Assembly (NCBI GenBank): GCA_035258765.1
Contig: DATFWZ010000733.1
Span: 1-47,336 of the forward strand
DNA length: 47,336 nt
Reading direction: 5' to 3'
Source of the DNA: Gemmataceae bacterium
GTDB taxonomy: Bacteria > Planctomycetota > Planctomycetia > Gemmatales > Gemmataceae
Under the pieces are notes generated by a model, which did no database searches, was not told the origin of the DNA, and worked only from the letters and a program-made list of their open reading frames with translations. The position numbers and the translations under genes were made by a program. How positions within the stretch are numbered: position 1 is the first letter of the stretch; every line of letters begins with the position of its first letter. Below are positions 1-47,336 of this stretch, piece by piece.

Positions 1-529
1 GGCGGAGACTCATGTTCCCCCCCGCCAGGTGGTGGACCGGCGTCGGCGGTCGCAGCCGCCACGACAGCGGCTGGTCGCTCATATTGCCGTAGGGTTTGCC
101 GTACCAGGTGATCGTCCCAACTGGCTCCGCGGTGCGCGTCGAGAACGGGATGCCATCAGAACCCACATTGGTGAACGGGCCGCCGACCGCCCCGACCCGC
201 GGATTCCGGTAATGGTCAAGGTGTCGCGCCAACCAATCGGGCGGGGCGACTGCGTCGTCGTCGATGAGTAAGACGATTTCTCCGACCGCCGCGTCCAGGG
301 CGGCGTTCTCGGCCGGCACCACCCCGATATCGGGGCTGTGAACAGTGCGCACGGGAAGCCCGGATCGTGCGGCGGCAAGGGCCGCGTTGCGTGTGGCCGT
401 ATCGCCGCCCTGCCAGGCGACAATCACTTCGTCGGCTGGCATTGCCTGGGCGGCCAGGCTGTCCAGGCACCGGGCCAGCGCCGCGGGCCGGCAGCTGGCA
501 ATCAGAACACTTGTGCTCGGGGAGCTCAT
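1..529 (-). CDS. Glycosyltransferase family 2 (GT-A fold); its 3' end runs off the window
   Basis: Absent from the ORF track because there is no stop in the window. Manual reverse translation from the ATG at 529..527 gives MSSPSTSVLIASCRPAALARCLDSLAAQAMPADEVIVAWQGGD...EIVLLIDDDAVAPPDWL. This is the GT2 N-terminal signature with an acidic DxD-type motif. The ATG overlaps the TGA of the upstream gene (ATGA at 526-529). Confidence 0.75.
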   Translation of the reverse strand, partial: MSSPSTSVLIASCRPAALARCLDSLAAQAMPADEVIVAWQGGDTATRNAALAAARSGLPVRTVHSPDIGVVPAENAALDAAVGEIVLLIDDDAVAPPDWLARHLDHYRNPRVGAVGGPFTNVGSDGIPFSTRTAEPVGTITWYGKPYGNMSDQPLSWRLRPPTPVHHLAGGNMSLR

Positions 530-1764
530 GGACTGAACGCCGCGGCATTCTGAGCGGCGACGGGGACCTGTCGGGCGGCGCGGGCCAAGAGGGCTGACAC
601 CGCCGCCACGTGGGCCTCTCGGGAATACGAGTGTGCCATCGCACGCGCCCCTGTGGCCAGGCGGGCCAGATGAACCGGGTCCGCCAGGGCGCGACAGATC
701 GCATCGGCCAGGCCCGCGGCCGTCGGTGGATCGTCGGGGGCGAGTTCCCCGGACACGCCGGGGGCGAGCCAGTCCAGGAGGCCGCCAACCGCGAAGCCGA
801 CCGCGGGCAGCCCAAGACACCCGGCTTCAGTCCCCGACAACCCAAACGTCTCCGGGCAGACACTCGGTATGGCGAGCAGATCGGCGCCGCGCATCAGATC
901 GGCCCGGCGGTCAGGTCCAACCCACCCGTGGAACTCCGCCGGTACACCGCGGCGGGCGGCCAGGGCCTCCATTCGCGGCTGATCCGGCCCATTCCCGGCG
1001 ACAATCAGGCGAAGCGGGCGGCCGAGCCGGGCGGCCGCCTGATCCATTGCTTCGACGAGGAGACAGCCGCCCTTCTCGGGGTACAATCGGCCGACCATCA
1101 ACACCCGGCCGGTTCCGGGGCGCGGCGTTGGGGCCGAGTCGGGCGTAACGCCAGTTGGGAAGAGCGGGATTCGGTGGAGCCGGTCTTCCGGGACGCCGTG
1201 GGCACGATATTCGTCGGCCATGGACCGACTGGCGACCACGACAGCCGCGTATCGCGAGAGCAGCTCAGCTCGGCGGCGCGCTTGCCGATAAAGGCCGATC
1301 ATGGTGAGCGGGTTTCGCCCACCGCATCGGCGCGGGAAGTAGTGGAACAGGCATGCCGGACCGAATTGCCGGTTACACGGGCGGTATGTGGGGAAGGCGT
1401 GTGTCCGGCTCCCGCTCACGCACGTCGCGTTGTGCCCGTGTGCGAACAAGACTGTCGGGAACCGCTCGACCAATGCCTCTTCGTCCGCCGCGTCTTCCAA
1501 GCCATGCAGGTAGGCCACGTCCGGTCCCCAGGCTTCGACAGCGTCGAACACGACCCTCGGGTCTGCACCAGCCAGCTCCCACGACGGGACTTCCGGGTCG
1601 GGTGGATAGAGCCTGGGTCCCTCGGCACAGTTCCCTGTGGAGGTAAGTATGGCAACTTGATACCCCCGGTTTCGCAGGGCCGGGATCAGTTCGCACAAAT
1701 ACGTTTCAATTCCCCCGACAATGGTCGGGTGGGTAGTTGCAACGAGAATCCGAATACCGGGCAT
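526..1764 (-). CDS. Glycosyltransferase family 4 (GT-B fold)
   Basis: 412-aa ORF with an ATG start. The N-terminus RILVATTHPTIVGGIETYLCEL and the C-terminal PSVCPETFGLSGTEAGCLGLPAV (E-x7-E-like) are typical of GT4/GT1-type transferases. Confidence 0.85.
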   Translation of the reverse strand: MPGIRILVATTHPTIVGGIETYLCELIPALRNRGYQVAILTSTGNCAEGPRLYPPDPEVPSWELAGADPRVVFDAVEAWGPDVAYLHGLEDAADEEALVERFPTVLFAHGHNATCVSGSRTHAFPTYRPCNRQFGPACLFHYFPRRCGGRNPLTMIGLYRQARRRAELLSRYAAVVVASRSMADEYRAHGVPEDRLHRIPLFPTGVTPDSAPTPRPGTGRVLMVGRLYPEKGGCLLVEAMDQAAARLGRPLRLIVAGNGPDQPRMEALAARRGVPAEFHGWVGPDRRADLMRGADLLAIPSVCPETFGLSGTEAGCLGLPAVGFAVGGLLDWLAPGVSGELAPDDPPTAAGLADAICRALADPVHLARLATGARAMAHSYSREAHVAAVSALLARAARQVPVAAQNAAAFSP

Positions 1765-1924
1765 GAAGTCCGTCCCGGACCAGCTTCAACCGAACAGCCG
1801 CCGATTAGTTCGTAGCTCCGCGACCATGCTCATCGTGTCGCGATCCAGTTCAGAAAAACGATCCTGATGTGCGGACGACCCAAGTTGTGGCGCGAGGTTG
1901 ATCGTTAGGCTTCGGCAATTCTGG

Positions 1925-2839
1925 TCAGGCAGACCATCGCGCCCGGAGAAGTTTGGGAAGTCGCGGGAGCACATACGCCCACGCTTTCGCCCGCCGCCAA
2001 AAGTCCCAGAGCCGACCACGAGCCAGAGTCTTTGCCAGGGCCCAGGGTCCGTACCGCAGGACGAATCCCGGCAGTACAGCGTACCGGGCATGCAGAAAGT
2101 AGACCGAATATAGGTTCTTGTACTTGTGATACTCGACGAGCGCCGACGCAGTGTTCGGCGGGGGCTCCGCGTGATAAGCTCGGGCCTGGGGCACGACTAC
2201 CACGGGGCGGCCGGCCCGGCGGGCCCGGTGGGACAGGTCGAGGTCTTCGTAATACAGGAAAAAGTCGTCCCTGAATCCGTTCAGCTCTCCGGCCAGGAAA
2301 TCCCTCCGGGCGAATACCACGCTTCCACTAATGAAGGGAACCTCAACCGGTGCCCGGAACTGCCCGTCTGCCAACTCTCCCTCGGAACGAAATCGGAATC
2401 GAAATATAGGGCCGAGGTCATACTCGCCGCCTGCGCAGAGTACTGTTCTGGACTCGCGATTGACGAGCAGCCCGCCAGCCAATCCGGTGTACGGGTGGCT
2501 GGTGAAGTGTTCCACAAGGGCTGATACGTACGTTGGCTCCAGGAGGAGGTCGTCCTCGGTCAGACAGACATACTCTCCGGTCGCCATTCGGATGCCCAGG
2601 TTCATTCCGCCGGCAAATCCGGCGTTCGCGGGGTTGGGGATGAACCGAAATTGCGGGAACCGACGGGCAACCTCGGCTACCATTGCGCTCCGAGGGCTCC
2701 GGTTGTCGATGACAGTGACATCCAGATTCGAGTATGTCTGGGTGCTGAGGCCGGCGAGGGCATCGGCAAGAAGGTGTGGCCGATTGTAGCTCAGACAGAC
2801 GACCGACACTCGCGGCATCGTGTCAGTATTCAGTCTCAT
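1925..2839 (-). CDS. Glycosyltransferase family 2
   Basis: Contains PRVSVVCLSYNRPHLLADALAGLSTQTYSNLDVTVIDNRS and CLTEDDLLLEP (DxD-like). The track ORF starts at a GTG at 2872. I prefer the ATG at 2839 because it forms an ATGA overlap with the upstream stop at 2836-2838. An ATG at 2818 is another option. Confidence 0.8.
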   Translation of the reverse strand: MRLNTDTMPRVSVVCLSYNRPHLLADALAGLSTQTYSNLDVTVIDNRSPRSAMVAEVARRFPQFRFIPNPANAGFAGGMNLGIRMATGEYVCLTEDDLLLEPTYVSALVEHFTSHPYTGLAGGLLVNRESRTVLCAGGEYDLGPIFRFRFRSEGELADGQFRAPVEVPFISGSVVFARRDFLAGELNGFRDDFFLYYEDLDLSHRARRAGRPVVVVPQARAYHAEPPPNTASALVEYHKYKNLYSVYFLHARYAVLPGFVLRYGPWALAKTLARGRLWDFWRRAKAWAYVLPRLPKLLRARWSA

Positions 2840-3987
2840 GACAGGTCCGACCCGACGAGGAGCTGGCGGCACACCGTCACCGGGTCGAATCGCGGTCGCC
2901 AGGTGGCGGCAATCACCACCGGGTCCCGCCGACCGTCATCCCAGGCCTGCGTCTCGTTGAGTATTGCGGTTGCCAGCCCGGCGGCGGTCCGAGCGCGGGC
3001 CACAACCCCGAATGCCCCATTCCGGGTAAACGAGCAGACGCTGTTCACGCTCGCCGGGGCAATCAGCGTACAACCTCGGCACAGGGCCTCATTCACCACG
3101 ACCGGTGCCCCTTCCCAACGGGATGACATGACCAGGGACCGGCTCCCGCCCAATAGTGCCGCAATGGCTTCCGGCGGCTGCGGGCCAAGGATCTGGACTT
3201 GCGGGTAGCGGCGGGCGACCGGGCCGAATGCCGATTCGCCGCCGGGGCCGACGAGCACGAACTCGATCTCCGGACGAGCGGCCAGCACCCGCCGGACAGA
3301 CGCGGCCAGCAATGGAGCGTCCTTCTGCGGGTCGTCCCAGCGACCGACGGCCATGATCCGCGGCGGCCTCTCGCGGGCAACTTCCCCGACCAAATAGCAA
3401 TCGTCCACCGGGTACGGGATCACGGCCAGCTTGGCCGTCAGGTCGGCTCGCTGATGGTGCCCAAAGAAGTGAGCCAAATCCGTCCGTGCGTGTTCGCTCC
3501 CCATGGCGACGACGTCGGCCAACTCGGCGCACTCCAGCACAGGCCGGTCGAAATCGGCGGAATGACCCAGATATCGCTGCGCCCAATACTTGGCAGCCCG
3601 TAGCCGGTCGAGCTGCCGCGGGTGCTGCCAGTAACTCTTAACGAGCGTGGCGGCCGGAAACACGCGCGCCCCAACCCGCCCGTCGCTGTCCGCGACCGAC
3701 GCAACCCATGGGCAGGCCGCCTTCAGAGCCCCGACTATTTCCGGGAGCCTGAGCCAGGTCACGACGACGGCGGCGTCCAGTCGCAGGGCGCGGTAGAACT
3801 CAGCGGTCCGGAGGGCCGCTTCATTCGGAGCAATGACCATCGGCTCGGTATACCCGGGTGCTGCGGCCGGCAGGCATACCGTGACCGGATTGTGCCCGAG
3901 GGCCCGAAACCCGCGGCTGTACCGCTCGTACCGTACCGAAATCCGAGTCAAAGGTTGCTCGGCAGCCCACAGCAGGGCGACCCGCAT
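2836..3987 (-). CDS. Glycosyltransferase, GT4-like (GT-B fold)
   Basis: 383-aa ORF with an ATG start. The C-terminal half has VLVGPGG...SSRWEGAPVVVNEALCRGCTLIA, resembling the GT-B nucleotide-sugar binding half. The N-terminal half is divergent. Confidence 0.7.
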   Translation of the reverse strand: MRVALLWAAEQPLTRISVRYERYSRGFRALGHNPVTVCLPAAAPGYTEPMVIAPNEAALRTAEFYRALRLDAAVVVTWLRLPEIVGALKAACPWVASVADSDGRVGARVFPAATLVKSYWQHPRQLDRLRAAKYWAQRYLGHSADFDRPVLECAELADVVAMGSEHARTDLAHFFGHHQRADLTAKLAVIPYPVDDCYLVGEVARERPPRIMAVGRWDDPQKDAPLLAASVRRVLAARPEIEFVLVGPGGESAFGPVARRYPQVQILGPQPPEAIAALLGGSRSLVMSSRWEGAPVVVNEALCRGCTLIAPASVNSVCSFTRNGAFGVVARARTAAGLATAILNETQAWDDGRRDPVVIAATWRPRFDPVTVCRQLLVGSDLS

Positions 3988-4006
3988 GTTGCTCTCCCGG
4001 CCGCGG

Positions 4007-5512
4007 TCAGTGCACTGGCCCTCGAATCCACCGGCGAATGGAGGAGATGGCGGCGGCCCGGTAACCGGCGAGCGGCTCGTGGGCGAACAGGGAAAGGACG
4101 ACCGCGGCGTATGCGGTCAGCCCGCCAACCAGCAGCCCTCCGGCGACGGCCGGCTCGGCCGCGGCCGGGGTAAACGACACGGCGGCTACCGGCCCGGCGA
4201 CGGCGACGAACCGGATCAACCACGGCACGGCCCATCGAACCGCCCCGGCCGCGGAAACACCTTGTGCCGTCGCCAGTGTGACGACGGCCGACGCTCCGGA
4301 GGTCAGTACGAGCCCGGTGAGCGAACCGAGGGGGACACCAATTGCCCCGAAGGCGGTCACCCACGCGACCATCGCGGCCACCGTGACCACGCCGTCGGCC
4401 AGGGCGGCGACCGCCAGCCGACGGTCGTACCCGAGAGCGAACACCGCCTGGTTTAGTGCGTACACGAAGTGACGGGCGACCATGGCCAGCACGGCGAGTA
4501 GGACCAGGGCTGGCCCCCCGAACTGTTCCGGTCCAACCCATCGCGGGACGAACGCAGCGCTCACCGCCAGGACGGCGATTGTCAGTCCGCCGCTCAACAA
4601 CATCATCCCGAGGCCGGCCGCCCGGCACGCCCGCCACACTCGGACCCGATCCTCGCCGGCCTGCAACTCGGCCAGGGCGGGCAGAGCCGTTGTCCCGATT
4701 AGGTACGGCTGGTTGTTCACCACCGCGACCAGTTTGACCGTGCAGGCGTACACGACCACGACGGTCGGCCCCGCCACCCAGCCCAGGACGATCAGGTCCA
4801 CTCCGTTCAGGAGGAGCAGGGCCACTTGACGGACGCTCGTCCACCCGCTCGGGGCCAGCCCCCCGGCGAGTGCCGCCCGGCCCGGCCACCCGCCGGGCCC
4901 GCCGACAGATGGAAATCGCGTCCGCAGTCGTGCCCAACAGGCCGCACACCCAGCCAACTGCCCGGCGGCCCAGCCGACCGCCAGACCGTAAAGCCCACAC
5001 CCTGCCAGTACCAGACTGACCGACACCGCGGTGGCCACCGCCCACGTCCCAGCCTGGACGACCCCACCGAAGGTTAGATCCTGGAGCCCGGTCAGGACTG
5101 CGCCGGGAACCCGGAGCGGAAATTGAACGACGAACCCGCCCAGAATCACCGCCAGGGGACCGGCCAGCTCCGGGCGGGCGGCGGTGACTCCAGCCCAAAC
5201 CCCAGTCGCCACGACGGTGACCAGCGGCATTTGCAGCCAGACCAGCCAGGCCGCTCGGTTCACGACGGCCGCCAAGTCACGCCCGGCCGACCCTGCAGCC
5301 GCCGCCACTTCTCGCGGCAGGACGGCCGTTACTCCCAGATCAAGCAGTCCGAGCAGGGCAAGTACCTGCCCGACCGACAGCCACCGGCCGTAGTCGATCG
5401 TCCCGAGCTCGCCCAGCAGGACCGGGGTGAGGACGAGCCCTGTCAGCGCGACGACGGCTTGATACCCGTACCCGATCGTGACGGCCCGGGCGATGCGCGC
5501 GGACCTACTCAC
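4007..5512 (-). CDS. Wzx-like oligosaccharide flippase (MOP superfamily polysaccharide biosynthesis protein)
   Basis: 501-aa ORF with a GTG start. It is hydrophobic throughout with many predicted TM segments. The N-terminus ARAVTIGYGYQAVVALTGLVLTPVLLGELGTIDYGRW is typical of flippase family proteins. It lies inside a glycosyltransferase operon. Confidence 0.7.
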   Translation of the reverse strand: MSRSARIARAVTIGYGYQAVVALTGLVLTPVLLGELGTIDYGRWLSVGQVLALLGLLDLGVTAVLPREVAAAAGSAGRDLAAVVNRAAWLVWLQMPLVTVVATGVWAGVTAARPELAGPLAVILGGFVVQFPLRVPGAVLTGLQDLTFGGVVQAGTWAVATAVSVSLVLAGCGLYGLAVGWAAGQLAGCAACWARLRTRFPSVGGPGGWPGRAALAGGLAPSGWTSVRQVALLLLNGVDLIVLGWVAGPTVVVVYACTVKLVAVVNNQPYLIGTTALPALAELQAGEDRVRVWRACRAAGLGMMLLSGGLTIAVLAVSAAFVPRWVGPEQFGGPALVLLAVLAMVARHFVYALNQAVFALGYDRRLAVAALADGVVTVAAMVAWVTAFGAIGVPLGSLTGLVLTSGASAVVTLATAQGVSAAGAVRWAVPWLIRFVAVAGPVAAVSFTPAAAEPAVAGGLLVGGLTAYAAVVLSLFAHEPLAGYRAAAISSIRRWIRGPVH

Positions 5513-6797
5513 GGTCTCGCCCCGCCTCTCGGACCCGGACCAGGATGCCCATCATGACGAGTAGCATCACTGACTGGGGGACCGCGCTGAGGGCTCCGGT
5601 CCCGATAAAGCCCGTCACCCAGATCGACACACACAGCCCATACATGATCATCACGCCAGCGCCCCAACGGGCCCACAGCAGAAGTGGTGGAGGGGACCGA
5701 AGCAGCCAGACCAAAAACGCCAGCCAGCCAGCCAGCCCGACCCATCCCTGATCGACCAAGATGCGGGAGAACTCGTTCTCAAGGCCCACTTGCTCCGGTG
5801 CACGGTCAGCCAGGAAGAATGGAATACTCGTCCCCACCGACGACCCCATGCCGGCCCCCATTGGATACGTGGTCAGCAGTTCCAGGAACGACTCGTTGGC
5901 ACTCCCCTTGACGCGCCCCGATATTGCCTCAGTGTCCTCCAGTGTGCCGGCTCGCTGCATCCGTTCGTCGGTCAACGCGACCCCGATCGCGGTTGCTATC
6001 AGGCCGATCGCGACAAGCCCAACCTTCGGGTCAAACCTGGTGAAAACCCACGTCGCCAGGGTCGTAACGGCGAACATCACCACCGGCATGCGGGCGGCGC
6101 AGAGAAGAATGCCGGCCGCCGCCGCAGCCACACCGGCCGCCACGAGAACACGGTCCGGCCAGCCGACCCGTGGCCCGAAGAGGTGGCCGAGTAGAAACGG
6201 CAGCGAGTACAGCATCGTCCCGCCGTAGGCGTGTGAGCTCAGAAACGTCGACGGAATCCGATAGTACTCATAATTCCCGACGTCCTTTGACTTGTAGATG
6301 ATCTGGGTGACCGCGTTCTCTGGGTACAGAGCCTCCACCCCGTTGTGGTACACGTAAACCCCACCGGCGAGGGCAACCAGGTTCATTACTGCGAGTACTC
6401 GTGTCACCACCGTGAGGTCTGTGGAGTTAAGCCGAGAGGCGATCAACACGACGGGAAGGAACCAAACGGTCCCCCGGAGGGCGACCAGTTGAACGAGCAG
6501 ATCGTTCACCGGCATCAGGGTCATCAGTGTCGGCCAGGCGATCAGGAACAGTAGGTACTTGGCTGCGCTCCCGGACCAAACCCCGGCAAACCGCCGCGAG
6601 TGGAACAGATATGCCCCGGCGTAGAGTCCGAGTAGTCCGCCGTCAAACGTGAACGTGCTGAACACGCCGAGAAAGTTCGCCCGAGCCACGCCGTTGACGT
6701 ACCCGACAGCGATGGCCGCGCCGACGCCCAGTCCGAGCGTCCGACAAGTGGCCATCAAAGTGACCGCCAATGCGGCGAGGGGGAATACGGCATCCAT
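5505..6797 (-). CDS. Wzy-like polymerase / O-antigen ligase family membrane protein
   Basis: 430-aa multi-TM protein with one large loop (TDERMQRAGTLEDTEAISGRVKG...) followed by GLENEFSRILVDQGWVGLAGW, as in Wzy_C-type proteins. Its ATG directly abuts the upstream stop (TGAATG at 6795-6800). Confidence 0.6.
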   Translation of the reverse strand: MDAVFPLAALAVTLMATCRTLGLGVGAAIAVGYVNGVARANFLGVFSTFTFDGGLLGLYAGAYLFHSRRFAGVWSGSAAKYLLFLIAWPTLMTLMPVNDLLVQLVALRGTVWFLPVVLIASRLNSTDLTVVTRVLAVMNLVALAGGVYVYHNGVEALYPENAVTQIIYKSKDVGNYEYYRIPSTFLSSHAYGGTMLYSLPFLLGHLFGPRVGWPDRVLVAAGVAAAAAGILLCAARMPVVMFAVTTLATWVFTRFDPKVGLVAIGLIATAIGVALTDERMQRAGTLEDTEAISGRVKGSANESFLELLTTYPMGAGMGSSVGTSIPFFLADRAPEQVGLENEFSRILVDQGWVGLAGWLAFLVWLLRSPPPLLLWARWGAGVMIMYGLCVSIWVTGFIGTGALSAVPQSVMLLVMMGILVRVREAGRDRE

Positions 6798-7688
6798 TCA
6801 AGCGACCTTGGCGGCCGGCACGCCGCGGACGCGGGCCCGCAGATCGGACGCGAGCTGCCCGACCGGTCCGACGCGCGCCGCTGCCCGGACGCGAATCGAC
6901 GCCGGCGGGCCGCCCGGCGAAACATTCCGGCCGGCATACGCGAACAGGTGGTGCCGAAAAGTCGATACGAAATGCACCGCGACCGACTCGTTGCCGTACC
7001 CAGCCATGTCCGCCGTCGCCACGACGAGTTGGCGCGGATCCCATAGCCCACACCTGGCCCGCCCGGCCAGCGCCGCCCAGCATGTTTGCTCTGCCCAGTA
7101 CCACCGCCGGCCCCAGACCGGATGGTTCCCAAGCCGCCCGAGCAGCCACTCCAGGAAGTCCAAGTCGAGGAACGCCGGCCGTGCCCGGACGACTCCGGTA
7201 TTCACCCGCGAGCCAAGCCGGACCGGTCCGACCGGCCACAAATGCCACGGGCGAACCGCGTACGCCTCCTTGACGTCCGCCATGAATACTGCCGGGAACG
7301 CCAAGCTCGCCCCCCCAAAAAGCCCCGCGTACCGTCGCAGGAACAATACGTCGCTATCCGCGTATCGGAGTTCGCCAGTCTCCAGCAGGGCGATGTCGAA
7401 CACCTTCAGGAAGAGGGGGCTGCTCGACCGCGCGGCGAGGCAGCGGGGGTACTTGGCCAGCCGCGGAACCACAGCCGCGTCCGACTCCGCTCGACCGACG
7501 AACTCTGCTCCGGGGAGGGCTTGCCGGAGGGCGTTCCGGCCGGCATCGCCCAGTGTCCCGTCCTCGTGTACGATGAGCCGGACCGGGTCGGCCGAATACC
7601 GAGCCAGTGTTGGCAGACAGGTCAGGGAGACCTCGAGGGTCTTTTGCCCAAGCAGGGTCCGCACGGTCACCGGGTTTGTGGCGAACAT
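6798..7688 (-). CDS. Putative GT-A fold nucleotide-sugar transferase (GT8-like); function uncertain
   Basis: 296-aa ORF with an ATG preceded by GAGGAG. It has a DxD-like motif (YADSDVLFL) and a later VNTGVV, reminiscent of GT8-type enzymes. I recognise no stronger signature. Confidence 0.5.
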   Translation of the reverse strand: MFATNPVTVRTLLGQKTLEVSLTCLPTLARYSADPVRLIVHEDGTLGDAGRNALRQALPGAEFVGRAESDAAVVPRLAKYPRCLAARSSSPLFLKVFDIALLETGELRYADSDVLFLRRYAGLFGGASLAFPAVFMADVKEAYAVRPWHLWPVGPVRLGSRVNTGVVRARPAFLDLDFLEWLLGRLGNHPVWGRRWYWAEQTCWAALAGRARCGLWDPRQLVVATADMAGYGNESVAVHFVSTFRHHLFAYAGRNVSPGGPPASIRVRAAARVGPVGQLASDLRARVRGVPAAKVA

Positions 7689-8449
7689 CCCGTCTCCTCG
7701 TGAAGCAACAAGCCCCCGGCGGACTGAGCCACGTCGTTGACCAGCAGCACCTCGAACTGGAGCACCCGACCTGTAAGGTGGTCAACTGCGACGGTGTCGG
7801 CTGAGAATACTCCGAAGCCTCGCTGGGCGAGCCAGTGGACCACTTCGGGCAGCAGGCCTTCTCCCCTATATAGAGGTAGCGTCGACAGCTCGACCTCGAC
7901 GGCCAGGACGTGCCCGAGGATCTGCTCGGCTCCTGCGAGAGCCTGCAGTTCGTACCCCTGAATGTCCAGCTTCAGATAGACACGATCGTCCGGTCGAACG
8001 TGGTCCAGTGCGATCGAGTCGAGCCGCCGGAGGGGCACGCGGCGCTGACGAGTCCTGGTCCACTCCCCGGTGATCGACGCCCCGGTCGCCGGTAGCAGCG
8101 AGCTGACCTGGGAGAACTCGGCGACGTGGAAGTCAGCCTCCCCGTCCCGCTCCCCGAGTGCGACACGGATCGCCTCCCACTTGGGGTCACCCGCGACCGC
8201 CGCTTGCAGTTCTTCGAAGACTTCCGGAATTGGCTCAAACGACGCGATCCGCCCCGTGTACCCGGCGGCCCGAAGCTGCCGCCCGTACTGGCCGGCATTG
8301 GCTCCGCCGTCGAATACCAAGGTGATGTCCAGGTCCCGGAGGAGCTTCCGCTTCCGCAGATCGTGGACTCGCCGGTGGTTGTACGCGAACACCTCGAACC
8401 CAAGCGCGCGGGCACCACGCCGGGCTAGATCTTTCATCCTGCTCAGCAT
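7667..8449 (-). CDS. FkbM family methyltransferase
   Basis: Contains FDGGANAGQYGRQLRAAGYTGRIASFEPIPEVFEEL...ADFHVAEFSQVSSLL, which matches the FkbM-type SAM methyltransferase pattern. The track ORF extends to 8647, but that extension is Arg/Pro/Gly-rich. The ATG at 8449 overlaps the upstream stop (GTGATG). Confidence 0.8.
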   Translation of the reverse strand: MLSRMKDLARRGARALGFEVFAYNHRRVHDLRKRKLLRDLDITLVFDGGANAGQYGRQLRAAGYTGRIASFEPIPEVFEELQAAVAGDPKWEAIRVALGERDGEADFHVAEFSQVSSLLPATGASITGEWTRTRQRRVPLRRLDSIALDHVRPDDRVYLKLDIQGYELQALAGAEQILGHVLAVEVELSTLPLYRGEGLLPEVVHWLAQRGFGVFSADTVAVDHLTGRVLQFEVLLVNDVAQSAGGLLLHEETGCSPQTR

Positions 8450-9576
8450 CACGCGGTTCCCTGAGCCCGACTCGGAGGGGAGGAAACGAGGGCCGCAAGG
8501 CGCTGAAGCCGGACGGCCGGGTCGCACAGGGCGGCGGCCCGCGCTCGGCCGGCGGCGACCAGCTCCCGCCTGCCGGAGTCGGTGATCAACGAATGGAGCG
8601 CGGCGGCGATTGCCGCACCATCCTCCGGCGGCGTCAGCACGCCGCATGTCTCATCCACGATTTCGGTCGCGCCGCCGAATCCCGTCGTGACTACCGGCAA
8701 ACCGGTGTAGAGGGCTTCGACCAACGCCAGCCCGAATGGCTCGGGCGCAGTGTTCGGCTGGCAATAGATGTCTGCCGCGGCCATCAGCCGGCGGACATCC
8801 GATCGCTGACCGAGGAACCGCACTCGGCCAGATATGCCAGTCCGCCTGGCCGCGGCTGCCAGTTCGCCCAAGAGTTCGGACTCACCGGCCTTCTGCGGTC
8901 CCCCCACAATCCACGCCTCCCAGTCGGGAACTTCTTTCAGTCGGGCCAACGCATCCAAATGGATCGCGTGCCCCTTCCAGCGCTCGAGTCGACTTGACTG
9001 AAGAATCACCACGGCCTCGTCGGGCGTTCCCAGCTCCTCCCGTGTCCGTCGCCGGGCACCGGGCCGATCGCAAAGGTCCGACGCAGGAACTGGGAGATAC
9101 ACGACCTCCACCTGGGACCGAGAGAACACCTTCGCCGCCGGTCCGGCCGTGAATCGACTGTTGGCGATCACCAGGTCTGGCCGCGTCCGGGCGGCCCAGT
9201 TGTCAATCCAATTCGGCGTGGACAGGTCGCCATGGACGGAGTGCACCAACCGTACGTCCGCCTGGCGGGCGACCGGGGCGAATACCGCGTGCGGCCAACA
9301 CCCATGTGTCACCACAGCGTCGAACCGTTCTGCCCGCAACACGCGCTTCAGCCGCCGGCGGGCCGCGAGCACGGTCCACGGCCGACTCAGCCGGACCGCC
9401 CCCAGGTCGTGAACCGGCACACCCTCCGCGACTAACTCATTCCGCAGCCGGCCGGCGAAGCAGAGGCCGAAGTGCGGCCCCATTTCCGGGGCCAGGTGGC
9501 GGCAGTGGGCCAAGGTCCGCAGGTACGTCTCGATCCCGCCGTACAGGTTCCCCGCCGTCAGGTGTAAGACGCGCAC
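8449..9576 (-). CDS. Glycosyltransferase family 4
   Basis: Contains (M)RVLHLTAGNLYGGIETYLRTLA... and CQPNTAPEPFGLALVEALYTGLPVV (E-x7-E). The track ORF reaches 9900, but residues before this point are low-complexity and overlap the upstream gene. The GTG at 9576..9574 gives a canonical GT4 N-terminus. Confidence 0.8.
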   Translation of the reverse strand: MRVLHLTAGNLYGGIETYLRTLAHCRHLAPEMGPHFGLCFAGRLRNELVAEGVPVHDLGAVRLSRPWTVLAARRRLKRVLRAERFDAVVTHGCWPHAVFAPVARQADVRLVHSVHGDLSTPNWIDNWAARTRPDLVIANSRFTAGPAAKVFSRSQVEVVYLPVPASDLCDRPGARRRTREELGTPDEAVVILQSSRLERWKGHAIHLDALARLKEVPDWEAWIVGGPQKAGESELLGELAAAARRTGISGRVRFLGQRSDVRRLMAAADIYCQPNTAPEPFGLALVEALYTGLPVVTTGFGGATEIVDETCGVLTPPEDGAAIAAALHSLITDSGRRELVAAGRARAAALCDPAVRLQRLAALVSSPPSRAQGTA

Positions 9577-10745
9577 GTCTTTGCCCCCGAGCCCAGGACT
9601 GCCCTGTAGAGATCCAGGCTCCTCCGGCCCATGACCCGCCAGTCGAACTCGGCCGCGGCACGTTGCCGCCCGCCGGCCGCCAGACGTACACGCAGCTTCG
9701 GTTCGGCCAAAAGTCGGGTGGCCGCTACGGCGAACGCTGCCGGGTCGCCGACCGGGACAGTCAGGCCCTCTCGCCCGTCCCGGCAAACCCACGCCACCCC
9801 GCTGCCCGGGATGGCGGTGTTCACCACCGGGCAGCCGGCCGCCATTGCCTCCACTTGAACCAGGCCGAACCCCTCGCTCCGAGCAACGCTCGGGAACCAC
9901 AGCGCGGTCGCCGCGTGATATGCCCCGACCAGCTCATCCGCCGATGCACGCCCTAACCATACCACTCGGTCGGCCACTCCTAGCTGCGCCGCACGAGCCC
10001 GGAGGTCCGACTCCAGCGGTCCACTTCCGATCACCACGAGCCGCCCCGGCACTGCCCGCAGCGCCGCGAGTGCGACGTGGAGACCCTTGTAGTAGATCAG
10101 CCGTCCGACGCTCAGCCAAAGCGGGGCCCCATACTGGTCCCGCAGCCGTGCGGCATGTCCGAGGGCGGCCGCCGAAGGCTCCTGGAATGGGACCAGATCG
10201 ATTCCAAGTGGCAACAGCTCGACCTTGTCGGCGTGCTGCCGCAGTATCGACGACCCGGCTAAGTACCCGGGACTATCGGACAGGACGCGAGCCGCTCGTC
10301 GGTAGACGGCTGCTTCGACCGGTCGCACCGCATACTTCGTCAACCGCTGGCGGACGATGTCGCTGTGGTGAGTGATCACCAACGGGCGGACCCGCGGCAG
10401 GCCCATCATCGCCAGCATCATCGTCACGTTCGGGGTGTGCAAGTGCCAGACATCCGGGGGATCCGCGGCCAGCCGCCGCAACACCCCGGCAAGCCCTGGT
10501 GCCACGTCGAGCTTCGCCACGTTAGCCCAGCGGCCCACCCGAGTGACATGGACCGGGCCGTCCGTCTCCTCGGTCGGCCAGGTGCGCGTGAATCGTTCGA
10601 AAGTGGCGTCCTGCCCATCGGCGGACGCGTGATTCACTACCACCACGCGGACGTCGGCGCCGAGTTCGGCCTGAGCGCGGGCCAGCGTCTGCGTGTGGGT
10701 CTCGATTCCCCCGGCAGACGGGGGGTAGTACTTGCCCAGATGCAC
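9558..10745 (-). CDS. Glycosyltransferase family 4
   Basis: Contains (M)HLGKYYPPSAGGIETHTQTLARAQAELGADVRVVVVNH and FPSVARSEGFGLVQVEAMAAGCPVV. The start is a GTG. Confidence 0.85.
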   Translation of the reverse strand: MHLGKYYPPSAGGIETHTQTLARAQAELGADVRVVVVNHASADGQDATFERFTRTWPTEETDGPVHVTRVGRWANVAKLDVAPGLAGVLRRLAADPPDVWHLHTPNVTMMLAMMGLPRVRPLVITHHSDIVRQRLTKYAVRPVEAAVYRRAARVLSDSPGYLAGSSILRQHADKVELLPLGIDLVPFQEPSAAALGHAARLRDQYGAPLWLSVGRLIYYKGLHVALAALRAVPGRLVVIGSGPLESDLRARAAQLGVADRVVWLGRASADELVGAYHAATALWFPSVARSEGFGLVQVEAMAAGCPVVNTAIPGSGVAWVCRDGREGLTVPVGDPAAFAVAATRLLAEPKLRVRLAAGGRQRAAAEFDWRVMGRRSLDLYRAVLGSGAKTCASYT

Positions 10746-10895
10746 GACCCGAAGTCGGGTCCGGCTCGTCCTCGTTCGGATCAGGTCAGGTCTCCGAAAG
10801 AGCCACGCACCGGTGCCGACAATTATGCGGCGCCGGTGCGGCGTATGATTCTGCTTGAACGGCCCACCGGACGGGGTCCGGTCGGCCGGCGTGGG

Positions 10896-12632
10896 TCAGC
10901 TGATCACTGACTTGTTCTTCGTCCCGATGGTGTTGTTCGACCAGGAGTTCAACACGGTCGTTGGCGTACCGGAGAGATCGTTTGCGTCGAACGACCCGTT
11001 GTTCCCCTTGTTGTTCAAGGTCAAGGTGTTGCCGGAGAGCGTGTTCCCGGTCGAATTGGCGTCGAGCAGGATCCCATTGGAACCATTCCGCTGTGCGGTG
11101 TTGCCGGTCACCGAACTGCCGCCGGTGTTGACGAAGCTGAACCCGTTCAGTCCGTTCGAGGCCTTGTTCCCGGTCGGGTTCCCGGAAAAGTTGTTACTGA
11201 TCGTCAGGCCGGAGGAGTTCTCGAACAGGAAGCCGTTGAGCGAGTTCTGGGCGGCCTGGTTGTTGGTGATGGTCACCCCGGTGCTGCCGGTGACGTAGAT
11301 CCCGTTGGCCCCGTTGCTGTTGGCGTTGTAGTTGCTGACCGTTATGTTCTGGCAGCTCTCGATCAGGAAACCGTTGGCGCCGTTGCCGTTGGCGTTGCCG
11401 TTGGTCGAACCGTCCATCCCGTTGACCGACAGACCAGAGCTGTTCTGGATGTGGTAGCCGTTGCCCCCGTTCCCGTTCGCGTTGCCGTTGGCGGACATAA
11501 TCCAGGTGCCGGCGGTGTCGGCCGCGGAGAGGAAGAAGTTGAACCCGTCCCCGGTGTTGCTGCTGGCGTTGTTTTTGGTGATCGACACCGGGTTGGCGGC
11601 GGAACTGTGCAAATACCAGATGTCGAACCCGTCCGCCACCGTGCCGCCGGCCGAGTTGCTCGACGAGTTGTTGGTCACGGTCGCCCCCATGGTGACCGTC
11701 GTCCCCCCGTCGGACGAGTCGAACCCGATCCCGTAGTAGGTGCTCCCGCTGATCGAGTTGTTCTGGATGACCGGGCTGGTCCCATCCATCACGCTGATGC
11801 CGAAGTTGTTGTTCGAAACTGCGTTCCCGATGATCTGTACTCCCGAGGCGGCCTTGTACAGGAAGATCCCCACCGACACGAAGTTGCCGTTCTTCTTCCC
11901 ATTCGCCGAGACCGCGTTCCCGGACACGGTCCCGGATGCCCCGTAGCTGATCTCGATCCCGTTCTGGTCGGTCTTGGCCGGCGCACCCAGGCCGGTCACG
12001 GTGTTGCTGCTCACGGTGCCACTGGACCCGACATTGGCAATGACGATCCCGGCGTCGCCGTACCCGGTCACGACGTTGCCGCTGACCGTGGCCGTCCCGG
12101 TGGTCGGCCCACCGACTGCGAACGCGCTGCGGCCGACGCGGATGCCGATCCCCTCGCCGCTGCTCGGGTTGATGTTCTGAATGACGTTGCTCTGGATGGT
12201 CGCCTGTCCGCCGTTTTTGATGAAGATCCCCTGGTTCGCAGGCGTATTCGAGCCGTCGAACACGAGCGAATTGATCGTTACCCCGGTCTCACCGTCGACG
12301 GTCAGAATGGCCCCGGCGCTGGACGCCTTGATGGTAGAGTTGCCCGTCGAGTTGGGGGTCTTCTGGATGAGGAGGTTGGTGAGGTTCGCCGAGTTCGGGA
12401 TCACCAGGTTCCCGGTGTAAGTTGCCGGGGCGATGTTGATGATGTCGTTGCCGTCGTTCGTGGCGGCGGCCGCGTCGATGGCGGCCTGGATGCTCCCGCC
12501 CGCGGCAACGTTGAACGTGGCCGGGACGGTCCGGTCTTCCATCCCGTCCACGCGCAGGGCAGACCGGCGGGACAGGCGGGCGGCGGTACGGCGGGTTGGG
12601 CGAACTGTCTTGGTGATCCAGTCCAGTCGCAT
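10896..12632 (-). CDS. Right-handed parallel beta-helix repeat protein (NosD/CASH/pectate-lyase-fold), paralog 1
   Basis: Long run of ~22-aa coils rich in N/G/T/S/I (..GNAVSNNNFGISV.., ..NGANGIYVTGSTGVTITNN..). The N-terminal leader is ..RRSALRVDGMEDRTVPATF. I prefer the ATG at 12632, which is preceded by AAGGA at 8 nt, over the track start at 12671. Confidence 0.8.
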   Translation of the reverse strand: MRLDWITKTVRPTRRTAARLSRRSALRVDGMEDRTVPATFNVAAGGSIQAAIDAAAATNDGNDIINIAPATYTGNLVIPNSANLTNLLIQKTPNSTGNSTIKASSAGAILTVDGETGVTINSLVFDGSNTPANQGIFIKNGGQATIQSNVIQNINPSSGEGIGIRVGRSAFAVGGPTTGTATVSGNVVTGYGDAGIVIANVGSSGTVSSNTVTGLGAPAKTDQNGIEISYGASGTVSGNAVSANGKKNGNFVSVGIFLYKAASGVQIIGNAVSNNNFGISVMDGTSPVIQNNSISGSTYYGIGFDSSDGGTTVTMGATVTNNSSSNSAGGTVADGFDIWYLHSSAANPVSITKNNASSNTGDGFNFFLSAADTAGTWIMSANGNANGNGGNGYHIQNSSGLSVNGMDGSTNGNANGNGANGFLIESCQNITVSNYNANSNGANGIYVTGSTGVTITNNQAAQNSLNGFLFENSSGLTISNNFSGNPTGNKASNGLNGFSFVNTGGSSVTGNTAQRNGSNGILLDANSTGNTLSGNTLTLNNKGNNGSFDANDLSGTPTTVLNSWSNNTIGTKNKSVIS

Positions 12633-12906
12633 GGCAAAGGTCCTTCTCAATGGGGTCGGGTCGACAGCCATGGCCCGGCGCAGTCCGGACCGGTTCAGTG
12701 GGCGAGCTTGAGAGGCGTGGCTTGTGCGCCCGCCCCAAGCGGAACCCGGCGCGGTTCGGAACGAGTCGGACTGGGCGAGTGCGGGGGAGAGATTAACGAC
12801 GGCCCGTCAGGATTTGACGGCGGGCCGATGAGGGTTCAATAAAAGTCGTGAATCAACCCTGGCCGTGAGCGGACCGACGGTGGCCGTGTGACCGCGACCG
12901 CCCGCT

Positions 12907-14388
12907 TCATTCGAAGACGAACGGCGTGTCCGTGCTATTAGCCGTCACCGTCACGCCGGTCGAATCGGCGCTGACGAAGCCCGACCCCTGCTGGCTGTTC
13001 GTGAATTTGTTGTGCGCGACGGGGGTGTTGTCGGCGTTCGCCAGACGAAGCCCATACCCGGCGTTGGCTTGGAATCGGTTGCCCGTCACTGCCGTTCCGG
13101 CCGCGTCCTGCAACAGGACACCGTCCGCGGCGTTCGCCGACAGGGAATTGTTCAGCAACACGTTATTCTGGCCGCCGAGCACCTGGATCCCGGACAGGAC
13201 GTTCCCGGAGCAGCGGTTGTTCGACACCCGGTTGTCGCTCGACTGCTCAAGGAAGATGCCGTTGCCCCAGTTGCCGTGCGAGTCGTTGTTCTTGACCACG
13301 TTGTTGACGGTCGCCCCGGCGGGGGCGGCGCTCGAGAACAGGTAAATGCCGTCGCTGCCGTTGTCGTGCGTGCGGTTGTTCGCGATCAGGCCGGAACTGG
13401 AAAACACGGACGCGATGCCGTTGACCGTACTGGTGCCCACGTCATTGTTTTTGACGGCCACATGATCCGAGGTGTCGATCAGGATGCCGGCGAATTCGCT
13501 GTGAGTAACCGTGTTGTTGGCCACCGCGGCCGCGCGGTCGGCCGTCCCGCCGGACTGGTAGAGCCAGACCCCGGCCTCGTTCAGGTCGAGGACATTGTTC
13601 TTGATCACGTTCTGGCTACCGGGTGTCTGGTAGAACAGGAGCCCGGCGGAGCTGTCGGTCGCCGAGTTCTGGCTGACCCGGTTGGCCACGACGCGGCCCG
13701 TCGCTCCGAAACTGATCTGGATGCCGTTCTGGGCCAAGGTGCCGTTGGCGGCCCCGCGGCCGACGACCATGTTCCCCTGGACCGTGGCCGACGATCCAGC
13801 CCCGTCGACCACCACTCCGGCCCCGACATAGTTCGTAATCCGGTTGTTCAGGACGGTGGCAGTGCCGACACTCCCGGTCCCCCGCCGGGTCCCCACCTCG
13901 ACCCCGATCCCGAAGTTCGTGTCGCTGCTCGTGGTCAGCCCGGTGATGGTGTTGTTCTTGATGGTGGCCGACCCGCCCTCGACTACCCGGACGCCCGCAT
14001 ACAGGTTGCCGTCCGTGTTCGTTGACCCGTCGAAGTTGAATCCGGTCACGGTCACGCCGACCCCGCGGAGGTCGAGGATCGCGCCACCCAGGTTGAAGCC
14101 GGCCACCGTGTCCGGGACCACGGCCGCGGGGGACTTGACGAACACCCCGGACTGGGCGGCCGTCAGAATCAGCCCGGTGTCGGCGGCCGGGACGTGCAGC
14201 TGCTCCGCGTACGTGCCGGCGTACACCTTGATGGTGTCGTGCGGGTGGGCGGCGGCGATCGCCGCGGCGATGGTCGTGAACTGCCGCCCGCCGCTGTCGT
14301 CGACGGTCAGGACGGCGGGGACGCAGCGCTCGTCGAGTGGGGTACAGGTGAGGGCGGGGCGGGGCGTCCGGCCGAACCGGTTTGGCAT
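12907..14388 (-). CDS. Right-handed parallel beta-helix repeat protein, paralog 2
   Basis: 493 aa. The leader is MPNRFGRTPRPALTCTPLDERCVPAVLTVDD, followed by beta-helix coils (..NNRITNYVGAGVVVDGAGSSATVQGN.., ..DGIYLFSS.., ..NGIFLEQSSDNRVSNN..). The ATG is preceded by AGGA. Confidence 0.8.
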   Translation of the reverse strand: MPNRFGRTPRPALTCTPLDERCVPAVLTVDDSGGRQFTTIAAAIAAAHPHDTIKVYAGTYAEQLHVPAADTGLILTAAQSGVFVKSPAAVVPDTVAGFNLGGAILDLRGVGVTVTGFNFDGSTNTDGNLYAGVRVVEGGSATIKNNTITGLTTSSDTNFGIGVEVGTRRGTGSVGTATVLNNRITNYVGAGVVVDGAGSSATVQGNMVVGRGAANGTLAQNGIQISFGATGRVVANRVSQNSATDSSAGLLFYQTPGSQNVIKNNVLDLNEAGVWLYQSGGTADRAAAVANNTVTHSEFAGILIDTSDHVAVKNNDVGTSTVNGIASVFSSSGLIANNRTHDNGSDGIYLFSSAAPAGATVNNVVKNNDSHGNWGNGIFLEQSSDNRVSNNRCSGNVLSGIQVLGGQNNVLLNNSLSANAADGVLLQDAAGTAVTGNRFQANAGYGLRLANADNTPVAHNKFTNSQQGSGFVSADSTGVTVTANSTDTPFVFE

Positions 14389-14478
14389 ACAAGATCCTGA
14401 GGCACGGGGTCGCCGGCGGCGGGCGGCGGCCTGGTTGGGGAGCGCCGGCCGCCACCGGCCGCGGGCGTCGGGCGAGAC

Positions 14479-16071
14479 TCAGTCGGCCAGACCAGCCGTA
14501 GCCGCGTCTGCGGCCGCCACGGCTGAAGTATAGGCCAGGCTGGTGCCGGCAGCCCCGGTAGTTCCTTCCATGACCGGCGGAGTATCCGTCCGGTTGCCGA
14601 TCTGCACGGTCCCGGTCGAGTCGGCGCTGATGAACACCGACCCGGCCGCGTTCCCGGTGATCAGGTTGAAGGCGACGAGCGTGTTGTCCGCGTTCAAGAG
14701 CCGCAGGCCGAACCCGGTGTTGGCCAGCAGGGCATTCCCGACCACGGTGTTGTTGGTCGTGTCCTGGAATAGGATCCCGTCGGCCAGGTTGGAGCCGCTG
14801 CTGCCGAGCCAGATGTCATTACTCGTTCCGCCGAGGACCTTGATGCCGTTGGCGGCATTCCCTTGGGTGGTGTTGTTCCACACCTGGTCGTTGGTCGACT
14901 GCTCGAGGAAGATGCCGTTGAAGCCGTTGTCGTGGCTGTCGTTGCACCGGACCTGGTTATTGGCCCCCTGGAACACGTAGATCCCGTCGGCGTTCGGGTT
15001 GCCGAACACGTCGTTGTTCTCGACCTCGACCGTGTTCGAAGTCAGCAGAAAGATCCCATTGAGCGCTGTGTTGTTGAACACGTCGTTATTCTTCACCTTG
15101 ACCCTGTCGGATTCGGTTATCGCGATGCCGGCAGGGCCCGTATTCCCGGTGACGTCGTTGTTGACGACTTTGATCGTGCCCGCTCCGGAGGCATTAGACG
15201 ACTCGACGAGGATGCCGACGTCGTTGCCGCTGACCGTGTTCTTGGCGGCGACGCTATCCCGGCTGCCGTCCTGGAAGAAGTAGATCCCGGCAGAGTTCGC
15301 GAGCAGCGGATTGCCGCCGACGGAATTGTTGCTGATGGCGTTCTTCTCGACTCGCGCCGTGGCCCCACGGCTCACTTGCACCCCATATTGTGCAACCCCA
15401 CCATTGGCCGCCCCGCGGCCGGTGATCGTATTGCCGGTGACGGTGGCCGACCCGCCGACGCCGTCCACCAGGATTCCAGCGCCATAGTACCCGGACACCA
15501 AGTTCCCGGTCACCTTGGCCGTTCCGGCGCCCGCTGACCCGGCCAGCCGGTTGGTCCCGATCTGAACGCCGATCCCGGCAGCCGGGTCCGACGAGTTGGT
15601 CGGCCCGACCACCGAGTTGTTGCTGATCGTCGCCGATCCGCCATTGCGGACCCGGACTGTAGCAAACAGATCGCCGTCGCTGGTCGATCCGTCGATCTGG
15701 AATCCGCTCACTTTGACGTTGGTGGCGGTTACATCCACGAGGGCACCGCCGATCGTGGGCGAGGTCGGGACCACGTCGGCCGGGGCGGAAATCACCACAT
15801 CCATGCCGCTACTCGGCTTGGCCAGGAGTTTCAGCCCGTTCGTGGCAATCGTCAGTTGTTCCGCATAGGTGCCCTTATAGACCTCGATCGTGTCGTTGGG
15901 GTTGGCGGCGTTCAGGGCCGCGACAATGGTGGTGAACGCGCCCGGCTTCTGGACCCCGTCGTCGTCGACGAACAGGACGGCGGGAACTTCTCGGGCCTCG
16001 AGCGCGACGCAGTTCAACGCGGGCCGCGGGCGGACGGACGCACGGTGGTTCCGAAGCAGGCGAAAGACCAT
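14479..16071 (-). CDS. Right-handed parallel beta-helix repeat protein, paralog 3
   Basis: Roughly half identical by eye to paralog 2 over the first ~230 aa (VPAVLFVDDDG..TIEVYKGTYAEQL..GGSATISNN..GRGAANGGVAQYGVQV). The track start is a TTG at 16086. The ATG at 16071 has GAGG upstream. Confidence 0.8.
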   Translation of the reverse strand: MVFRLLRNHRASVRPRPALNCVALEAREVPAVLFVDDDGVQKPGAFTTIVAALNAANPNDTIEVYKGTYAEQLTIATNGLKLLAKPSSGMDVVISAPADVVPTSPTIGGALVDVTATNVKVSGFQIDGSTSDGDLFATVRVRNGGSATISNNSVVGPTNSSDPAAGIGVQIGTNRLAGSAGAGTAKVTGNLVSGYYGAGILVDGVGGSATVTGNTITGRGAANGGVAQYGVQVSRGATARVEKNAISNNSVGGNPLLANSAGIYFFQDGSRDSVAAKNTVSGNDVGILVESSNASGAGTIKVVNNDVTGNTGPAGIAITESDRVKVKNNDVFNNTALNGIFLLTSNTVEVENNDVFGNPNADGIYVFQGANNQVRCNDSHDNGFNGIFLEQSTNDQVWNNTTQGNAANGIKVLGGTSNDIWLGSSGSNLADGILFQDTTNNTVVGNALLANTGFGLRLLNADNTLVAFNLITGNAAGSVFISADSTGTVQIGNRTDTPPVMEGTTGAAGTSLAYTSAVAAADAATAGLAD

Positions 16072-16175
16072 GAGCGGCGACCTCAATGGAGAGAGAAAGA
16101 ACGGATCTGGGTTCGACGGATGCGAGCAAAATCAAATAACAATTGTCTGATGTTCCCGTGGTAGGGTGTGACCTC

Positions 16176-18632
16176 CTAATCCGGACCGGATCGGACTCGG
16201 ACCAGGGCCGCGTTGAGCGCGCGGGCGCCTGCGTGGCCGGGGGCATCTCGCAGTACGATCCGGACCTGGTCCCTCGCGGCAGGTAAGTCGCCTCGCTGGA
16301 AGAGGAGCTGGGCAAGTTCAAACCGCCACTCGACCCGATCGGGTGCGCGCGCCACTGCTTCGTCGTAAGCCAACACGGCGTCGGCTGGCCGGTCTGCCTC
16401 GAGCAACAGTCGGGCCCGCCGGTACAAGTCTTCCGGACGGCGTGGGTTGCCTTCGGAAAGATCAAGGGCCCGGGTCAGGAGCACCGGGCGGTCAGGTGCC
16501 GGGACAAATCGCGCGGCCTCGACGAGCATGTCCGGGTTTCGGGGAAGGACGCGGTCGGTCAACCCCCCGGGGCCGAGTTGCGCGTGCACAATCGGAATGA
16601 TCTGCGGCAGGTAGGCCGATGAGCAATCGAGCGAGCACCGCCAACAGTGCCAAGCCTGACCCGGGTCGCCCTCTGTTAGATGGGCGAGTCCGGCCAGGTA
16701 CCATGCCCCGCCGTCCGCCGGGGCCAGCCGGCAAGCCCGGTCGAGGTACCCGGCCGCTGTATCTGCATGGTGGAGGTGCTGGCGACCGCCGGCAATCCGA
16801 GCGTGCGGGCGATAATAGAGCGGGTTGCCAGCCCGCACGCGGAGATAGTCCCGGAGGGCCGGCCGGAGGTAAGCATCGTCCATGGCCGCAGTCGGCCCGG
16901 TTACCTGGGTGTGGGCCAGGTACTCAGAGTGACGGACCTCCGCCAACCGGAGACGCAGCCGCGCGTCGTCCGGGACGCAGGCGACCGCTGCCTCCAGATA
17001 GCGGATGACCACGTCGCGCTCGCCGTCCGGAAGGCGGACCACGGCGTGCTCCGCGGCGAGCCGGAATCGCTCTGCCCGCTCTCGTTCCCAGGCGTCCGCG
17101 GGCAGAGTGAGCGCCAATACCAGGGCCGTGGCGGCCGCTAGGAGCGCGGCCCACCGGCCGGGCGGAGCCGGGGCGCCGCCGGCCGCGGTCAGGTGCGCGG
17201 CCAGAACCGTTGCCAGCACTACGATGGCAGGCATGTGCATCCCGAAGTCACCAAAGGCATGAATGACCAGGGTGGTCAGCCCGAACAGCCCTCCCAGCAC
17301 GAGCGACCCGTCGGGTCCGAGGGCAGACCCGCGGTAGGCCCTGACGCCCGCTCGATACACAAGGGCGATTGCAACTCCGACCAACGCGAGCTGGAAGATG
17401 CCACCCTCGATCAGCGATTCCAGGTAGTCGTTGTGGGCGTGCTCCCAGGATAGGGTGGAGTCGTCACCCGGGACCCGCTGCATCGGCTCAACCGACTCGA
17501 ACGTCCCATATCCAGTCCCCCAGAGCGGGAACCTCTTGGCGAGTGGCGCGACTCGCTCCCACAGGGGTTGGCGACCCTCTTCCAAGGCCCCGTCGCCGAG
17601 GGTCCGCAGGCGTTGGCCGACTATATCGGCTCCGAGCCAGGCGAGCAGGCCGAGGGCAAGTCCGAAGGCGAGCGCAGGTCCGGCAAGTCCCCGAATACGT
17701 CTGCGAGCGCACACAGCCAATAATCCACATCCGACAGCGGCCCCAGCCAGCGCCACGGCACCGCCGCGGGACAGACTGTAGATGCTCGCCGCAAGCATGA
17801 CGGCGAGGGCGGCGACAAGCCAAAGAGCGACCGGACAGCGGCCCAATTCAGCGGCCAACTCCAAGACTGTCCGGCCTCGCCGGAACGGCGGACACGGGAG
17901 CAGCAGGCCCAGGCCCAGGCCGAAGCACACGTTGATGTAGAAGGGGAAATGGTTCCGGCAGACAAACGGTCCGAACGTGTGCCCCTGTGAAACGAACCGC
18001 CAGTAAAGAGTATCGGGGGACGAGCTAAGGTTCTGGGTCAGGGCAAAGACCGACAAGAGGGCCCCATTCACCACACACACAATGGCGAAGCGGCGGAAGG
18101 AAGCTGGTGTCGCGATCCTATACCGGACGATGGTGAAGAGCCCGACCACGGCGAGCAGCTTGATCAATTGCCGGCGCGTGGTCCCGGGGTCCAGGCTCAA
18201 TGTGGCAGACGGCCGGGGAACAGAGTCCTCGCCAGTCAGTCCCTCGGAATCAGCCGGGATCAAATCGGCCCGCAATTGTGCCGTCGCGGGCGAGAGAACC
18301 GTCAGTGTGGTGTCTGGGAGTGGAGCGAGTTGCCAAAGCCCAAGGATCACGATGCCGATCAGACAAGCAACCACTGGGCAGAACCCGACCCCGAGCCGGC
18401 GGTCGATCAATAGCACCGCCGCCCAGAGGAGCAACGCGATGCTGAGCCCCACCGACAATAGGAGGAGCGACAGCGGGTGGACGGCGGCAAAGGCCCAGGG
18501 TGCGAGCGCGACCATCGCCAGCACCAGGATCTCAATGCCGGCGCGAAGCCATCGCGCGACCTTGCCGGCGACCGGCGGTTCGTCGAGCGCTCGCAAATGC
18601 TCTGGGACCATCTCCGATTTGGTAGTTGGCAA
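16176..18632 (-). CDS. O-antigen ligase family (Wzy_C) membrane domain fused to C-terminal TPR repeats
   Basis: 818 aa. The N-terminal ~460 aa are multi-TM with GPFVCRNHFPFY, SLSRGG and WEHAHNDYLESLIEGGIFQL, which are hallmarks of O-antigen ligase-like proteins. The C-terminal ~330 aa are helical repeats (..AGYLDRACRLAPADGGAWYLAGLAHLTEGDPGQAWHCW.., ..ADAVLAYDEAVARAPDRVEWRFELAQLLFQRGDLPAA..). The start is uncertain: TTG at 18632 or ATG at 18611. Confidence 0.8.
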   Translation of the reverse strand: MPTTKSEMVPEHLRALDEPPVAGKVARWLRAGIEILVLAMVALAPWAFAAVHPLSLLLLSVGLSIALLLWAAVLLIDRRLGVGFCPVVACLIGIVILGLWQLAPLPDTTLTVLSPATAQLRADLIPADSEGLTGEDSVPRPSATLSLDPGTTRRQLIKLLAVVGLFTIVRYRIATPASFRRFAIVCVVNGALLSVFALTQNLSSSPDTLYWRFVSQGHTFGPFVCRNHFPFYINVCFGLGLGLLLPCPPFRRGRTVLELAAELGRCPVALWLVAALAVMLAASIYSLSRGGAVALAGAAVGCGLLAVCARRRIRGLAGPALAFGLALGLLAWLGADIVGQRLRTLGDGALEEGRQPLWERVAPLAKRFPLWGTGYGTFESVEPMQRVPGDDSTLSWEHAHNDYLESLIEGGIFQLALVGVAIALVYRAGVRAYRGSALGPDGSLVLGGLFGLTTLVIHAFGDFGMHMPAIVVLATVLAAHLTAAGGAPAPPGRWAALLAAATALVLALTLPADAWERERAERFRLAAEHAVVRLPDGERDVVIRYLEAAVACVPDDARLRLRLAEVRHSEYLAHTQVTGPTAAMDDAYLRPALRDYLRVRAGNPLYYRPHARIAGGRQHLHHADTAAGYLDRACRLAPADGGAWYLAGLAHLTEGDPGQAWHCWRCSLDCSSAYLPQIIPIVHAQLGPGGLTDRVLPRNPDMLVEAARFVPAPDRPVLLTRALDLSEGNPRRPEDLYRRARLLLEADRPADAVLAYDEAVARAPDRVEWRFELAQLLFQRGDLPAARDQVRIVLRDAPGHAGARALNAALVRVRSGPD

Positions 18633-18682
18633 GAGATCGAAACGTGTCGGGGCGCCCGCGGCGAACGCCCCGACGGCAATGG

Positions 18683-18988
18683 TTAGCCCTTCGGTGACCC
18701 GTGAACGCCGGTGCCGCCGCCAGTCCCCGTCGGGGTCCAGGTCTGCACCTGACGCTCCAGATTGCCGATTTGGGGCGGGACTGGCGCGGCCGACTGGGCG
18801 GCATTGGCGGGTTCCAATACGTCGATGCCCACGGAGTCCACCGGGGCAATTTCTGTCACCGGCGCGCGGCCAGGCACTGGACCGACCGGAAGGGCTGCCG
18901 CCACCGTCGCCAACAGGCCGAGGATTAATGTGACCCAGAGGGCGAACCGGGTGAACCGGGCCTGCGGCACTTCATTCACCTTGCTCAT
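18683..18988 (-). CDS. Hypothetical small membrane-anchored protein
   Basis: The ATG at 18988 is preceded by GAAAGGGGA. It encodes MSKVNEVPQARFTRFALWVTLILGLLATVAAAL (one TM or signal anchor), followed by a Pro/Ala/Gly-rich tail. No recognisable domain. Confidence 0.45.
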   Translation of the reverse strand: MSKVNEVPQARFTRFALWVTLILGLLATVAAALPVGPVPGRAPVTEIAPVDSVGIDVLEPANAAQSAAPVPPQIGNLERQVQTWTPTGTGGGTGVHGSPKG

Positions 18989-19056
18989 GTTTCCCCTTTC
19001 GTCGGAAACACCAGGGCGGACCGCGGGAACCACTCCCGAGAGGCGCCCCCCCTGGC

Positions 19057-19713
19057 TCAGTGCTCGTCTTCGGTCAACCAGCCCAGGGCGTTGGCTCGCA
19101 AGAATGCGTGGATTTCATCGACGTGGACGTAGTAGCCGACCGTGCCGTCGTGTCCGCTGGCGATTCCGATGATCCGGCCGGCCTGATCCATGAGGGGCCC
19201 CCCGGATCGCCCATTCGTCGGCCGCCGGGCGACCTCCCAGCAAAGAACCGCGTTGGAAGCGCCCGGCCGCCGGAGCCGGACCTTGCCCTTCAACTCCTCC
19301 GCCAGGTCCGTCGATTCTCTCCCACTTTCCCACCCGGCGCTAATCACCTGGTCCGGCGTCGTGCCGACGACCGCAAGGGAGACCGGGAGGGGTCGGTCGG
19401 CCGCGGGAAACCGGAGAATCGCGAGGTCAACCTCGGCGGACCGGGCCAGCACCTCTGCCTTCACCGGCTTGCTGAAGGCCGTCGTGACCTCCACCTTTTC
19501 GGCCTTGGGCACGACGTGTTGGGCTGTCAGGACGTAGGAGTGCGACGCCTTAAGGGCGATCAAAACTCCACTCCCGCCGGTGGAGTCCGCCCGGTCCTCG
19601 ACACGAACGGTGGCCGCGACCCCCCGGTCGCGAACTTCCTTCGGGACTTCCGCCGCGACGGTCGGCGACAGAATCAAGACGAGTGTCAGTGCGAGTGTGA
19701 AGATTCGATACAA
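19057..19713 (-). CDS. Secreted trypsin-like (S1/HtrA-type core) serine protease
   Basis: Has a classical signal peptide (M)YRIFTLALTLVLILSPTVAAE. The catalytic-triad contexts are LTAQHVV (His), EVDLAILRF (Asp) and NGRSGGPL (Ser). There is no PDZ domain. It has a TTG start with GGGAG upstream. Confidence 0.75.
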   Translation of the reverse strand: MYRIFTLALTLVLILSPTVAAEVPKEVRDRGVAATVRVEDRADSTGGSGVLIALKASHSYVLTAQHVVPKAEKVEVTTAFSKPVKAEVLARSAEVDLAILRFPAADRPLPVSLAVVGTTPDQVISAGWESGRESTDLAEELKGKVRLRRPGASNAVLCWEVARRPTNGRSGGPLMDQAGRIIGIASGHDGTVGYYVHVDEIHAFLRANALGWLTEDEH

Positions 19714-19830
19714 GTGGCCCTACTCCCGTCATAATCGTCAATTTCTTCCCATGCGATGCCGATAACGGACGCCGGGGAATCGTTCCCCGCGCTGGGCGGT
19801 GTGAGGGCCCGCGTGCCTCACGGGTCGGCC

Positions 19831-20487
19831 ATGAGACTGCCGCGCATCGCATTGGTCGCATCGATCTGCGTCGCCGGACTTGGGTGCTTTGCCACCCGCC
19901 CGTCGGCCCCGGACTCGTTCGTCCACCTGGCCGCCCGGAACGGTGTTCAACTGGGCCTTCACTCGCACGATGACAACCACTTCGCCCACGAGATGAAAAA
20001 GCACGCGGAGACCGCATTTGCCCAGCGGGGAGCCGACGTCGGGGCGGCCAGTGAAGCGTTCCACGATGGATTCATCGAGGGCTTCATCGATTACGTGGAA
20101 GCCGGCGGGTCCGGAGAGCCCCCGTATCTACCACCGTTTCATTTCCGGTTGACCGAGTACCGAACGCCCGAGGGGCATGCGGCTATCGGCGACTGGTACG
20201 CCGGATTTCGGGAAGGCTCCGCCGCGGCCCGAGCTAGTGGCCTGCGCGAATTGAACTATGTCCCGCTGCCCGGTCCGGCGGTCCCCGCTGATGGCCAGGT
20301 GGCGACTGAACTGCCGGTCGACGTCCAAATAGTCCAGCCCTTCGCCGGCGACCGGGCGCGATCGCCGTGGGAAGCCCCCGGAAGCCCAGTGCTGCCACGG
20401 CCCACCGTCCCGGAGCGCGGCCCAGCACCGCGCGTGGTTCCCGAGCTGCCCGTCCGGCCGGCTCACCTCGCCCCGCCCGTCCATTGA
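19831..20487 (+). CDS. Hypothetical lipoprotein with a Pro-rich C-terminus
   Basis: MRLPRIALVASICVAGLGCFATRP is a lipoprotein-type signal with a lipobox-like LGC. The track ORF starts 75 nt earlier without a signal-like sequence. The gene sits 36 nt upstream of the exporter gene. Confidence 0.55.
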   Translation: MRLPRIALVASICVAGLGCFATRPSAPDSFVHLAARNGVQLGLHSHDDNHFAHEMKKHAETAFAQRGADVGAASEAFHDGFIEGFIDYVEAGGSGEPPYLPPFHFRLTEYRTPEGHAAIGDWYAGFREGSAAARASGLRELNYVPLPGPAVPADGQVATELPVDVQIVQPFAGDRARSPWEAPGSPVLPRPTVPERGPAPRVVPELPVRPAHLAPPVH

Positions 20488-20523
20488 ATTGTTGACCGAA
20501 TCGACCCGAAGGCCCGAGATCCC

Positions 20524-21870
20524 ATGCACCGTCCCGATTTAACCCGCCGGCGACCTGCGTTGCTTGCGGCCGGGCTCGGACTGGTACTCCTGTCGGGCGG
20601 TTGTGCGGCCGTCACGAACCCGGCGGCCGACGGGATCCCGGTCCGTCGGCTCCCGCCCGAGGCGTTCGGCGAAAGCAGGTCGGACATTCAGCAAGTCCCC
20701 CTCGCCGCACTGACTCCGCCGCCAGCAGGGACCTACAAACTTGCTCCCGGTGACATCCTCGGCGTGTTCGTCGAGGGCATCCTTGGCGAGCGCGGTGGTC
20801 AACCCCCGGTCCGCCCGCAAGAACAGGGCAACTTGCCGCCGGGGATCGGTTACCCAATCCCGGTCCGTGAGAATGGCACGGTTCCGCTCCCTCTCATCGA
20901 GCCATTGAACGTTGCCGGGCTCACGCTCGACGACGCTCAGACCCGAATCACCCAAGCCTATCTCGGAACCCTGCCGGGACTGAAAAACCCGAAGAAGCTC
21001 TTGAAGGACGAAACGTCTCGGATCATCGTGACTTTGCTCAAGCCGCGACAGTATCACGTACTGGTCCTGCGCGAGGACGCTGGTGGGACCACGTTCGGTA
21101 CTGCCGGCGGATTCGGCGCCGGCACGGGCGGCGGCACCTTTGTTACCCAGACGCGTAAGGCTGCTGGCTTCCCGCTCGACTTGCCGGCCTACGAGAATGA
21201 CCTGCTCAATGCTCTGTCTCGAACCGGCGGGCTGCCGGGGGCAGAAGCCACGGACGAGGTGTTGATCCTCCGGGGCGCCTACCAGCCGGGGACTGACGAC
21301 AAGCCACCGAAGTTGGCCGAGGACGCGGCCACGCGGGAGACGATCCGCGTCCCCCTTCGCCTGCGGTCCGGGCAACCATTGTCTGTCCGGCCGGAGCAAC
21401 TGATCCTTCGTACCGGCGACGTGGTCCACGTCCGAGCCCGGCCGACCGAAGTGTTCTTCACCGGCGGACTGCTCCCGCCACGGGCGTTCCCACTACCGGC
21501 AGACCGCGACCTCGACGTGCTGGAGGCCGTGGCGCTAGTCGGCGGTCCGCTCCTGAACGGCGGGGTCAATGCCAACAACCTGTCTGGGCAGATCGTTCAA
21601 ACCGGGCTGGGATTCCCTTCGCCGAGCCAAGTGACCATCCTTCGCAAGCTGAAAGGTGGCGGACAAATCCCGATTGTCGTCAGCCTCAACCGCGCGGTCC
21701 GGGACCCGCGGGAGCGAATCGCCGTCCGCCCGAACGACTTCCTCATCCTCCAATCGACTGTGAAGGAGGCGGAGGCACAATACCTGACCTCGAACTTCCG
21801 GCTCAATTTCATTTGGTCGTTCCTGCGCAGCCCGAATGCAACCGGGACGGCGACTGCCACCGCGCCGTAG
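20524..21870 (+). CDS. Wza-like outer-membrane polysaccharide export (OPX) lipoprotein
   Basis: Lipoprotein signal ALLAAGLGLVLLSGGCAA. Poly_export-type motif YKLAPGDILGVFVEG. This is followed by repeated soluble-ligand-binding beta-grasp-like segments (..LRTGDVVHVR.., ..VRPNDFLILQS..). Confidence 0.8.
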   Translation: MHRPDLTRRRPALLAAGLGLVLLSGGCAAVTNPAADGIPVRRLPPEAFGESRSDIQQVPLAALTPPPAGTYKLAPGDILGVFVEGILGERGGQPPVRPQEQGNLPPGIGYPIPVRENGTVPLPLIEPLNVAGLTLDDAQTRITQAYLGTLPGLKNPKKLLKDETSRIIVTLLKPRQYHVLVLREDAGGTTFGTAGGFGAGTGGGTFVTQTRKAAGFPLDLPAYENDLLNALSRTGGLPGAEATDEVLILRGAYQPGTDDKPPKLAEDAATRETIRVPLRLRSGQPLSVRPEQLILRTGDVVHVRARPTEVFFTGGLLPPRAFPLPADRDLDVLEAVALVGGPLLNGGVNANNLSGQIVQTGLGFPSPSQVTILRKLKGGGQIPIVVSLNRAVRDPRERIAVRPNDFLILQSTVKEAEAQYLTSNFRLNFIWSFLRSPNATGTATATAP

Positions 21871-21875
21871 CCTGC

Positions 21876-22667
21876 TCAGCCGAGCAGCCGCGACGGCCAA
21901 AAGCGGCGGCCGGCCGTCGGCGGTGGCACGTCTACTGGTTCCCCGTTGAGGATTGCCCGCCCGGTGGCCCCGCAGATTCGCTCGGCCGCGGCGGGACCTG
22001 CCCACTCTCGGATCCGGCCGGCGGCTGCGGATAGCAGCGGCTTCCGTCTCCGCGGCGAGTGCCCGTCCGAGCCGAGCAGGTGAACGCACCCGCGACGGCA
22101 CCAGTCGCGGACGGCCTTTTCGTCGGCCGAGCTCGCCGGGTCAGTCAGGCTCCGGCTGGAGACCTGCACCAGGCAGCCGAAACCAATTAATTCCTCCAGC
22201 CGTCCCGAGTCGTGAAGCAACTCCGGATGCCTCTCTGGGTGGGCGAGGATGAGCCGCACGCCGCGCGCCGAAAGCCGCCGAACGATTGGCCGCAAGTCAA
22301 CGAACAGCCGATGCGGCATCTCGACCAACAGGAACTGGCCGTGGTCGCCGACGCTCAACAGGCGGCCTGCGGCCCACGCATCCGTCATCTCGGGCGTGGC
22401 CATCACTTCCGCGGCCGGGAAGATCTCGAGCGGGGTGTCGTCGGCTTGGAGCCGCTGTCGGAGTTCGCGGCAGGCGGCGCGAATGGCGTCCGCCGATACG
22501 TTCCACCGCTCGCTCTGATGGGCCAGTGCCACGGTGTGCCGGACTCCCTCGGCCGCGGCGATCTGGCACATGGCCAAGGCATCGTCCCAGCTTTGCGGAC
22601 CATCATCTAACCCGGGGAGCAGGTGAACATGAAGGTCGGCGAGCCGGGCCTCGAGGTTAACGCTCAC
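21876..22667 (-). CDS. CpsB/CapC-type PHP-family protein-tyrosine phosphatase
   Basis: The N-terminus LADLHVHLLPGLDDGPQSWDDALAM matches the CpsB HxH..P..DDG metal site. Later LAHPERH and HLLGSDGH histidine motifs are present. The GTG start overlaps the kinase stop (GTGA at 22664-22667). Confidence 0.85.
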   Translation of the reverse strand: MSVNLEARLADLHVHLLPGLDDGPQSWDDALAMCQIAAAEGVRHTVALAHQSERWNVSADAIRAACRELRQRLQADDTPLEIFPAAEVMATPEMTDAWAAGRLLSVGDHGQFLLVEMPHRLFVDLRPIVRRLSARGVRLILAHPERHPELLHDSGRLEELIGFGCLVQVSSRSLTDPASSADEKAVRDWCRRGCVHLLGSDGHSPRRRKPLLSAAAGRIREWAGPAAAERICGATGRAILNGEPVDVPPPTAGRRFWPSRLLG

Positions 22668-25102
22668 TGGACCTCGTCGTGCGCGGCCGAGCCGTTTGCC
22701 GAGGGCTGGAGATTCGAAGGCGGCAGCCGGGACGTCAGAGCCGGTTCGGCATCTGTGCCGCTGGACGTATACTCGCTCGAGTACTCGTCGGCATATTGGT
22801 AGTGGTCGTAACCGTACCCGGTCATCGTGCCGTGTTTACCGACGCCGTTCACGACCACTCCCAGGCAGTTCGCCTTGAGCCCGGCCAGTAGGTCACGGGC
22901 CCGTTCAGCAGCCGGGCGACCGTTCTTCGATATTCGGATGGTCAACAACAGCCCGTCCATCCGCGGCGCAACCGTACACGGGTCGCTCACGGCCAGAAGC
23001 GGCGGGCTGTCCACGAGCACGTAGTCGAACGTCGCGCGGGCGTCATCGAGCAGGTCCTCAAGCCGTGGGCTCGTGAGCACCTCCGCCGGGTTTGGCGGCC
23101 GCCGACCGCATGGCAGAATTGAGAGATTCGGGACTGCCGTCGTACACACCGCCATCTCCAGGGAGGCGGTCCCGGCGATCACTTCGGCCAAGCCGACCTT
23201 TGCGGACAGGCCAAAGGCCCGGTGGATGCGCGGTCGCCGCAGGTCGGCGTCGATCAGCAGCACCTTCCTGCCGGACTGAGCGATCGACACCGCCAGGTTG
23301 GTGATGACGGTGGTCTTGCCGTCGCCCATGTTCGGGCTGGTCACCTGGATGACCTGGTGCCGTTGGCCACAAGTGCTGAAGTACAGTGCGGTCCGGACCC
23401 CCCGGAAGGCCTCGGCTCCCGGCGACGTCGGGCGGTGGAGTGCGACCAGGCCGGGATCGACCTCGATGGTGACCCCGTCCGGGCACGCCACCCGGACCGG
23501 CTCCGCTGGCTTGTCCGCGAACGGCACGTGGCCGACCAGCGGCAACCCGAGCCGGCGGCGGATCTCATCCGGAGTGCGAAAGCTTGTGTCGGCCAGGTCG
23601 AGGAGGTAGGCGGCCCCGGCCCCGAGTCCGAGCCCGAGCGCCGCCCCCATGAGGACGATTTGCCAGAATACTGGCGACACCTTGGTACCCGCCGTCGGAG
23701 GGGCGATCGCCTTGGCCTCGAATCCGCCATACCCGCGGACCAGATTGATTTCCTCGAGCCGCTTCAGTGTCTGGTCAAGTACCTTGTTGATTCGCGTGAT
23801 ATCATCACGAAATCCCTTGTCCTGGTCGTAGTACGTCTCCAGGTTCCGGGCGGTGGTCACTGCCTCGTCCAGCAGACCCTTCTTCCAATTGTGGTTGGCA
23901 GTCGCGATTTGATGCTCGACCTTCAGGGCCTGGAATGCCGCCTCCACCGGATCAGCACCCGGCGCCTGGTCCCCCTGGCGGGCGATATCGTCGAGTCTCT
24001 TGTGGAACTCGCGGGTCATCTCCATTCGTTTGCGGACCCGGACTACCTCTGGGTGGTCCTCGCCGTAGAACTGGATCAAGTCCGCCTCTTGCTGGAGCAA
24101 CTGAAAGAGTGCCGTCTCGAGGGCCGTAGCCGACTGAACCGGGGCGGGCCCTTTGTCAAACTTGCGGGCCGCGAGCGCCAGGACCATCTCCCGCGTCTTA
24201 CCGGGGTCTTTCCGGGCCTTTTCAACCTCCTCGATCCGGTTCTTCAATAGAGTCACCTGCTCCAAGAGGGCTGCCTCGTCCTTCTGGTATTCGAGAATTT
24301 TCGCCTGGTGAATCGGGACGCCGTTCTCGCCGACCACGACCACGGGGCTCTTCTTGCGAAACTCCCGGTACGCCCTCTCTTTCTCGGCCAGGTTCTTCTG
24401 GAGTGTGTCGGTGGCCGTGGTAATGAGCTGGACCGTGGTGTCGCTGGTGTCCTTGTAAGTCTCGTCCAGGAACTCGCGGTAGCTCTCGATGACCGCGAGC
24501 AGTACCGTCTCGACGTCGCCCGGGTCGGTCCCGGTGAAAGACAAGTTGATCACGTTGTTGCCGGCCGTCGACGCGGTGTCTTTACTCGCCTCGCGGCTGG
24601 CCGACAGGCCCGCCTGAATGATCCCGACCGGGTTGCCGGCGAGAGACCGCAGGCCTCCGAGGCGGCGCTTTTGTACCGCCCGCTCGATCACGAGCGGGCT
24701 GCGGATCAGGATCAAATGGGTGGCTACATAATCGTCCATTACAGCCATCCGCGGGTCGCCACCGGCAACCGGAAGTGCGTTGGCCGCCTGCTTCTTGACC
24801 ACCAGGACTAGCGCGGAAGTCTTGTATGTCGCCGGCCGTTGCGCGTACGCGAATAGTCCGAGCACCCCGCCAACGACGAGTCCAAGGACGAGCAACCACC
24901 GCCGCCGCCAGAGGATTTGCAGCAGGTTGCGAGACGTCCCGCGTGCGGGCGGGGTGATCGGCGTCGAGCGATCGGCGAGTACGTCGTCCACGGAGTCGGT
25001 TTGGTTGTCTGGTGGCCGAATAATGTCCTGTCGTAAACCGGTCAGTTCACTACTTCCGGAACCCCAACGGTGCGAGCAATCACGCCGATCCCGCCCCGAC
25101 AA
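22664..25102 (-). CDS. Wzc/GumC-like polysaccharide co-polymerase fused to a BY-kinase (tyrosine autokinase)
   Basis: Has a TM segment (WLLVLGLVVGGVLGLFAY), a long coiled periplasmic Wzz-like region and a second TM. The kinase part has Walker A SPNMGDGKTT, Walker A' VLLIDADLRRP, Walker B-like YVLVDSPP and a C-terminal Tyr cluster GYGYDHYQYADEYSSEY. The start is uncertain: TTG at 25102 or GTG at 24991. Confidence 0.9.
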   Translation of the reverse strand: MSGRDRRDCSHRWGSGSSELTGLRQDIIRPPDNQTDSVDDVLADRSTPITPPARGTSRNLLQILWRRRWLLVLGLVVGGVLGLFAYAQRPATYKTSALVLVVKKQAANALPVAGGDPRMAVMDDYVATHLILIRSPLVIERAVQKRRLGGLRSLAGNPVGIIQAGLSASREASKDTASTAGNNVINLSFTGTDPGDVETVLLAVIESYREFLDETYKDTSDTTVQLITTATDTLQKNLAEKERAYREFRKKSPVVVVGENGVPIHQAKILEYQKDEAALLEQVTLLKNRIEEVEKARKDPGKTREMVLALAARKFDKGPAPVQSATALETALFQLLQQEADLIQFYGEDHPEVVRVRKRMEMTREFHKRLDDIARQGDQAPGADPVEAAFQALKVEHQIATANHNWKKGLLDEAVTTARNLETYYDQDKGFRDDITRINKVLDQTLKRLEEINLVRGYGGFEAKAIAPPTAGTKVSPVFWQIVLMGAALGLGLGAGAAYLLDLADTSFRTPDEIRRRLGLPLVGHVPFADKPAEPVRVACPDGVTIEVDPGLVALHRPTSPGAEAFRGVRTALYFSTCGQRHQVIQVTSPNMGDGKTTVITNLAVSIAQSGRKVLLIDADLRRPRIHRAFGLSAKVGLAEVIAGTASLEMAVCTTAVPNLSILPCGRRPPNPAEVLTSPRLEDLLDDARATFDYVLVDSPPLLAVSDPCTVAPRMDGLLLTIRISKNGRPAAERARDLLAGLKANCLGVVVNGVGKHGTMTGYGYDHYQYADEYSSEYTSSGTDAEPALTSRLPPSNLQPSANGSAAHDEVQ

Positions 25103-26597
25103 GCGACTCCGGGACCGCCGTCGGTCCGGCCAATGTCGGGATCGGGGCTGACCGGGCGAGTACCGCTTCCACGTCGTCGGTCACACCGGTCAAGACCGCC
25201 AACTTGCGCCAGACCGGCTCGGCGTCCGGGCGACCTATGACGATCACCTGTCCGACGGCGTGGCCCCACGCGGTCAACGGAATGACGGCCGACCAGTCCT
25301 CAAGAGCTTCACTCGTCGCCGGGCCGGGCCGACGCCAGCGGGCGTGATACACCTCCTGCTGGGCCGGAGCATTCACGTCCAAGGCGATGCTCCGGAGGTT
25401 CAGCCGATCCACACAGTCGGTTAACCGGACCCAAAGTCCGTCCCACCCGGCCGAGCCGTGCAGCCGGACCTCCAGCCGCGCGTTGTCGCGGTCAGAACCG
25501 AGTACTGACCGGGCCAGATGGCGGCCCGAATGCATGACGAGCCGAAGTTCCGCGTAACCGAATACCTTGGTGGCCACCAGGATTACCACTACCACGAGGG
25601 CCGACAAGACTGCCAACCCCTCGTTTTGAAAGGCGATACTCGCAAGAACACCCGCCACAGTCACCGCACACAATCCACCCACGACCAGGAGCACGGCCGG
25701 CCCTGACAGCCCGGTCCGCTGGAGACAGTGGTGGATGTGTCCGCGGTCGGTGGAGAAAATGCTCCGCCCGGTCAGCTTGCGGCGCACGACCGCGGCCGCC
25801 GTGTCGAAGAACGGGATCGCGAGCAGGGCCAGGGGGGCCGCCAGGGCCGCCGTCGCCGGCCCCTTGAGGGAACTGCGAATGGCCAGAACGCCAACGGCCA
25901 GGCCGATCAACATGCTCCCGGCGTCGCCGAGGAACACGCTCGCCGGCGGCATGTTGTAGCGCAGGAATCCGGCGAGTGCCCCGGCCAGCCCAGCAGCAAC
26001 GCACGCTTCGGCCGGGTGGCCGGCGTAAACGGCCAATACGGCGATTGCTCCGCAGATGATCGTCCCGACCGTTCCGAGCAGGCCGTCCATTCCGTCGAGC
26101 AGATTGAGCGAGTTGATCGCACCGAGCAGGAATAGTGTGGTGAACGGTATCGCCGCCCAGCCGAGGTCGAATTCCCGGCCGAAGATCGCGAGCACCTCGA
26201 TCCGGCTGCCGGTCAGAAGGACGACCCCGATCGCCGCCACCTGCCCGCAGAGCTTGTACCGGCCGCGGAGGCGGTAGCCATCGTCGGCTACACCGACCAG
26301 GCAGATGACGGCCGCCCCCCCGAGCAGGCCTAACAGCTCCCAAGCGTGCTCCCTGACCTCCTCTGCCACCGGCCCTCGACCGGCCACGCCGAACACCCCG
26401 AGGACGAGGATTACGGCGGCGAACACCGCCAGTCCCCCCGCCACCGGCGTCGTCCGTTCGTGCACCTTTCGCCGGCCGTCGGGCCGGTCAACGAGCCCGA
26501 GCCGCCTGCCGAGCCTGCGGGCAACTGGCGTGAACGCCAGGCCCGCGGCCAGGCCGCCAATGAACAGGAGGAGCAGCGCATCGCGGACGGGACTCAT
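25080..26597 (-). CDS. WecA/MraY-family polyprenyl-phosphate sugar-1-phosphate transferase with a ~155-aa C-terminal extension
   Basis: Contains LGLVDRPDGRRKVHERTTPVAGG, VGVADDGYRLRGRYK and NSLNLLDGMDGL, which are characteristic MraY/WecA motifs. The ATG at 26597 is preceded by GAGGA at 7 nt. The track start at 26702 adds 35 non-hydrophobic residues. Confidence 0.85.
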   Translation of the reverse strand: MSPVRDALLLLFIGGLAAGLAFTPVARRLGRRLGLVDRPDGRRKVHERTTPVAGGLAVFAAVILVLGVFGVAGRGPVAEEVREHAWELLGLLGGAAVICLVGVADDGYRLRGRYKLCGQVAAIGVVLLTGSRIEVLAIFGREFDLGWAAIPFTTLFLLGAINSLNLLDGMDGLLGTVGTIICGAIAVLAVYAGHPAEACVAAGLAGALAGFLRYNMPPASVFLGDAGSMLIGLAVGVLAIRSSLKGPATAALAAPLALLAIPFFDTAAAVVRRKLTGRSIFSTDRGHIHHCLQRTGLSGPAVLLVVGGLCAVTVAGVLASIAFQNEGLAVLSALVVVVILVATKVFGYAELRLVMHSGRHLARSVLGSDRDNARLEVRLHGSAGWDGLWVRLTDCVDRLNLRSIALDVNAPAQQEVYHARWRRPGPATSEALEDWSAVIPLTAWGHAVGQVIVIGRPDAEPVWRKLAVLTGVTDDVEAVLARSAPIPTLAGPTAVPESLVGAGSA

Positions 26598-26765
26598 CCG
26601 GGTTCCTCGTCGGATTCCGCTGGCGACGAGCGCGGACTTCGTCCCCGTGGGTGCCGGCGGAGCCGTTACCCGGGGCTGCCCGAGCCCAAGAAAGTTGGTC
26701 ATCCATAACCGTCAATCGAAGCGGGGACCCGGCCCATCCAAGGCGCGGGCAACCGGAGAGGTCGA

Positions 26766-27332
26766 TCAGTCCGCGGTGTCGAGCGGCCGGAGGGCCATCC
26801 CCTCGCAGGTCACGGACGCCCCCTCGCGGATGAAATCAACGGCGACGACAAATCGGGCCCCGGCGGCCGCCCGGACGACGGTCCCGCGCAGGCCAGCCAG
26901 CGGGCCCGTGGTGATCTCGACTGCCTGCCCGGCCCGGAGGTCGCGCTCGCGCTGGACGGCCCGCCCGAGCCCGAGCAGAGCGTGAAGCCGCCGCAAGTCC
27001 GACACCAGCGCGGCCTGGTCCGACACGACCAGGGCCCGCACCACTCGCCCGGTGTGGAACGCGTCGAAGTACTGGTCCTGGTCGGCCCGCAGGAACACGT
27101 ACCCGTCGAAGAGCGGGACTTCGGCCACCCGGATCCGGCCGGCGGACCGGTGCGGGCGGCGGATCGTTGGGAGGAAGAACGGGACCGCGCGGGCGAGCAG
27201 GTCGCGGGCGAGGCCCTTCTCTTGCCGGGGCTTGGTGTGCAGGACGCGCCACTCGACCCCGGCTGTCGGGCCGACAGGCGCGTCCAGCACGTCATCCGGA
27301 AACAGGGCCGGCTCGGCAGGCAAGATGGGCAT
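26766..27332 (-). CDS. NusG-family paralog (RfaH/UpxY-like specialised antiterminator candidate)
   Basis: NGN-like domain: WRVLHTKPRQEKGLARDLLARAVPFFLPT...EVPLFDGYVFLRAD. KOW-like motif: LRAGQAVEITTGPLAGLRGTVV. It is the first gene of the minus-strand polysaccharide operon. Confidence 0.8.
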   Translation of the reverse strand: MPILPAEPALFPDDVLDAPVGPTAGVEWRVLHTKPRQEKGLARDLLARAVPFFLPTIRRPHRSAGRIRVAEVPLFDGYVFLRADQDQYFDAFHTGRVVRALVVSDQAALVSDLRRLHALLGLGRAVQRERDLRAGQAVEITTGPLAGLRGTVVRAAAGARFVVAVDFIREGASVTCEGMALRPLDTAD

Positions 27333-28216
27333 CGGCGAGGTCCGGTCTCGTCGGGGTGCGGTGTCAAGGTGTGCCGAGGCGAGGAGAGTTCGCGCGTCGG
27401 CCTCCCGGGCCTAAGGGTGGGGGCTATCTTTACCGTCCGGGTGTGAGGATTATGTGTCGGCCGAAGGGAGTTTTCCCAAAGACTCGCGGCATGCGTTGTG
27501 GACCAGACCGCCAGTCCGCACGGAACTGCTGGCGCGCCCGCCACTTGCCGGGCCGGGGCGGCCGCCCGCCAAGGCGCGCGGGGACCAATGATTTTCTCGA
27601 CATTACGGTGCGTCAATCGATCAACGAATCTTGATATGTAGTGTCCTCATTGGATACTCGGGGGCGGCCGTGAGTCTCTTCAATTCTTCATCCGCCGGCT
27701 AACTGCCGGTCCGTGGATCGGTTGCGTCCGGCACTCGGTGGCCGGTCGGGGCGAGGCGAAGAATCCATGTCACAGGTTCCACGGGATTACGTTTTTACAC
27801 GGGTAGAGCGGGCGACGTCGGCGGAGAGACCGCCCCCGGTCCGGTGCTCGCGCGCCGGCCCGGGCACACCGCCCATGCGCCCTGACGCGCCGGAGACGGC
27901 ATGTCGAACGGGATTCACACACCGGACACGGATTCTTCCGGTAACCCCCGGGGCAATCTACACCCGACCGTGGCTAAGCTTCCCCGCTGTCGACGTCGCG
28001 AATTCGCCCGGATCGCCCTGCCGCTGTAGTCGGCACCTGAGAACGGACACCAGGCACTCGGCCTCGGGCGCATCCTCCCCTGGGCTACCTGCCTCCTCGC
28101 CGTAACCCCTTGACGCCCCGCCGACCGCGGCGGGCCCGCTATCGGACTGCCTGTGCGCTCGCTGGTCGGACCCAACGGAACAGAGCACCCCTCGCAAGAC
28201 CACACGGAGAGCGGCG

Positions 28217-31200
28217 ATGGCCCGGAAGACCTCGACGAAGCGGCTGGACCGGACGATCAATCGACGGAAGCGGGCGACCCGCGACCGATTCGCCGCCCGG
28301 CGGCCTCGACTCCGATTCGACAACCTGGAAGCCCGCGAGATGCCGGCCGCCTTCAGTCCGGGGAACCTCATCGTCCTTCAGGCCGGCGACAACAACCAAT
28401 ACGCGACGCAGGCTCCGCTCTACCTGAATGAATTGACCCCGGGCGGCAGCTCGGTTCAACAGGCCGCAATCAACAATACCAACGCCGTGGGCGGGACCGG
28501 CAATCAGCCGATCACCATCGACCTGACGGCCGCGGCTGGCAACGGTCAGCTGAACCGCACCTACGACGGGGCCGGACTCGTCTTCGGCGGCGTCGACTCG
28601 GGCGTGAACAACGGCGGGTACACGCCGCCCCAGTCACCCACGGGGAATGCGAACCGCGTGATCGCCGTCGTCGGCAACGACCCCGCGGCTGCCACCTTCG
28701 TCAACACCACGACCTACGGCCCGTTCTACGTCGGCGACGACAACCGCGGCGGGGTTGCCGAGGGCCTGACCGGCCCGGTCTGGGCGTTCGGCCATCCAAA
28801 CCAAGCCGGCGGGGCCGTCTCCCAGGGCGTCCTCTACTTCCCCGGGCCGAACGGGGACGGATCGCTACAGCCGCCGGGCACGGCCGGCATCACCTCCCAG
28901 AGTGGCGTCCAGGTGTCCGGCCAGACCAACATCCGGGGCGGGTTCATCGGGTTCGACAACCGGGTGTACTGGACGACCGCCGGGTCCACCAGCCTGGGCC
29001 TGGCGGGGGTCTACACGTCTACCGTCAAGGCCCTGCCGACAGACAACTCCCCCGGTAACGACCAGCCGATCGTCAAGGCCCTGTTCGCCGCCTCCAAGGT
29101 GGGCGGGATGTACCTGGCCGACGTTAACGGCGACGGGGTCCTGGACAACGGCGACCGGATCTACCTGAACGACGACGGGACGGTCGGCGGGGCCGGGACC
29201 GGCGGTCTGTACATGGCCGTGTTTGACACGACCCGGTGGGGGACTCCGGTGACGGGCCAGGCTGCCGGCTGGAGCCCGATGGTCCGGATCGCCGAAGGCG
29301 TAATCGACGCCCAGCCGACCCCGCAGAATACCGCCCAGCTTCGCGGCCTGGCCGGCACCGTCCTGGCCAACAGCAGCGTCCAGTTGTACGCCAGCGAGTT
29401 TGACAACGTCGCCGGAAACAACAGCTACGTGCTTGGCTGGAACGACGCCACCGGCGGCGTCTTCCGGGTCCAAAGCGCTTCGATCAGCGGCACGACTGCG
29501 ACCATTACCCTGTCCGAAGCTGTCCCGGCCGCGATCCGCGGTACGACCACCTGGCTGTCGGTCAACTCGGTCGGCAGTGGCAGCGGCACCTTCCCCACCG
29601 CCGGCGGCTACAACGGCGTCTGGAACGCCACGGTCAGCGCCGACGGTCTCAGCTTCACGTACACGAACACCAACCCAGGCCTGACCAATCTGAGTGGCAG
29701 CGCCATCGGGAACGGGACGGTCGGCCAGTGGCTCAACACCGGTGCGGTCGGCGGGGTGCTCGACCCGCAACCGGTGCCCGCGGCCTCCCAGATCATCCAG
29801 ACATTGGCCGACGGCACCTTGGCGGCGAACCCGGCCAAGGCCCAGAAGGCTCTCCGCGGTGTGGCCTTCGCCCCGGTCGCGGCCACGACGCTAAGCAGCC
29901 TCGCCGTGGATGGCCTGACGTCGGAGACTGTCCCCCCCAATACCTCAGTTACTTTCAGCGTGCACGTGGCGAACCCCCAGGCGGGGGTGACTCTGACCGG
30001 CCTCAAGGTCACTTTTGTCGACGTGACCACAAACACCGCGCTCGGCCAGGGGACGATCAACGCCAGCGGGGACGCGTCGCTGGCAATCCCGGTGGTCGGT
30101 CAGCACATCGTCAAGGCGTACTTTGCCGGCGGCGGGGCTCAGGCTCTCGCCCCGGTCACGACAGCTTCGACCGTCACCGTGAACGCGTCCGGGGCAACCG
30201 CCTCGTCCACTTCCCTAGCCGTGACCATCGGCGGCGCAGCGACCACCCAGGCCGCCATCGGCCGGGCGGTCACGCTGACCGCCACGGTCACCTCCGGGGC
30301 GACCGGGACCGTCAGCTTCCGCAACGGCACCACCTTGCTCGGCAGCGCGACCATCAGCGCCGGCTCGGCCGTCCTGACCACGTCGTTCTCCGTCGCCGGC
30401 CCGGCCAGCATCACCGCCACGTACAACGGCGACGCCACTTTCGCCACCAGCTCCAGCGGCGCGGCCTCCTTGACGATCGGGAACAACGCCACTGCAGCCA
30501 TCACGACATCGGCGAACAACGTCGCCGTCGGCGCCACCCCGACTTACACCGCGACCCTGACCGGGCCGCTCGGGACCGTGGCCGGGACCGTTCAATTCCT
30601 CCTGGACGGCGTCAACCTGGGCTCGGCCCAGACGCTCAATGGCAGCGGCTCGGCGTCGGTTACCAGCACGGCCCTGACGGCCGGCAGCCACGTCGTCACG
30701 ATCAAGTTCACCCCGGCCGCCACCAGCCCGTATAACGCGTTCAACGTCGATACCGTGACCGCGGCCAACGGGGTGGCCCTGATTGAGACGGCCAGGCAGG
30801 CGCTGACCCCCGGGAATCTGCTCGCCGTCCAGCGGGGCGACGGCACCACCAACCTGGGAAGCTCGGGCTACCTCGTCTTCCTCGACGAATACCGGCCGGA
30901 CGGCACATTGGTCCAGCGGATCGCCCTGCCCAACGCCGATAGCGGCACCACGCACGCCTTGCTGTTGAGCGGTCAGAACGGCGCAGAAGGCCTGCTCCAA
31001 CAGTCCGGTAACGGCCAGTACGTGACCATCGTCGGGTACGACGTGCCGGTTGGCCAGCAGTTTGTCACCTCGACCCAGCCGTACCAGTTCGGCCGCACCA
31101 TTGCCCGCATCGACGCGGCCGGGAACGTCGACACCAGCACCAGCATCACGACCAGCCAGACGGCGATCACGGCCGCGACTTGGGCCGGCGGCGTCGCCAC

Positions 31201-34200
31201 GATCACGGCGGCCAACACCCTCAAGGTGGGCGACCCGGTGACGGTGTCGGGGGTGACGCCGGCGGGCTTCAACGGGACGTTCACGGTCTCCGCGGCCACC
31301 GCGAGCTCGTTCACCTACGCCCTGGCCACCAACCCGGGTGGGGCCGGCACCGCGTTCGGCACGGCCACCGGCCCGTCGGTGCCGTTCAACCCGGAAGACG
31401 TGGTCACCAACGACGGAACTGGGTTCTGGATCGCCAGCAGCACCGGGACGGGCGACACGGTCGACAGCGGCATCCTGTTCGCCCCGCTCGGGGCCTCGAC
31501 GGCCAAGCAGGTGGGCCCGATCAACCACGGGGCCGCGTCAATCGCCATCTATGGGACCGGCGCGAGCGCCCAGCTCGCGGTGGTCAACCGCGGGGCCGGC
31601 GAACTGGGCGTGCCGCAGGGCCTGGCGACTGTGGGCACGGGCTTGCCCCAGACCGGGCTCGGCGTCCAGGCCATCACCACCCTGGTGAACGACGGGACCG
31701 GCACCGTGACCGTGACGCTCGGGGCGGCCCCGAACTTTACGGCCGGAAACCAGGTCGTGATCTCCGGCGCGTCGGTCGCCGCGTACAACGCCGCCTGGCA
31801 GGTGACCGGTGTCAGCGGGAATACGTTCACTTTCTCGGGCGCCCCGGCCGGGGCGGGAAGCGGCACCGGCGGGACCGCGACCGCCAACCAGCTGCTTGCC
31901 AACTTCCCCAACCTGGAGACCGAGTACGAAGCGGTATTCCCGACCGGCCGGCAGCCCGAACAGTTCGTCTTCCTGAACACGAATGACGGCAGCACGAACA
32001 ACCCGAACCTGGCCTACCTGGCCGACCAGGCGTACGGGCTACTCAAGTTCTGGAAAGCCAATGATGGCAACTGGCACCTGGGCCAGCTCGGGTCGCATGC
32101 CTTCGGGCAGAAGCTGGTGTTCGCCGGCGGGGCTACCGGGGTCATAGCGACCATCGTCAACCCGGGCACTCCGCAGGCAAAGGTCAACATCTTCGTCACC
32201 GGGAGTAACGTCCAGCAGGCCAACCCGAACCAGATCGCCGTCTTCCAGGACCAGAATGGGGCCCCGGCGGGCACGTCCGGAACGGGCGTGGACCAGGGCT
32301 TCAGCTCGGGCAATTTCAACACGCTGGCATTCGTCGGCGGCACGCCGGGGCTAGGGACGCCGGCCAGCCCGAACGGGAACATGAACTTCGCCGGGCTGTC
32401 GTTCGTCCCTGGCTTTGTGAGTGGCAACCTGGTGGTGGACCGGGTCGGCACCGGGACGGGCACGCTGTCGAGTAGCGCGACGGCCGGCTTCCTCGACCAG
32501 TACGACCCGACGCAGCCCAACCAGACGGCCACCAAGGGGTCGGTCGCTCTGCCGACCGGCGGCGACGTCTCGACGATCACGGGGGCGACCTGGTCGAACG
32601 GGGTCACCACCATCACCGGTTTCAACGACTACAAGGTCGGCCAGCAGGTGACCGTCTCCGGGGTGACCCCGAGCCTTTACAACGGGACGTTTATCGTCTC
32701 GGGTTTGACCGGCACCACCACTTCGACGATTACCGGGGCCACGTGGGCGAGCGGCCAGGCCACGTTTACCGCGAACAACAGCTACGTGGTCGGCCAGACC
32801 GTCACGGTGACCGGGGTAAATCCGGGCGGCTACAACGGGGCCTGGACGGTGACGTCCGCGACTGCCACGACCTTCACGGTCGCGATGCCGAATAACCCGG
32901 GCACATTTGTGTCCGCCCCGGCAAACGACGCCGTCGGCAGTGCGACCGGGTTCACGTACACGCTGCCGCTCACGGCCGTCGCCACGGCCTCTCGGGCCAC
33001 CGACGCGGTGAATATCACCGCTGCCACCTGGGCGAACACTAACGGCGGCACGGTCACCATCACCGCTGCCAACACGTTCACGGTCGGGCAGACGGTCATC
33101 ATCTCGGGGATCACCCCGACCGGCTACAACGGGACGTTCGTGATCGCGTCCGCAAACGCCACGAGCTTCACCTACCTGCTGCCGACCAACCCCGGCACCG
33201 CCACGGTGACCGGGGCCAAGGCCACCCCCGCGTCTCCGGTCACCAACCTGGCCGACGGGGCAACGTCGACTGCCATCACGGCGGCGAGCACGGCGAGCCA
33301 GACGGCCAACATCGCCTCGGTCAGCAAGGCGGCCGTTGCCGTAAACATCACCGCGGCGAGCTGGTCGGCCGGCAAAGTGACCATCACCGCGGCCAACAGT
33401 TTCGTCGTGGGCCAGGCGGTCACCATCGCTGGCATCACCCCGGCGGGCTTCAACGGCACGTTCACGATTGCAACCGCCACCAGCTCAAGCTTTACGTACA
33501 ACCTGGCGGCGGACCCGGGCACGCCTGTCACCTTTGCGTCCACCGCGACCGCGACGGGATTCACGGCCACCATCACCACCGCCGCCAGCCATAGTTTCAT
33601 CGTCGGCCAGAGCCTGACGATCGCGGGGATCACCCCGGCCGGGTACAACGGGACCTACACGATCGCGTCGGTGCCGTCCGCCACGACGTTCACTTACAAC
33701 TTGCTCGGCGGTGACCCCGGGGCGGGGACTTCGACCGGCACGGCCGCCGGCCTGTTCGCCACGATCTCAGCCAGCACCGGGGTGAACACCGCCCTGGTCG
33801 GGCAGAGCGTAATCGTCGCCAACGTCAACGGGAGCATCAACGGCAACTACAACGGGACCGTCAAGATCACGGCAGCGACGGCCACCACGCTGACGTACGC
33901 CGTCCCCACAGACCCGGGCACGGCCGACCTGACCGCCGGCCCGACCGTCACCTTCAACACGGCGACCGTCACAGCGGCCAACTCGTACGCGGCCGGCAAC
34001 AGCGTCGCCGTCGCCGGCGTCACCGGGGCCACGACGTTCAACGGCGCGTTCCCGGTCGTCTCGGCCAGCCCGACGAGCTTCACTTACTACCTCCCATCGA
34101 ACCCAATCGCGGGCACCAAGTTCGGGGCGGCCAACGTCCTGGGCGCCGTGACGGAAAGCGGGTCGGCGACCGGCGAAGGCTACCTGAGCAACTCGGCCGA

Positions 34201-37200
34201 CGGGCACAGCCTGGTCGTCGCCGGCTACAACCAGACGCCCGGCGGCAGCACGTCGGCCAACAACACCTCGGTCGGCGTAGTCAACCCGGCCGGCGTAATT
34301 GACGTGACCACGCAGATGCCCTCGCAGGGCGGCAGCGTCCGGGCGGTGGCCTCGGCCGACGGCCTGGGGATGTGGGTAGCCACCAACACCGGCATCCGGT
34401 ATGTGCCGTTCGGCAATACCCCGGCTCAGACGGCGATTTCGGCGGCGAGCTGGTCGCCCACCGGTGGCGGGACGGTCACGATCAGCGCGGCCAACAACTT
34501 CGTCGTCGGGCAACTCGTTGCCATCACGGGTGTGACGCCGAGCGGCTACAACGGGGCGGTCACGATCCTGTCGAGGACCGCGACGAGTTTCACGTACGCC
34601 CTCGCCACGAACCCGGGGACCGCGACGAACCTCAGTAGCGCGTTTGTCCAGCCGCTCCCGACCCTGATCACCAACGAGATTGCCTCGGCTCAGGGCCAGG
34701 CGCCCACGGTGGTCGAGATCGGCGCCAGCAACCCGTCCGCCCTGGGAGCCGTCCCGGGCCAGCTGGTCGGCACGGCCGGGGCGCAATTCCAGAACAACGG
34801 CGTTCCGTCGGTGGACGGGCCGTTCTACATCGGCAGCGGCCTCGGCCAGTCCGCCGGGCAGGCGGTCAGCATTCTTGGCACCGGGACGGATCCGAACTGG
34901 CCGGCCGTCCGCGACATATTTAACAACTTCCCGAGCACCAACCAGATCGCCATCAGCCCGAGCGGCAACACCATCGTGGTGGCGGACAGCCGAACCGATA
35001 GCAAGGGCGGTATCCTGGTTTATTTCCAGGCGCTCCAGAATAGTTGGGTCCGGCTGGCCAACCTGCAGCAGGACAACTTCGCCATCACCGCGGCGAGCGA
35101 GCCGGTCACCACGGCCAACATCTCGGCGGTCAGTTTCAACAGCGCGACCATCTCAGCCGCGAACTGGATCAACGGCACCGTGACGATCACGACGTCCGCG
35201 GCCCACGGCTTCGCTGTCGGTCAGAAAGTGATCATCAACGGGTTCACGAACGCCGGTTACAACGGCCAGTTCACCATCGCCTCCGTGCCCAGCTCGACGA
35301 CCTTCACCTACGCGGTCGCCGCGAATCCCGGTACGCCGAGCTTCACCAGCCCGACGGCGACGCTGGCCAACGTGACGGTGACAACGTCGGCCGCTCACAA
35401 CTTCGTCGCGGGCCAGAACGTGACCATCGCCGGGGTGTCGCCGGCGGCGTACGTCGGTACGTTCGCAATCGCGTCCGTGCCGGATTCCACCCACTTCACG
35501 TACGTGCTGACCGCGACGACGAACCCGGGCAGCCCGACGCTGACCAGTGCGACTGCCACGGTCAACTCGTCGGCGACCATTACCACTTCGTCGCCGGTCA
35601 ACTTCACGGTCGGCCAGACGGTGTCGATCTCGGGCGTTGACCTGCCGGCCTACAACACAAATAGCGCTGTCATCACCAGCGTGGCTCCCAGCGGGCTGTC
35701 GTTTACCTACAACCCCGGCTTCAGCAATCTGGCCAGCTCCGGGCCAGGCGTATTCGGTGCTTTTGCCAACGGGCTGGACGGCGGGTTCCGGGCCATCACG
35801 GCCGACTGGAGCAACCCGACTCACCCGGTCCTGTACGCGACCACGACGGCGAGCAGTGGGAACCGGCTCTTCCGGATCCCAATGACGCTGGATGAGACCA
35901 CCGGCACGGCGTCACTGGGCACCCCGGTCCTGCTGGCCACCGCCCCGGCCAACACCGCGTTCCGCGGTGTCGCCTTCGCGCCGACGAACCCCGGGACCAC
36001 CGCGAGCACGACCAGCCTGTCGGTCTCCGGCAGTCCGGGCACTTACGGGGCGGGGGTGAATTTGACAGCGACGGTGACGACCGGCGCCACCGGCTGGGTC
36101 AGCTTCCGGACGACGGGGGGCGTCGAGATCGGGGCCGCCCCGCTCAGCGGCAATACCGCGACGCTGTTCACCACGGCGAATCTGCCGCCCGGTGTCTACA
36201 CCAACGGCATTGTCGCCGTATACACGGGCGACAACACGTTCGCCCCGAGTACGTCGGCGGCGCAGTCGGCGACCATCAACAAGGCGGACACCTCAGTCGG
36301 GCTGGCGTTGACCCCGCCGACTGTCGGAACTGGCCAGACCGAGACGCTCGCGGCAACCGTCACGCCAACGTCAAGCGGTGCCCCGACGGGCACGGTCACC
36401 TTCACCGATACCACGACGAGCACCGTGCTGGGCACGGCCCCCGTGACCCAGGTCATCGTGAATCAGGGTGGCTTCCCGGTGATCACGTTCCAGGCCGTGC
36501 TCGCGACCACGTTTGCGGTCACGGGCAGCCACAGTATCAGTGTTGCGTACAGCGGGGACAGTAACTTCAATAGCAGCACCGGGACGAACACGCTTCAGGT
36601 CGTCCAGTCGACGACGACCACGGTGACGTCTGACAATGCCAACCCGGGCAACAATAATCAGACGCTGAATCTGACGGCCAAGGTGACGGCCTCGAGCGGG
36701 ACCCCGGCAGGTTCGGTCCAGTTCTACGACGGCTCCGTCCCGATCGGGAGCCCGGTAACCCTGAACGTCAGCGGCGTGGCGACGCTCGCGGTCAAGACTG
36801 CCGCCGTCCAGTCGGTGACGATCAAGAGCATCTCGCAATCGACGTCCGCAGGGACGACCACGGTCACGGTCACGACCAACACGACGAACCCGTTCACCGT
36901 CAGCCAGTCGGTGACCATCGAGGGCGTGGCGACCGGCGCCTCGCCCGGGAACCCGGTCCAGGGCGGCTACACGGGCGGCTACAACGGCACGTTCACGGTG
37001 GCCAGCGTCAGCGGGAACCAGTTCACACTGGTGAACAACGCCGCCGCCGGCCTGCCGACCGACACAGTCGGCGGCATGGCGATCGGCCGGGGCGTGTTGA
37101 CTCCCGGCATGCACTCGCTCAGCGCGATCTACAACCCGGGTGCAAACGCCTTCGGCAGCAGCAACGGCATCCACCAGCAGTCTGTACAAACGATCGCCTT

Positions 37201-40200
37201 CGGGGCCAACGATCAGTTCATCGAACGGCTGGGCGACGGCCTGACCGCCCTCAACACCCAGCCCCCGCTGACTTTCAACGGGTCCGTCGGGGCGACCAAC
37301 TTCATCGACGAGTTCACCGCGGCTGGTGTTCTGGTCCAGTCGATCGCGCTGCCCAGTGCCGATTCGCAGAGCTTCGCGATTGCCAGCATCAGCGGGGATG
37401 GGACGACCGTGACGGTGACGACGTCGGCTGCCAACGACCTCGCGACCGGTCAGAAGGTGACCATCGCGGGCGTATCGGGCGGGACCGGCACGTTCAATGG
37501 CGACTTCACAATCACCGTGACCAGTAGCACGACCTTCACCTACTTGGCTTCCGGCAACGGGACCGGGACCGCCACGGGGGCCACGGCCCAGGGGGTAGTC
37601 CACGCGGTGGTCGGCCACGGACAGCAGTCCACCACCGGCCAGGTGACCCTGTCCGGGGACGGGGCATACCTGTTCGTGACCGGGTACGACCAGAACCCGA
37701 ACCCGGCGAGCCCGGGCTATGGCGCGCTCGCGTCGGTGTCGGCCAATACCACTCCGCGGTCGATCGCCCGGATCCGGTTCGACGGCCTGATCGAAACCGA
37801 GGCGTTCACCGCCGGCTCGACCGGAATCGCCACCACCGGCAACTTCAACGCCATCTACAGCCCGGATGGCAGCCGGTTCTATGTCGGCAACGCCGGTACC
37901 GGCAGCATCTACTACTTCTCGTCGTTTAACACGTCCGCCACGCCGCAGGGCAGCAACAGCCTCATCTCGGCGGGCGGTAACTTGTTGAGCACGCCGGGTT
38001 ACAGCGTCATTGGCCTGGAGTCGTACGGCGGCAATCTGTTCGTGATCGGCGGCGGCAGTGGCGCCGGCACCAACTTCCGGGTCGCACAGGTGGGCACCGG
38101 ATTCCCCACGACCAACACGGGGCTGTCCGTCACGCAGCTGCCCGGCATCCCGACCGACACAACAACGCTTGCCCAGCCGATCTTCTTCCCGGTGGACGCC
38201 TACTTCACCCACCTAAACGGCGCCGGCACCGCACTAGACACCATCTACGTTTCCGACAACGGCAGGAACTTCGGCCAGGGGTCGATCACCAAGTGGTCGC
38301 TGGTCGCCGGCAACTGGGTGGAGTCGACGGTCTCGCTGCCGTACTCGAACACCACCGAGCAGCTCGGCTTCTACTATCTGTCCGGCGCCACGAGTGGGAA
38401 TACGGTCACTCTGTACACGAACTACGGCAACGGCGGGAATGCCGACTTCGGGCCGGGCTTCCTGTATTCGATGACCGACGCCTCGGGCTACAACGTCAAC
38501 CCGGGCATCCCGATCTCCGCGGCGAGTTGGTTGGCCGGGACGGTCACCATCACCGCGAACAACAACTACGCCGCCGGGCAGTTCGTGACCATTACCGGCG
38601 TGGCGAATGCAGCCTACAACGGGCGGTTCGTCATCACCTCGGCGAACGCCACCAGCTTCACCTACGCCCTGGCCTCGGACCCGGGTGCGTCCGGCAGCGT
38701 GACTGGGGCCAAGGCCCTGTCGATCAACACGGTGTCCAAGGTGGCCCCCGGCCCGGTCGGCGGGCCGTGGTACGGCAACGAGACGTTCCGCGGCGTTGCG
38801 GCCGCCGCGAAGGCGATCGCCACGACCTCGACCCTGACGCTGAACGGTATCTCGCCGACGACAGCTGGCCTGTCCATCGAGATCGGGTACAACCCGACGG
38901 TCACGGCTCAGGTCACCCCGGCCGGAGGGCCGGTGTCCAACCTGAGCGGGCTGACCGTTCAGATCCTCGATACCAGCAACGGCAACGCCGTGGTCGGCAC
39001 TGGCACCCTGGACGCAACCGGCAAGGCGACGATCACCCTGACGACCGGCACCGGGGCCGGCCAGTTGAACACCGGCAGCCACAACCTGGTCGTCTCGTTC
39101 GCCGCAGCGTCCACGTTCGCCGGCAGCCAGTCGGCCCCCCAGAATCAGGTGATCGACGCCGTCTTCAAGGTCGACACCCTGGTCCAGACGGCCACCGGGT
39201 ACGTGGCCACGTTCAACGCCTTGGTCAACCCCGCCAACCTGAACATTAACGCGGCCACTGCACCGTCGGCCAAGCTCGTGACCGGGTCGACCCCGGTCGG
39301 CGGGTCGGTCGTGTTCGACAGCGTCCCGACCCAGGCGACGTTTGTCGGGACCGGGACGTTCGTCACGGGTGTGCCGCTGGCCAAGACACTGACCGGCGGC
39401 GCCAGCTACACCGCCACCGTGGCCGGGACCGGAACCAACGCCTTCTTCGACACCCTCGGCCACGTCCTGGGGAGCAGCACCAGCACCGGCGGGTCCGATT
39501 TCATCAACACCTTCACTTCCTCGAACAGCACGACGGCCGCGATCGTTAGCGCCCCGTTCCTGGCCCGCGGATTCCACCAGGCGGTTAACCTCCCGGCGAA
39601 CACCTCCAGCGGGCTGCCGATCAGCATCAGCATCCCGGCCGGCGGGTCGGCCGTGACGTCAGCCTCCTTCGACGTCTTCTTCAACACGGCGGACCTGACG
39701 GTGACCGGCGGGTCGATCACGGCCGCGGGGTTCACCGGCACAGTGACCGTCGTCACCCCCGGCCAGGTCCACATCACCCTCAGCGGCGGCAGCCTGGCCG
39801 CCGGCACCACGACGACCGTGGCCAGCCTGACCGCCAGCGTTCCCGACACCGCCCCGTACAAGAACAAGGAGATCCTGGACGTCCGCAACATCTCGATCAA
39901 CGGCGGGACGAACAACGGCCTGGACGGCAGCGCGGTCCACGTCGCGGCCTTCGTCGGCGATACCGACGGGTCGAAGTCCTACACCGCCCAGGACGCGTTC
40001 AACGTCAACCAGGTGGCGGTCGGGACGGCCCCGGGCTTCTCGGCTTACCAGTTGCTCTCCCCGATCATCATCGGCGACACCAACACGGATGGGGCGGTGA
40101 ACGCCCAGGACGCGTTCAACGCCAACCAGGTGGCGGTCGGCAACACGAGTGCGGGCATCCCGGCCCTGCCGACCTTCAACATCACCACCGCGACCGAAGC

Positions 40201-43200
40201 CGGCACGACGGTGACCATCACGACCTCGACGGCGCACAACTTCACCGTCGGCGAGCAGGTCACGATCAGCGGCGTGTCGGTGTCCGGGTACAACGGCACG
40301 TTCGCGATCACCGGGGTGACGGCCACGACCTTCACCTACACCGCCGCCGCCGGCCTGGCCAGCGGCACCGGGGGGACCGCGGCGGCTGCCAGCCCGGCCG
40401 CCGGCGGCCCCGACCCGAAGCTGTATTTCCTCGACGTGTCCGCAACGCCCGGTTCCACGGTCACCGTGCCGGTCTTCCTGGACATCAACGACCCGGCCGG
40501 GCTCACTTACAACTCGGACGACATCGGGATCATCTTCGACCCGACGAAGTTCTCCGTGTCCAACGTCCGCAGCGGTAACTACTCCAGCACCCTGATGCCG
40601 GCGTCCAGCATCAGCACGGCCTCGAACGTCGATAACGTGGCCGGCACGATCCGGATCGGCCAGTTCTACAATCTGGCCACCGCCCCGTTCCTCCCGAACG
40701 GGACGAGCGGGCAGATTGTCCTGATGGACGTCACAGTCCTCGCCGGGGTTACGGCGGGGACGAACACGCCGCTGAATTTGGCCGCAAACGTCTCCGCCAC
40801 CGTCACCGAGGTCAACGGCGGGGCGGCAACGCTTAATCCGGCCCCGACCAACGCCTCGAACGACGCGGTAGACGCCACGTTCCACGTCGTCGCCCCATCC
40901 GCCACCCTGTCCTTCCCGAACGCCAGCAGCAGCGGCGGGTCGACGATCACGGTCCCGGTCAACCTGACGTCTGGGCCGGGCGGGTTCACCTACAACTCCG
41001 ACGACCTGGGCGTCACGTTCGACCCGACCAAGCTCCAGGTGCAAAGCGTCAGCAGCGGCGACTACCCCGGCATCGGGTCGACTAACATCAGCACTGCGTT
41101 TAACATCAACAACACCGCTGGCACGATCCGGATCGGCCAGTTCTTCAACCAGGCCACCGCCCCGTTCCTGCCCGCCGGAACGACTGGGCCCATCGCCAAC
41201 ATCACGTTCATGGTCCTGTCCTCGGCCCCGGCCGGGCCGACGTTCCTGGACCTGGCCCAGAACGTCTCCTTGACCTTCACCGACGTCAACGGCGGGGCGA
41301 TCGTTCTCAACCCGGCGCCGACAAACGCCACCAACGATCCGGGGGTGGACGGCGTCTTTACCGTCACCGTCCAGCCGAATCAGCCGCCGTTCGACTCGGT
41401 GCCCGCAGCCTCGGCGATCCCCAAGACGCTATTCAACCCGCAGGCCATCACCGGGCTGACCGACCCGACCCCGAACGTGCTGACGCTCTCGGGCAGTAAT
41501 GCGATCGTGGTGTCCGACCCGGACGCCGGGACTGCGAACGTGACGACCACCGTCAGCCTGACCGGGAGCCCGGTCCTCGGATCGACCGGCCCGGTCGGGA
41601 TCCTGACCCTGGCCAGCACCACTGGTTTGACGGTCAGCGGGAACAACACGGCGTCAGTCACGCTGACCGGCAAGATCACCGACATCAACACGGCCCTGAA
41701 TGGGCTGAAGTACACGCCGGGCGCCGGGTTCTTCGGCACCGCGACCCTGACCGTCTCGACCAACGACAACGGCAACAGCGGCTTCGGCGGGCCGATGACC
41801 GATACCCGGTCCACGAGCATGACCGTGGTGGGGCTGTTCTTGAGCGAGATCGACCTGAACTCGAACAGCACCCTGAGCGCGCCGAGCGCGAACCAGTACC
41901 TGGAAATACTCTCGTCGGTGCCGAACTACACCATCCCGAGCGGGGTGTTCGTGGTCGGGATCGAGGGGAACAATTCGCAAGTCGCGGACGCGTTTGGCAA
42001 TAGCACAACCAACAACCCCGGGGCGGTGCAAGACGTTTTCAACCTGACCGGGTTCACCACCGGATCGAACGGCTACCTGGCGCTGCTGGAGAAGGGCCAG
42101 GCGTACTCCTCCGCCGCGGGGGTCGTCAACTCGGCCGGGAATGTCGTGACCAACAGCGGCACTCAGTCGGGCTTCGGGAACGGCGGCGGGTCGAGTGTAT
42201 TCGGGTCGCTGACCGGGGTTCACACCGGTAAGGACCAGAACGCAGTGGGAGTCCGTCTGGGGACCAACCCGGACCTGCCGGGCGACGGGGCGACCGCCGC
42301 CGGGGAACTCTCCTGGGATATGGAACAGGGCTCGGCCAGCTACCTGCTGATCCAGGCCCCGAGCGCCCCGGTGGTGCAGACCTCCACCACCACGGCGACA
42401 GACATCGACGGCAACAACGATGGCGTCCCCGACGGCACGGCCTACGCCTCTTGGAACGTGATCGACGGCGTCGGCGTTCTGGCCGCCCCGCTCTCCCCGA
42501 CGCTCGGAGGGACGTACACCCAGCTCGGGAACGACTTCACCTACGCCCCGCTGACATTCAAGGACAGCACGAACACCGGCGCCGTGCTGACCGGCTCGAA
42601 CCTGGTGACCGTGCCATTCACGGCGAGCTACCTCGGACGGATCAGCCAGTTCACCGGGTCGTCGTCGGCCGACTGGTTGGCCAGCGTCCCGACGGGCTCG
42701 GCCGGCCTGTTCACGCTGGGGGCTGGGACCGCGACCTCGAACACGAACTACTCCGGCCAGAGGCTCAACCACATCGGCGGCCCGAACTTCTGGGCCGACC
42801 AGATGAAGGTGGTGGTGAACGACGGGACAAACGCCCAGCACGCACAGGTCGGCGAGTTGACCCTGACCTTCGCGGCGCCCGTCACCCTGGCCGGGACCCC
42901 GGACCGGTTCCAGATCACCTCCGCGGTAGATAACGGTGCCACGCTCAATACCGCGACGGTCACCACCTCGGCCGCCCACGACTTCCAGGTCGGCCAGACG
43001 ATTAACATCATCGGGGTGACGGGGACCGGTTGGAACGGTAACAAGGTGATCACCGCCCTGACCTCCACCACGATCACGTTCGCCCGGGGATTAATCACCG
43101 CGAACGGGACCACCGGCGCCTCTTCGTTCGCCCAGGCCACCGGGTCGCTGAACACCAGCTTCCGGAACATTTTCCAAGTGCTCTCGACGGCGAGCATCAG

Positions 43201-43876
43201 CACGCTGAGCGAAGCGGGGACGACGGTGACCGTCACAACCACGGCCCCGCACAACTTCTCGACCGGCGAGCAGGTGACGGTCAGCGGGGCCAGCGTCTCG
43301 GGGTACAACGGGACCTTCACCATTACCGGGGTGACGGCCAACACGTTCACCTACACGGCCGCCAGCTCGGGGCTGGCCCCAGGCACCGGTGGCACGGCAG
43401 GCGTCCCGGTGAACCTCACGTTCACCATCCCGACCGGCGGGGGGACGTATATCAGCGCCACCGGGGTGGCAAACAACGTCACCGTGCTGGTGGTTCGGTT
43501 CCTGGCCACTGACAATCTGACGGTCAACTTCACGAACGCCGATCCGGGCGGGAACAAGGTGGGCCTGGCCGACGGCAACTACTTCCTGAAGACAGACGCC
43601 ACCAAGGTGACCGACTCCCAGGGCAAGCAGCTCGACGGCGACCGGGACGGGAACTTCGGCGGGAATGGAAACGACGAGTTCTGGCGGCTGTACGGGGACT
43701 TCGACGGCAATCGCCGGGTGGACGGGTCCGACAACCGGATCTTCAACTCGACGTTCAACACTGGTACCGGCAACGCGGCCTATTTGTGGTACGCCGACTT
43801 CGACCTGAGCGGGCTGATCGACACGACCGACCGGACCCAGTTCCGGAATCGGCTGTTCACGATCCTGAATCCGTGA
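28217..43876 (+). CDS. Giant (5,219 aa) modular cell-surface/extracellular protein: propeller-like supermodules, ~70-aa beta-domain repeats, Ig-like arrays, cohesin-like and dockerin modules, lamin-tail-like domain
   Basis: A single uninterrupted ORF. The ATG is preceded by GGAGAG at 5 nt. Composition is strongly biased to T/G/A/S/N/V. Recognisable modules are listed as separate features below. Confidence 0.9.
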   Translation: MARKTSTKRLDRTINRRKRATRDRFAARRPRLRFDNLEAREMPAAFSPGNLIVLQAGDNNQYATQAPLYLNELTPGGSSVQQAAINNTNAVGGTGNQPITIDLTAAAGNGQLNRTYDGAGLVFGGVDSGVNNGGYTPPQSPTGNANRVIAVVGNDPAAATFVNTTTYGPFYVGDDNRGGVAEGLTGPVWAFGHPNQAGGAVSQGVLYFPGPNGDGSLQPPGTAGITSQSGVQVSGQTNIRGGFIGFDNRVYWTTAGSTSLGLAGVYTSTVKALPTDNSPGNDQPIVKALFAASKVGGMYLADVNGDGVLDNGDRIYLNDDGTVGGAGTGGLYMAVFDTTRWGTPVTGQAAGWSPMVRIAEGVIDAQPTPQNTAQLRGLAGTVLANSSVQLYASEFDNVAGNNSYVLGWNDATGGVFRVQSASISGTTATITLSEAVPAAIRGTTTWLSVNSVGSGSGTFPTAGGYNGVWNATVSADGLSFTYTNTNPGLTNLSGSAIGNGTVGQWLNTGAVGGVLDPQPVPAASQIIQTLADGTLAANPAKAQKALRGVAFAPVAATTLSSLAVDGLTSETVPPNTSVTFSVHVANPQAGVTLTGLKVTFVDVTTNTALGQGTINASGDASLAIPVVGQHIVKAYFAGGGAQALAPVTTASTVTVNASGATASSTSLAVTIGGAATTQAAIGRAVTLTATVTSGATGTVSFRNGTTLLGSATISAGSAVLTTSFSVAGPASITATYNGDATFATSSSGAASLTIGNNATAAITTSANNVAVGATPTYTATLTGPLGTVAGTVQFLLDGVNLGSAQTLNGSGSASVTSTALTAGSHVVTIKFTPAATSPYNAFNVDTVTAANGVALIETARQALTPGNLLAVQRGDGTTNLGSSGYLVFLDEYRPDGTLVQRIALPNADSGTTHALLLSGQNGAEGLLQQSGNGQYVTIVGYDVPVGQQFVTSTQPYQFGRTIARIDAAGNVDTSTSITTSQTAITAATWAGGVATITAANTLKVGDPVTVSGVTPAGFNGTFTVSAATASSFTYALATNPGGAGTAFGTATGPSVPFNPEDVVTNDGTGFWIASSTGTGDTVDSGILFAPLGASTAKQVGPINHGAASIAIYGTGASAQLAVVNRGAGELGVPQGLATVGTGLPQTGLGVQAITTLVNDGTGTVTVTLGAAPNFTAGNQVVISGASVAAYNAAWQVTGVSGNTFTFSGAPAGAGSGTGGTATANQLLANFPNLETEYEAVFPTGRQPEQFVFLNTNDGSTNNPNLAYLADQAYGLLKFWKANDGNWHLGQLGSHAFGQKLVFAGGATGVIATIVNPGTPQAKVNIFVTGSNVQQANPNQIAVFQDQNGAPAGTSGTGVDQGFSSGNFNTLAFVGGTPGLGTPASPNGNMNFAGLSFVPGFVSGNLVVDRVGTGTGTLSSSATAGFLDQYDPTQPNQTATKGSVALPTGGDVSTITGATWSNGVTTITGFNDYKVGQQVTVSGVTPSLYNGTFIVSGLTGTTTSTITGATWASGQATFTANNSYVVGQTVTVTGVNPGGYNGAWTVTSATATTFTVAMPNNPGTFVSAPANDAVGSATGFTYTLPLTAVATASRATDAVNITAATWANTNGGTVTITAANTFTVGQTVIISGITPTGYNGTFVIASANATSFTYLLPTNPGTATVTGAKATPASPVTNLADGATSTAITAASTASQTANIASVSKAAVAVNITAASWSAGKVTITAANSFVVGQAVTIAGITPAGFNGTFTIATATSSSFTYNLAADPGTPVTFASTATATGFTATITTAASHSFIVGQSLTIAGITPAGYNGTYTIASVPSATTFTYNLLGGDPGAGTSTGTAAGLFATISASTGVNTALVGQSVIVANVNGSINGNYNGTVKITAATATTLTYAVPTDPGTADLTAGPTVTFNTATVTAANSYAAGNSVAVAGVTGATTFNGAFPVVSASPTSFTYYLPSNPIAGTKFGAANVLGAVTESGSATGEGYLSNSADGHSLVVAGYNQTPGGSTSANNTSVGVVNPAGVIDVTTQMPSQGGSVRAVASADGLGMWVATNTGIRYVPFGNTPAQTAISAASWSPTGGGTVTISAANNFVVGQLVAITGVTPSGYNGAVTILSRTATSFTYALATNPGTATNLSSAFVQPLPTLITNEIASAQGQAPTVVEIGASNPSALGAVPGQLVGTAGAQFQNNGVPSVDGPFYIGSGLGQSAGQAVSILGTGTDPNWPAVRDIFNNFPSTNQIAISPSGNTIVVADSRTDSKGGILVYFQALQNSWVRLANLQQDNFAITAASEPVTTANISAVSFNSATISAANWINGTVTITTSAAHGFAVGQKVIINGFTNAGYNGQFTIASVPSSTTFTYAVAANPGTPSFTSPTATLANVTVTTSAAHNFVAGQNVTIAGVSPAAYVGTFAIASVPDSTHFTYVLTATTNPGSPTLTSATATVNSSATITTSSPVNFTVGQTVSISGVDLPAYNTNSAVITSVAPSGLSFTYNPGFSNLASSGPGVFGAFANGLDGGFRAITADWSNPTHPVLYATTTASSGNRLFRIPMTLDETTGTASLGTPVLLATAPANTAFRGVAFAPTNPGTTASTTSLSVSGSPGTYGAGVNLTATVTTGATGWVSFRTTGGVEIGAAPLSGNTATLFTTANLPPGVYTNGIVAVYTGDNTFAPSTSAAQSATINKADTSVGLALTPPTVGTGQTETLAATVTPTSSGAPTGTVTFTDTTTSTVLGTAPVTQVIVNQGGFPVITFQAVLATTFAVTGSHSISVAYSGDSNFNSSTGTNTLQVVQSTTTTVTSDNANPGNNNQTLNLTAKVTASSGTPAGSVQFYDGSVPIGSPVTLNVSGVATLAVKTAAVQSVTIKSISQSTSAGTTTVTVTTNTTNPFTVSQSVTIEGVATGASPGNPVQGGYTGGYNGTFTVASVSGNQFTLVNNAAAGLPTDTVGGMAIGRGVLTPGMHSLSAIYNPGANAFGSSNGIHQQSVQTIAFGANDQFIERLGDGLTALNTQPPLTFNGSVGATNFIDEFTAAGVLVQSIALPSADSQSFAIASISGDGTTVTVTTSAANDLATGQKVTIAGVSGGTGTFNGDFTITVTSSTTFTYLASGNGTGTATGATAQGVVHAVVGHGQQSTTGQVTLSGDGAYLFVTGYDQNPNPASPGYGALASVSANTTPRSIARIRFDGLIETEAFTAGSTGIATTGNFNAIYSPDGSRFYVGNAGTGSIYYFSSFNTSATPQGSNSLISAGGNLLSTPGYSVIGLESYGGNLFVIGGGSGAGTNFRVAQVGTGFPTTNTGLSVTQLPGIPTDTTTLAQPIFFPVDAYFTHLNGAGTALDTIYVSDNGRNFGQGSITKWSLVAGNWVESTVSLPYSNTTEQLGFYYLSGATSGNTVTLYTNYGNGGNADFGPGFLYSMTDASGYNVNPGIPISAASWLAGTVTITANNNYAAGQFVTITGVANAAYNGRFVITSANATSFTYALASDPGASGSVTGAKALSINTVSKVAPGPVGGPWYGNETFRGVAAAAKAIATTSTLTLNGISPTTAGLSIEIGYNPTVTAQVTPAGGPVSNLSGLTVQILDTSNGNAVVGTGTLDATGKATITLTTGTGAGQLNTGSHNLVVSFAAASTFAGSQSAPQNQVIDAVFKVDTLVQTATGYVATFNALVNPANLNINAATAPSAKLVTGSTPVGGSVVFDSVPTQATFVGTGTFVTGVPLAKTLTGGASYTATVAGTGTNAFFDTLGHVLGSSTSTGGSDFINTFTSSNSTTAAIVSAPFLARGFHQAVNLPANTSSGLPISISIPAGGSAVTSASFDVFFNTADLTVTGGSITAAGFTGTVTVVTPGQVHITLSGGSLAAGTTTTVASLTASVPDTAPYKNKEILDVRNISINGGTNNGLDGSAVHVAAFVGDTDGSKSYTAQDAFNVNQVAVGTAPGFSAYQLLSPIIIGDTNTDGAVNAQDAFNANQVAVGNTSAGIPALPTFNITTATEAGTTVTITTSTAHNFTVGEQVTISGVSVSGYNGTFAITGVTATTFTYTAAAGLASGTGGTAAAASPAAGGPDPKLYFLDVSATPGSTVTVPVFLDINDPAGLTYNSDDIGIIFDPTKFSVSNVRSGNYSSTLMPASSISTASNVDNVAGTIRIGQFYNLATAPFLPNGTSGQIVLMDVTVLAGVTAGTNTPLNLAANVSATVTEVNGGAATLNPAPTNASNDAVDATFHVVAPSATLSFPNASSSGGSTITVPVNLTSGPGGFTYNSDDLGVTFDPTKLQVQSVSSGDYPGIGSTNISTAFNINNTAGTIRIGQFFNQATAPFLPAGTTGPIANITFMVLSSAPAGPTFLDLAQNVSLTFTDVNGGAIVLNPAPTNATNDPGVDGVFTVTVQPNQPPFDSVPAASAIPKTLFNPQAITGLTDPTPNVLTLSGSNAIVVSDPDAGTANVTTTVSLTGSPVLGSTGPVGILTLASTTGLTVSGNNTASVTLTGKITDINTALNGLKYTPGAGFFGTATLTVSTNDNGNSGFGGPMTDTRSTSMTVVGLFLSEIDLNSNSTLSAPSANQYLEILSSVPNYTIPSGVFVVGIEGNNSQVADAFGNSTTNNPGAVQDVFNLTGFTTGSNGYLALLEKGQAYSSAAGVVNSAGNVVTNSGTQSGFGNGGGSSVFGSLTGVHTGKDQNAVGVRLGTNPDLPGDGATAAGELSWDMEQGSASYLLIQAPSAPVVQTSTTTATDIDGNNDGVPDGTAYASWNVIDGVGVLAAPLSPTLGGTYTQLGNDFTYAPLTFKDSTNTGAVLTGSNLVTVPFTASYLGRISQFTGSSSADWLASVPTGSAGLFTLGAGTATSNTNYSGQRLNHIGGPNFWADQMKVVVNDGTNAQHAQVGELTLTFAAPVTLAGTPDRFQITSAVDNGATLNTATVTTSAAHDFQVGQTINIIGVTGTGWNGNKVITALTSTTITFARGLITANGTTGASSFAQATGSLNTSFRNIFQVLSTASISTLSEAGTTVTVTTTAPHNFSTGEQVTVSGASVSGYNGTFTITGVTANTFTYTAASSGLAPGTGGTAGVPVNLTFTIPTGGGTYISATGVANNVTVLVVRFLATDNLTVNFTNADPGGNKVGLADGNYFLKTDATKVTDSQGKQLDGDRDGNFGGNGNDEFWRLYGDFDGNRRVDGSDNRIFNSTFNTGTGNAAYLWYADFDLSGLIDTTDRTQFRNRLFTILNP
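29881..30780 (+). other. Array of about three bacterial Ig-like (group-3-like) domains inside the giant protein
   Basis: Contains units such as TSLAVTIGGAATTQAAIGRAVTLTATVTSGATGTVSFRNGTTLLGSATISAGSAVLTTSFSVAGPASITATYNGDATFATSSS. This is the classic x-LTATV-x-GTVxF-x-G-x-A-x-L-x-G-x-ITAxYxGD pattern. Boundaries are approximate. Confidence 0.6.
32576..34140 (+). repeat. Tandem array of seven ~70-aa coding repeats (consensus I-T-[AG]-A-[TS]-W-x-G-x-V-T-I-T-x(4-6)-F-x-V-G-Q-x-V-T-I-x-G-[VI]-x-P-x-G-[YF]-N-G-T-[FW]-x-[IV]-x-S-x(4-5)-F-T-Y-x(4-5)-P-G)
   Basis: Read directly from the translation. Example: ITAASWSAGKVTITAANSFVVGQAVTIAGITPAGFNGTFTIATATSSSFTYNLAADPGTP. Further dispersed copies start near 29483, 31166, 31673, 34436, 36821, 37379, 38513, 40181, 42914 and 43196. 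Confidence 0.75.
35150..35745 (+). repeat. Second tandem array (three copies) of the same ~70-aa repeat
   Basis: Contains ISAANWINGTVTITTSAAHGFAVGQKVIINGFTNAGYNGQFTIASVPSSTTFTYAVAANPG, then ..NFVAGQNVTIAGVSPAAYVGTFAIASVPDSTHFTYVL.., then ..NFTVGQTVSISGVDLPAYNTNSAVITSVAPSGLSFTYNPG. Confidence 0.7.
35995..36825 (+). other. Second array of about three Ig-like domains
   Basis: Contains TSLSVSGSPGTYGAGVNLTATVTTGATGWVSFRTTGG..., LAATVTPTSSGAPTGTVTFTDTTT...SISVAYSGDSNFNSS and LNLTAKVTASSGTPAGSVQFYDGS... Boundaries are approximate. Confidence 0.6.
39535..41370 (+). other. Cohesin-like 1, internal two-segment dockerin (39950-40145), one ~70-aa repeat, cohesin-like 2, cohesin-like 3
   Basis: Dockerin Ca-loops are DTDGSKSYTAQD plus helix AFNVNQVAVG, and DTNTDGAVNAQD plus helix AFNANQVAVG. 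Cohesin-like units are LYFLDVSATPGSTVTVPVFLDINDPAGLTYNSDDIGIIFDPTKFSV...GTIRIGQF...IVLMDVTVLAGVTAGT and its paralog TLSFPNASSSGGSTITVPVNLTSGPGGFTYNSDDLGVTFDPTKLQV...GTIRIGQF...IANITFMVLSSAPAG. Confidence 0.6.
41826..42360 (+). other. Lamin-tail-like (LTD) domain candidate
   Basis: The segment LFLSEIDLNSNSTLSAPSANQYLEILSSVPNYTIPSGVFVVGIEGNN...SNGYLALLEKG resembles the ISEI...EFIEL...L opening and closing strands of LTD domains. The end is poorly defined. Confidence 0.4.
43691..43873 (+). other. C-terminal type-I-like dockerin of the giant protein
   Basis: There are two EF-hand-like loops, each followed by a helix: DFDGNRRVDGSD-NRIFNSTF and DFDLSGLIDTTD-RTQFRNRL. They fit the D-x-[DN]-x-[DNS]-x(3)-D-x-x-D spacing of dockerin repeats. 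Confidence 0.7.
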
Positions 43877-43894
43877 TGAACGGATCGACCTGTC

Positions 43895-43922
43895 GCCCGG
43901 TGCCGGTGCACCGGCACCGGGC
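43895..43922 (+). terminator. Perfect 28-nt GC-rich palindrome 19 nt after the giant-gene stop (possible terminator or RNA-stabilising hairpin)
   Basis: GCCCGGTGCCGGTGCACCGGCACCGGGC is its own reverse complement. It would form a 12-bp stem with a 4-nt loop. No U-tract follows, so the terminator function is uncertain. Confidence 0.35.
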
Positions 43923-44009
43923 CCTGGAGTCGCAAGCGTTTGGAGTGAACTTCACCCGCCCGAACTTGATTGAGACCACCGCGGCTTCGACTATCCAAGG
44001 ACGACATCC

Positions 44010-44660
44010 ATGCGAACTCGTTTGCTGATCGTGCTGGCCGGTCTGATCTGGGTGTTAGCCGGCGGCCGAGCCGAGGCGGGCTACCAGTTCCAGTTCACGA
44101 ACTCGGCGGGGGTTGCGACCAACGCCTTCGTGATCGACCAGGGTTCGACGATCGACATCCGCGTCTACCTGGTGCAGACCAGTCCGGACACCGGACTGAG
44201 CGGCAGCGGCCTGGACGCCGCGGGGACCAGGTTGACGTTCAACCAGACGATCGCCAACGTGGCGAGCACCGGCGCGATCACGGCAAACCCCGCGTTTGAC
44301 TTCGCAACGAAAAGTACGGGCACCGGGTCGGCGTCATTGAACCTGACGCAGGACAGTGGCTCGGCCCCGGTGACCGCTCCGACCAGTGGAGCCGACGCGA
44401 ACCGGATCCTGATCGGGACGTTCACCTTCACAGGAGTGAACGCCGGTACCACCACTGTATTGACGTCCGACCCGCACCTCCTGAGCGACGATAACGTCTT
44501 GCACAACGGTTCGGTCCTCGATTCGATGATCGCCAACTCGAGTGCGGCCATTACCGTGAACGCCATCCCCGAACCGGGCACCCTGGTGCTAACCGGGCTG
44601 TTCGCCGCCGGCTTGGCCGCGGCAAGTATCCGCCGGCTTCGTCGTCCAGCCGTCGGCTAA
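44010..44660 (+). CDS. PEP-CTERM sorting-domain protein with a cohesin-like beta-rich body
   Basis: The ATG is preceded by AAGGA. Signal peptide: MRTRLLIVLAGLIWVLAGGRAEA. C-terminus: IPEPGTLVLTGLFAAGLAAASIRRLRRP, that is a PEP motif, a TM helix and a basic cluster. Confidence 0.85.
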   Translation: MRTRLLIVLAGLIWVLAGGRAEAGYQFQFTNSAGVATNAFVIDQGSTIDIRVYLVQTSPDTGLSGSGLDAAGTRLTFNQTIANVASTGAITANPAFDFATKSTGTGSASLNLTQDSGSAPVTAPTSGADANRILIGTFTFTGVNAGTTTVLTSDPHLLSDDNVLHNGSVLDSMIANSSAAITVNAIPEPGTLVLTGLFAAGLAAASIRRLRRPAVG

Positions 44661-44680
44661 ATCGTGCGATCCCTGTTGCC

Positions 44681-44724
44681 CCCCTGCCGATTGGTCCGAC
44701 CCCCGGCAGGGGGTCATCCGTTTT
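44681..44724 (+). terminator. Rho-independent-like terminator after the PEP-CTERM gene
   Basis: A 10-bp stem forms between CCCCCTGCCG (44681-44690) and CGGCAGGGGG (44704-44713) with a 13-nt loop. TCATCCGTTTT follows. Confidence 0.5.
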
Positions 44725-44771
44725 CATGTGGGCGTCCGGCTCAGTCCCGTTTTATCAACGGTGCAACGCGA

Positions 44772-44798
44772 TTCACGCGACCTTCACGCGATATTCAC
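44772..44798 (+). promoter_or_regulatory. Helically phased direct repeats (TTCACGCGA x2 plus TTCAC, 11-bp period) upstream of the first DUF1559 gene
   Basis: TTCACGCGA occurs at 44772-44780 and 44783-44791, and TTCAC at 44794-44798. A locally AT-rich stretch (44795-44850) follows, 55-110 nt before the ATG at 44905. Confidence 0.3.
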
Positions 44799-44904
44799 TT
44801 GATTGGGAGGTGAATTGTTAATTAGAGCTACTGGGTTGCGGCAATATACGCGGTCCCGCCGGCATCATGCCGCCCGGCGGGTACTTCATTCCCGGGGTCG
44901 ACCC

Positions 44905-45804
44905 ATGCCACGCCGCGGTTTTACACTCATTGAGTTGCTCGTCGTCATCGCCATCATTGCGATTCTCATTGGCCTCTTACTCCCGGCCGTTCAAAAGGTC
45001 CGCGAGGCGGCCAACCGCATGAAGTGCCAGAACAACCTCAAGCAAGTCGGCCTGGCCGCGCACAACTACCACGACACCAACGAACGGTTCCCACCGGCTG
45101 TCAACATCCCCGGGGAGGAGAATTTTGGCTGGCCGGTGGCGCCGGACCGCAACAAGTGGTATGGGCTGTTCATGGCATTGTTCCCGTACTTCGAGCAGGA
45201 CAACCTGCGACGGGGCCTGATCGATAATGTGGCCAACCCGCACTTCCAGAACTGCATCGGGCCTAACTCGGTCGGGGCCCAGGTGGTGAAGATTCTAATT
45301 TGTCCGTCGGACGGCAGCATGCCCAACCCCCCGGTCGGGACGTACCTGAATCAGTACTATTTCGGCCTGTCGAGCTACGGCGGGTGCTCGGGGACGTCGG
45401 CCACGACAACGAACGGGAACCAGTCCTTGAAGAACGGCATGTTCTTCATGAATAGCACGGTGAGGATCAATTCGGTCACCGATGGGTTGAGCCAGACCCT
45501 GATGTTCGGCGAGCGGTCCCGGCGGAACTTGCCGGCCACCAACTCGTACCAGGCGCTGGGGGGGTGGGCCTGGGCGAACTTCTTTGCCCAGGAGGACAAC
45601 ACCATGAACGCGTCTCAGCCGATCGAGGGGGTCGCCCTCCACGACCTCAACCAGTTCGGCAGCCAGCACTCCGGCGGGACAATCTCCAACTTCTGCTTCG
45701 GCGACGGGTCGGTCCGGTCAATCCGGAAGTCGGTCGACATCGTGACACTCCAGCGGCTGGCCGCCATCGCTGACGGGCAGGTGATCGATGCCAGCCGGTA
45801 TTAG
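44905..45804 (+). CDS. DUF1559-family protein with a prepilin-type N-terminal cleavage/methylation domain
   Basis: N-terminus: [48 protein letters not shown]-terminus: FGSQHSGGTISNFCFGDGSVRSIRKS. The track ORF starts at 44803, but the pilin-type leader fits the ATG at 44905. Confidence 0.9.
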   Translation: MPRRGFTLIELLVVIAIIAILIGLLLPAVQKVREAANRMKCQNNLKQVGLAAHNYHDTNERFPPAVNIPGEENFGWPVAPDRNKWYGLFMALFPYFEQDNLRRGLIDNVANPHFQNCIGPNSVGAQVVKILICPSDGSMPNPPVGTYLNQYYFGLSSYGGCSGTSATTTNGNQSLKNGMFFMNSTVRINSVTDGLSQTLMFGERSRRNLPATNSYQALGGWAWANFFAQEDNTMNASQPIEGVALHDLNQFGSQHSGGTISNFCFGDGSVRSIRKSVDIVTLQRLAAIADGQVIDASRY

Positions 45805-46252
45805 TCTGCGGGCCCGCGCGGCGGCCGCGATCGTCCCGATGGTCATCCTGGCGGCGGCCGGCTGTGGCGGGCCGAAGATGGCCCCCGAGGTTTCCGGGAC
45901 GGTCACTATGGGCGGTCACCCGCTAGAGGGAGTAGTCGTGACTTTCTACCCGGTGACTGAGGGGCGGGACGGGCTGCCGTTTTCCAAAGGCACGACCGAC
46001 GCGGCCGGCCACTACACGCTGACCCTCCCGGACGGCAAGCCGGGAGCGGTGGTCGGCCAAAGCCGAGTTGTGGTGAACTGGCCGCCCCGGGAGCGGACTG
46101 ACACCCCGGCCACCCAGCCGAAGCGGCCAGTCCAGCCGTTCATCCCCGTGCGCTACACCGTCGCCACGGAAACCCCCTTGATCTACGAGGTCAAGGCCGG
46201 GACCGCCCAGGTGATCGACCTCGCCCTGGACCCGAACCTCCCTCCCCCGTAG
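45788..46252 (+). CDS. Small lipoprotein with a carboxypeptidase-regulatory-like beta-sandwich
   Basis: [28 protein letters not shown] has a lipobox-like AGC. It continues [22 protein letters not shown]...[14 protein letters not shown], typical of CarboxypepD_reg-like domains. It overlaps the preceding gene by 17 nt. Confidence 0.65.
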
Positions 46253-46320
46253 TGGTCGAGCGAAACGTTTCCCCGGCCCCGGGCCGACCCCCGAGCAGGG
46301 GACATCATTCCGAAAGGTCG

Positions 46321-47265
46321 ATGGCCATGAATCCATTCCAACACACGCGTCGTGGCTTTACGCTGATCGAGCTGCTCGTGGTGATTGCCATCATTGCCAT
46401 TCTGATTGGGCTACTCCTCCCAGCGGTGCAGAAGGTCCGGGAAGCCGCCAACCGGATGAAATGTCAGAACAATCTCAAGCAGATCGGGCTGGGGATACAC
46501 AACTTCGAGGGCGTGTACAATCGGTTCCCGTCTGGGCTGATGGTTCCGGTCGGGACCGGGCAGTCGGGGTCAATCTTCCCGGGCACCTGCCCGCGGTGTA
46601 GTCAGTCCCCAATCCTCAACTGCTTCGCCTCCTGGCTGACCATGATCCTGCCGTTCGTGGAACAGGACCCGCTCTACCAGTCGGTCCTCGTCAAGTCACA
46701 GTATCTGACCATGCGGGATTACTCCTACTGCACGAGCCAAACCGATGCCGGGGCGAGCATCGTCCCTATTTACATCTGCCCGTCGGACTATGTGCCATCC
46801 AAAGTAATTCAGTACACGGTCTACTACTTCGGCATCAACAGCTACTTCGCCAACGCGGGCACCAAGGCGTGGCCGGTGGCGAACGCGAGTCTAAACGGTG
46901 TACTCTATTACAATAGCGCCACCACGTTCGCCAGGATCTTGGACGGAACCTCGAACACCTTGCTGGCGGGCGAGCGATTTAGCCGCGACGTGGCATATCC
47001 AGACCTGCCCAACCGCCGCGGCTGGGCGTGGACGAACTACAACTCCGGGCAGGACAGTCTGGGGGACACGAGCTGGCCGATCAATTCGAAGGCGTCCGCC
47101 ATCGGCCTGGACGCGCGGTCGAACAACTTCGGCAGCGGGCACGCCCAGGGAGCCAACTTCGTTCTGTGCGACGGGTCGGTGCGGTTCATCAGGGACACGA
47201 TCTCAATCGTCACCCTCCAGCGGCTGTCGGTGCCGGACGACGGGATCCCTGTCACTATTGACTGA
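46321..47265 (+). CDS. DUF1559-family protein with a prepilin-type N-terminal domain (paralog 2)
   Basis: N-terminus: [55 protein letters not shown]-terminus: [30 protein letters not shown] lies just upstream. The ATG at 46327 is an alternative start. Confidence 0.9.
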
Positions 47266-47294
47266 TCCCATCACCCCGCCGACCGGGAGCCGTC

Positions 47295-47336
47295 ATGACT
47301 TGCCGCCGAGTGCCGTTCCTTGTCTGCGCCGCCCTG
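47295..47336 (+). CDS. Start of a further small (lipo)protein gene, truncated by the window end
   Basis: An ATG 27 nt after the DUF1559 stop encodes MTCRRVPFLVCAAL, a signal-like start. Its position mirrors the lipoprotein partner of the first cassette. Only 14 codons are visible. Confidence 0.3.
   Translation, partial: MTCRRVPFLVCAAL

Follow-up and report, generated by a model that had tools for sequence, protein, structure and literature searches.

A cysteine-free giant protein of a Gemmataceae bacterium with four predicted beta-propellers and nested FCCH-like barrels, a probable multivalent surface scaffold

The window analysed here (47,336 nucleotides of a Gemmataceae contig) contains a giant gene whose product we consider, with a probability of about 0.6, to be a secreted, acidic, cysteine-free and multivalent surface scaffold composed of propellers with nested barrels, Ig-like spacers and cohesin/dockerin modules. 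We infer that its function is most likely that of a secreted surface or matrix scaffold, and a more specific role as matrix or holdfast adhesin is a reasonable reading. The protein would consist of all-beta modules that fold independently and follow one another along the chain. This architecture is unusual, but the protein falls into an established class of very large surface proteins.

28217..43876, + strand: giant gene, 5,219 aa, 520 kDa, pI 4.6, 0 Cys, no transmembrane-like segment

The open reading frame starts with ATG and GGAGAG is located just 5' of it. The original prediction of a cysteine-free protein with few charged residues is confirmed by the residue count that gives Cys = 0 in 5,219 positions and 7.1 % K+R+D+E, compared to 9-26 % across 15 neighbouring genes. 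The predicted dominance of T, G, A, S, N and V is also evident (15.2, 12.7, 12.6, 8.9, 7.3 and 8.9 %, respectively). Because the same neighbours hold 1.05 % Cys about 55 cysteines would be expected in the giant, and at this rate the chance of finding none is P(0) ~1e-24. The absence of cysteine is far from chance, yet it is no peculiarity of this gene: 64 of the 153 propeller-family proteins examined are without Cys and so are 36 among the best 150 barrel-bearing proteins. Placed in this context it appears as a trait of the extracellular domain families used, and in the giant it would be the outcome of assembly from such families that are Cys-poor themselves. An enrichment of N-glycosylation sequons was considered and dropped, since the 87 NxS/T sites of the giant correspond to the 86.9 +/- 8.3 sites of shuffled sequences. 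An Rfam search of the whole window matched nothing.

It is very improbable that the single open reading frame is an artefact of repeat mis-assembly or of a pseudogene in decay. The contig of origin is of metagenome type and 47 kb long, and the gene is highly repetitive at the domain level, but the 15.66-kb frame is uninterrupted with GC3 of 0.90 versus GC1 of 0.55, and the repeats within it share at most 79 % DNA identity, a divergence too great for collapse or mis-joining. Besides, an external profile finds four complete propellers, colinear relatives occur on two independent metagenome contigs and short-read-derived fragments match parts of the giant at 99 % identity. Mis-assembly, named at the outset as a possible refutation of the gene model, is thus unlikely. 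Self-BLAST of the whole protein returned the identity match only, and tiled BLAST and HMMs were used instead.

The N-terminus carries a candidate export signal.

28310..28345, + strand: N-terminal planctomycete export motif LxLExLExRxxP (aa 32-43), LRFDNLEAREMP, regular-expression match

LRFDNLEAREMP deviates from LxLExLExRxxP at two positions, where F stands in place of L and D in place of E. The leader (aa 1-43) is rich in Arg and Lys and has no hydrophobic core. The motif, expected within about the first 100 residues, is described for planctomycetes, and among the 10 longest proteins of Tuwongella 8 bear it and are regarded as surface-exposed (PMC8567305). By this leader the giant is to be counted among the very large surface proteins with N-terminal LxLExLExRxxP, and it is presumably exported and found on or beyond the cell surface. 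No transmembrane segment is apparent over the whole protein (best 19-aa Kyte-Doolittle mean 1.44), and inspection of the C-terminus, which is formed by a putative dockerin ending with ...RNRLFTILNP, revealed no PEP-CTERM tail. Because the giant is devoid of a membrane anchor of its own, we propose that its cohesin and dockerin modules could attach it either to partner proteins or to further copies of itself.

Four large units follow.

28346..29884, + strand: propeller unit U1 (aa 44-556), 34.4 bits with the external profile, one barrel inside, most divergent copy
30800..32422, + strand: propeller unit U2 (aa 862-1402), 172.8 bits, two barrels inside
32408..35992, + strand: propeller unit U3 (aa 1398-2592), 113.8 bits in three colinear pieces, 11 barrels inside
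37184..38818, + strand: propeller unit U4 (aa 2990-3534), 161.6 bits, two barrels inside

The four units had been described as one repeated supermodule framed by typical opening and closing strands, and these strands were all found, i.e. SPGNLIVLQAGD at aa 47 and LRGVAFAP at aa 546-553 (29852-29875) in U1, TPGNLLAVQRGDG at aa 864 and NFAGLSFVP at aa 1390-1398 (32384-32410) in U2, VSGNLVVDRVGTG at aa 1401 and AFRGVAFAP at aa 2581-2589 (35957-35983) in U3, and GANDQFIERLGDG at aa 2996 and TFRGVAAAA at aa 3523-3531 (38783-38809) in U4. The supermodule is borne out by a 352-position HMM that was built from 28 distant external proteins only and aligns to each unit colinearly and near full length; even the weakly scoring U1 is matched in order (profile positions 6-296 and 322-338). 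Spliced U2 and spliced U4 recognise each other in BLASTP with E 2e-13. Judged by these alignments U1-U4 are homologous copies of one module. In the four units substitutions are frequent at the charged residues that the family conserves (profile positions 16 R, 68 E, 131 R, 171 R and 253 K), which argues against a common catalytic site and is silent on binding. A catalytic site in the propellers was therefore dropped as candidate.

The host domain comprises ~350-400 aa and belongs to a beta-propeller family of which the database contains at least 742 proteins (profile E<=1e-5). Most of them are single-domain proteins of 375-700 aa that possess a PEP-CTERM or T9SS tail, or occur with TIG or Big_3_5; according to their names they originate from Bacteroidota, Planctomycetota, Chloroflexota, Myxococcota and others. 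Barrels are absent from this family apart from the close relatives of the giant. No Pfam or NCBIfam model matches the propeller domain, in agreement with the first impression of a supermodule that cannot be named, and a family of this extent with variable surface-sorting tags merits curation. A search with two profiles for a solved sequence relative in the PDB gave none. In a search of genome contigs with aa 44-1402 distant Pelobium matches were obtained to the Ig part only. The AF2 model of U2 reaches pLDDT 81.5 and pTM 0.80 with host parts above pLDDT 90, and that of the insert-free homologue P0065 reaches pLDDT 92.2 and pTM 0.88. Foldseek against the PDB returned beta-propellers only (265 matches at E<=1e-3, best 6e-7). 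These models identify the U1-U4 module as a predicted beta-propeller, as had been guessed from its blade-like segments, and its 22 strands probably form six blades. The structural matches are generic propellers (TM <= 0.52) so that a ligand cannot be transferred from any known structure. Against viral structures the U2 model gave weak multi-domain matches only, including a phage protein annotated as 'E1 FCCH domain containing' (E 3e-4), and these were not accepted as fold identity.

Inserted into the propellers and scattered elsewhere are copies of a small domain that had been noticed from the beginning as a ~70-aa insertion. The HMM detects 20 copies of ~65 aa with E values from 1e-13 to 4e-28, and 16 of them are situated within U1-U4.

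29465..29698, + strand: barrel 1 (aa 417-494), in U1, HMM
31163..31354, + strand: barrel 2 (aa 983-1046), in U2, loop of strands 6/7 of the reference model, HMM
31670..31873, + strand: barrel 3 (aa 1152-1219), in U2, loop of strands 12/13, HMM
32573..34126, + strand: barrels 4-10 with linkers (aa 1453-1970), seven copies, all in the U3 loop of strands 3/4, HMM
34433..34636, + strand: barrel 11 (aa 2073-2140), in U3, loop of strands 9/10, HMM
35147..35752, + strand: barrels 12-14 (aa 2311-2512), in tandem, U3 loop near strands 17 and 18, HMM
36827..37069, + strand: barrel 15 (aa 2871-2951), inside Ig-like array 2, HMM
37376..37582, + strand: barrel 16 (aa 3054-3122), in U4, loop of strands 3/4, HMM
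38510..38704, + strand: barrel 17 (aa 3432-3496), in U4, loop of strands 20/21, HMM
40178..40381, + strand: barrel 18 (aa 3988-4055), between the internal dockerin-like module and cohesin 2, HMM
42932..43393, + strand: barrels 19 and 20 (aa 4906-4970 and 4993-5059), N-terminal of the C-terminal dockerin, HMM

Mapped on the reference model the nested copies occupy seven different inter-strand loops. The 11 barrels of U3 are distributed as seven in tandem in one loop, one in a second and three in tandem in a third, and the loop that harbours the tandem of seven corresponds to the site of barrel 16 in U4. The stretch of barrels 4-10 is missing in one of the two colinear relatives (L001). The relationship of the barrels emerges from profile searches. 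Pfam E1_FCCH (PF16190) reaches 31.3 bits summed over the copies in the tile aa 1601-2600 (cut-off 29.5) and 15.9-27.9 bits in the other tiles of the giant; it matches 4 of the 20 single barrels (best E 1.3e-5) and scores 102 bits in the relative P0154. The phage family phrog_9998 is matched by 16 of the 20 barrels (best 6.5e-11), the remaining PHROG matches being tail-fibre, virion-structural and major-tail proteins, and the phage coat insertion domain 6mnt matches with E 0.011. By sequence, the barrels are E1_FCCH-like small domains akin to phage virion and tail domains. In the U2 model the barrels have pLDDT 46-73; barrel 3 is poorly modelled and barrel 2 (pLDDT 63-73) shows five strands, compared with the six-stranded closed barrel of E1_FCCH. 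One to five propeller units are also present in 12 of the best 150 barrel proteins. Half of these 12 match the leader pattern in its strict form, and a further three have a looser LE.R version when read by eye. With 16 barrels in seven loops of four propellers and seven in tandem in one loop the giant is an extreme case of nested insertion, instructive for the growth of giant surface proteins and for the tolerance of loops towards insertions.

Between the propellers and in the C-terminal quarter further modules are found.

29885..30799, + strand: Ig-like array 1 (aa 557-861), three Big_3_5 stretches, 95.1 bits
35993..37183, + strand: Ig-like array 2 (aa 2593-2989), three Big_3_5 stretches, 94.2 bits, with one barrel
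38819..39166, + strand: single Ig-like domain after U4 (aa 3535-3650), Big_3_5 34.6 bits, cut-off 35.5
39167..39508, + strand: module (aa 3651-3764), no Pfam match
39509..39961, + strand: cohesin-like module 1 (aa 3765-3915), borderline, Pfam Cohesin 23.6 bits, E 6.4e-5, cut-off 24.1
39956..40171, + strand: internal dockerin-like calcium-loop pair (aa 3914-3985), GDTDGSKSYTAQD... and GDTNTDGAVNAQD..., read from the sequence
40409..41365, + strand: two cohesins (aa 4065-4224 and 4227-4383), Pfam Cohesin 63.3 bits in two stretches
41384..41836, + strand: 'VSDPDAG...INTALNGLKYTPGAGFFG' module (aa 4390-4540), weak Big_9 match, E 0.19
41837..42931, + strand: ~365-aa module (aa 4541-4905), 'LTD-like' in the first reading, no Pfam or PDB sequence match
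43691..43855, + strand: C-terminal dockerin (aa 5159-5213), two loops DFDGNRRVDGSD and DFDLSGLIDTTD, Dockerin_1 22.7 bits

Applied Pfam cut-offs were 35.5 (Big_3_5, PF16640), 24.1 (Cohesin, PF00963), 22.9 (Dockerin_1, PF00404) and 29.5 bits (E1_FCCH). The seven Big_3_5 matches lie behind units 1, 3 and 4, exactly where Ig-like arrays had been expected, and as spacers they would set the propellers apart. The C-terminal quarter would add two to three cohesins and two dockerin-like modules. From the original set of cohesin/dockerin modules the two clear cohesins stand firm (53 % mutual identity, self-BLAST E 1e-35), and the third cohesin and the dockerins are borderline or weak. The C-terminal dockerin with its two DxDxxxxxDxxD loops (by reading) has E 1e-4 and falls just below the cut-off, and the internal module matches the PDB dockerin 6kg9 with E 0.1 and Dockerin_1 with E 0.16. 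The VSDPDAG module is present as described; its identity is weakly supported by the Big_9 match and it may be an Ig domain of the Big_9 or cadherin-like kind. The LTD-like identity (Lamin tail domain, PF00932) of aa 4541-4905 finds no support: this region gave no Pfam match even at E<=5, and no PDB sequence match was obtained. This module has a close homologue in P0211.

Two clear and one borderline cohesin together with two dockerin-like modules might indicate a cellulosome-like scaffoldin whose cohesins recruit dockerin-bearing enzymes while propellers and barrels bind the substrate, i.e. mainly an enzyme-organising platform for polymer degradation and not an adhesin. Such barrels also occur alongside phage proteins that act on glycans; in endosialidase, for example, the beta-barrel provides a sialic-acid-binding site (PMC12632334). 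We regard this alternative as improbable: the cohesins make up only ~9 % of the giant, Pfam recognises no CBM in it, and among the window genes no dockerin-bearing enzyme or glycoside hydrolase adjoins it.

In the genomic neighbourhood a 26-kb EPS locus of the Wzx/Wzy type is found upstream of the giant gene. The downstream 216-aa gene (44010-44660) encodes a protein with a signal peptide and, at its C-terminus, the PEP-CTERM tail IPEPG...RRLRR, which was read by eye without a Pfam score. DUF1559/N_methyl genes also adjoin the giant gene. On this placement the original prediction had founded a matrix or holdfast-type adhesin; such a protein would bind and crosslink the polysaccharide of the upstream locus and might be held by the PEP-CTERM protein. 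PEP-CTERM proteins are reportedly associated with EPS, and PEP-CTERM tails are frequent on single-domain members of the propeller family. The placement as such is correct, but the EPS adjacency is not kept in the colinear relatives from other assemblies (L001 and L004), which reside among DUF1559, TPR and tRNA-synthetase genes; the EPS linkage is therefore weak evidence. Moreover, a gap of ~1.5 kb separates the giant gene from the EPS genes, the nearest of which is divergent, and no exosortase gene is encoded in the window. No similarity was detected between the PEP-CTERM neighbour and the cohesins of the giant (HMM score -3.4, BLAST E >= 0.26), and with these values its function as cohesin-type anchor for the C-terminal dockerin is unsupported. 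A dedicated partnership with the EPS locus is accordingly rather doubtful.

For the surface scaffold preferred here the following mode of action can be envisaged. The giant would extend on or beyond the cell surface as a multivalent binding scaffold, its barrels and propeller faces offering many weak binding sites, probably for glycans. Sharing of the barrel with decoration domains of phage virions and tails points to a ligand-binding role. A more far-reaching and speculative version, which we consider a long shot, describes propeller and nested barrels as a 'bottlebrush' lectin module: glycan-binding barrels co-opted from, or common with, phage virion proteins would have been multiplied inside propeller loops to yield a ~20-valent polysaccharide-binding fibre that polymerises or docks by its own cohesin/dockerin modules and organises the planctomycete extracellular matrix, the propeller itself being an undescribed phylum-spanning 'choice-of-anchor' surface family.

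Among the closest known systems are the giant planctomycetal cell-surface proteins. They are defined by the N-terminal motif RRLxxExLExRxLLA / LxLExLExRxxP (Studholme et al. 2004 as cited in PMC8567305). With those of Tuwongella immobilis the giant shares the leader motif, the great size and repeated beta-domains including Ig-like ones, and it fits the class further by its planctomycete-type setting with adjoining DUF1559/N_methyl genes. In contrast, the domains named for Tuwongella proteins are trypsin, glucose dehydrogenase, Ig-like and integrin-beta/Calx domains, and a propeller with nested barrels does not appear in PMC8567305.

In cellulosomal scaffoldins and non-cellulosomal cohesin/dockerin proteins cohesin (63 bits in the giant) and dockerin-like modules are likewise united on one polypeptide. 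The giant differs from cellulosomal scaffoldins in the minor share of its cohesins, the borderline scores of its dockerins and the lack of CBM and nearby enzyme partners.

Homology over the whole propeller domain is found with P0065 (a 'PEP-CTERM sorting domain-containing protein' from Humisphaera sp.), and the T9SS-tailed Hymenobacter proteins P0038 and P0149. These Cys-poor proteins have the N-terminal GNLVVxRVGDG...VFLDEY and C-terminal NTAFRGVAFAP strands in common with the giant, but possess one propeller, zero barrels and a C-terminal sorting tag. The giant, by contrast, has four propellers with nested barrels, no sorting tag and less conserved family charged residues.

A design of small beta-barrel beside beta-propeller is also known from phage endosialidase, where the barrel is nested within the propeller (End_beta_propel / End_beta_barrel Pfam entry). 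The likeness is one of design and homology is not demonstrated: End_beta_barrel (PF12195) gives weak sub-threshold matches from 2 of the 20 barrels (E 0.025), and a Pfam search of the giant yields no match to End_beta_propel (PF12217). In the K1F/NF enzyme the catalytic region consists of a propeller with an associated barrel, and the barrel is a sialic-acid-binding domain (PMC12632334). The giant has 16 nested barrels at seven loop positions with up to seven in tandem, compared with one in the enzyme, and no evident catalytic residues in its propellers.

Finally, a small barrel on a larger host domain is typical of E1_FCCH-type phage decoration domains, which face outward on siphovirus tail tubes (gp13/gp39; PMC13576161) or form the insertion domain of P22-like coat proteins (6mnt/8skg). 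Here the resemblance extends to sequence kinship, with matches to Pfam E1_FCCH, PHROGs 9998, 19630, 529, 701, 5838 and 584, and 6mnt. The giant differs in being encoded by a cellular gene in a chromosomal setting and in carrying 20 copies, with a propeller as host in place of a capsid or tail-tube fold.

The giant gene (28217-43876, + strand) is an uninterrupted reading frame with an ATG start and GGAGAG just 5' of it, and encodes a protein of 5,219 amino acids (520 kDa, pI 4.6, net charge -96) in which 66 % of residues are T, G, A, S, V or N and 7.1 % are K, R, D or E. GC3 amounts to 0.90 versus a GC1 of 0.55, the pattern expected of a real gene in a genome with 67 % GC. DNA repeats inside the gene are at most 79 % identical, so that, judged from the sequence, repeat-driven mis-assembly is an unlikely origin of this reading frame. 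A second in-frame TGA (43877-43879) directly follows the stop codon and 20 nt past the stop lies a perfect 13+13-nt GC-rich palindrome (CCCGGTGCCGGTG/CACCGGCACCGGG, 43896-43921), which was missed by the terminator scan because it lacks a T-run. All motifs quoted in the original prediction were found at their positions, and the residue count agrees with its claim that cysteine is absent altogether. With a mean of 1.05 % Cys in the 15 other genes of the window about 55 cysteines would be expected (P(0) ~1e-24). This composition is highly non-random. Many secreted bacterial surface proteins rich in beta structure, e.g., S-layer proteins and autotransporter passengers, typically have zero Cys as well, and the same was observed in 64 of 153 proteins of the propeller family described below and in 36 of the top 150 barrel proteins.

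The protein had been described as built from four repeated supermodules, here U1 to U4 (aa 44-556, 862-1402, 1398-2592 and 2990-3534). After removal of the inserted barrels U2 and U4 align over 316 aa (E 2e-13). Shorter matches link U1 with U2 (48 aa at the N-terminus, E 4e-5) and U3 with U4 (72 aa, E 4e-4); the remaining pairs are weaker (E 0.02-0.14). A non-circular test of homology was provided by an external HMM constructed solely from 28 distant barrel-free proteins outside the window. It matches all four units colinearly (U2 172.8, U4 161.6, U3 113.8 and U1 34.4 bits), U3 in three pieces at profile positions 7-52, 43-270 and 272-338, and thus the units represent one repeated module. The “opening” and “closing” strands noted before turned out to be the best-conserved N- and C-terminal motifs of the whole family, GNLVVYRVGDG...VFLDEY and NTAFRGVAFAP. 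A search with spliced U2 yielded 47 relatives and a 21-sequence profile extended the family to at least 742 proteins at E<=1e-5, with sources including Humisphaera, Hymenobacter, Chitinophagaceae, Polyangia, Chloroflexi, Binatia, Solirubrobacteraceae and Betaproteobacteria. Most of them are proteins of 375-700 aa that combine a single copy with a tail of PEP-CTERM or T9SS type or with TIG or Big_3_5 domains; barrels occur in close relatives of the giant protein only. The supermodule indeed has no name, as neither Pfam nor NCBIfam has a model that matches it, and no sequence relatives were found in the PDB. In the metagenome protein P0025 (JGI, 653 aa) a Phytase-like domain (PF13449, aa 1-170, E 3e-43) precedes the unnamed propeller (aa 327-653), which means that these are distinct domains able to co-occur. 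Unlike most members of the family, P0025 and two further ones, P0020 and P0032, are rich in Cys (14-31 residues).

The suggestion that the units resemble propellers gained support from structure prediction. For U2 including both barrels (aa 862-1402), the AF2 model from an alignment of 140 sequences reached pLDDT 81.5 and pTM 0.80, with host segments above 90 and barrels at 46-73; its Foldseek matches in the PDB were weak (best E 3e-4) and exclusively beta-propellers. P0065, an insert-free homologue from Humisphaera sp., was modelled with 22 strands (pLDDT 92.2, pTM 0.88) and gave 265 PDB matches at E<=1e-3, all propellers among the matches listed. The best ones were Bacteroides “putative 6-phosphogluconolactonases” (4qrj, 3scy and 3fgb; E 6e-7, TM 0.42-0.45), BtuG surface lipoproteins were also present, and the highest TM values (0.47-0.52) belonged to the six-bladed YWTD propellers of LRP2, LRP4 and LRP6. 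According to these models the unit is a beta-propeller without a close solved relative, and with 22-24 strands and the best TM to six-bladed targets it is probably six-bladed.

The predicted ~70-aa repeated domain is real. An HMM seeded with eight copies and then iterated detected 20 barrels in the giant protein (E 1e-13 to 4e-28 each) with the consensus xIxxATWxxGTVTITAANxFxVGQxVTIxGVxPxGYNGTFxIxSxxxTSFTYxLxxNPG. Pfam E1_FCCH (PF16190) matches the tile aa 1601-2600 with 31.3 bits (cut-off 29.5) while other tiles stay under the cut-off; scanned singly, four of the 20 copies match, and a relative, P0154, scores 102 bits. Among phage families phrog_9998 is matched by 16 of the 20 barrels (best 6.5e-11), virion-structural and tail-fibre PHROGs by nine to twelve and a major tail protein family by four. 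In the PDB the profile found the insertion domain of P22-like phage coat protein (6mnt, 8skg; E 0.011). FCCH domains have been described as Greek-key barrels of six strands, which on the tail tubes of siphoviruses point to the outside (PMC13576161). An exhaustive profile search over 1.84 billion cluster representatives returned 7,725 proteins at E<=1e-3, of which 153 reach E<=1e-30; the top ones are giant proteins (3.6-6.6 kaa) carrying up to 19 copies. Therefore, the domain has a wide distribution, and giant proteins with many copies of it make up a class. Propeller and barrel occur together in 12 of the 150 best barrel-bearing proteins, with one to five propeller units each.

Insertion of this domain into the units was confirmed by placing barrel flanks on the external profile and then on the P0065 model. 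Each of the 16 barrels within the units sits between predicted strands, and together they occupy seven different sites.

Sites of barrel insertion (loops between strands of the P0065 model)
Loop 3/4: U3, seven in tandem with linkers (518 aa); U4, one
Loop 6/7: U2, one
Loop 9/10: U3, one
Loop 12/13: U2, one
Loop about 17/18: U3, three in tandem
Loop 19/20: U1, one
Loop 20/21: U4, one

The four barrels outside the propellers are found in the second Ig array (one), before cohesin 2 at aa 4065-4224 (one) and before the C-terminal dockerin (two).

The remaining modules were in part correctly anticipated. Ig arrays follow U1, U3 and U4 as Big_3_5 stretches of three, three and one. Two cohesins (aa 4065-4383) are clear with 63 bits and a third cohesin-like module (aa 3765-3915) reaches 23.6 bits versus a cut-off of 24.1. 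The dockerins are less certain: the C-terminal one has two canonical calcium loops and scores 22.7 bits versus a cut-off of 22.9, and an internal dockerin-like pair (aa 3914-3985) is a weak match. The “VSDPDAG” module weakly matches Big_9, and the supposed LTD-like module (aa 4541-4905) matches nothing in Pfam or among PDB sequences.

The N-terminus is Arg/Lys-rich without a hydrophobic core and contains LRFDNLEAREMP, which fits LxLExLExRxxP, a motif that has been put forward as an export signal specific to planctomycetes. Of the ten longest proteins of Tuwongella immobilis (4,016-10,566 aa) eight carry it and are considered surface-exposed (PMC8567305). Six of the 12 proteins with propeller and barrel follow the strict pattern and three more a looser LE.R version. 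The giant protein has no transmembrane-like segment. Its surroundings comprise the following features.

Features flanking the giant gene
526-26702, upstream: Wzx/Wzy-type EPS locus
10896-16086, - strand, inside the EPS locus: three paralogues in a row, all right-handed beta-helix proteins (Beta_helix/NosD; 591, 493 and 535 aa)
19057-19713, - strand, between the Wzy/TPR and Poly_export genes: trypsin-like serine peptidase gene (Trypsin_2, E 1e-16)
44010-44660, downstream: Cys-free PEP-CTERM neighbour of 216 aa with signal peptide and PEP-CTERM-type tail IPEPGTLVLTGLFAAGLAAASIRRLRR
44803-47265, downstream: two DUF1559/N_methyl genes (type IV pilin-like prepilin motif) around a small gene that weakly matches Big_1/CarboxypepD_reg

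The EPS locus encodes GT1, GT2 and GT4 glycosyltransferases, a flippase-like protein, Wzy with TPR repeats, Poly_export, CpsB and a Wzz/tyrosine-kinase protein. Its three NosD-like proteins, low in Cys and charge and with GC3 0.84-0.90, may be secreted polysaccharide-modifying or -degrading enzymes. No exosortase gene was found in the window, and the PEP-CTERM neighbour shows no Pfam match in its body and no similarity to the cohesins of the giant protein. DUF1559 expansions are a mark of the planctomycete phylum, and the two downstream genes are consistent with a planctomycete origin. An interval of ~1.5 kb (26703-28216) separates the giant gene from the divergently oriented GT4 (WecA-like) gene and contains no ORF with a family match and no Rfam match; its only AT-richer patch carries a divergent pair of sigma-70-like promoter matches at 27588-27658 (2 found versus 0.1 expected), and use of the predicted + strand promoter would give the giant gene a 5' leader of ~560 nt.

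Colinear relatives, 40-60 % identical and with the order U1-Ig-U2-U3-Ig-U4, occur on the metagenome contigs L001 (6138-17361) and L004 (6309-18807). Frame changes, probably sequencing frameshifts of long-read assemblies, split them into 4-6 called genes and hence the database proteins P0001 and P0004 are fragments of giant genes. The seven-barrel stretch (query aa 1402-1979) is absent from L001, which means that barrel number varies between relatives. DUF1559 genes flank both relatives. EPS locus and PEP-CTERM gene flank the giant gene in the window; EPS adjacency was not seen at L001 or L004.

The giant gene is a member of an already known class, the giant surface proteins of planctomycetes. 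Altogether, what the original prediction had observed is confirmed, and its interpretation is partly supported. Most likely the product would act as an exported, extended and multivalent binding scaffold. Since it has no anchor of its own, we propose that it could be tethered or networked via cohesin-dockerin contacts. The conserved charged residues of the propeller family are not retained in all four units, which argues against a shared enzymatic site.

The significance lies chiefly in the unnamed propeller family and in a domain insertion that is nested and tandem to an extreme degree. What is distinctive in the giant protein is its building block, i.e., an unnamed propeller used four times with loops loaded with phage-type FCCH-like barrels. 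Elsewhere this widespread propeller is a single tethered surface domain, in contrast with the four copies and barrel-laden loops found here. The nearest design analogue of the propeller plus barrel unit is phage endosialidase, where a propeller-associated beta-barrel forms a sialic-acid-binding site (PMC12632334). As Pfam matches of the giant's barrels to the endosialidase barrel are sub-threshold, this likeness is one of analogy and not of membership.

What the first reader, a model, noticed from the sequence alone, without database searches (positions are those of the whole stretch)
28217..28354. Shared non-Sec, non-Tat N-terminal leader (basic stretch + L-[ED]-x-R-x-[VM]-P-A) on the giant protein and all three beta-helix proteins
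Four proteins expected to be extracytoplasmic start with 10-35 very basic residues and no hydrophobic h-region. A conserved motif then follows. In the giant protein it is RRPRLRFDNLEAREMPAAF (28310-28354). In beta-helix 3 it is RPRPALNCVALEAREVPAV (15976-16017). In beta-helix 2 it is TPRPALTCTPLDERCVPAV (14311-14352). In beta-helix 1 it is RRSALRVDGMEDRTVPAT (12516-12557). The mature-looking domain begins immediately after the P-A. By contrast, the protease, OPX, PEP-CTERM protein and the lipoproteins in the same window carry classical Sec or lipoprotein signals. I recall seeing L-E-x-R-type N-termini on many large planctomycete proteins. I know of no defined export or processing pathway for them and cannot cite one. 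This may mark a distinct targeting or maturation route.
Basis: partly seen in the sequence, partly recalled or inferred. Interest (0 to 1): 0.7.

Follow-up and report, generated by a model that had tools for sequence, protein, structure and literature searches.

The report
Known planctomycete N-terminal export-type leader
The shared basic leader ending in L-E-x-R-x-V-P-A on the giant protein and the three beta-helix proteins is real. It is the already published "Planctomycetes-specific signal peptide" in its Gemmataceae form, and its export machinery is still unknown.

Summary
The regex [LM][ED].R.[VM]PA occurs exactly four times in the six-frame translation, against about 0.03-0.04 expected. 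Each hit lies 18-44 residues into one of four long ORFs: the giant protein and three tandem beta-helix proteins. None has a hydrophobic core or a possible upstream start.

The motif is not new. It belongs to the class described by Studholme et al. 2004 (Pfam PF07595 Planc_extracel, RRLxxExLExRxLLA). Its Gemmataceae form LxLExLExRxxP was reported in Tuwongella immobilis by Seeger et al. 2021, on 52 proteins including 8 of the 10 longest. NCBIfam's LEPR-XLL is a look-alike.

New supporting evidence:
- Orthologues of the giant carry intermediate or canonical forms.
- Distant beta-helix homologues carry ordinary Sec signal peptides at the same place.
- AlphaFold leaves the B3 leader disordered, and the fold starts right after P-A.
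- A leader profile finds 627 protein clusters, almost all matched at the N-terminus, with adhesin- or enzyme-type extracellular passenger domains.

It most likely acts as an export or sorting signal. The route and any cleavage remain unproven. These are new members of a known kind, of modest interest.

The parts
28217..28348 (+). Leader of the giant protein (M1-A44). It is a strongly basic stretch followed by the core L32-R-F-D-N-L-E-A-R-E-M-P-A44 (core 28310-28348).
   Evidence: A GGAG Shine-Dalgarno-like site lies upstream of ATG 28217 and no upstream start is possible. The 9-residue hydropathy maximum of 1.42 lies only at residue 46, after the P-A.
28217..43876 (+). Giant gene (5219 aa). 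It has Big_3_5 Ig-like domains, 14-18 copies of a small GQxVxIxGV...YNGxF module, dockerin-like Ca-binding loops and no cysteine.
   Evidence: Homologues and orthologues carry LE-x-R leaders.
15979..16086 (-). Leader of beta-helix protein B3. The gene was called from M at 16071. The core is L-N-C-V-A-L-E-A-R-E-V-P-A (16017-15979).
   Evidence: In the AlphaFold2 model residues 1-30 are disordered (pLDDT 38-55) and the fold starts at residue 32, right after P30-A31.
14479..16086 (-). Beta-helix protein B3 (Beta_helix/NosD). The fold resembles AlgG/AlgE epimerases, PL6 lyases and tailspikes.
14314..14388 (-). Leader of beta-helix protein B2 (M1-A25). It is short and basic, with the core L-T-C-T-P-L-D-E-R-C-V-P-A (14352-14314).
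12907..14388 (-). Beta-helix protein B2.
12519..12671 (-). Leader of beta-helix protein B1, with the core L-R-V-D-G-M-E-D-R-T-V-P-A (12557-12519). The true start is probably M14 at 12632, which puts the motif at residue 31.
10896..12671 (-). Beta-helix protein B1.

Best explanation
These four N-termini are the Gemmataceae-type form of the planctomycete N-terminal leader known as Planc_extracel, the "Planctomycetes-specific signal peptide".

**What the leader looks like.** It is 25-45 residues long, has a median net charge of about +7 and has no hydrophobic core; the one confident AlphaFold2 model (B3) leaves it disordered. It ends in the linear motif L-x-h-[ED]-x-L-E-x-R-x-V-P-[AST]. It is a portable module placed in front of unrelated extracytoplasmic passenger domains, in the position where homologues from other phyla carry a Sec signal peptide.

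**What is inferred.**
- The leader is an export or sorting signal read as a short linear motif by a dedicated, still unidentified factor.
- The leader/mature boundary lies at or next to V-P-[AST].
- Removal of the leader at that boundary is plausible but unproven.

**Local roles (inferred).** The three beta-helix proteins would then act on the exopolysaccharide made by the surrounding Wzx/Wzy locus, outside the cytoplasm. The giant protein would be a surface adhesin-like fibre.

**Confidence by step.** Identity with the published motif class is about 0.9. An export-signal function is about 0.65. Cleavage at V-P-[AST] is about 0.4.
For: [quoted passage not shown] T. immobilis has 52 genes with LxLExLExRxxP. 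Twenty of the proteins were detected, 8 of them only in the SDS (envelope) fraction, and 8 of the 10 longest proteins carry the motif. The window cores match 4-5 of the 7 fixed positions of that motif exactly. In the giant and B1 the mismatches are conservative; B2 and B3 have C and T/V at the L and E positions.

**Bridging forms in homologues of the giant.**
- LNVELLEVREVLTAF, LSIELLEKREVLTDF and LGIELLEDRVTPST.
- LFVEQLERRDLLTAF in L002 and LFVEPLEDRVVPST in the Gemmataceae MAG L001.
- P0071 has LECLDPRLVPAV.

**Pfam scores.** PF07595 hits homologue leaders at the right place but below its threshold of 25.5 bits: 21.3, 17.2 and 14.3 bits.

**Conservation across homologues.** Sixty leaders of B3 and giant homologues give L(-5) 51/60, E(-2) 55/60, L0 57/60, E 59/60, R 60/60, V 45/60 and P 54/60.

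**Sec signal peptides at the same position.** The six most distant beta-helix homologues carry classical Sec signal peptides instead. Their predicted cleavage regions, such as ASA|AN-ITVDDD, align with VPA|V-LFVDDD.

**Structure.** In the AlphaFold2 model of B3 (pLDDT 89.4), residues 1-30 are unstructured and the fold begins at residue 32.

**Global search.** A leader profile found 627 cluster representatives at E<=0.001 among 1.84 billion. Of the 144 new top hits, 142 have the motif, 132 of them within the first 60 residues, with a median position of 33.

**Passenger domains.** They are Beta_helix/NosD, FG-GAP, cadherin-like, Big, Calx-beta, PKD, malectin, RTX and similar extracellular-type families. 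There is no shared C-terminal signal.

**Hydropathy.** The 9-residue hydropathy maximum has a median of 0.63 over 169 leaders.

**Fold and context.** The B3 fold matches periplasmic or secreted polysaccharide epimerases and lyases. The locus is an EPS locus. It is syntenic in L003, where all three beta-helix genes again carry the leader.
Against: - The window's four leaders do not score on PF07595 or on NF012209, even at E<=10. Membership therefore rests on intermediates and on the published Gemmataceae motif, not on the curated models.
- No experiment shows export, the translocon or cleavage. The T. immobilis fractionation is indirect.
- No candidate machinery lies next to the genes.
- The N-terminal position of the profile hits is partly favoured by a profile that starts with Met.
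- No signal-peptide predictor was available. "No h-region" rests on hydropathy only.
Confidence: 0.72

Rival explanations
1. The proteins leave the cell by a type I (ABC/MFP/OMF) system that reads a C-terminal signal. On this view the N-terminal LE-x-R leader is an accessory element, not the export address. It could serve as a retention or anchoring stub, a chaperone-binding site or a quality-control tag, as in giant RTX adhesins.
For: - The look-alike LEPR-XLL domain sits on giant proteins that have C-terminal RTX or serralysin-type regions, or that have T1SS-like genes next door.
- Some leader-bearing Gemmataceae-type proteins contain RTX nonapeptide repeats: a HemolysinCabind hit and 8 GGxGxD repeats in P0179.
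- The B3 fold resembles the AlgE epimerases, which are T1SS substrates (established knowledge).
- The giant ends in Ca-binding dockerin-like loops.
Against: - No ABC, MFP or OMF genes lie in the window or next to the orthologues.
- Most leader proteins have no RTX repeats and share no C-terminal feature.
- The leader occupies exactly the place of a Sec signal peptide in homologues, which argues for an addressing role at the N-terminus.
Confidence: 0.13
2. It is a highly degenerate Sec-dependent signal. The basic N-region and the short amphipathic N-terminal element engage SecA/SecYEG, and V-P-[AST] is a type I signal peptidase site obeying the -3/-1 rule.
For: - V at -3 and A/S/T at -1 fit the SPase I rule (established knowledge).
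- The boundary aligns within about one residue with predicted SPase sites of Sec-type homologues.
- The region before the motif is strongly basic, with a median net charge of +7.
- Many leaders start with a short hydrophobic or basic element of the type M-F-L-S-x-L-R-K-L-F.
Against: - There is no hydrophobic core. The 9-residue hydropathy maximum has a median of 0.63 and a 95th percentile of 1.53 over 169 leaders, against 2.5-3.8 for genuine signals in the same window.
- Conserved charged residues (E, E, [DE], R) sit where the h-region should be.
- The same genome uses ordinary Sec, lipoprotein and prepilin signals on neighbouring genes.
Confidence: 0.1
3. It is not a targeting signal at all. 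The similarity would reflect common descent of paralogues or chance, or the segment would be a structural N-terminal cap or a cytoplasmic regulatory tail.
For: - B1-B3 are tandem paralogues.
- The curated HMMs do not recognise the window leaders.
Against: - Four hits against about 0.03-0.04 expected.
- The leader is shared with the unrelated giant and with proteins carrying more than 20 different passenger families.
- It is disordered and lies outside the fold in the model.
- It has been conserved for longer than the passengers, and it is restricted to the N-terminus.
Confidence: 0.03

Closest known systems
Tuwongella immobilis (Gemmataceae) "Planctomycetes-specific signal peptide", motif LxLExLExRxxP (Seeger et al. 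2021, PMC8567305)
   Same: - The position at the N-terminus is the same.
- The L..L-E-x-R-x-x-P spacing, with Pro at +6, is the same.
- It sits on the longest proteins of the genome and on enzyme- or adhesin-type domains.
- The window comes from a Gemmataceae-like planctomycete: the best genome match is a Gemmataceae MAG.
   Different: - The window copies are slightly degenerate at the upstream L-E positions: F-D, C-V, C-T and V-D.
- B1 has M instead of L at L0.
- The 2021 text read here does not mention the conserved N-terminal M-x-x-S-x-L-R-K-L-F element or the fixed spacing of about 31-33 residues.
Pfam PF07595 Planc_extracel (Studholme, Fuerst & Bateman 2004; R. baltica consensus RRLxxExLExRxLLA)
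   Same: - It has a basic stretch followed by L..E.LE.R, and it lies at the N-terminus of predicted extracellular proteins.
- It was proposed as a novel export signal.
- Homologues of the window proteins hit the model at the right place with 14-21 bits.
- My synthetic canonical peptide scores 29.6 bits.
   Different: - The tail is V-P-[AST] instead of L-L-[AS].
- The window leaders give no hit even at E<=10, and none of 30 leader proteins hit at E<=0.001.
- The gathering threshold is not reached.
NCBIfam NF012209 LEPR-XLL (LEPR-8K) N-terminal domain of giant proteins
   Same: - It has a short N-terminal L-E-P-R-x-L-L motif without a hydrophobic core, on giant surface or RTX-type proteins.
- Its function is likewise unknown.
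- P0071 has a hybrid form, L-D-P-R-L-V-P-A.
   Different: - The window leaders and their homologues do not score on it.
- It occurs in Proteobacteria, Chlorobiota and other phyla, often together with T1SS features.
- Homology to the planctomycete motif is not established.
Classical Sec (type I) signal peptide
   Same: - It occupies the same position in front of the same beta-helix domain in distant homologues.
- It has a basic N-region.
- It has small residues at -3/-1 of the boundary.
   Different: - The leader has no hydrophobic h-region.
- It has conserved acidic and basic residues in the core.
- It is about twice as long.
ESPR extended signal peptide region (PF13018) and double-glycine/PCAT leaders
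   Same: They are conserved N-terminal linear motifs on large secreted proteins. Double-glycine leaders also lack an h-region and are cut by their exporter.
   Different: - ESPR is followed by a normal signal peptide, and here none follows.
- There is no G-G site.
- No C39-ABC transporter is nearby.
- This resemblance comes from memory and was not tested.

Membership tests
Gemmataceae LxLExLExRxxP leader (Seeger et al. 2021) | Sequence motif L-x-L-E-x-L-E-x-R-x-x-P. | tested here: met
   The four cores are:
- Giant: L-R-F-D-N-L-E-A-R-E-M-P.
- B3: L-N-C-V-A-L-E-A-R-E-V-P.
- B2: L-T-C-T-P-L-D-E-R-C-V-P.
- B1: L-R-V-D-G-M-E-D-R-T-V-P.

Four to five of the 7 fixed positions match exactly; in the giant and B1 the others are conservative changes, while B2 and B3 have C and T/V at the L and E positions. 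The paper itself allowed up to 4 mismatches to the PF07595 consensus.
Gemmataceae LxLExLExRxxP leader (Seeger et al. 2021) | Located at the extreme N-terminus, with no classical signal peptide. | tested here: met
   The motif starts at residue 18-44 of the ORFs, and no upstream start or hydrophobic stretch exists. In 169 related leaders the motif sits mostly at residues 28-36.
Gemmataceae LxLExLExRxxP leader (Seeger et al. 2021) | Carried by very long proteins and by proteins with cell-surface-type domains. | tested here: met
   It is on the 5219-aa giant with Big_3_5 domains and on the beta-helix enzymes. Passenger families in 30 other carriers are of extracellular type.
Pfam PF07595 Planc_extracel | Score at or above the gathering threshold (25.5 bits) on the curated HMM. 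| tested here: not met
   There was no hit for the four window leaders at E<=10. Homologue leaders score 7.7-21.3 bits. A synthetic canonical peptide scores 29.6 bits, so the model was searchable.
Pfam PF07595 Planc_extracel | Basic residues followed by L..E.LE.R at the N-terminus of planctomycete proteins predicted to be extracellular. | tested here: met
   The planctomycete origin is supported by DUF1559/N_methyl genes in the window and by the Gemmataceae MAG relative.
NCBIfam NF012209 LEPR-XLL | Score at or above the curated cut-off (17 bits) on the 24-position model. | tested here: not met
   There was no hit at E<=10 for the window leaders or the homologue leaders. Synthetic canonical peptides score 17-39 bits.
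Sec type I signal peptide | A hydrophobic h-region of about 7-15 residues between a basic n-region and a c-region with small -3/-1 residues. | tested here: not met
   Within the first 70 residues, the 9-residue hydropathy maxima (1.2-2.1) all lie at or past the P-A boundary, so no hydrophobic core sits inside any of the four leaders. Genuine signals in the window score 2.5-3.8. The n-region and the V-x-A-type boundary are present. No SignalP-type predictor was available.
Tat signal peptide | The [ST]-R-R-x-F-L-K motif followed by an uncharged h-region. | tested here: not met
   By inspection, R-R pairs occur (giant A-R-R-P-R-L-R-F), but they are followed by D, E, R and E rather than an uncharged stretch. 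No predictor was run.
Export signal (functional class) | The leader is necessary and sufficient for translocation across the cytoplasmic membrane, and the mature N-terminus is defined. | not testable with these tools
   Only indirect evidence exists:
- Sec signal peptides at the same site in homologues.
- Envelope-fraction proteomics in T. immobilis.
- Passenger domain types.

The most novel reading that the evidence does not exclude
The leader is the address tag of an undiscovered Sec- and Tat-independent export or sorting route of Planctomycetes. That route may be related to whatever reads LEPR-XLL leaders on giant proteins in other phyla. Its tripartite design would act as a ruler-like signal that is recognised and cut at the V-P-[AST] boundary. 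The design is a short amphipathic N-cap, a basic Pro-rich spacer that places the motif at residue ~31-33, and L-E-[DE]-R-x-V-P-[AST].
Probability: 0.3. Interest if true: 0.8.

Novelty: new member of a known kind. Interest (0 to 1): 0.3.

Why it matters
How planctomycetes put proteins of several thousand residues, and many enzymes, on or outside their unusual envelope without a recognisable Sec or Tat signal has been open since the motif was noticed in 2004.

This window does not answer that question, and the motif itself is not a discovery. It does supply clean test cases. One is a small family of about 500-residue enzymes in a syntenic EPS locus. Its distant relatives use ordinary Sec signal peptides at the same residue, which makes an ideal pair for reporter-swap experiments.

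The window also shows that the curated models PF07595 and NF012209 miss the Gemmataceae form. Annotation pipelines will therefore label such proteins as lacking any signal.

Tried and rejected
- **Curated models.** NCBIfam and Pfam scans of the four leaders, as whole proteins and as 50-70-residue peptides, gave no N-terminal family hit.
- **Word-indexed search.** Searching with the four-leader alignment found only 14 candidates and none scored. The query was too short for that tool.
- **Homologue leaders.** The leaders of the giant's homologues gave nothing on NF012209, and only 7.7 bits on PF07595 for one of them.
- **Giant structure.** The AlphaFold2 model of the giant's first 500 residues was useless (pLDDT 33.9). 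Leader disorder is therefore shown only for B3.
- **Export machinery.** The search for conserved neighbours of the giant in L001 and L002 turned up only the ubiquitous DUF1559 genes. There are no ABC/MFP/OMF or other secretion genes in the window.
- **Shuffling.** The first dinucleotide-shuffle script timed out. I replaced it with mononucleotide shuffles and a frequency-based expectation.
- **Papers not available.** Studholme et al. 2004 is not held, and Supplementary Table S9 of Seeger et al. is not held as text.
- **Literature.** Searches found no paper that defines the pathway.
- **Rejected readings.**
  - A Tat signal, because the core is charged.
  - A structural cap of the beta-helix, because the leader is disordered and sits on unrelated passengers.
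  - Chance, because there are 4 hits against about 0.03-0.04 expected.
Full report

Yes. The giant ORF (28217-43876, +) begins MARKTSTKRLDRTINRRKRATRDRFAARRPRLRFDNLEAREMPAAFSPGNLIVLQ. The three tandem minus-strand beta-helix ORFs begin as follows:
- B3 (14479-16086): ...MVFRLLRNHRASVRPRPALNCVALEAREVPAVLFVDDDG.
- B2 (12907-14388): MPNRFGRTPRPALTCTPLDERCVPAVLTVDDSG.
- B1 (10896-12671): ...MRLDWITKTVRPTRRTAARLSRRSALRVDGMEDRTVPATFNV.

The regex [LM][ED].R.[VM]PA hits exactly these four places in the whole six-frame translation. The expectation is 0.043 from residue frequencies and 0.025 from 200 shuffles.

Each ORF start is the first possible start after a stop. The in-frame upstream sequence contains no hydrophobic segment. 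The giant's ATG has a GGAG upstream. B1 more likely starts at M14, which has a GAGAAGGA upstream.

Within the first 70 residues, the most hydrophobic 9-residue window of each of the four proteins scores 1.2-2.1 and lies at or past the P-A boundary. None lies inside a leader. The values are 2.5-3.8 for the Sec signal peptides of the trypsin-like protease and the PEP-CTERM protein, for the lipoprotein signals of OPX and two small proteins, and for the prepilin-type N-termini of two DUF1559 proteins. The conserved residues use different codons in the four genes, so conservation is at the protein level.

B1-B3 are paralogues. Within the window, the independent datum is therefore the sharing with the unrelated giant.

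**2. What is it?**

It is a catalogued motif. A synthetic canonical peptide that I designed (RRRLQLESLEPRTLLSAS) hits Pfam PF07595 "Planc_extracel" at 29.6 bits and NCBIfam NF012209 "LEPR-XLL" at 17.3 bits.

Seeger et al. 2021 (PMC8567305) state that the R. baltica consensus RRLxxExLExRxLLA (Studholme et al. [quoted passage not shown] They report the following for the Gemmataceae member Tuwongella immobilis:
- 52 genes carry the form LxLExLExRxxP.
- 20 of the proteins were detected by proteomics.
- 8 of those were found only in the SDS-soluble envelope fraction.
- 8 of the 10 longest proteins carry the motif.

The window cores are L-R-F-D-N-L-E-A-R-E-M-P, L-N-C-V-A-L-E-A-R-E-V-P, L-T-C-T-P-L-D-E-R-C-V-P and L-R-V-D-G-M-E-D-R-T-V-P. 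They are this published form with a few substitutions, conservative in the giant and B1 and less so in B2 and B3. Other papers treat PF07595 as a signal-peptide family or cite it as an export signal.

The window is planctomycetal. It holds DUF1559/N_methyl genes. The best genome match of the giant is a Gemmataceae MAG (L001, 47% identity).

**3. The curated models nevertheless miss it.**

The four leaders give no hit on PF07595 or NF012209, even at E<=10. The link is made by intermediates.

Homologues of the giant's first domain carry these leaders directly in front of the same F-[ST]-P-G-N-L-[IV] start:
- LNVELLEVREVLTAF.
- LSIELLEKREVLTDF.
- LSVELLEKREVLTSF.
- LSIECLERREVLTAF.
- LFVEQLERRDLLTAF, in the MAG L002.

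P0008 and L001 have L-E-D-R-V-[TV]-P-S-T. P0071, a beta-helix homologue, has L-E-C-L-D-P-R-L-V-P-A-V, a LEPR/VPA hybrid. PF07595 matches several homologue leaders at exactly the right residues but below threshold: P0018 at 21.3 bits, L002 at 17.2 and L001 at 14.3, against a gathering score of 25.5.

**4. Anatomy from many copies.**

Sixty leaders from homologues of B3 and the giant, aligned on the motif, give these counts:
- L(-5) 51/60.
- R(-4) 32/60.
- [VLI](-3) 48/60.
- E(-2) 55/60.
- L(0) 57/60.
- E 59/60.
- [DE] 43/60.
- R 60/60.
- V 45/60.
- P 54/60.
- [AST] 60/60.

Over 169 leaders, the motif's first Leu sits at residues 28-36 in most, with a mode of 31-33. The net charge before L(-5) has a median of +7. 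The 9-residue hydropathy maximum has a median of 0.63 and a 95th percentile of 1.53.

Many copies also start with a conserved element of the type M-F-L-S-x-L-R-K-L-F-x-P-K or M-x-x-R-S-W-I-R-K-L-F, followed by P-I-R-K. The window's giant lacks it.

**5. Evidence bearing on function.**

(a) Signal swap. All complete close homologues of the beta-helix proteins carry the leader. The six most distant ones (P0073, P0075-P0079) carry ordinary Sec signal peptides instead. In the alignment their cleavage regions (AFA|KD-ITV, TQA|AT-LCV, ASA|AN-ITVDDD) fall within about one residue of V-P-A|V-LFVDDD.

(b) Structure. In the AlphaFold2 model of B3 (mean pLDDT 89.4), residues 1-30 have pLDDT 38-55 and no secondary structure. 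The first strand starts at residue 32, directly after P30-A31. The leader is therefore a disordered extension and not part of the fold.

(c) Global distribution. A 39-position profile of 46 leaders was searched against 1.84 billion cluster representatives. It found 627 proteins at E<=0.001. Of the 144 new top hits, 142 contain the motif, 132 of them within the first 60 residues, with a median position of 33. The tails are VPA in 62, VPS in 43 and VPT in 18. The few internal matches look like over-extended start calls. One caveat is that the profile begins with Met, which favours N-terminal matches somewhat.

(d) Passengers. Thirty long carriers contain Beta_helix/NosD, FG-GAP, MBG_2, SdrD_B, Big_3_5, Big_9, cadherin-like, DUF4394, RTX repeats, YDG, Laminin_G_3, malectin, Calx-beta, Chlam_PMP and PKD domains. 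These are extracellular or adhesin-type families. The proteins share no C-terminal feature.

(e) Local context. The window is a Wzx/Wzy-type exopolysaccharide locus. It holds glycosyltransferases, a flippase-like protein, a Wzy_C/TPR protein, OPX, a CpsB phosphatase, a Wzz/BY-kinase, a WecA-like initiating transferase and a NusG paralogue.

The B3 model resembles mannuronan C5-epimerases (AlgE4, AlgE6, periplasmic AlgG), PL6 lyases, RbmB and phage tailspikes. The beta-helix proteins therefore plausibly modify or cut the polymer outside the cytoplasm.

The arrangement kinase-OPX-protease-Wzy-three beta-helix genes-glycosyltransferases recurs in L003. All three beta-helix genes there again carry the leader.

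**6. How it most likely works.**

*Shown:*
- It is a portable, basic N-terminal linear motif, disordered in the one confident model (B3).
- It replaces a Sec signal peptide on extracytoplasmic-type domains.
- It is restricted to protein N-termini.

*Inferred:*
- It is an export or sorting address read by a dedicated factor.
- The boundary V-P-[AST] is where leader and mature protein meet.
- It may be a processing site. V at -3 and a small residue at -1 would even fit signal peptidase I.

*Unknown:*
- The translocon.
- Whether cleavage occurs.

*Rivals:*
- **T1SS-type export with the leader as an accessory.** This is supported by the LEPR-XLL giants with RTX or T1SS context and by RTX repeats in a few carriers. 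It is weakened by the lack of T1SS genes nearby and of any common C-terminus.
- **A degenerate Sec signal.** This is weakened by the absent h-region and the conserved charges.
- **No targeting role.** This is contradicted by points (a)-(d).

**7. Novelty and verdict.**

The motif, its N-terminal position, its enrichment on giant and surface proteins, its Gemmataceae variant and the "novel export signal" hypothesis are all published (2004 and 2021). These four proteins are new members of a known kind.

This analysis adds four things:
- The Sec-signal/leader swap within one domain family.
- The disorder and boundary evidence.
- A global count of 627 clusters.
- The observation that PF07595 and NF012209 do not detect the Gemmataceae form.

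A possibly undescribed detail is the tripartite leader of fixed length.

The underlying question of which machinery reads the leader remains open and interesting. This finding does not bring it much closer, so the interest score is 0.3.

Noticed in passing
Related proteins P0013-P0223; window 12632-12519 (B1 from M14): Most Gemmataceae-type leaders are tripartite. They have an N-terminal element of the type M-x-x-[SR]-[SW]-[LWF]-[RI]-[RK]-[LFW]-[LF], then a basic Pro-rich spacer (often P-I-R-K), then the LE-x-R-x-VP[AST] motif. The motif's Leu sits at residue 28-36, with a mode of 31-33. The text of the 2021 paper that I read does not mention this. The window's giant lacks the first element.
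   Followed up: partly
Window 10896-16086 (-), and L003 7997-13571: Three tandem beta-helix (NosD/AlgG-like) genes sit between the glycosyltransferases and a Wzy_C/TPR gene of an EPS locus. The arrangement is syntenic in a relative that is 46-47% identical. The fold matches polysaccharide C5-epimerases, lyases and tailspikes, so they are probably polymer-modifying or polymer-cutting enzymes.
   Followed up: partly
Window 19057-19713 (-); L003 3986-4642: A small trypsin-like serine protease with a classical Sec signal peptide is conserved inside the EPS locus, next to the Wzy and beta-helix genes. The leader's invariant Arg (LE[DE]R|xVPA) would be a tryptic site. Any link between the two is pure speculation.
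   Followed up: no
Window 26766-27332 (-): A NusG paralogue (KOW/NGN, 188 aa) lies at the head of the minus-strand EPS operon. It probably acts as an operon-specific antiterminator of the RfaH/UpxY type.
   Followed up: no
Window 44010-44660 (+): A PEP-CTERM protein lies immediately downstream of the giant gene. It has a Sec signal peptide, and its C-terminus reads IPEPGTLVLTGLFAAGLAAASIRRLRRPAVG. No exosortase was recognised among the window genes scanned. The multi-pass membrane protein at 5505-6797 has only a weak DUF3681 hit.
   Followed up: no
Window 28217-43876 (+): The giant protein has no cysteine and is 49% T+G+A+S. It contains 14-18 copies of a module of roughly 60 residues (GQxVxIxGV...YNGxF) that weakly hits Pfam E1_FCCH. 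It also has several Big_3_5 domains and dockerin-like Ca-binding loops at about residues 3954 and 5194.
   Followed up: partly
Window 44803-45804, 45788-46252, 46252-47265 (+): Two DUF1559 (SBP_bac_10) proteins with prepilin-type N_methyl N-termini flank a small lipoprotein. This is the heavily expanded planctomycete family. A DUF1559 gene also lies upstream of the giant's relative in L001.
   Followed up: no
Window 28865-43350 (-), several ORFs of 150-613 aa: Long antisense ORFs inside the giant gene have GC3 of 0.87-0.96. They mirror the coding strand's codon bias in a 66% GC sequence and are almost certainly not genes.
   Followed up: no
P0061 (643 aa, homologue of B3): It starts with the N-terminal element MFRKFLAELFRPTRR, but no LE-x-R motif was found in its first 110 residues. 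This may be a frameshift or fusion, or a leader variant.
   Followed up: no

Follow-up and report, generated by a model that had tools for sequence, protein, structure and literature searches.

The window, a 47,336-nt contig of a Gemmataceae bacterium (DATFWZ010000733.1), contains a pair of adjacent genes that probably specify a tethering module, in which an exosortase-sorted mini-cohesin would fix cargo with a dockerin tail to the cell surface or exopolysaccharide layer. The first gene would provide a large secreted cargo, here an adhesin-like protein of 5219 aa with a calcium-binding dockerin at its extreme C-terminus, and the gene directly downstream a protein of about 215 aa that would be Sec-exported and consist of a single cohesin-type beta-sandwich and a PEP-CTERM sorting tail. 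Processing of this tail by an exosortase would leave the cohesin-like domain on the outer envelope or within the exopolysaccharide layer, where it would bind the dockerin, presumably in a calcium-dependent manner, and thereby retain the cargo on the cell surface.

Giant cargo protein and its dockerin tail

The ORF list, translation and Pfam place the giant cargo gene at 28217..43876 (here and below on the forward strand unless stated otherwise). Domains recognised by Pfam in its product include Big_3_5 Ig-like domains, three cohesin modules and the C-terminal dockerin, together with many modules of about 75 aa that are weak E1_FCCH matches. A classical hydrophobic signal peptide was not found in the sequence of the N-terminus, which is Arg-rich and carries an 'LE(A/D/E)R' motif (RLRFDNLEAREMPAA; 28217..28351). 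A similar Arg-rich motif of the LE(A/D/E)R type begins the upstream cargo proteins in loci L008, L011, L015 and L016 of relatives and, judging by sequence, may be an export signal common to the cargo proteins.

The original prediction that the giant protein ends in a two-segment dockerin (43691..43855) was borne out by Pfam searches of the isolated tail, by AlphaFold2 (AF2) modelling with Foldseek and by a profile of the tail subtype (A5), which matches it at 1.5e-29. Each segment consists of a calcium-loop-like motif followed by a helix (DFDGNRRVDGSD, 43697-43732, and DFDLSGLIDTTD, 43796-43831). Scanned alone, the last 99 aa match Dockerin_1 over the whole profile (positions 1-56 of 57) with 24.7 bits (cut-off 22.9, E=2.7e-5), a score that drops to 15.3 bits when the same tail is part of a 1219-aa query. 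The AF2 model of the tail has a pLDDT of 93.6, and all 17 of its best PDB matches in Foldseek are dockerins, the top 11 being of type II, the kind used for anchoring, with an rmsd of 1.3-2.0 Å over ranks 1-11. The tail dockerin is a planctomycete-specific subtype with the consensus FFRLFGDxDGDRxVD...YLWYFDxDxDGxID...F.

Regarding the internal modules, the claim that the giant protein carries its own cohesins was confirmed, with three modules scoring above Pfam's Cohesin threshold of 24.1 bits (module 1, 39569..39958, 24.2 bits; module 2, 40415..40900, 31.6 bits; module 3, 40901..41386, 54.9 bits), the last of which was also matched by phmmer to the ScaB cohesin 4ums_A (E=3.5e-4). The internal dockerin claimed alongside them is weakly supported: the dockerin-like segment (GDTDGSKSYTAQDA ... 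GDTNTDGAVNAQDA; 39929..40171) reached a sub-cut-off 13.9 bits with Dockerin_1 (E=0.065), matched 6kg9_A in phmmer at E=0.24 and was not recognised by profile A5 (i-E 53). The sub-claim that such an internal dockerin would permit self-networking is a weak one. The Pfam-type cohesins of the window's giant protein offer its dockerin tail an alternative binding partner.

Small downstream protein

Translation of the small gene (44010..44660) gives a 216-aa protein with the predicted succession of a signal peptide, a Cys-free, beta-rich body and a PEP-CTERM tail. The Sec signal peptide (MRTRLLIVLAGLIWVLAGGRAEA, followed by G; 44010..44078) ends AEA/G, and residue A23 is invariant across 26 homologues. 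The tail (44568..44660) consists of PEP, a hydrophobic helix, RRLRR and the stop codon, with IPEPGTLVLTGLFAAGLAAASIRRLRRPAVG as the C-terminus of the protein, and alignment A1 shows no variation at P187, E188 and P189. NCBIfam PEP-CTERM matches to this tail are weak; Pfam detects PEP-CTERM in 109 of 150 members of the small-protein family, and the tail is the only part of the family known to Pfam. The family, whose members have a constant length and a conserved signal peptide and PEP tail, comprises about 700 clusters of homologues at E<=1e-10.

The body (residues 24-186, 163 aa; 44079..44567) has a predicted cohesin fold. The AF2 model has a mean pLDDT of 84, exceeding 90 in the body, and all 14 of its best PDB matches in Foldseek are cohesin modules, including 1g1k_A (E=3.4e-7, target-normalised TM 0.69) and 2vo8 (TM 0.75), with integrin, BslA and adhesin domains ranking lower in the same list. 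The resemblance to the giant protein's cohesins that had been noted by eye is without statistical support, BLASTP of the small body against those cohesins giving only E>1, hhalign a probability of 3% over 29 columns, and Pfam Cohesin no match in the body at E<=10. Since sequence-level cohesin homology is lacking, the fold match could be that of a generic beta-sandwich.

Locus setting and exosortase

The giant and small genes are separated by 133 nt (TGA 43874-43876; ATG 44010), as originally described, with an AAGGA Shine-Dalgarno-like site at 43997-44001. Just 3' of the giant stop codon, the spacer can form a GC-rich 12-bp hairpin that has no T-run (43895..43922; spacer fold, z=-2.85). Hairpins of different sequence occur at the equivalent position in L004, L001 and L005, and the element may be a partial terminator or act in mRNA stability. 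A consensus scan placed a terminator-like hairpin with a T-rich tail 3' of the small gene (44698..44725), which is a weak candidate because shuffled sequence also yields one such site.

The gene content upstream of the pair, assigned by Pfam and NCBIfam, agrees with the suggested polysaccharide setting. The adjoining exopolysaccharide biosynthesis and export locus (526..26702, mostly on the reverse strand) encodes glycosyltransferases, a flippase-like protein, a Wzy-like polymerase, Wza (20524-21870, forward strand) and CpsB, as well as a Wzz/tyrosine kinase and a WecA-like priming transferase.

The expectation of an exosortase was supported in two syntenic relatives, which carry a TPR protein and an exosortase (XrtU type in L001) 7-10 kb downstream of the pair, but none was found within the window, which covers the entire contig and stops 2.7 kb past the small gene, short of that position. 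PEP-CTERM proteins are presumed to be destined for the cell surface, and outer-membrane fractions of a PVC bacterium contained some of them (PMC1569441; PMC4960237). Experiments have yet to establish the chemistry of exosortases and the site at which these proteins are finally attached (PMC1569441, PMC4960237). Once processed, the small protein would probably reside on the outer envelope or within the exopolysaccharide.

Conservation of the gene pair

The adjacency of the two genes proved to be strongly conserved: of 11 informative loci, 10 (window, L001, L004, L005, L006-8, L010, L011, L013, L015 and L016) have the same dockerin subtype at the end of the gene that directly precedes the small gene. 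Across these ten, the small protein is 28-86% identical to that of the window, and 3-170 nt lie between the end of the dockerin-tailed ORF and the small gene. On three further contigs, for which only gene tables were used, a Big_3_5 protein of >5000 aa is encoded upstream of the small gene; in Gemmata algarum the gene upstream of the small-protein homologue encodes a GntR regulator. Among loci L001-L016, which were retrieved via the small gene, profile A5 matches only the ORF immediately upstream of it. The paired cargo bodies differ, including giant Big_3_5 proteins, a 2401-aa Calx-beta protein and a 1179-aa PPC/Amidase_2 protein; a constant pair with varied cargo bodies is what a tag and its receptor should show. 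Divergence of the tail and of the small protein is correlated (Mantel r=0.60, p=0.003) with phylogeny as a confounder, and is compatible with co-evolution.

Alternative explanations

It is conceivable, if rather unlikely, that the two proteins are co-expressed and do not bind each other, the small one being just one among many PEP-CTERM matrix or structural proteins of the exopolysaccharide layer and having a generic beta-sandwich, its adjacency reflecting joint regulation or export, and the dockerin binding the giant protein's own cohesins in a self-network, cohesins encoded elsewhere, or calcium or polysaccharide. The absence of sequence similarity between the small body and cohesins would fit this, as would the three bona fide cohesin modules in the window's giant protein, the tail-bearing loci L017 and L018, found from the dockerin side, which have no member of the small-protein family within 6 kb, and the 138 database matches to the tail subtype at E<=0.001, which may outnumber any single partner. 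However, no Pfam-type cohesin turned up in the last 3290 aa of the giant protein of L001, and the L015 and L016 cargo has none listed by Pfam, so that internal cohesins, not being conserved across cargo, cannot be a partner common to all the tails. The tail moreover ends the upstream ORF at nearly all informative loci despite unrelated cargo bodies, and the structures that best match the small body are cohesins in particular rather than Ig or fibronectin domains of a generic kind.

There is a small chance that the contact is transient, with the small protein serving as a chaperone, secretion adaptor or inhibitor of premature self-association while the cargo passes the periplasm, held in the inner membrane by its PEP-CTERM helix until processing. 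The cargo N-termini, with a common Arg-rich LE(D/E)R motif in place of a hydrophobic signal peptide, and the one-to-one gene pairing, which resembles cognate partner systems, are in line with such a role, and what becomes of PEP-CTERM proteins once they are processed has yet to be established (PMC4960237). Against it stand the surface sorting attributed to PEP-CTERM proteins, with some members in outer-membrane fractions, and the exopolysaccharide export locus that forms the setting of the pair. The contacts that cohesin-dockerin pairs make in known cellulosome systems are stable and serve assembly, which likewise speaks against a transient role. That the small ORF or its cohesin likeness is a product of chance or annotation has next to no probability: long spurious ORFs are common in a genome of 66% GC, but the numerous homologues of constant architecture and the conserved synteny rule this reading out, and the structure model is confident.

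Comparison with cellulosome anchoring

The recurrence of the pair across many relatives suggests an undescribed protein tether to the Gram-negative cell surface, in which the small cohesin-like protein would bind the dockerin tail; among the papers of the library searched, none connects PEP-CTERM with cohesin or dockerin. The proposed planctomycete module parallels the cellulosome, where a scaffoldin docks through its C-terminal type II dockerin onto anchored cohesins, but it would use PEP-CTERM/exosortase sorting of the cohesin-like protein in place of the SLH or sortase anchoring of cellulosomes.

Conservation of the Gene Pair

The window, with a GC content of 66%, contains a giant ORF on the plus strand (28217-43876, 5219 aa) which is followed, after a spacer of 133 nt, by a small plus-strand ORF of 216 aa (44010-44660). 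The conservation of this gene pairing is the strongest result of the analysis. At all related loci with readable upstream DNA save one, the ORF immediately preceding the small gene carries the dockerin subtype of the giant protein at its very end, only a few residues short of the stop codon. Besides the window, the paired loci were L004 (small protein 86% identical to that of the window), the single locus retrieved as L001, L002, and L003 (45%), L005 (47%), the single locus retrieved as L006, L007, and L008 (40%), L010 (34%), L011 (28%), L013, L015 (Thermoguttaceae), and L016, and the adjacency of a dockerin-ended gene and a small PEP-CTERM gene pointed out in the original prediction is kept in relatives down to 28% identity of the small protein. 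In three further contigs, read from gene tables only, a Big_3_5 protein of >5000 aa ends 110-130 nt upstream of the small gene, one of these proteins having a Dockerin_1 and another a Cohesin match.

The bodies of the proteins carrying the dockerin tail (hereafter the cargo) are mutually unrelated and include giant adhesin-like proteins, a 2587-aa ORF, a 2401-aa Calx-beta protein, and a 1179-aa PPC/DUF7453/Amidase_2 protein. A search of the final 3290 aa of the L001 giant protein revealed no internal cohesins of the Pfam type, and none are listed by Pfam for the cargo of L015 and L016; because the cargo-internal cohesins vary, it is the small gene and the tail that stay constant. Among the loci retrieved via the small gene (L001-L016), the ORF directly upstream of that gene was the sole match to the profile of the tail subtype. 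Divergence of the tails correlated with divergence of the small proteins (Mantel r=0.60, p=0.003; r=0.39, p=0.03 without the closest pair), which is compatible with co-evolution, shared ancestry contributing too.

The exception is Gemmata algarum, where the upstream neighbor of the small gene is a GntR regulator. The two independent assemblies of this species, JC673 (L014/L019) and JC717 (L030), both break <200 nt after the small gene, which hints at repeat-rich sequence, possibly a giant gene, at that position. Starting from the dockerin side, no small-family gene was found within 6 kb of the tail loci L017 and L018, both on long contigs, and the tail is therefore not always adjoined by a partner. 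Since these two loci lack a nearby small gene and the database contains 138 matches to the tail subtype, all of them C-terminal (PF00404 was present on about half of 120 listed), tails probably outnumber adjacent small genes.

The spacer of the window also contains a GC-rich hairpin of 12 bp without a T-run (43895-43922), located about 20 nt after the stop codon of the giant gene. Hairpins in the same position, of different sequence with compensatory changes, were observed in the spacers of L004, L001, and L005; possible roles of the element are partial termination or stabilization of the mRNA, by which the ratio of giant to small transcripts would be set.

The Giant Protein and Its C-Terminal Dockerin

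According to Pfam, the giant protein comprises Big_3_5 Ig-like domains, repeated modules weakly matching E1_FCCH, and three cohesin modules. The latter, already called cohesin-like in the original prediction, scored 24.2, 31.6, and 54.9 bits when scanned singly, each above the gathering score of 24.1, and the third matched the solved ScaB cohesin 4ums_A with E=3.5e-4.

Both Pfam and structure prediction support the view that the protein ends in a canonical two-segment dockerin. The last 99 aa, scanned alone, matched Dockerin_1 (PF00404) with 24.7 bits (cut-off 22.9) over positions 1-56 of the 57 in the profile; the identical stretch inside a 1219-aa query gave 15.3 bits only. Two duplicated Ca-loop motifs, DFDGNRRVDGSD and DFDLSGLIDTTD, were detected, and the dockerin pattern of an EF-hand-like loop (D-x-D/N-x-D/N/S ... 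D at position 12) followed by a helix thus occurs twice in the tail. In an AlphaFold2 model of the last 99 aa built with an alignment of 118 homologous tails (pLDDT 93.6), helices H50-59 and H83-90 begin where each Ca-loop-like motif ends. The 17 best PDB matches of this model are all dockerins, the top 11 being type II dockerins of scaffoldins (3kcp, 4fl4, 2y3n_B, 5g5d, 2b59) with an rmsd of 1.3-2.0 A over 45-62 alignment columns, and 2ozn_B was also among the matches; the E-values (2.5e-3 and weaker) are modest, in keeping with the small size of the domain (about 57 residues). The internal dockerin that had been proposed in addition (giant residues 3905-3985) is weak, scoring 13.9 bits (E=0.065) and not being recognized by the profile of the tail subtype. 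Because this internal segment is weak, the evidence that the giant protein could self-network is thin.

The giant ORF (28217-43876) further contains many copies of a module of about 75 aa with the approximate pattern 'ITAASW.GGTVTITAANNF.VGQ.VTI.GVTP.GYNGTFTI.S....SFTY', which Pfam weakly assigns to the ubiquitin-E1 FCCH domain PF16190 (best E=5.5e-10) and which is probably an undescribed bacterial surface-repeat family. In the upstream ORF piece of L005 the tail is split into halves at residues 303-340 and 418-453 by an insert of about 77 aa that resembles the FCCH-like repeat, an arrangement that recalls giant Omnitrophota proteins, in which dockerin helices flank a beta-barrel (bioRxiv 10.1101/2023.11.21.568195). 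At the other end of the cargo, the N-termini of the giant protein (residues 1-45; 28217-28351) and of the upstream ORFs of L008, L011, L015, and L016 have no classical hydrophobic signal peptide and share an Arg-rich segment followed by an LE(D/E)R..L motif (e.g., RLRFDNLEAREMPAA, RIERLEDRTLLDG, FESLEDRRLLAG), possibly a signal by which planctomycetes export large surface proteins.

The Small PEP-CTERM Protein and Its Predicted Fold

The sequence of the 216-aa protein agrees with its earlier description as having a Sec signal peptide, a Cys-free beta-rich body, and a PEP-CTERM tail. A Sec-type signal peptide (MRTRLLIVLAGLIWVLAGGRAEA, followed by G) is present at the N-terminus, Cys is absent from the body, and the C-terminus reads IPEP-GTLVLTGLFAAGLAAASI-RRLRR-PAVG up to the stop codon, comprising a PEP motif, a transmembrane helix, and a basic cluster, in agreement with the elements by which PEP-CTERM was defined (Haft et al., 2006; PMC1569441); with the signal peptide, the entire PEP-CTERM architecture is present. 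Pfam gave no match to the window's small protein at E<=1 and the NCBIfam PEP-CTERM tail matches were sub-threshold; the Pfam PEP-CTERM family PF07589 was matched by 109 of the 150 small-family members scanned, among which no other recurrent Pfam family was detected, and the member from Gemmata algarum is named 'PEP-CTERM sorting domain-containing protein' by NCBI.

Close homologues (n=32) are almost all 205-240 aa long with an invariant PEP motif, as is also seen in the alignment of 26 homologues (A1). An exhaustive profile search yielded 2101 clusters at 50% identity with E<=1e-3, 700 with E<=1e-10, and 93 with E<=1e-30, the weakest matches possibly covering the tail alone; named members are those of Gemmata algarum and a Thermoguttaceae MAG. 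Scanning a genome collection with A1 gave no matches, and scanning it with the protein P0046 recovered only Gemmata algarum itself and the PEP-CTERM tails of unrelated proteins from other phyla.

The AlphaFold2 model of the small protein, built with 26 homologues, shows nine main strands, with pLDDT >90 over most of the body, giving a predicted fold of the nine-stranded beta-sandwich (jelly-roll) type that characterizes cohesins. All of the 14 best Foldseek matches in the PDB are cohesin modules (E 3e-7 to 1e-5; target-normalised TM 0.59-0.75 for single-module cohesin chains), including 1g1k_A (E=3.4e-7, target-normalised TM 0.69), 2vo8 (TM 0.75), and 2xdh, a non-cellulosomal archaeal cohesin from Archaeoglobus fulgidus; integrin, adhesin, and BslA sandwiches appear at lower ranks only. 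The cohesin fold suggested for the body is thus upheld at the level of a predicted model.

Sequence comparisons were negative throughout. The isolated residues 24-186 had no match to Pfam Cohesin (PF00963) at E<=10, none of the 150 small-family members matched this family, and family HMMs based on 26 (A1) or 150 (A3) homologues had no match among PDB sequences. BLASTP of the small protein with the cohesin region of the giant protein gave E>1, and hhalign of A3 with four giant-type cohesin modules gave a probability of 3%. The sole stretch aligned by hhalign, 'ILIGTFTFTGVNAGT' with 'IVLMDVTVLAGVTAGT' (NRILIGTFTFTGVNAGT vs SGQIVLMDVTVLAGVTAGT), is the one from which a likeness between the small body and the giant's cohesins had been read by eye, and that likeness has no statistical support in any of these comparisons. 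Since the predicted fold matches and the sequence tests are all negative, we describe the body as a predicted cohesin-fold domain and not as a member of Pfam Cohesin.

Genomic Setting and Exosortase

Upstream of the pair, a complete EPS locus (526-26702) provides the biosynthesis genes that accompany PEP-CTERM proteins, encoding glycosyltransferases, a flippase-like protein, a Wzy-like polymerase fused to TPR repeats, Wza, a CpsB phosphatase, a Wzz/tyrosine autokinase, and a WecA-like priming transferase. Within this locus, the minus strand also encodes three right-handed beta-helix (NosD-like) proteins in succession (10896-16086), which are candidate polysaccharide lyases, epimerases, or depolymerases.

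The small gene is followed, in the 2.7 kb that remain of the window, by genes for two DUF1559/N-methyl proteins and a small CarboxypepD_reg-like protein. No exosortase gene was detected in the window, which is the entire contig of 47,336 nt. At the L001 locus, genes for a TPR protein and for an exosortase of 543 aa are located 7 kb downstream of the small gene, the latter enzyme matching the XrtU C-terminal domain model NF033780 with 145 bits (cut-off 40) and the EpsH model TIGR02602 with 117 bits (cut-off 105.55), and in the P0013 contig a TPR protein and an exosortase follow at 10 kb. Because this run of DUF1559 and small genes also precedes the exosortase in the relatives, we infer that an exosortase gene lies just beyond the 3' end of the window. 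The run itself, from the small gene to the TPR and exosortase genes of the relatives, consists of genes for DUF1559/N-methyl (pseudopilin-like) proteins alternating with small CarboxypepD_reg-like genes, and 44803-47265 of the window is the start of this array. In L016 (10776-13064) and in the P0009 and P0013 contigs, a protein of 760-1165 aa with Exo_endo_phos (endonuclease/exonuclease/phosphatase) domains is encoded directly downstream of the small gene, and these proteins also carry Big_3_5 or faint dockerin matches; none is encoded in the window.

Proposed Tethering and Alternative Explanations

The cargo has a dockerin at its very C-terminus, and next to the cargo gene is one for a predicted secreted domain of cohesin fold that bears a PEP-CTERM tail. 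The two genes remain paired across deep divergence and unrelated cargo, and exosortase and EPS genes are found nearby. According to the mechanism proposed here, the putative mini-cohesin would be exported via Sec, after which an exosortase would remove the PEP-CTERM helix and fix the protein to the envelope or polysaccharide, where it would bind the cargo dockerin in a Ca-dependent manner and so keep the cargo at the surface. The putative binding of mini-cohesin and dockerin, which the conserved pairing with a dockerin tail supports indirectly, is, in our judgment, moderately probable. A broader reading, put forward tentatively as a possibility, is a general two-tier display system of planctomycetes, in which mini-cohesins processed by XrtU-type exosortases on the outer envelope or EPS would be sockets for a conserved C-terminal dockerin tag of many unrelated secreted proteins, among them giant adhesins, amidase-domain proteins, and Calx-beta proteins.

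Alternatively, the two genes may be co-expressed without their products binding each other, the tail interacting with the giant's own or other cohesins, an explanation we consider doubtful. The probable surplus of tails is compatible both with a socket shared by several cargo proteins and with tails that have other partners; internal cohesins as the universal partner of the tail were rejected, several cargo proteins with tail and small gene having no detected ones. It is quite improbable that the small protein is a transient export or chaperone partner of the cargo, a role in favor of which the cargo N-termini may be cited, with their common Arg-rich LE(D/E)R motif in place of a hydrophobic signal peptide. 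The probability of an artefact is negligible, and a spurious small ORF is rejected by its homologues and synteny.

If the general display system exists, it would be the counterpart, in Gram-negatives, of the cohesins anchored by sortase or SLH, and would provide PEP-CTERM proteins, the roles of which are mostly unknown, with a concrete function. PEP-CTERM/exosortase sorting is widespread in environmental Gram-negatives with very few substrates of known function, and a docking-module passenger in a substrate family would give the exosortase system a testable role in surface display. Tethering would also explain the retention of planctomycete giant adhesin-like proteins, which have no other recognizable anchors, at the surface or matrix, and would broaden cohesin-dockerin assembly by a new anchoring chemistry and a new phylum-wide context. 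The unannotated family with the predicted cohesin fold (about 700 clusters at 50% identity, E<=1e-10) and the recognizable planctomycete dockerin tag are usable for genome annotation and pull-downs, and orthogonal cohesin-dockerin pairs are of practical interest for synthetic protein scaffolds.

Comparison With Known Systems

In cellulosome anchoring, the C-terminal type II dockerin of a scaffoldin (e.g., the XDoc of C. thermocellum CipA) is bound by type II cohesins of SLH-anchored proteins (SdbA, OlpB, and Orf2p) or, in Ruminococcus flavefaciens, by the sortase-anchored ScaE. The arrangement described here is similar in that a large multi-module protein carries cohesins itself and a dockerin at its C-terminus, in that a predicted cohesin is located on a separate envelope-targeted protein, and in that the best PDB matches of the tail are type II dockerins of scaffoldins. 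It differs in its anchor, which is PEP-CTERM/exosortase in a diderm planctomycete as opposed to SLH or LPXTG/sortase in a Firmicute, and which consists of a single domain of about 160 aa without sequence similarity to Pfam Cohesin, its gene directly following that of each cargo protein. Cellulases and CBMs are absent from the cargo, and Pfam showed no glycoside hydrolase, CBM, SLH, or LPXTG in either the giant or the small protein. The cellulosome parallel is one of mechanism only; the proposed tethering would work on the principle by which scaffoldins are anchored, the chemistry of the anchor being different.

Cohesin-dockerin pairs are also known outside cellulosomes, among them the NagH/NagJ toxin complexes of C. 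perfringens (2ozn), and Peer et al. are said to have surveyed such non-cellulosomal modules in 2009. These cases likewise use cohesin and dockerin folds outside cellulose degradation, and some are matched here, 2xdh and 2vo8 by the small protein and 2ozn_B by the tail; the difference is the putative PEP-CTERM-anchored cohesin, of a kind absent from the literature searched. A planctomycete case is the 'planctosome', a hypothesized cohesin-dockerin surface complex of Nemodlikiaceae with no cellulose role (Andrei et al., 2019; PMC6461901), in which, however, a lamin-tail domain on a 2210-aa protein anchors and peptidases are recruited, the cohesins are recognizable by Pfam, and neither PEP-CTERM/exosortase nor a conserved pair of cargo and mini-cohesin genes is involved.

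With PEP-CTERM/EpsH sorting (Haft et al., 2006; PMC1569441) the small protein shares the signal peptide, the PEP/helix/basic end, the EPS locus, and the presence of an exosortase gene in its syntenic relatives. As a group, PEP-CTERM proteins are described as diverse, for the most part without known function, and usually the products of single genes located after long spacers (PMC1569441), whereas the small gene lies 133 nt after a cargo gene and its passenger domain has an identifiable, predicted protein-binding fold; outer-membrane fractions of a PVC bacterium were seen to contain some PEP-CTERM proteins (PMC4960237). As the original prediction had supposed, no described PEP-CTERM cohesin anchor was found in the full-text literature searched, the coverage of which is incomplete: within it, PEP-CTERM was not mentioned together with dockerin, or with cohesin and dockerin both, and exosortase and cohesin were mentioned together in a single paper, which treats them separately. 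The cohesin-dockerin type of interaction is known; the novelty lies in the proposed anchoring route, in the divergent mini-cohesin family, and in the conserved pairing of cargo and socket genes.
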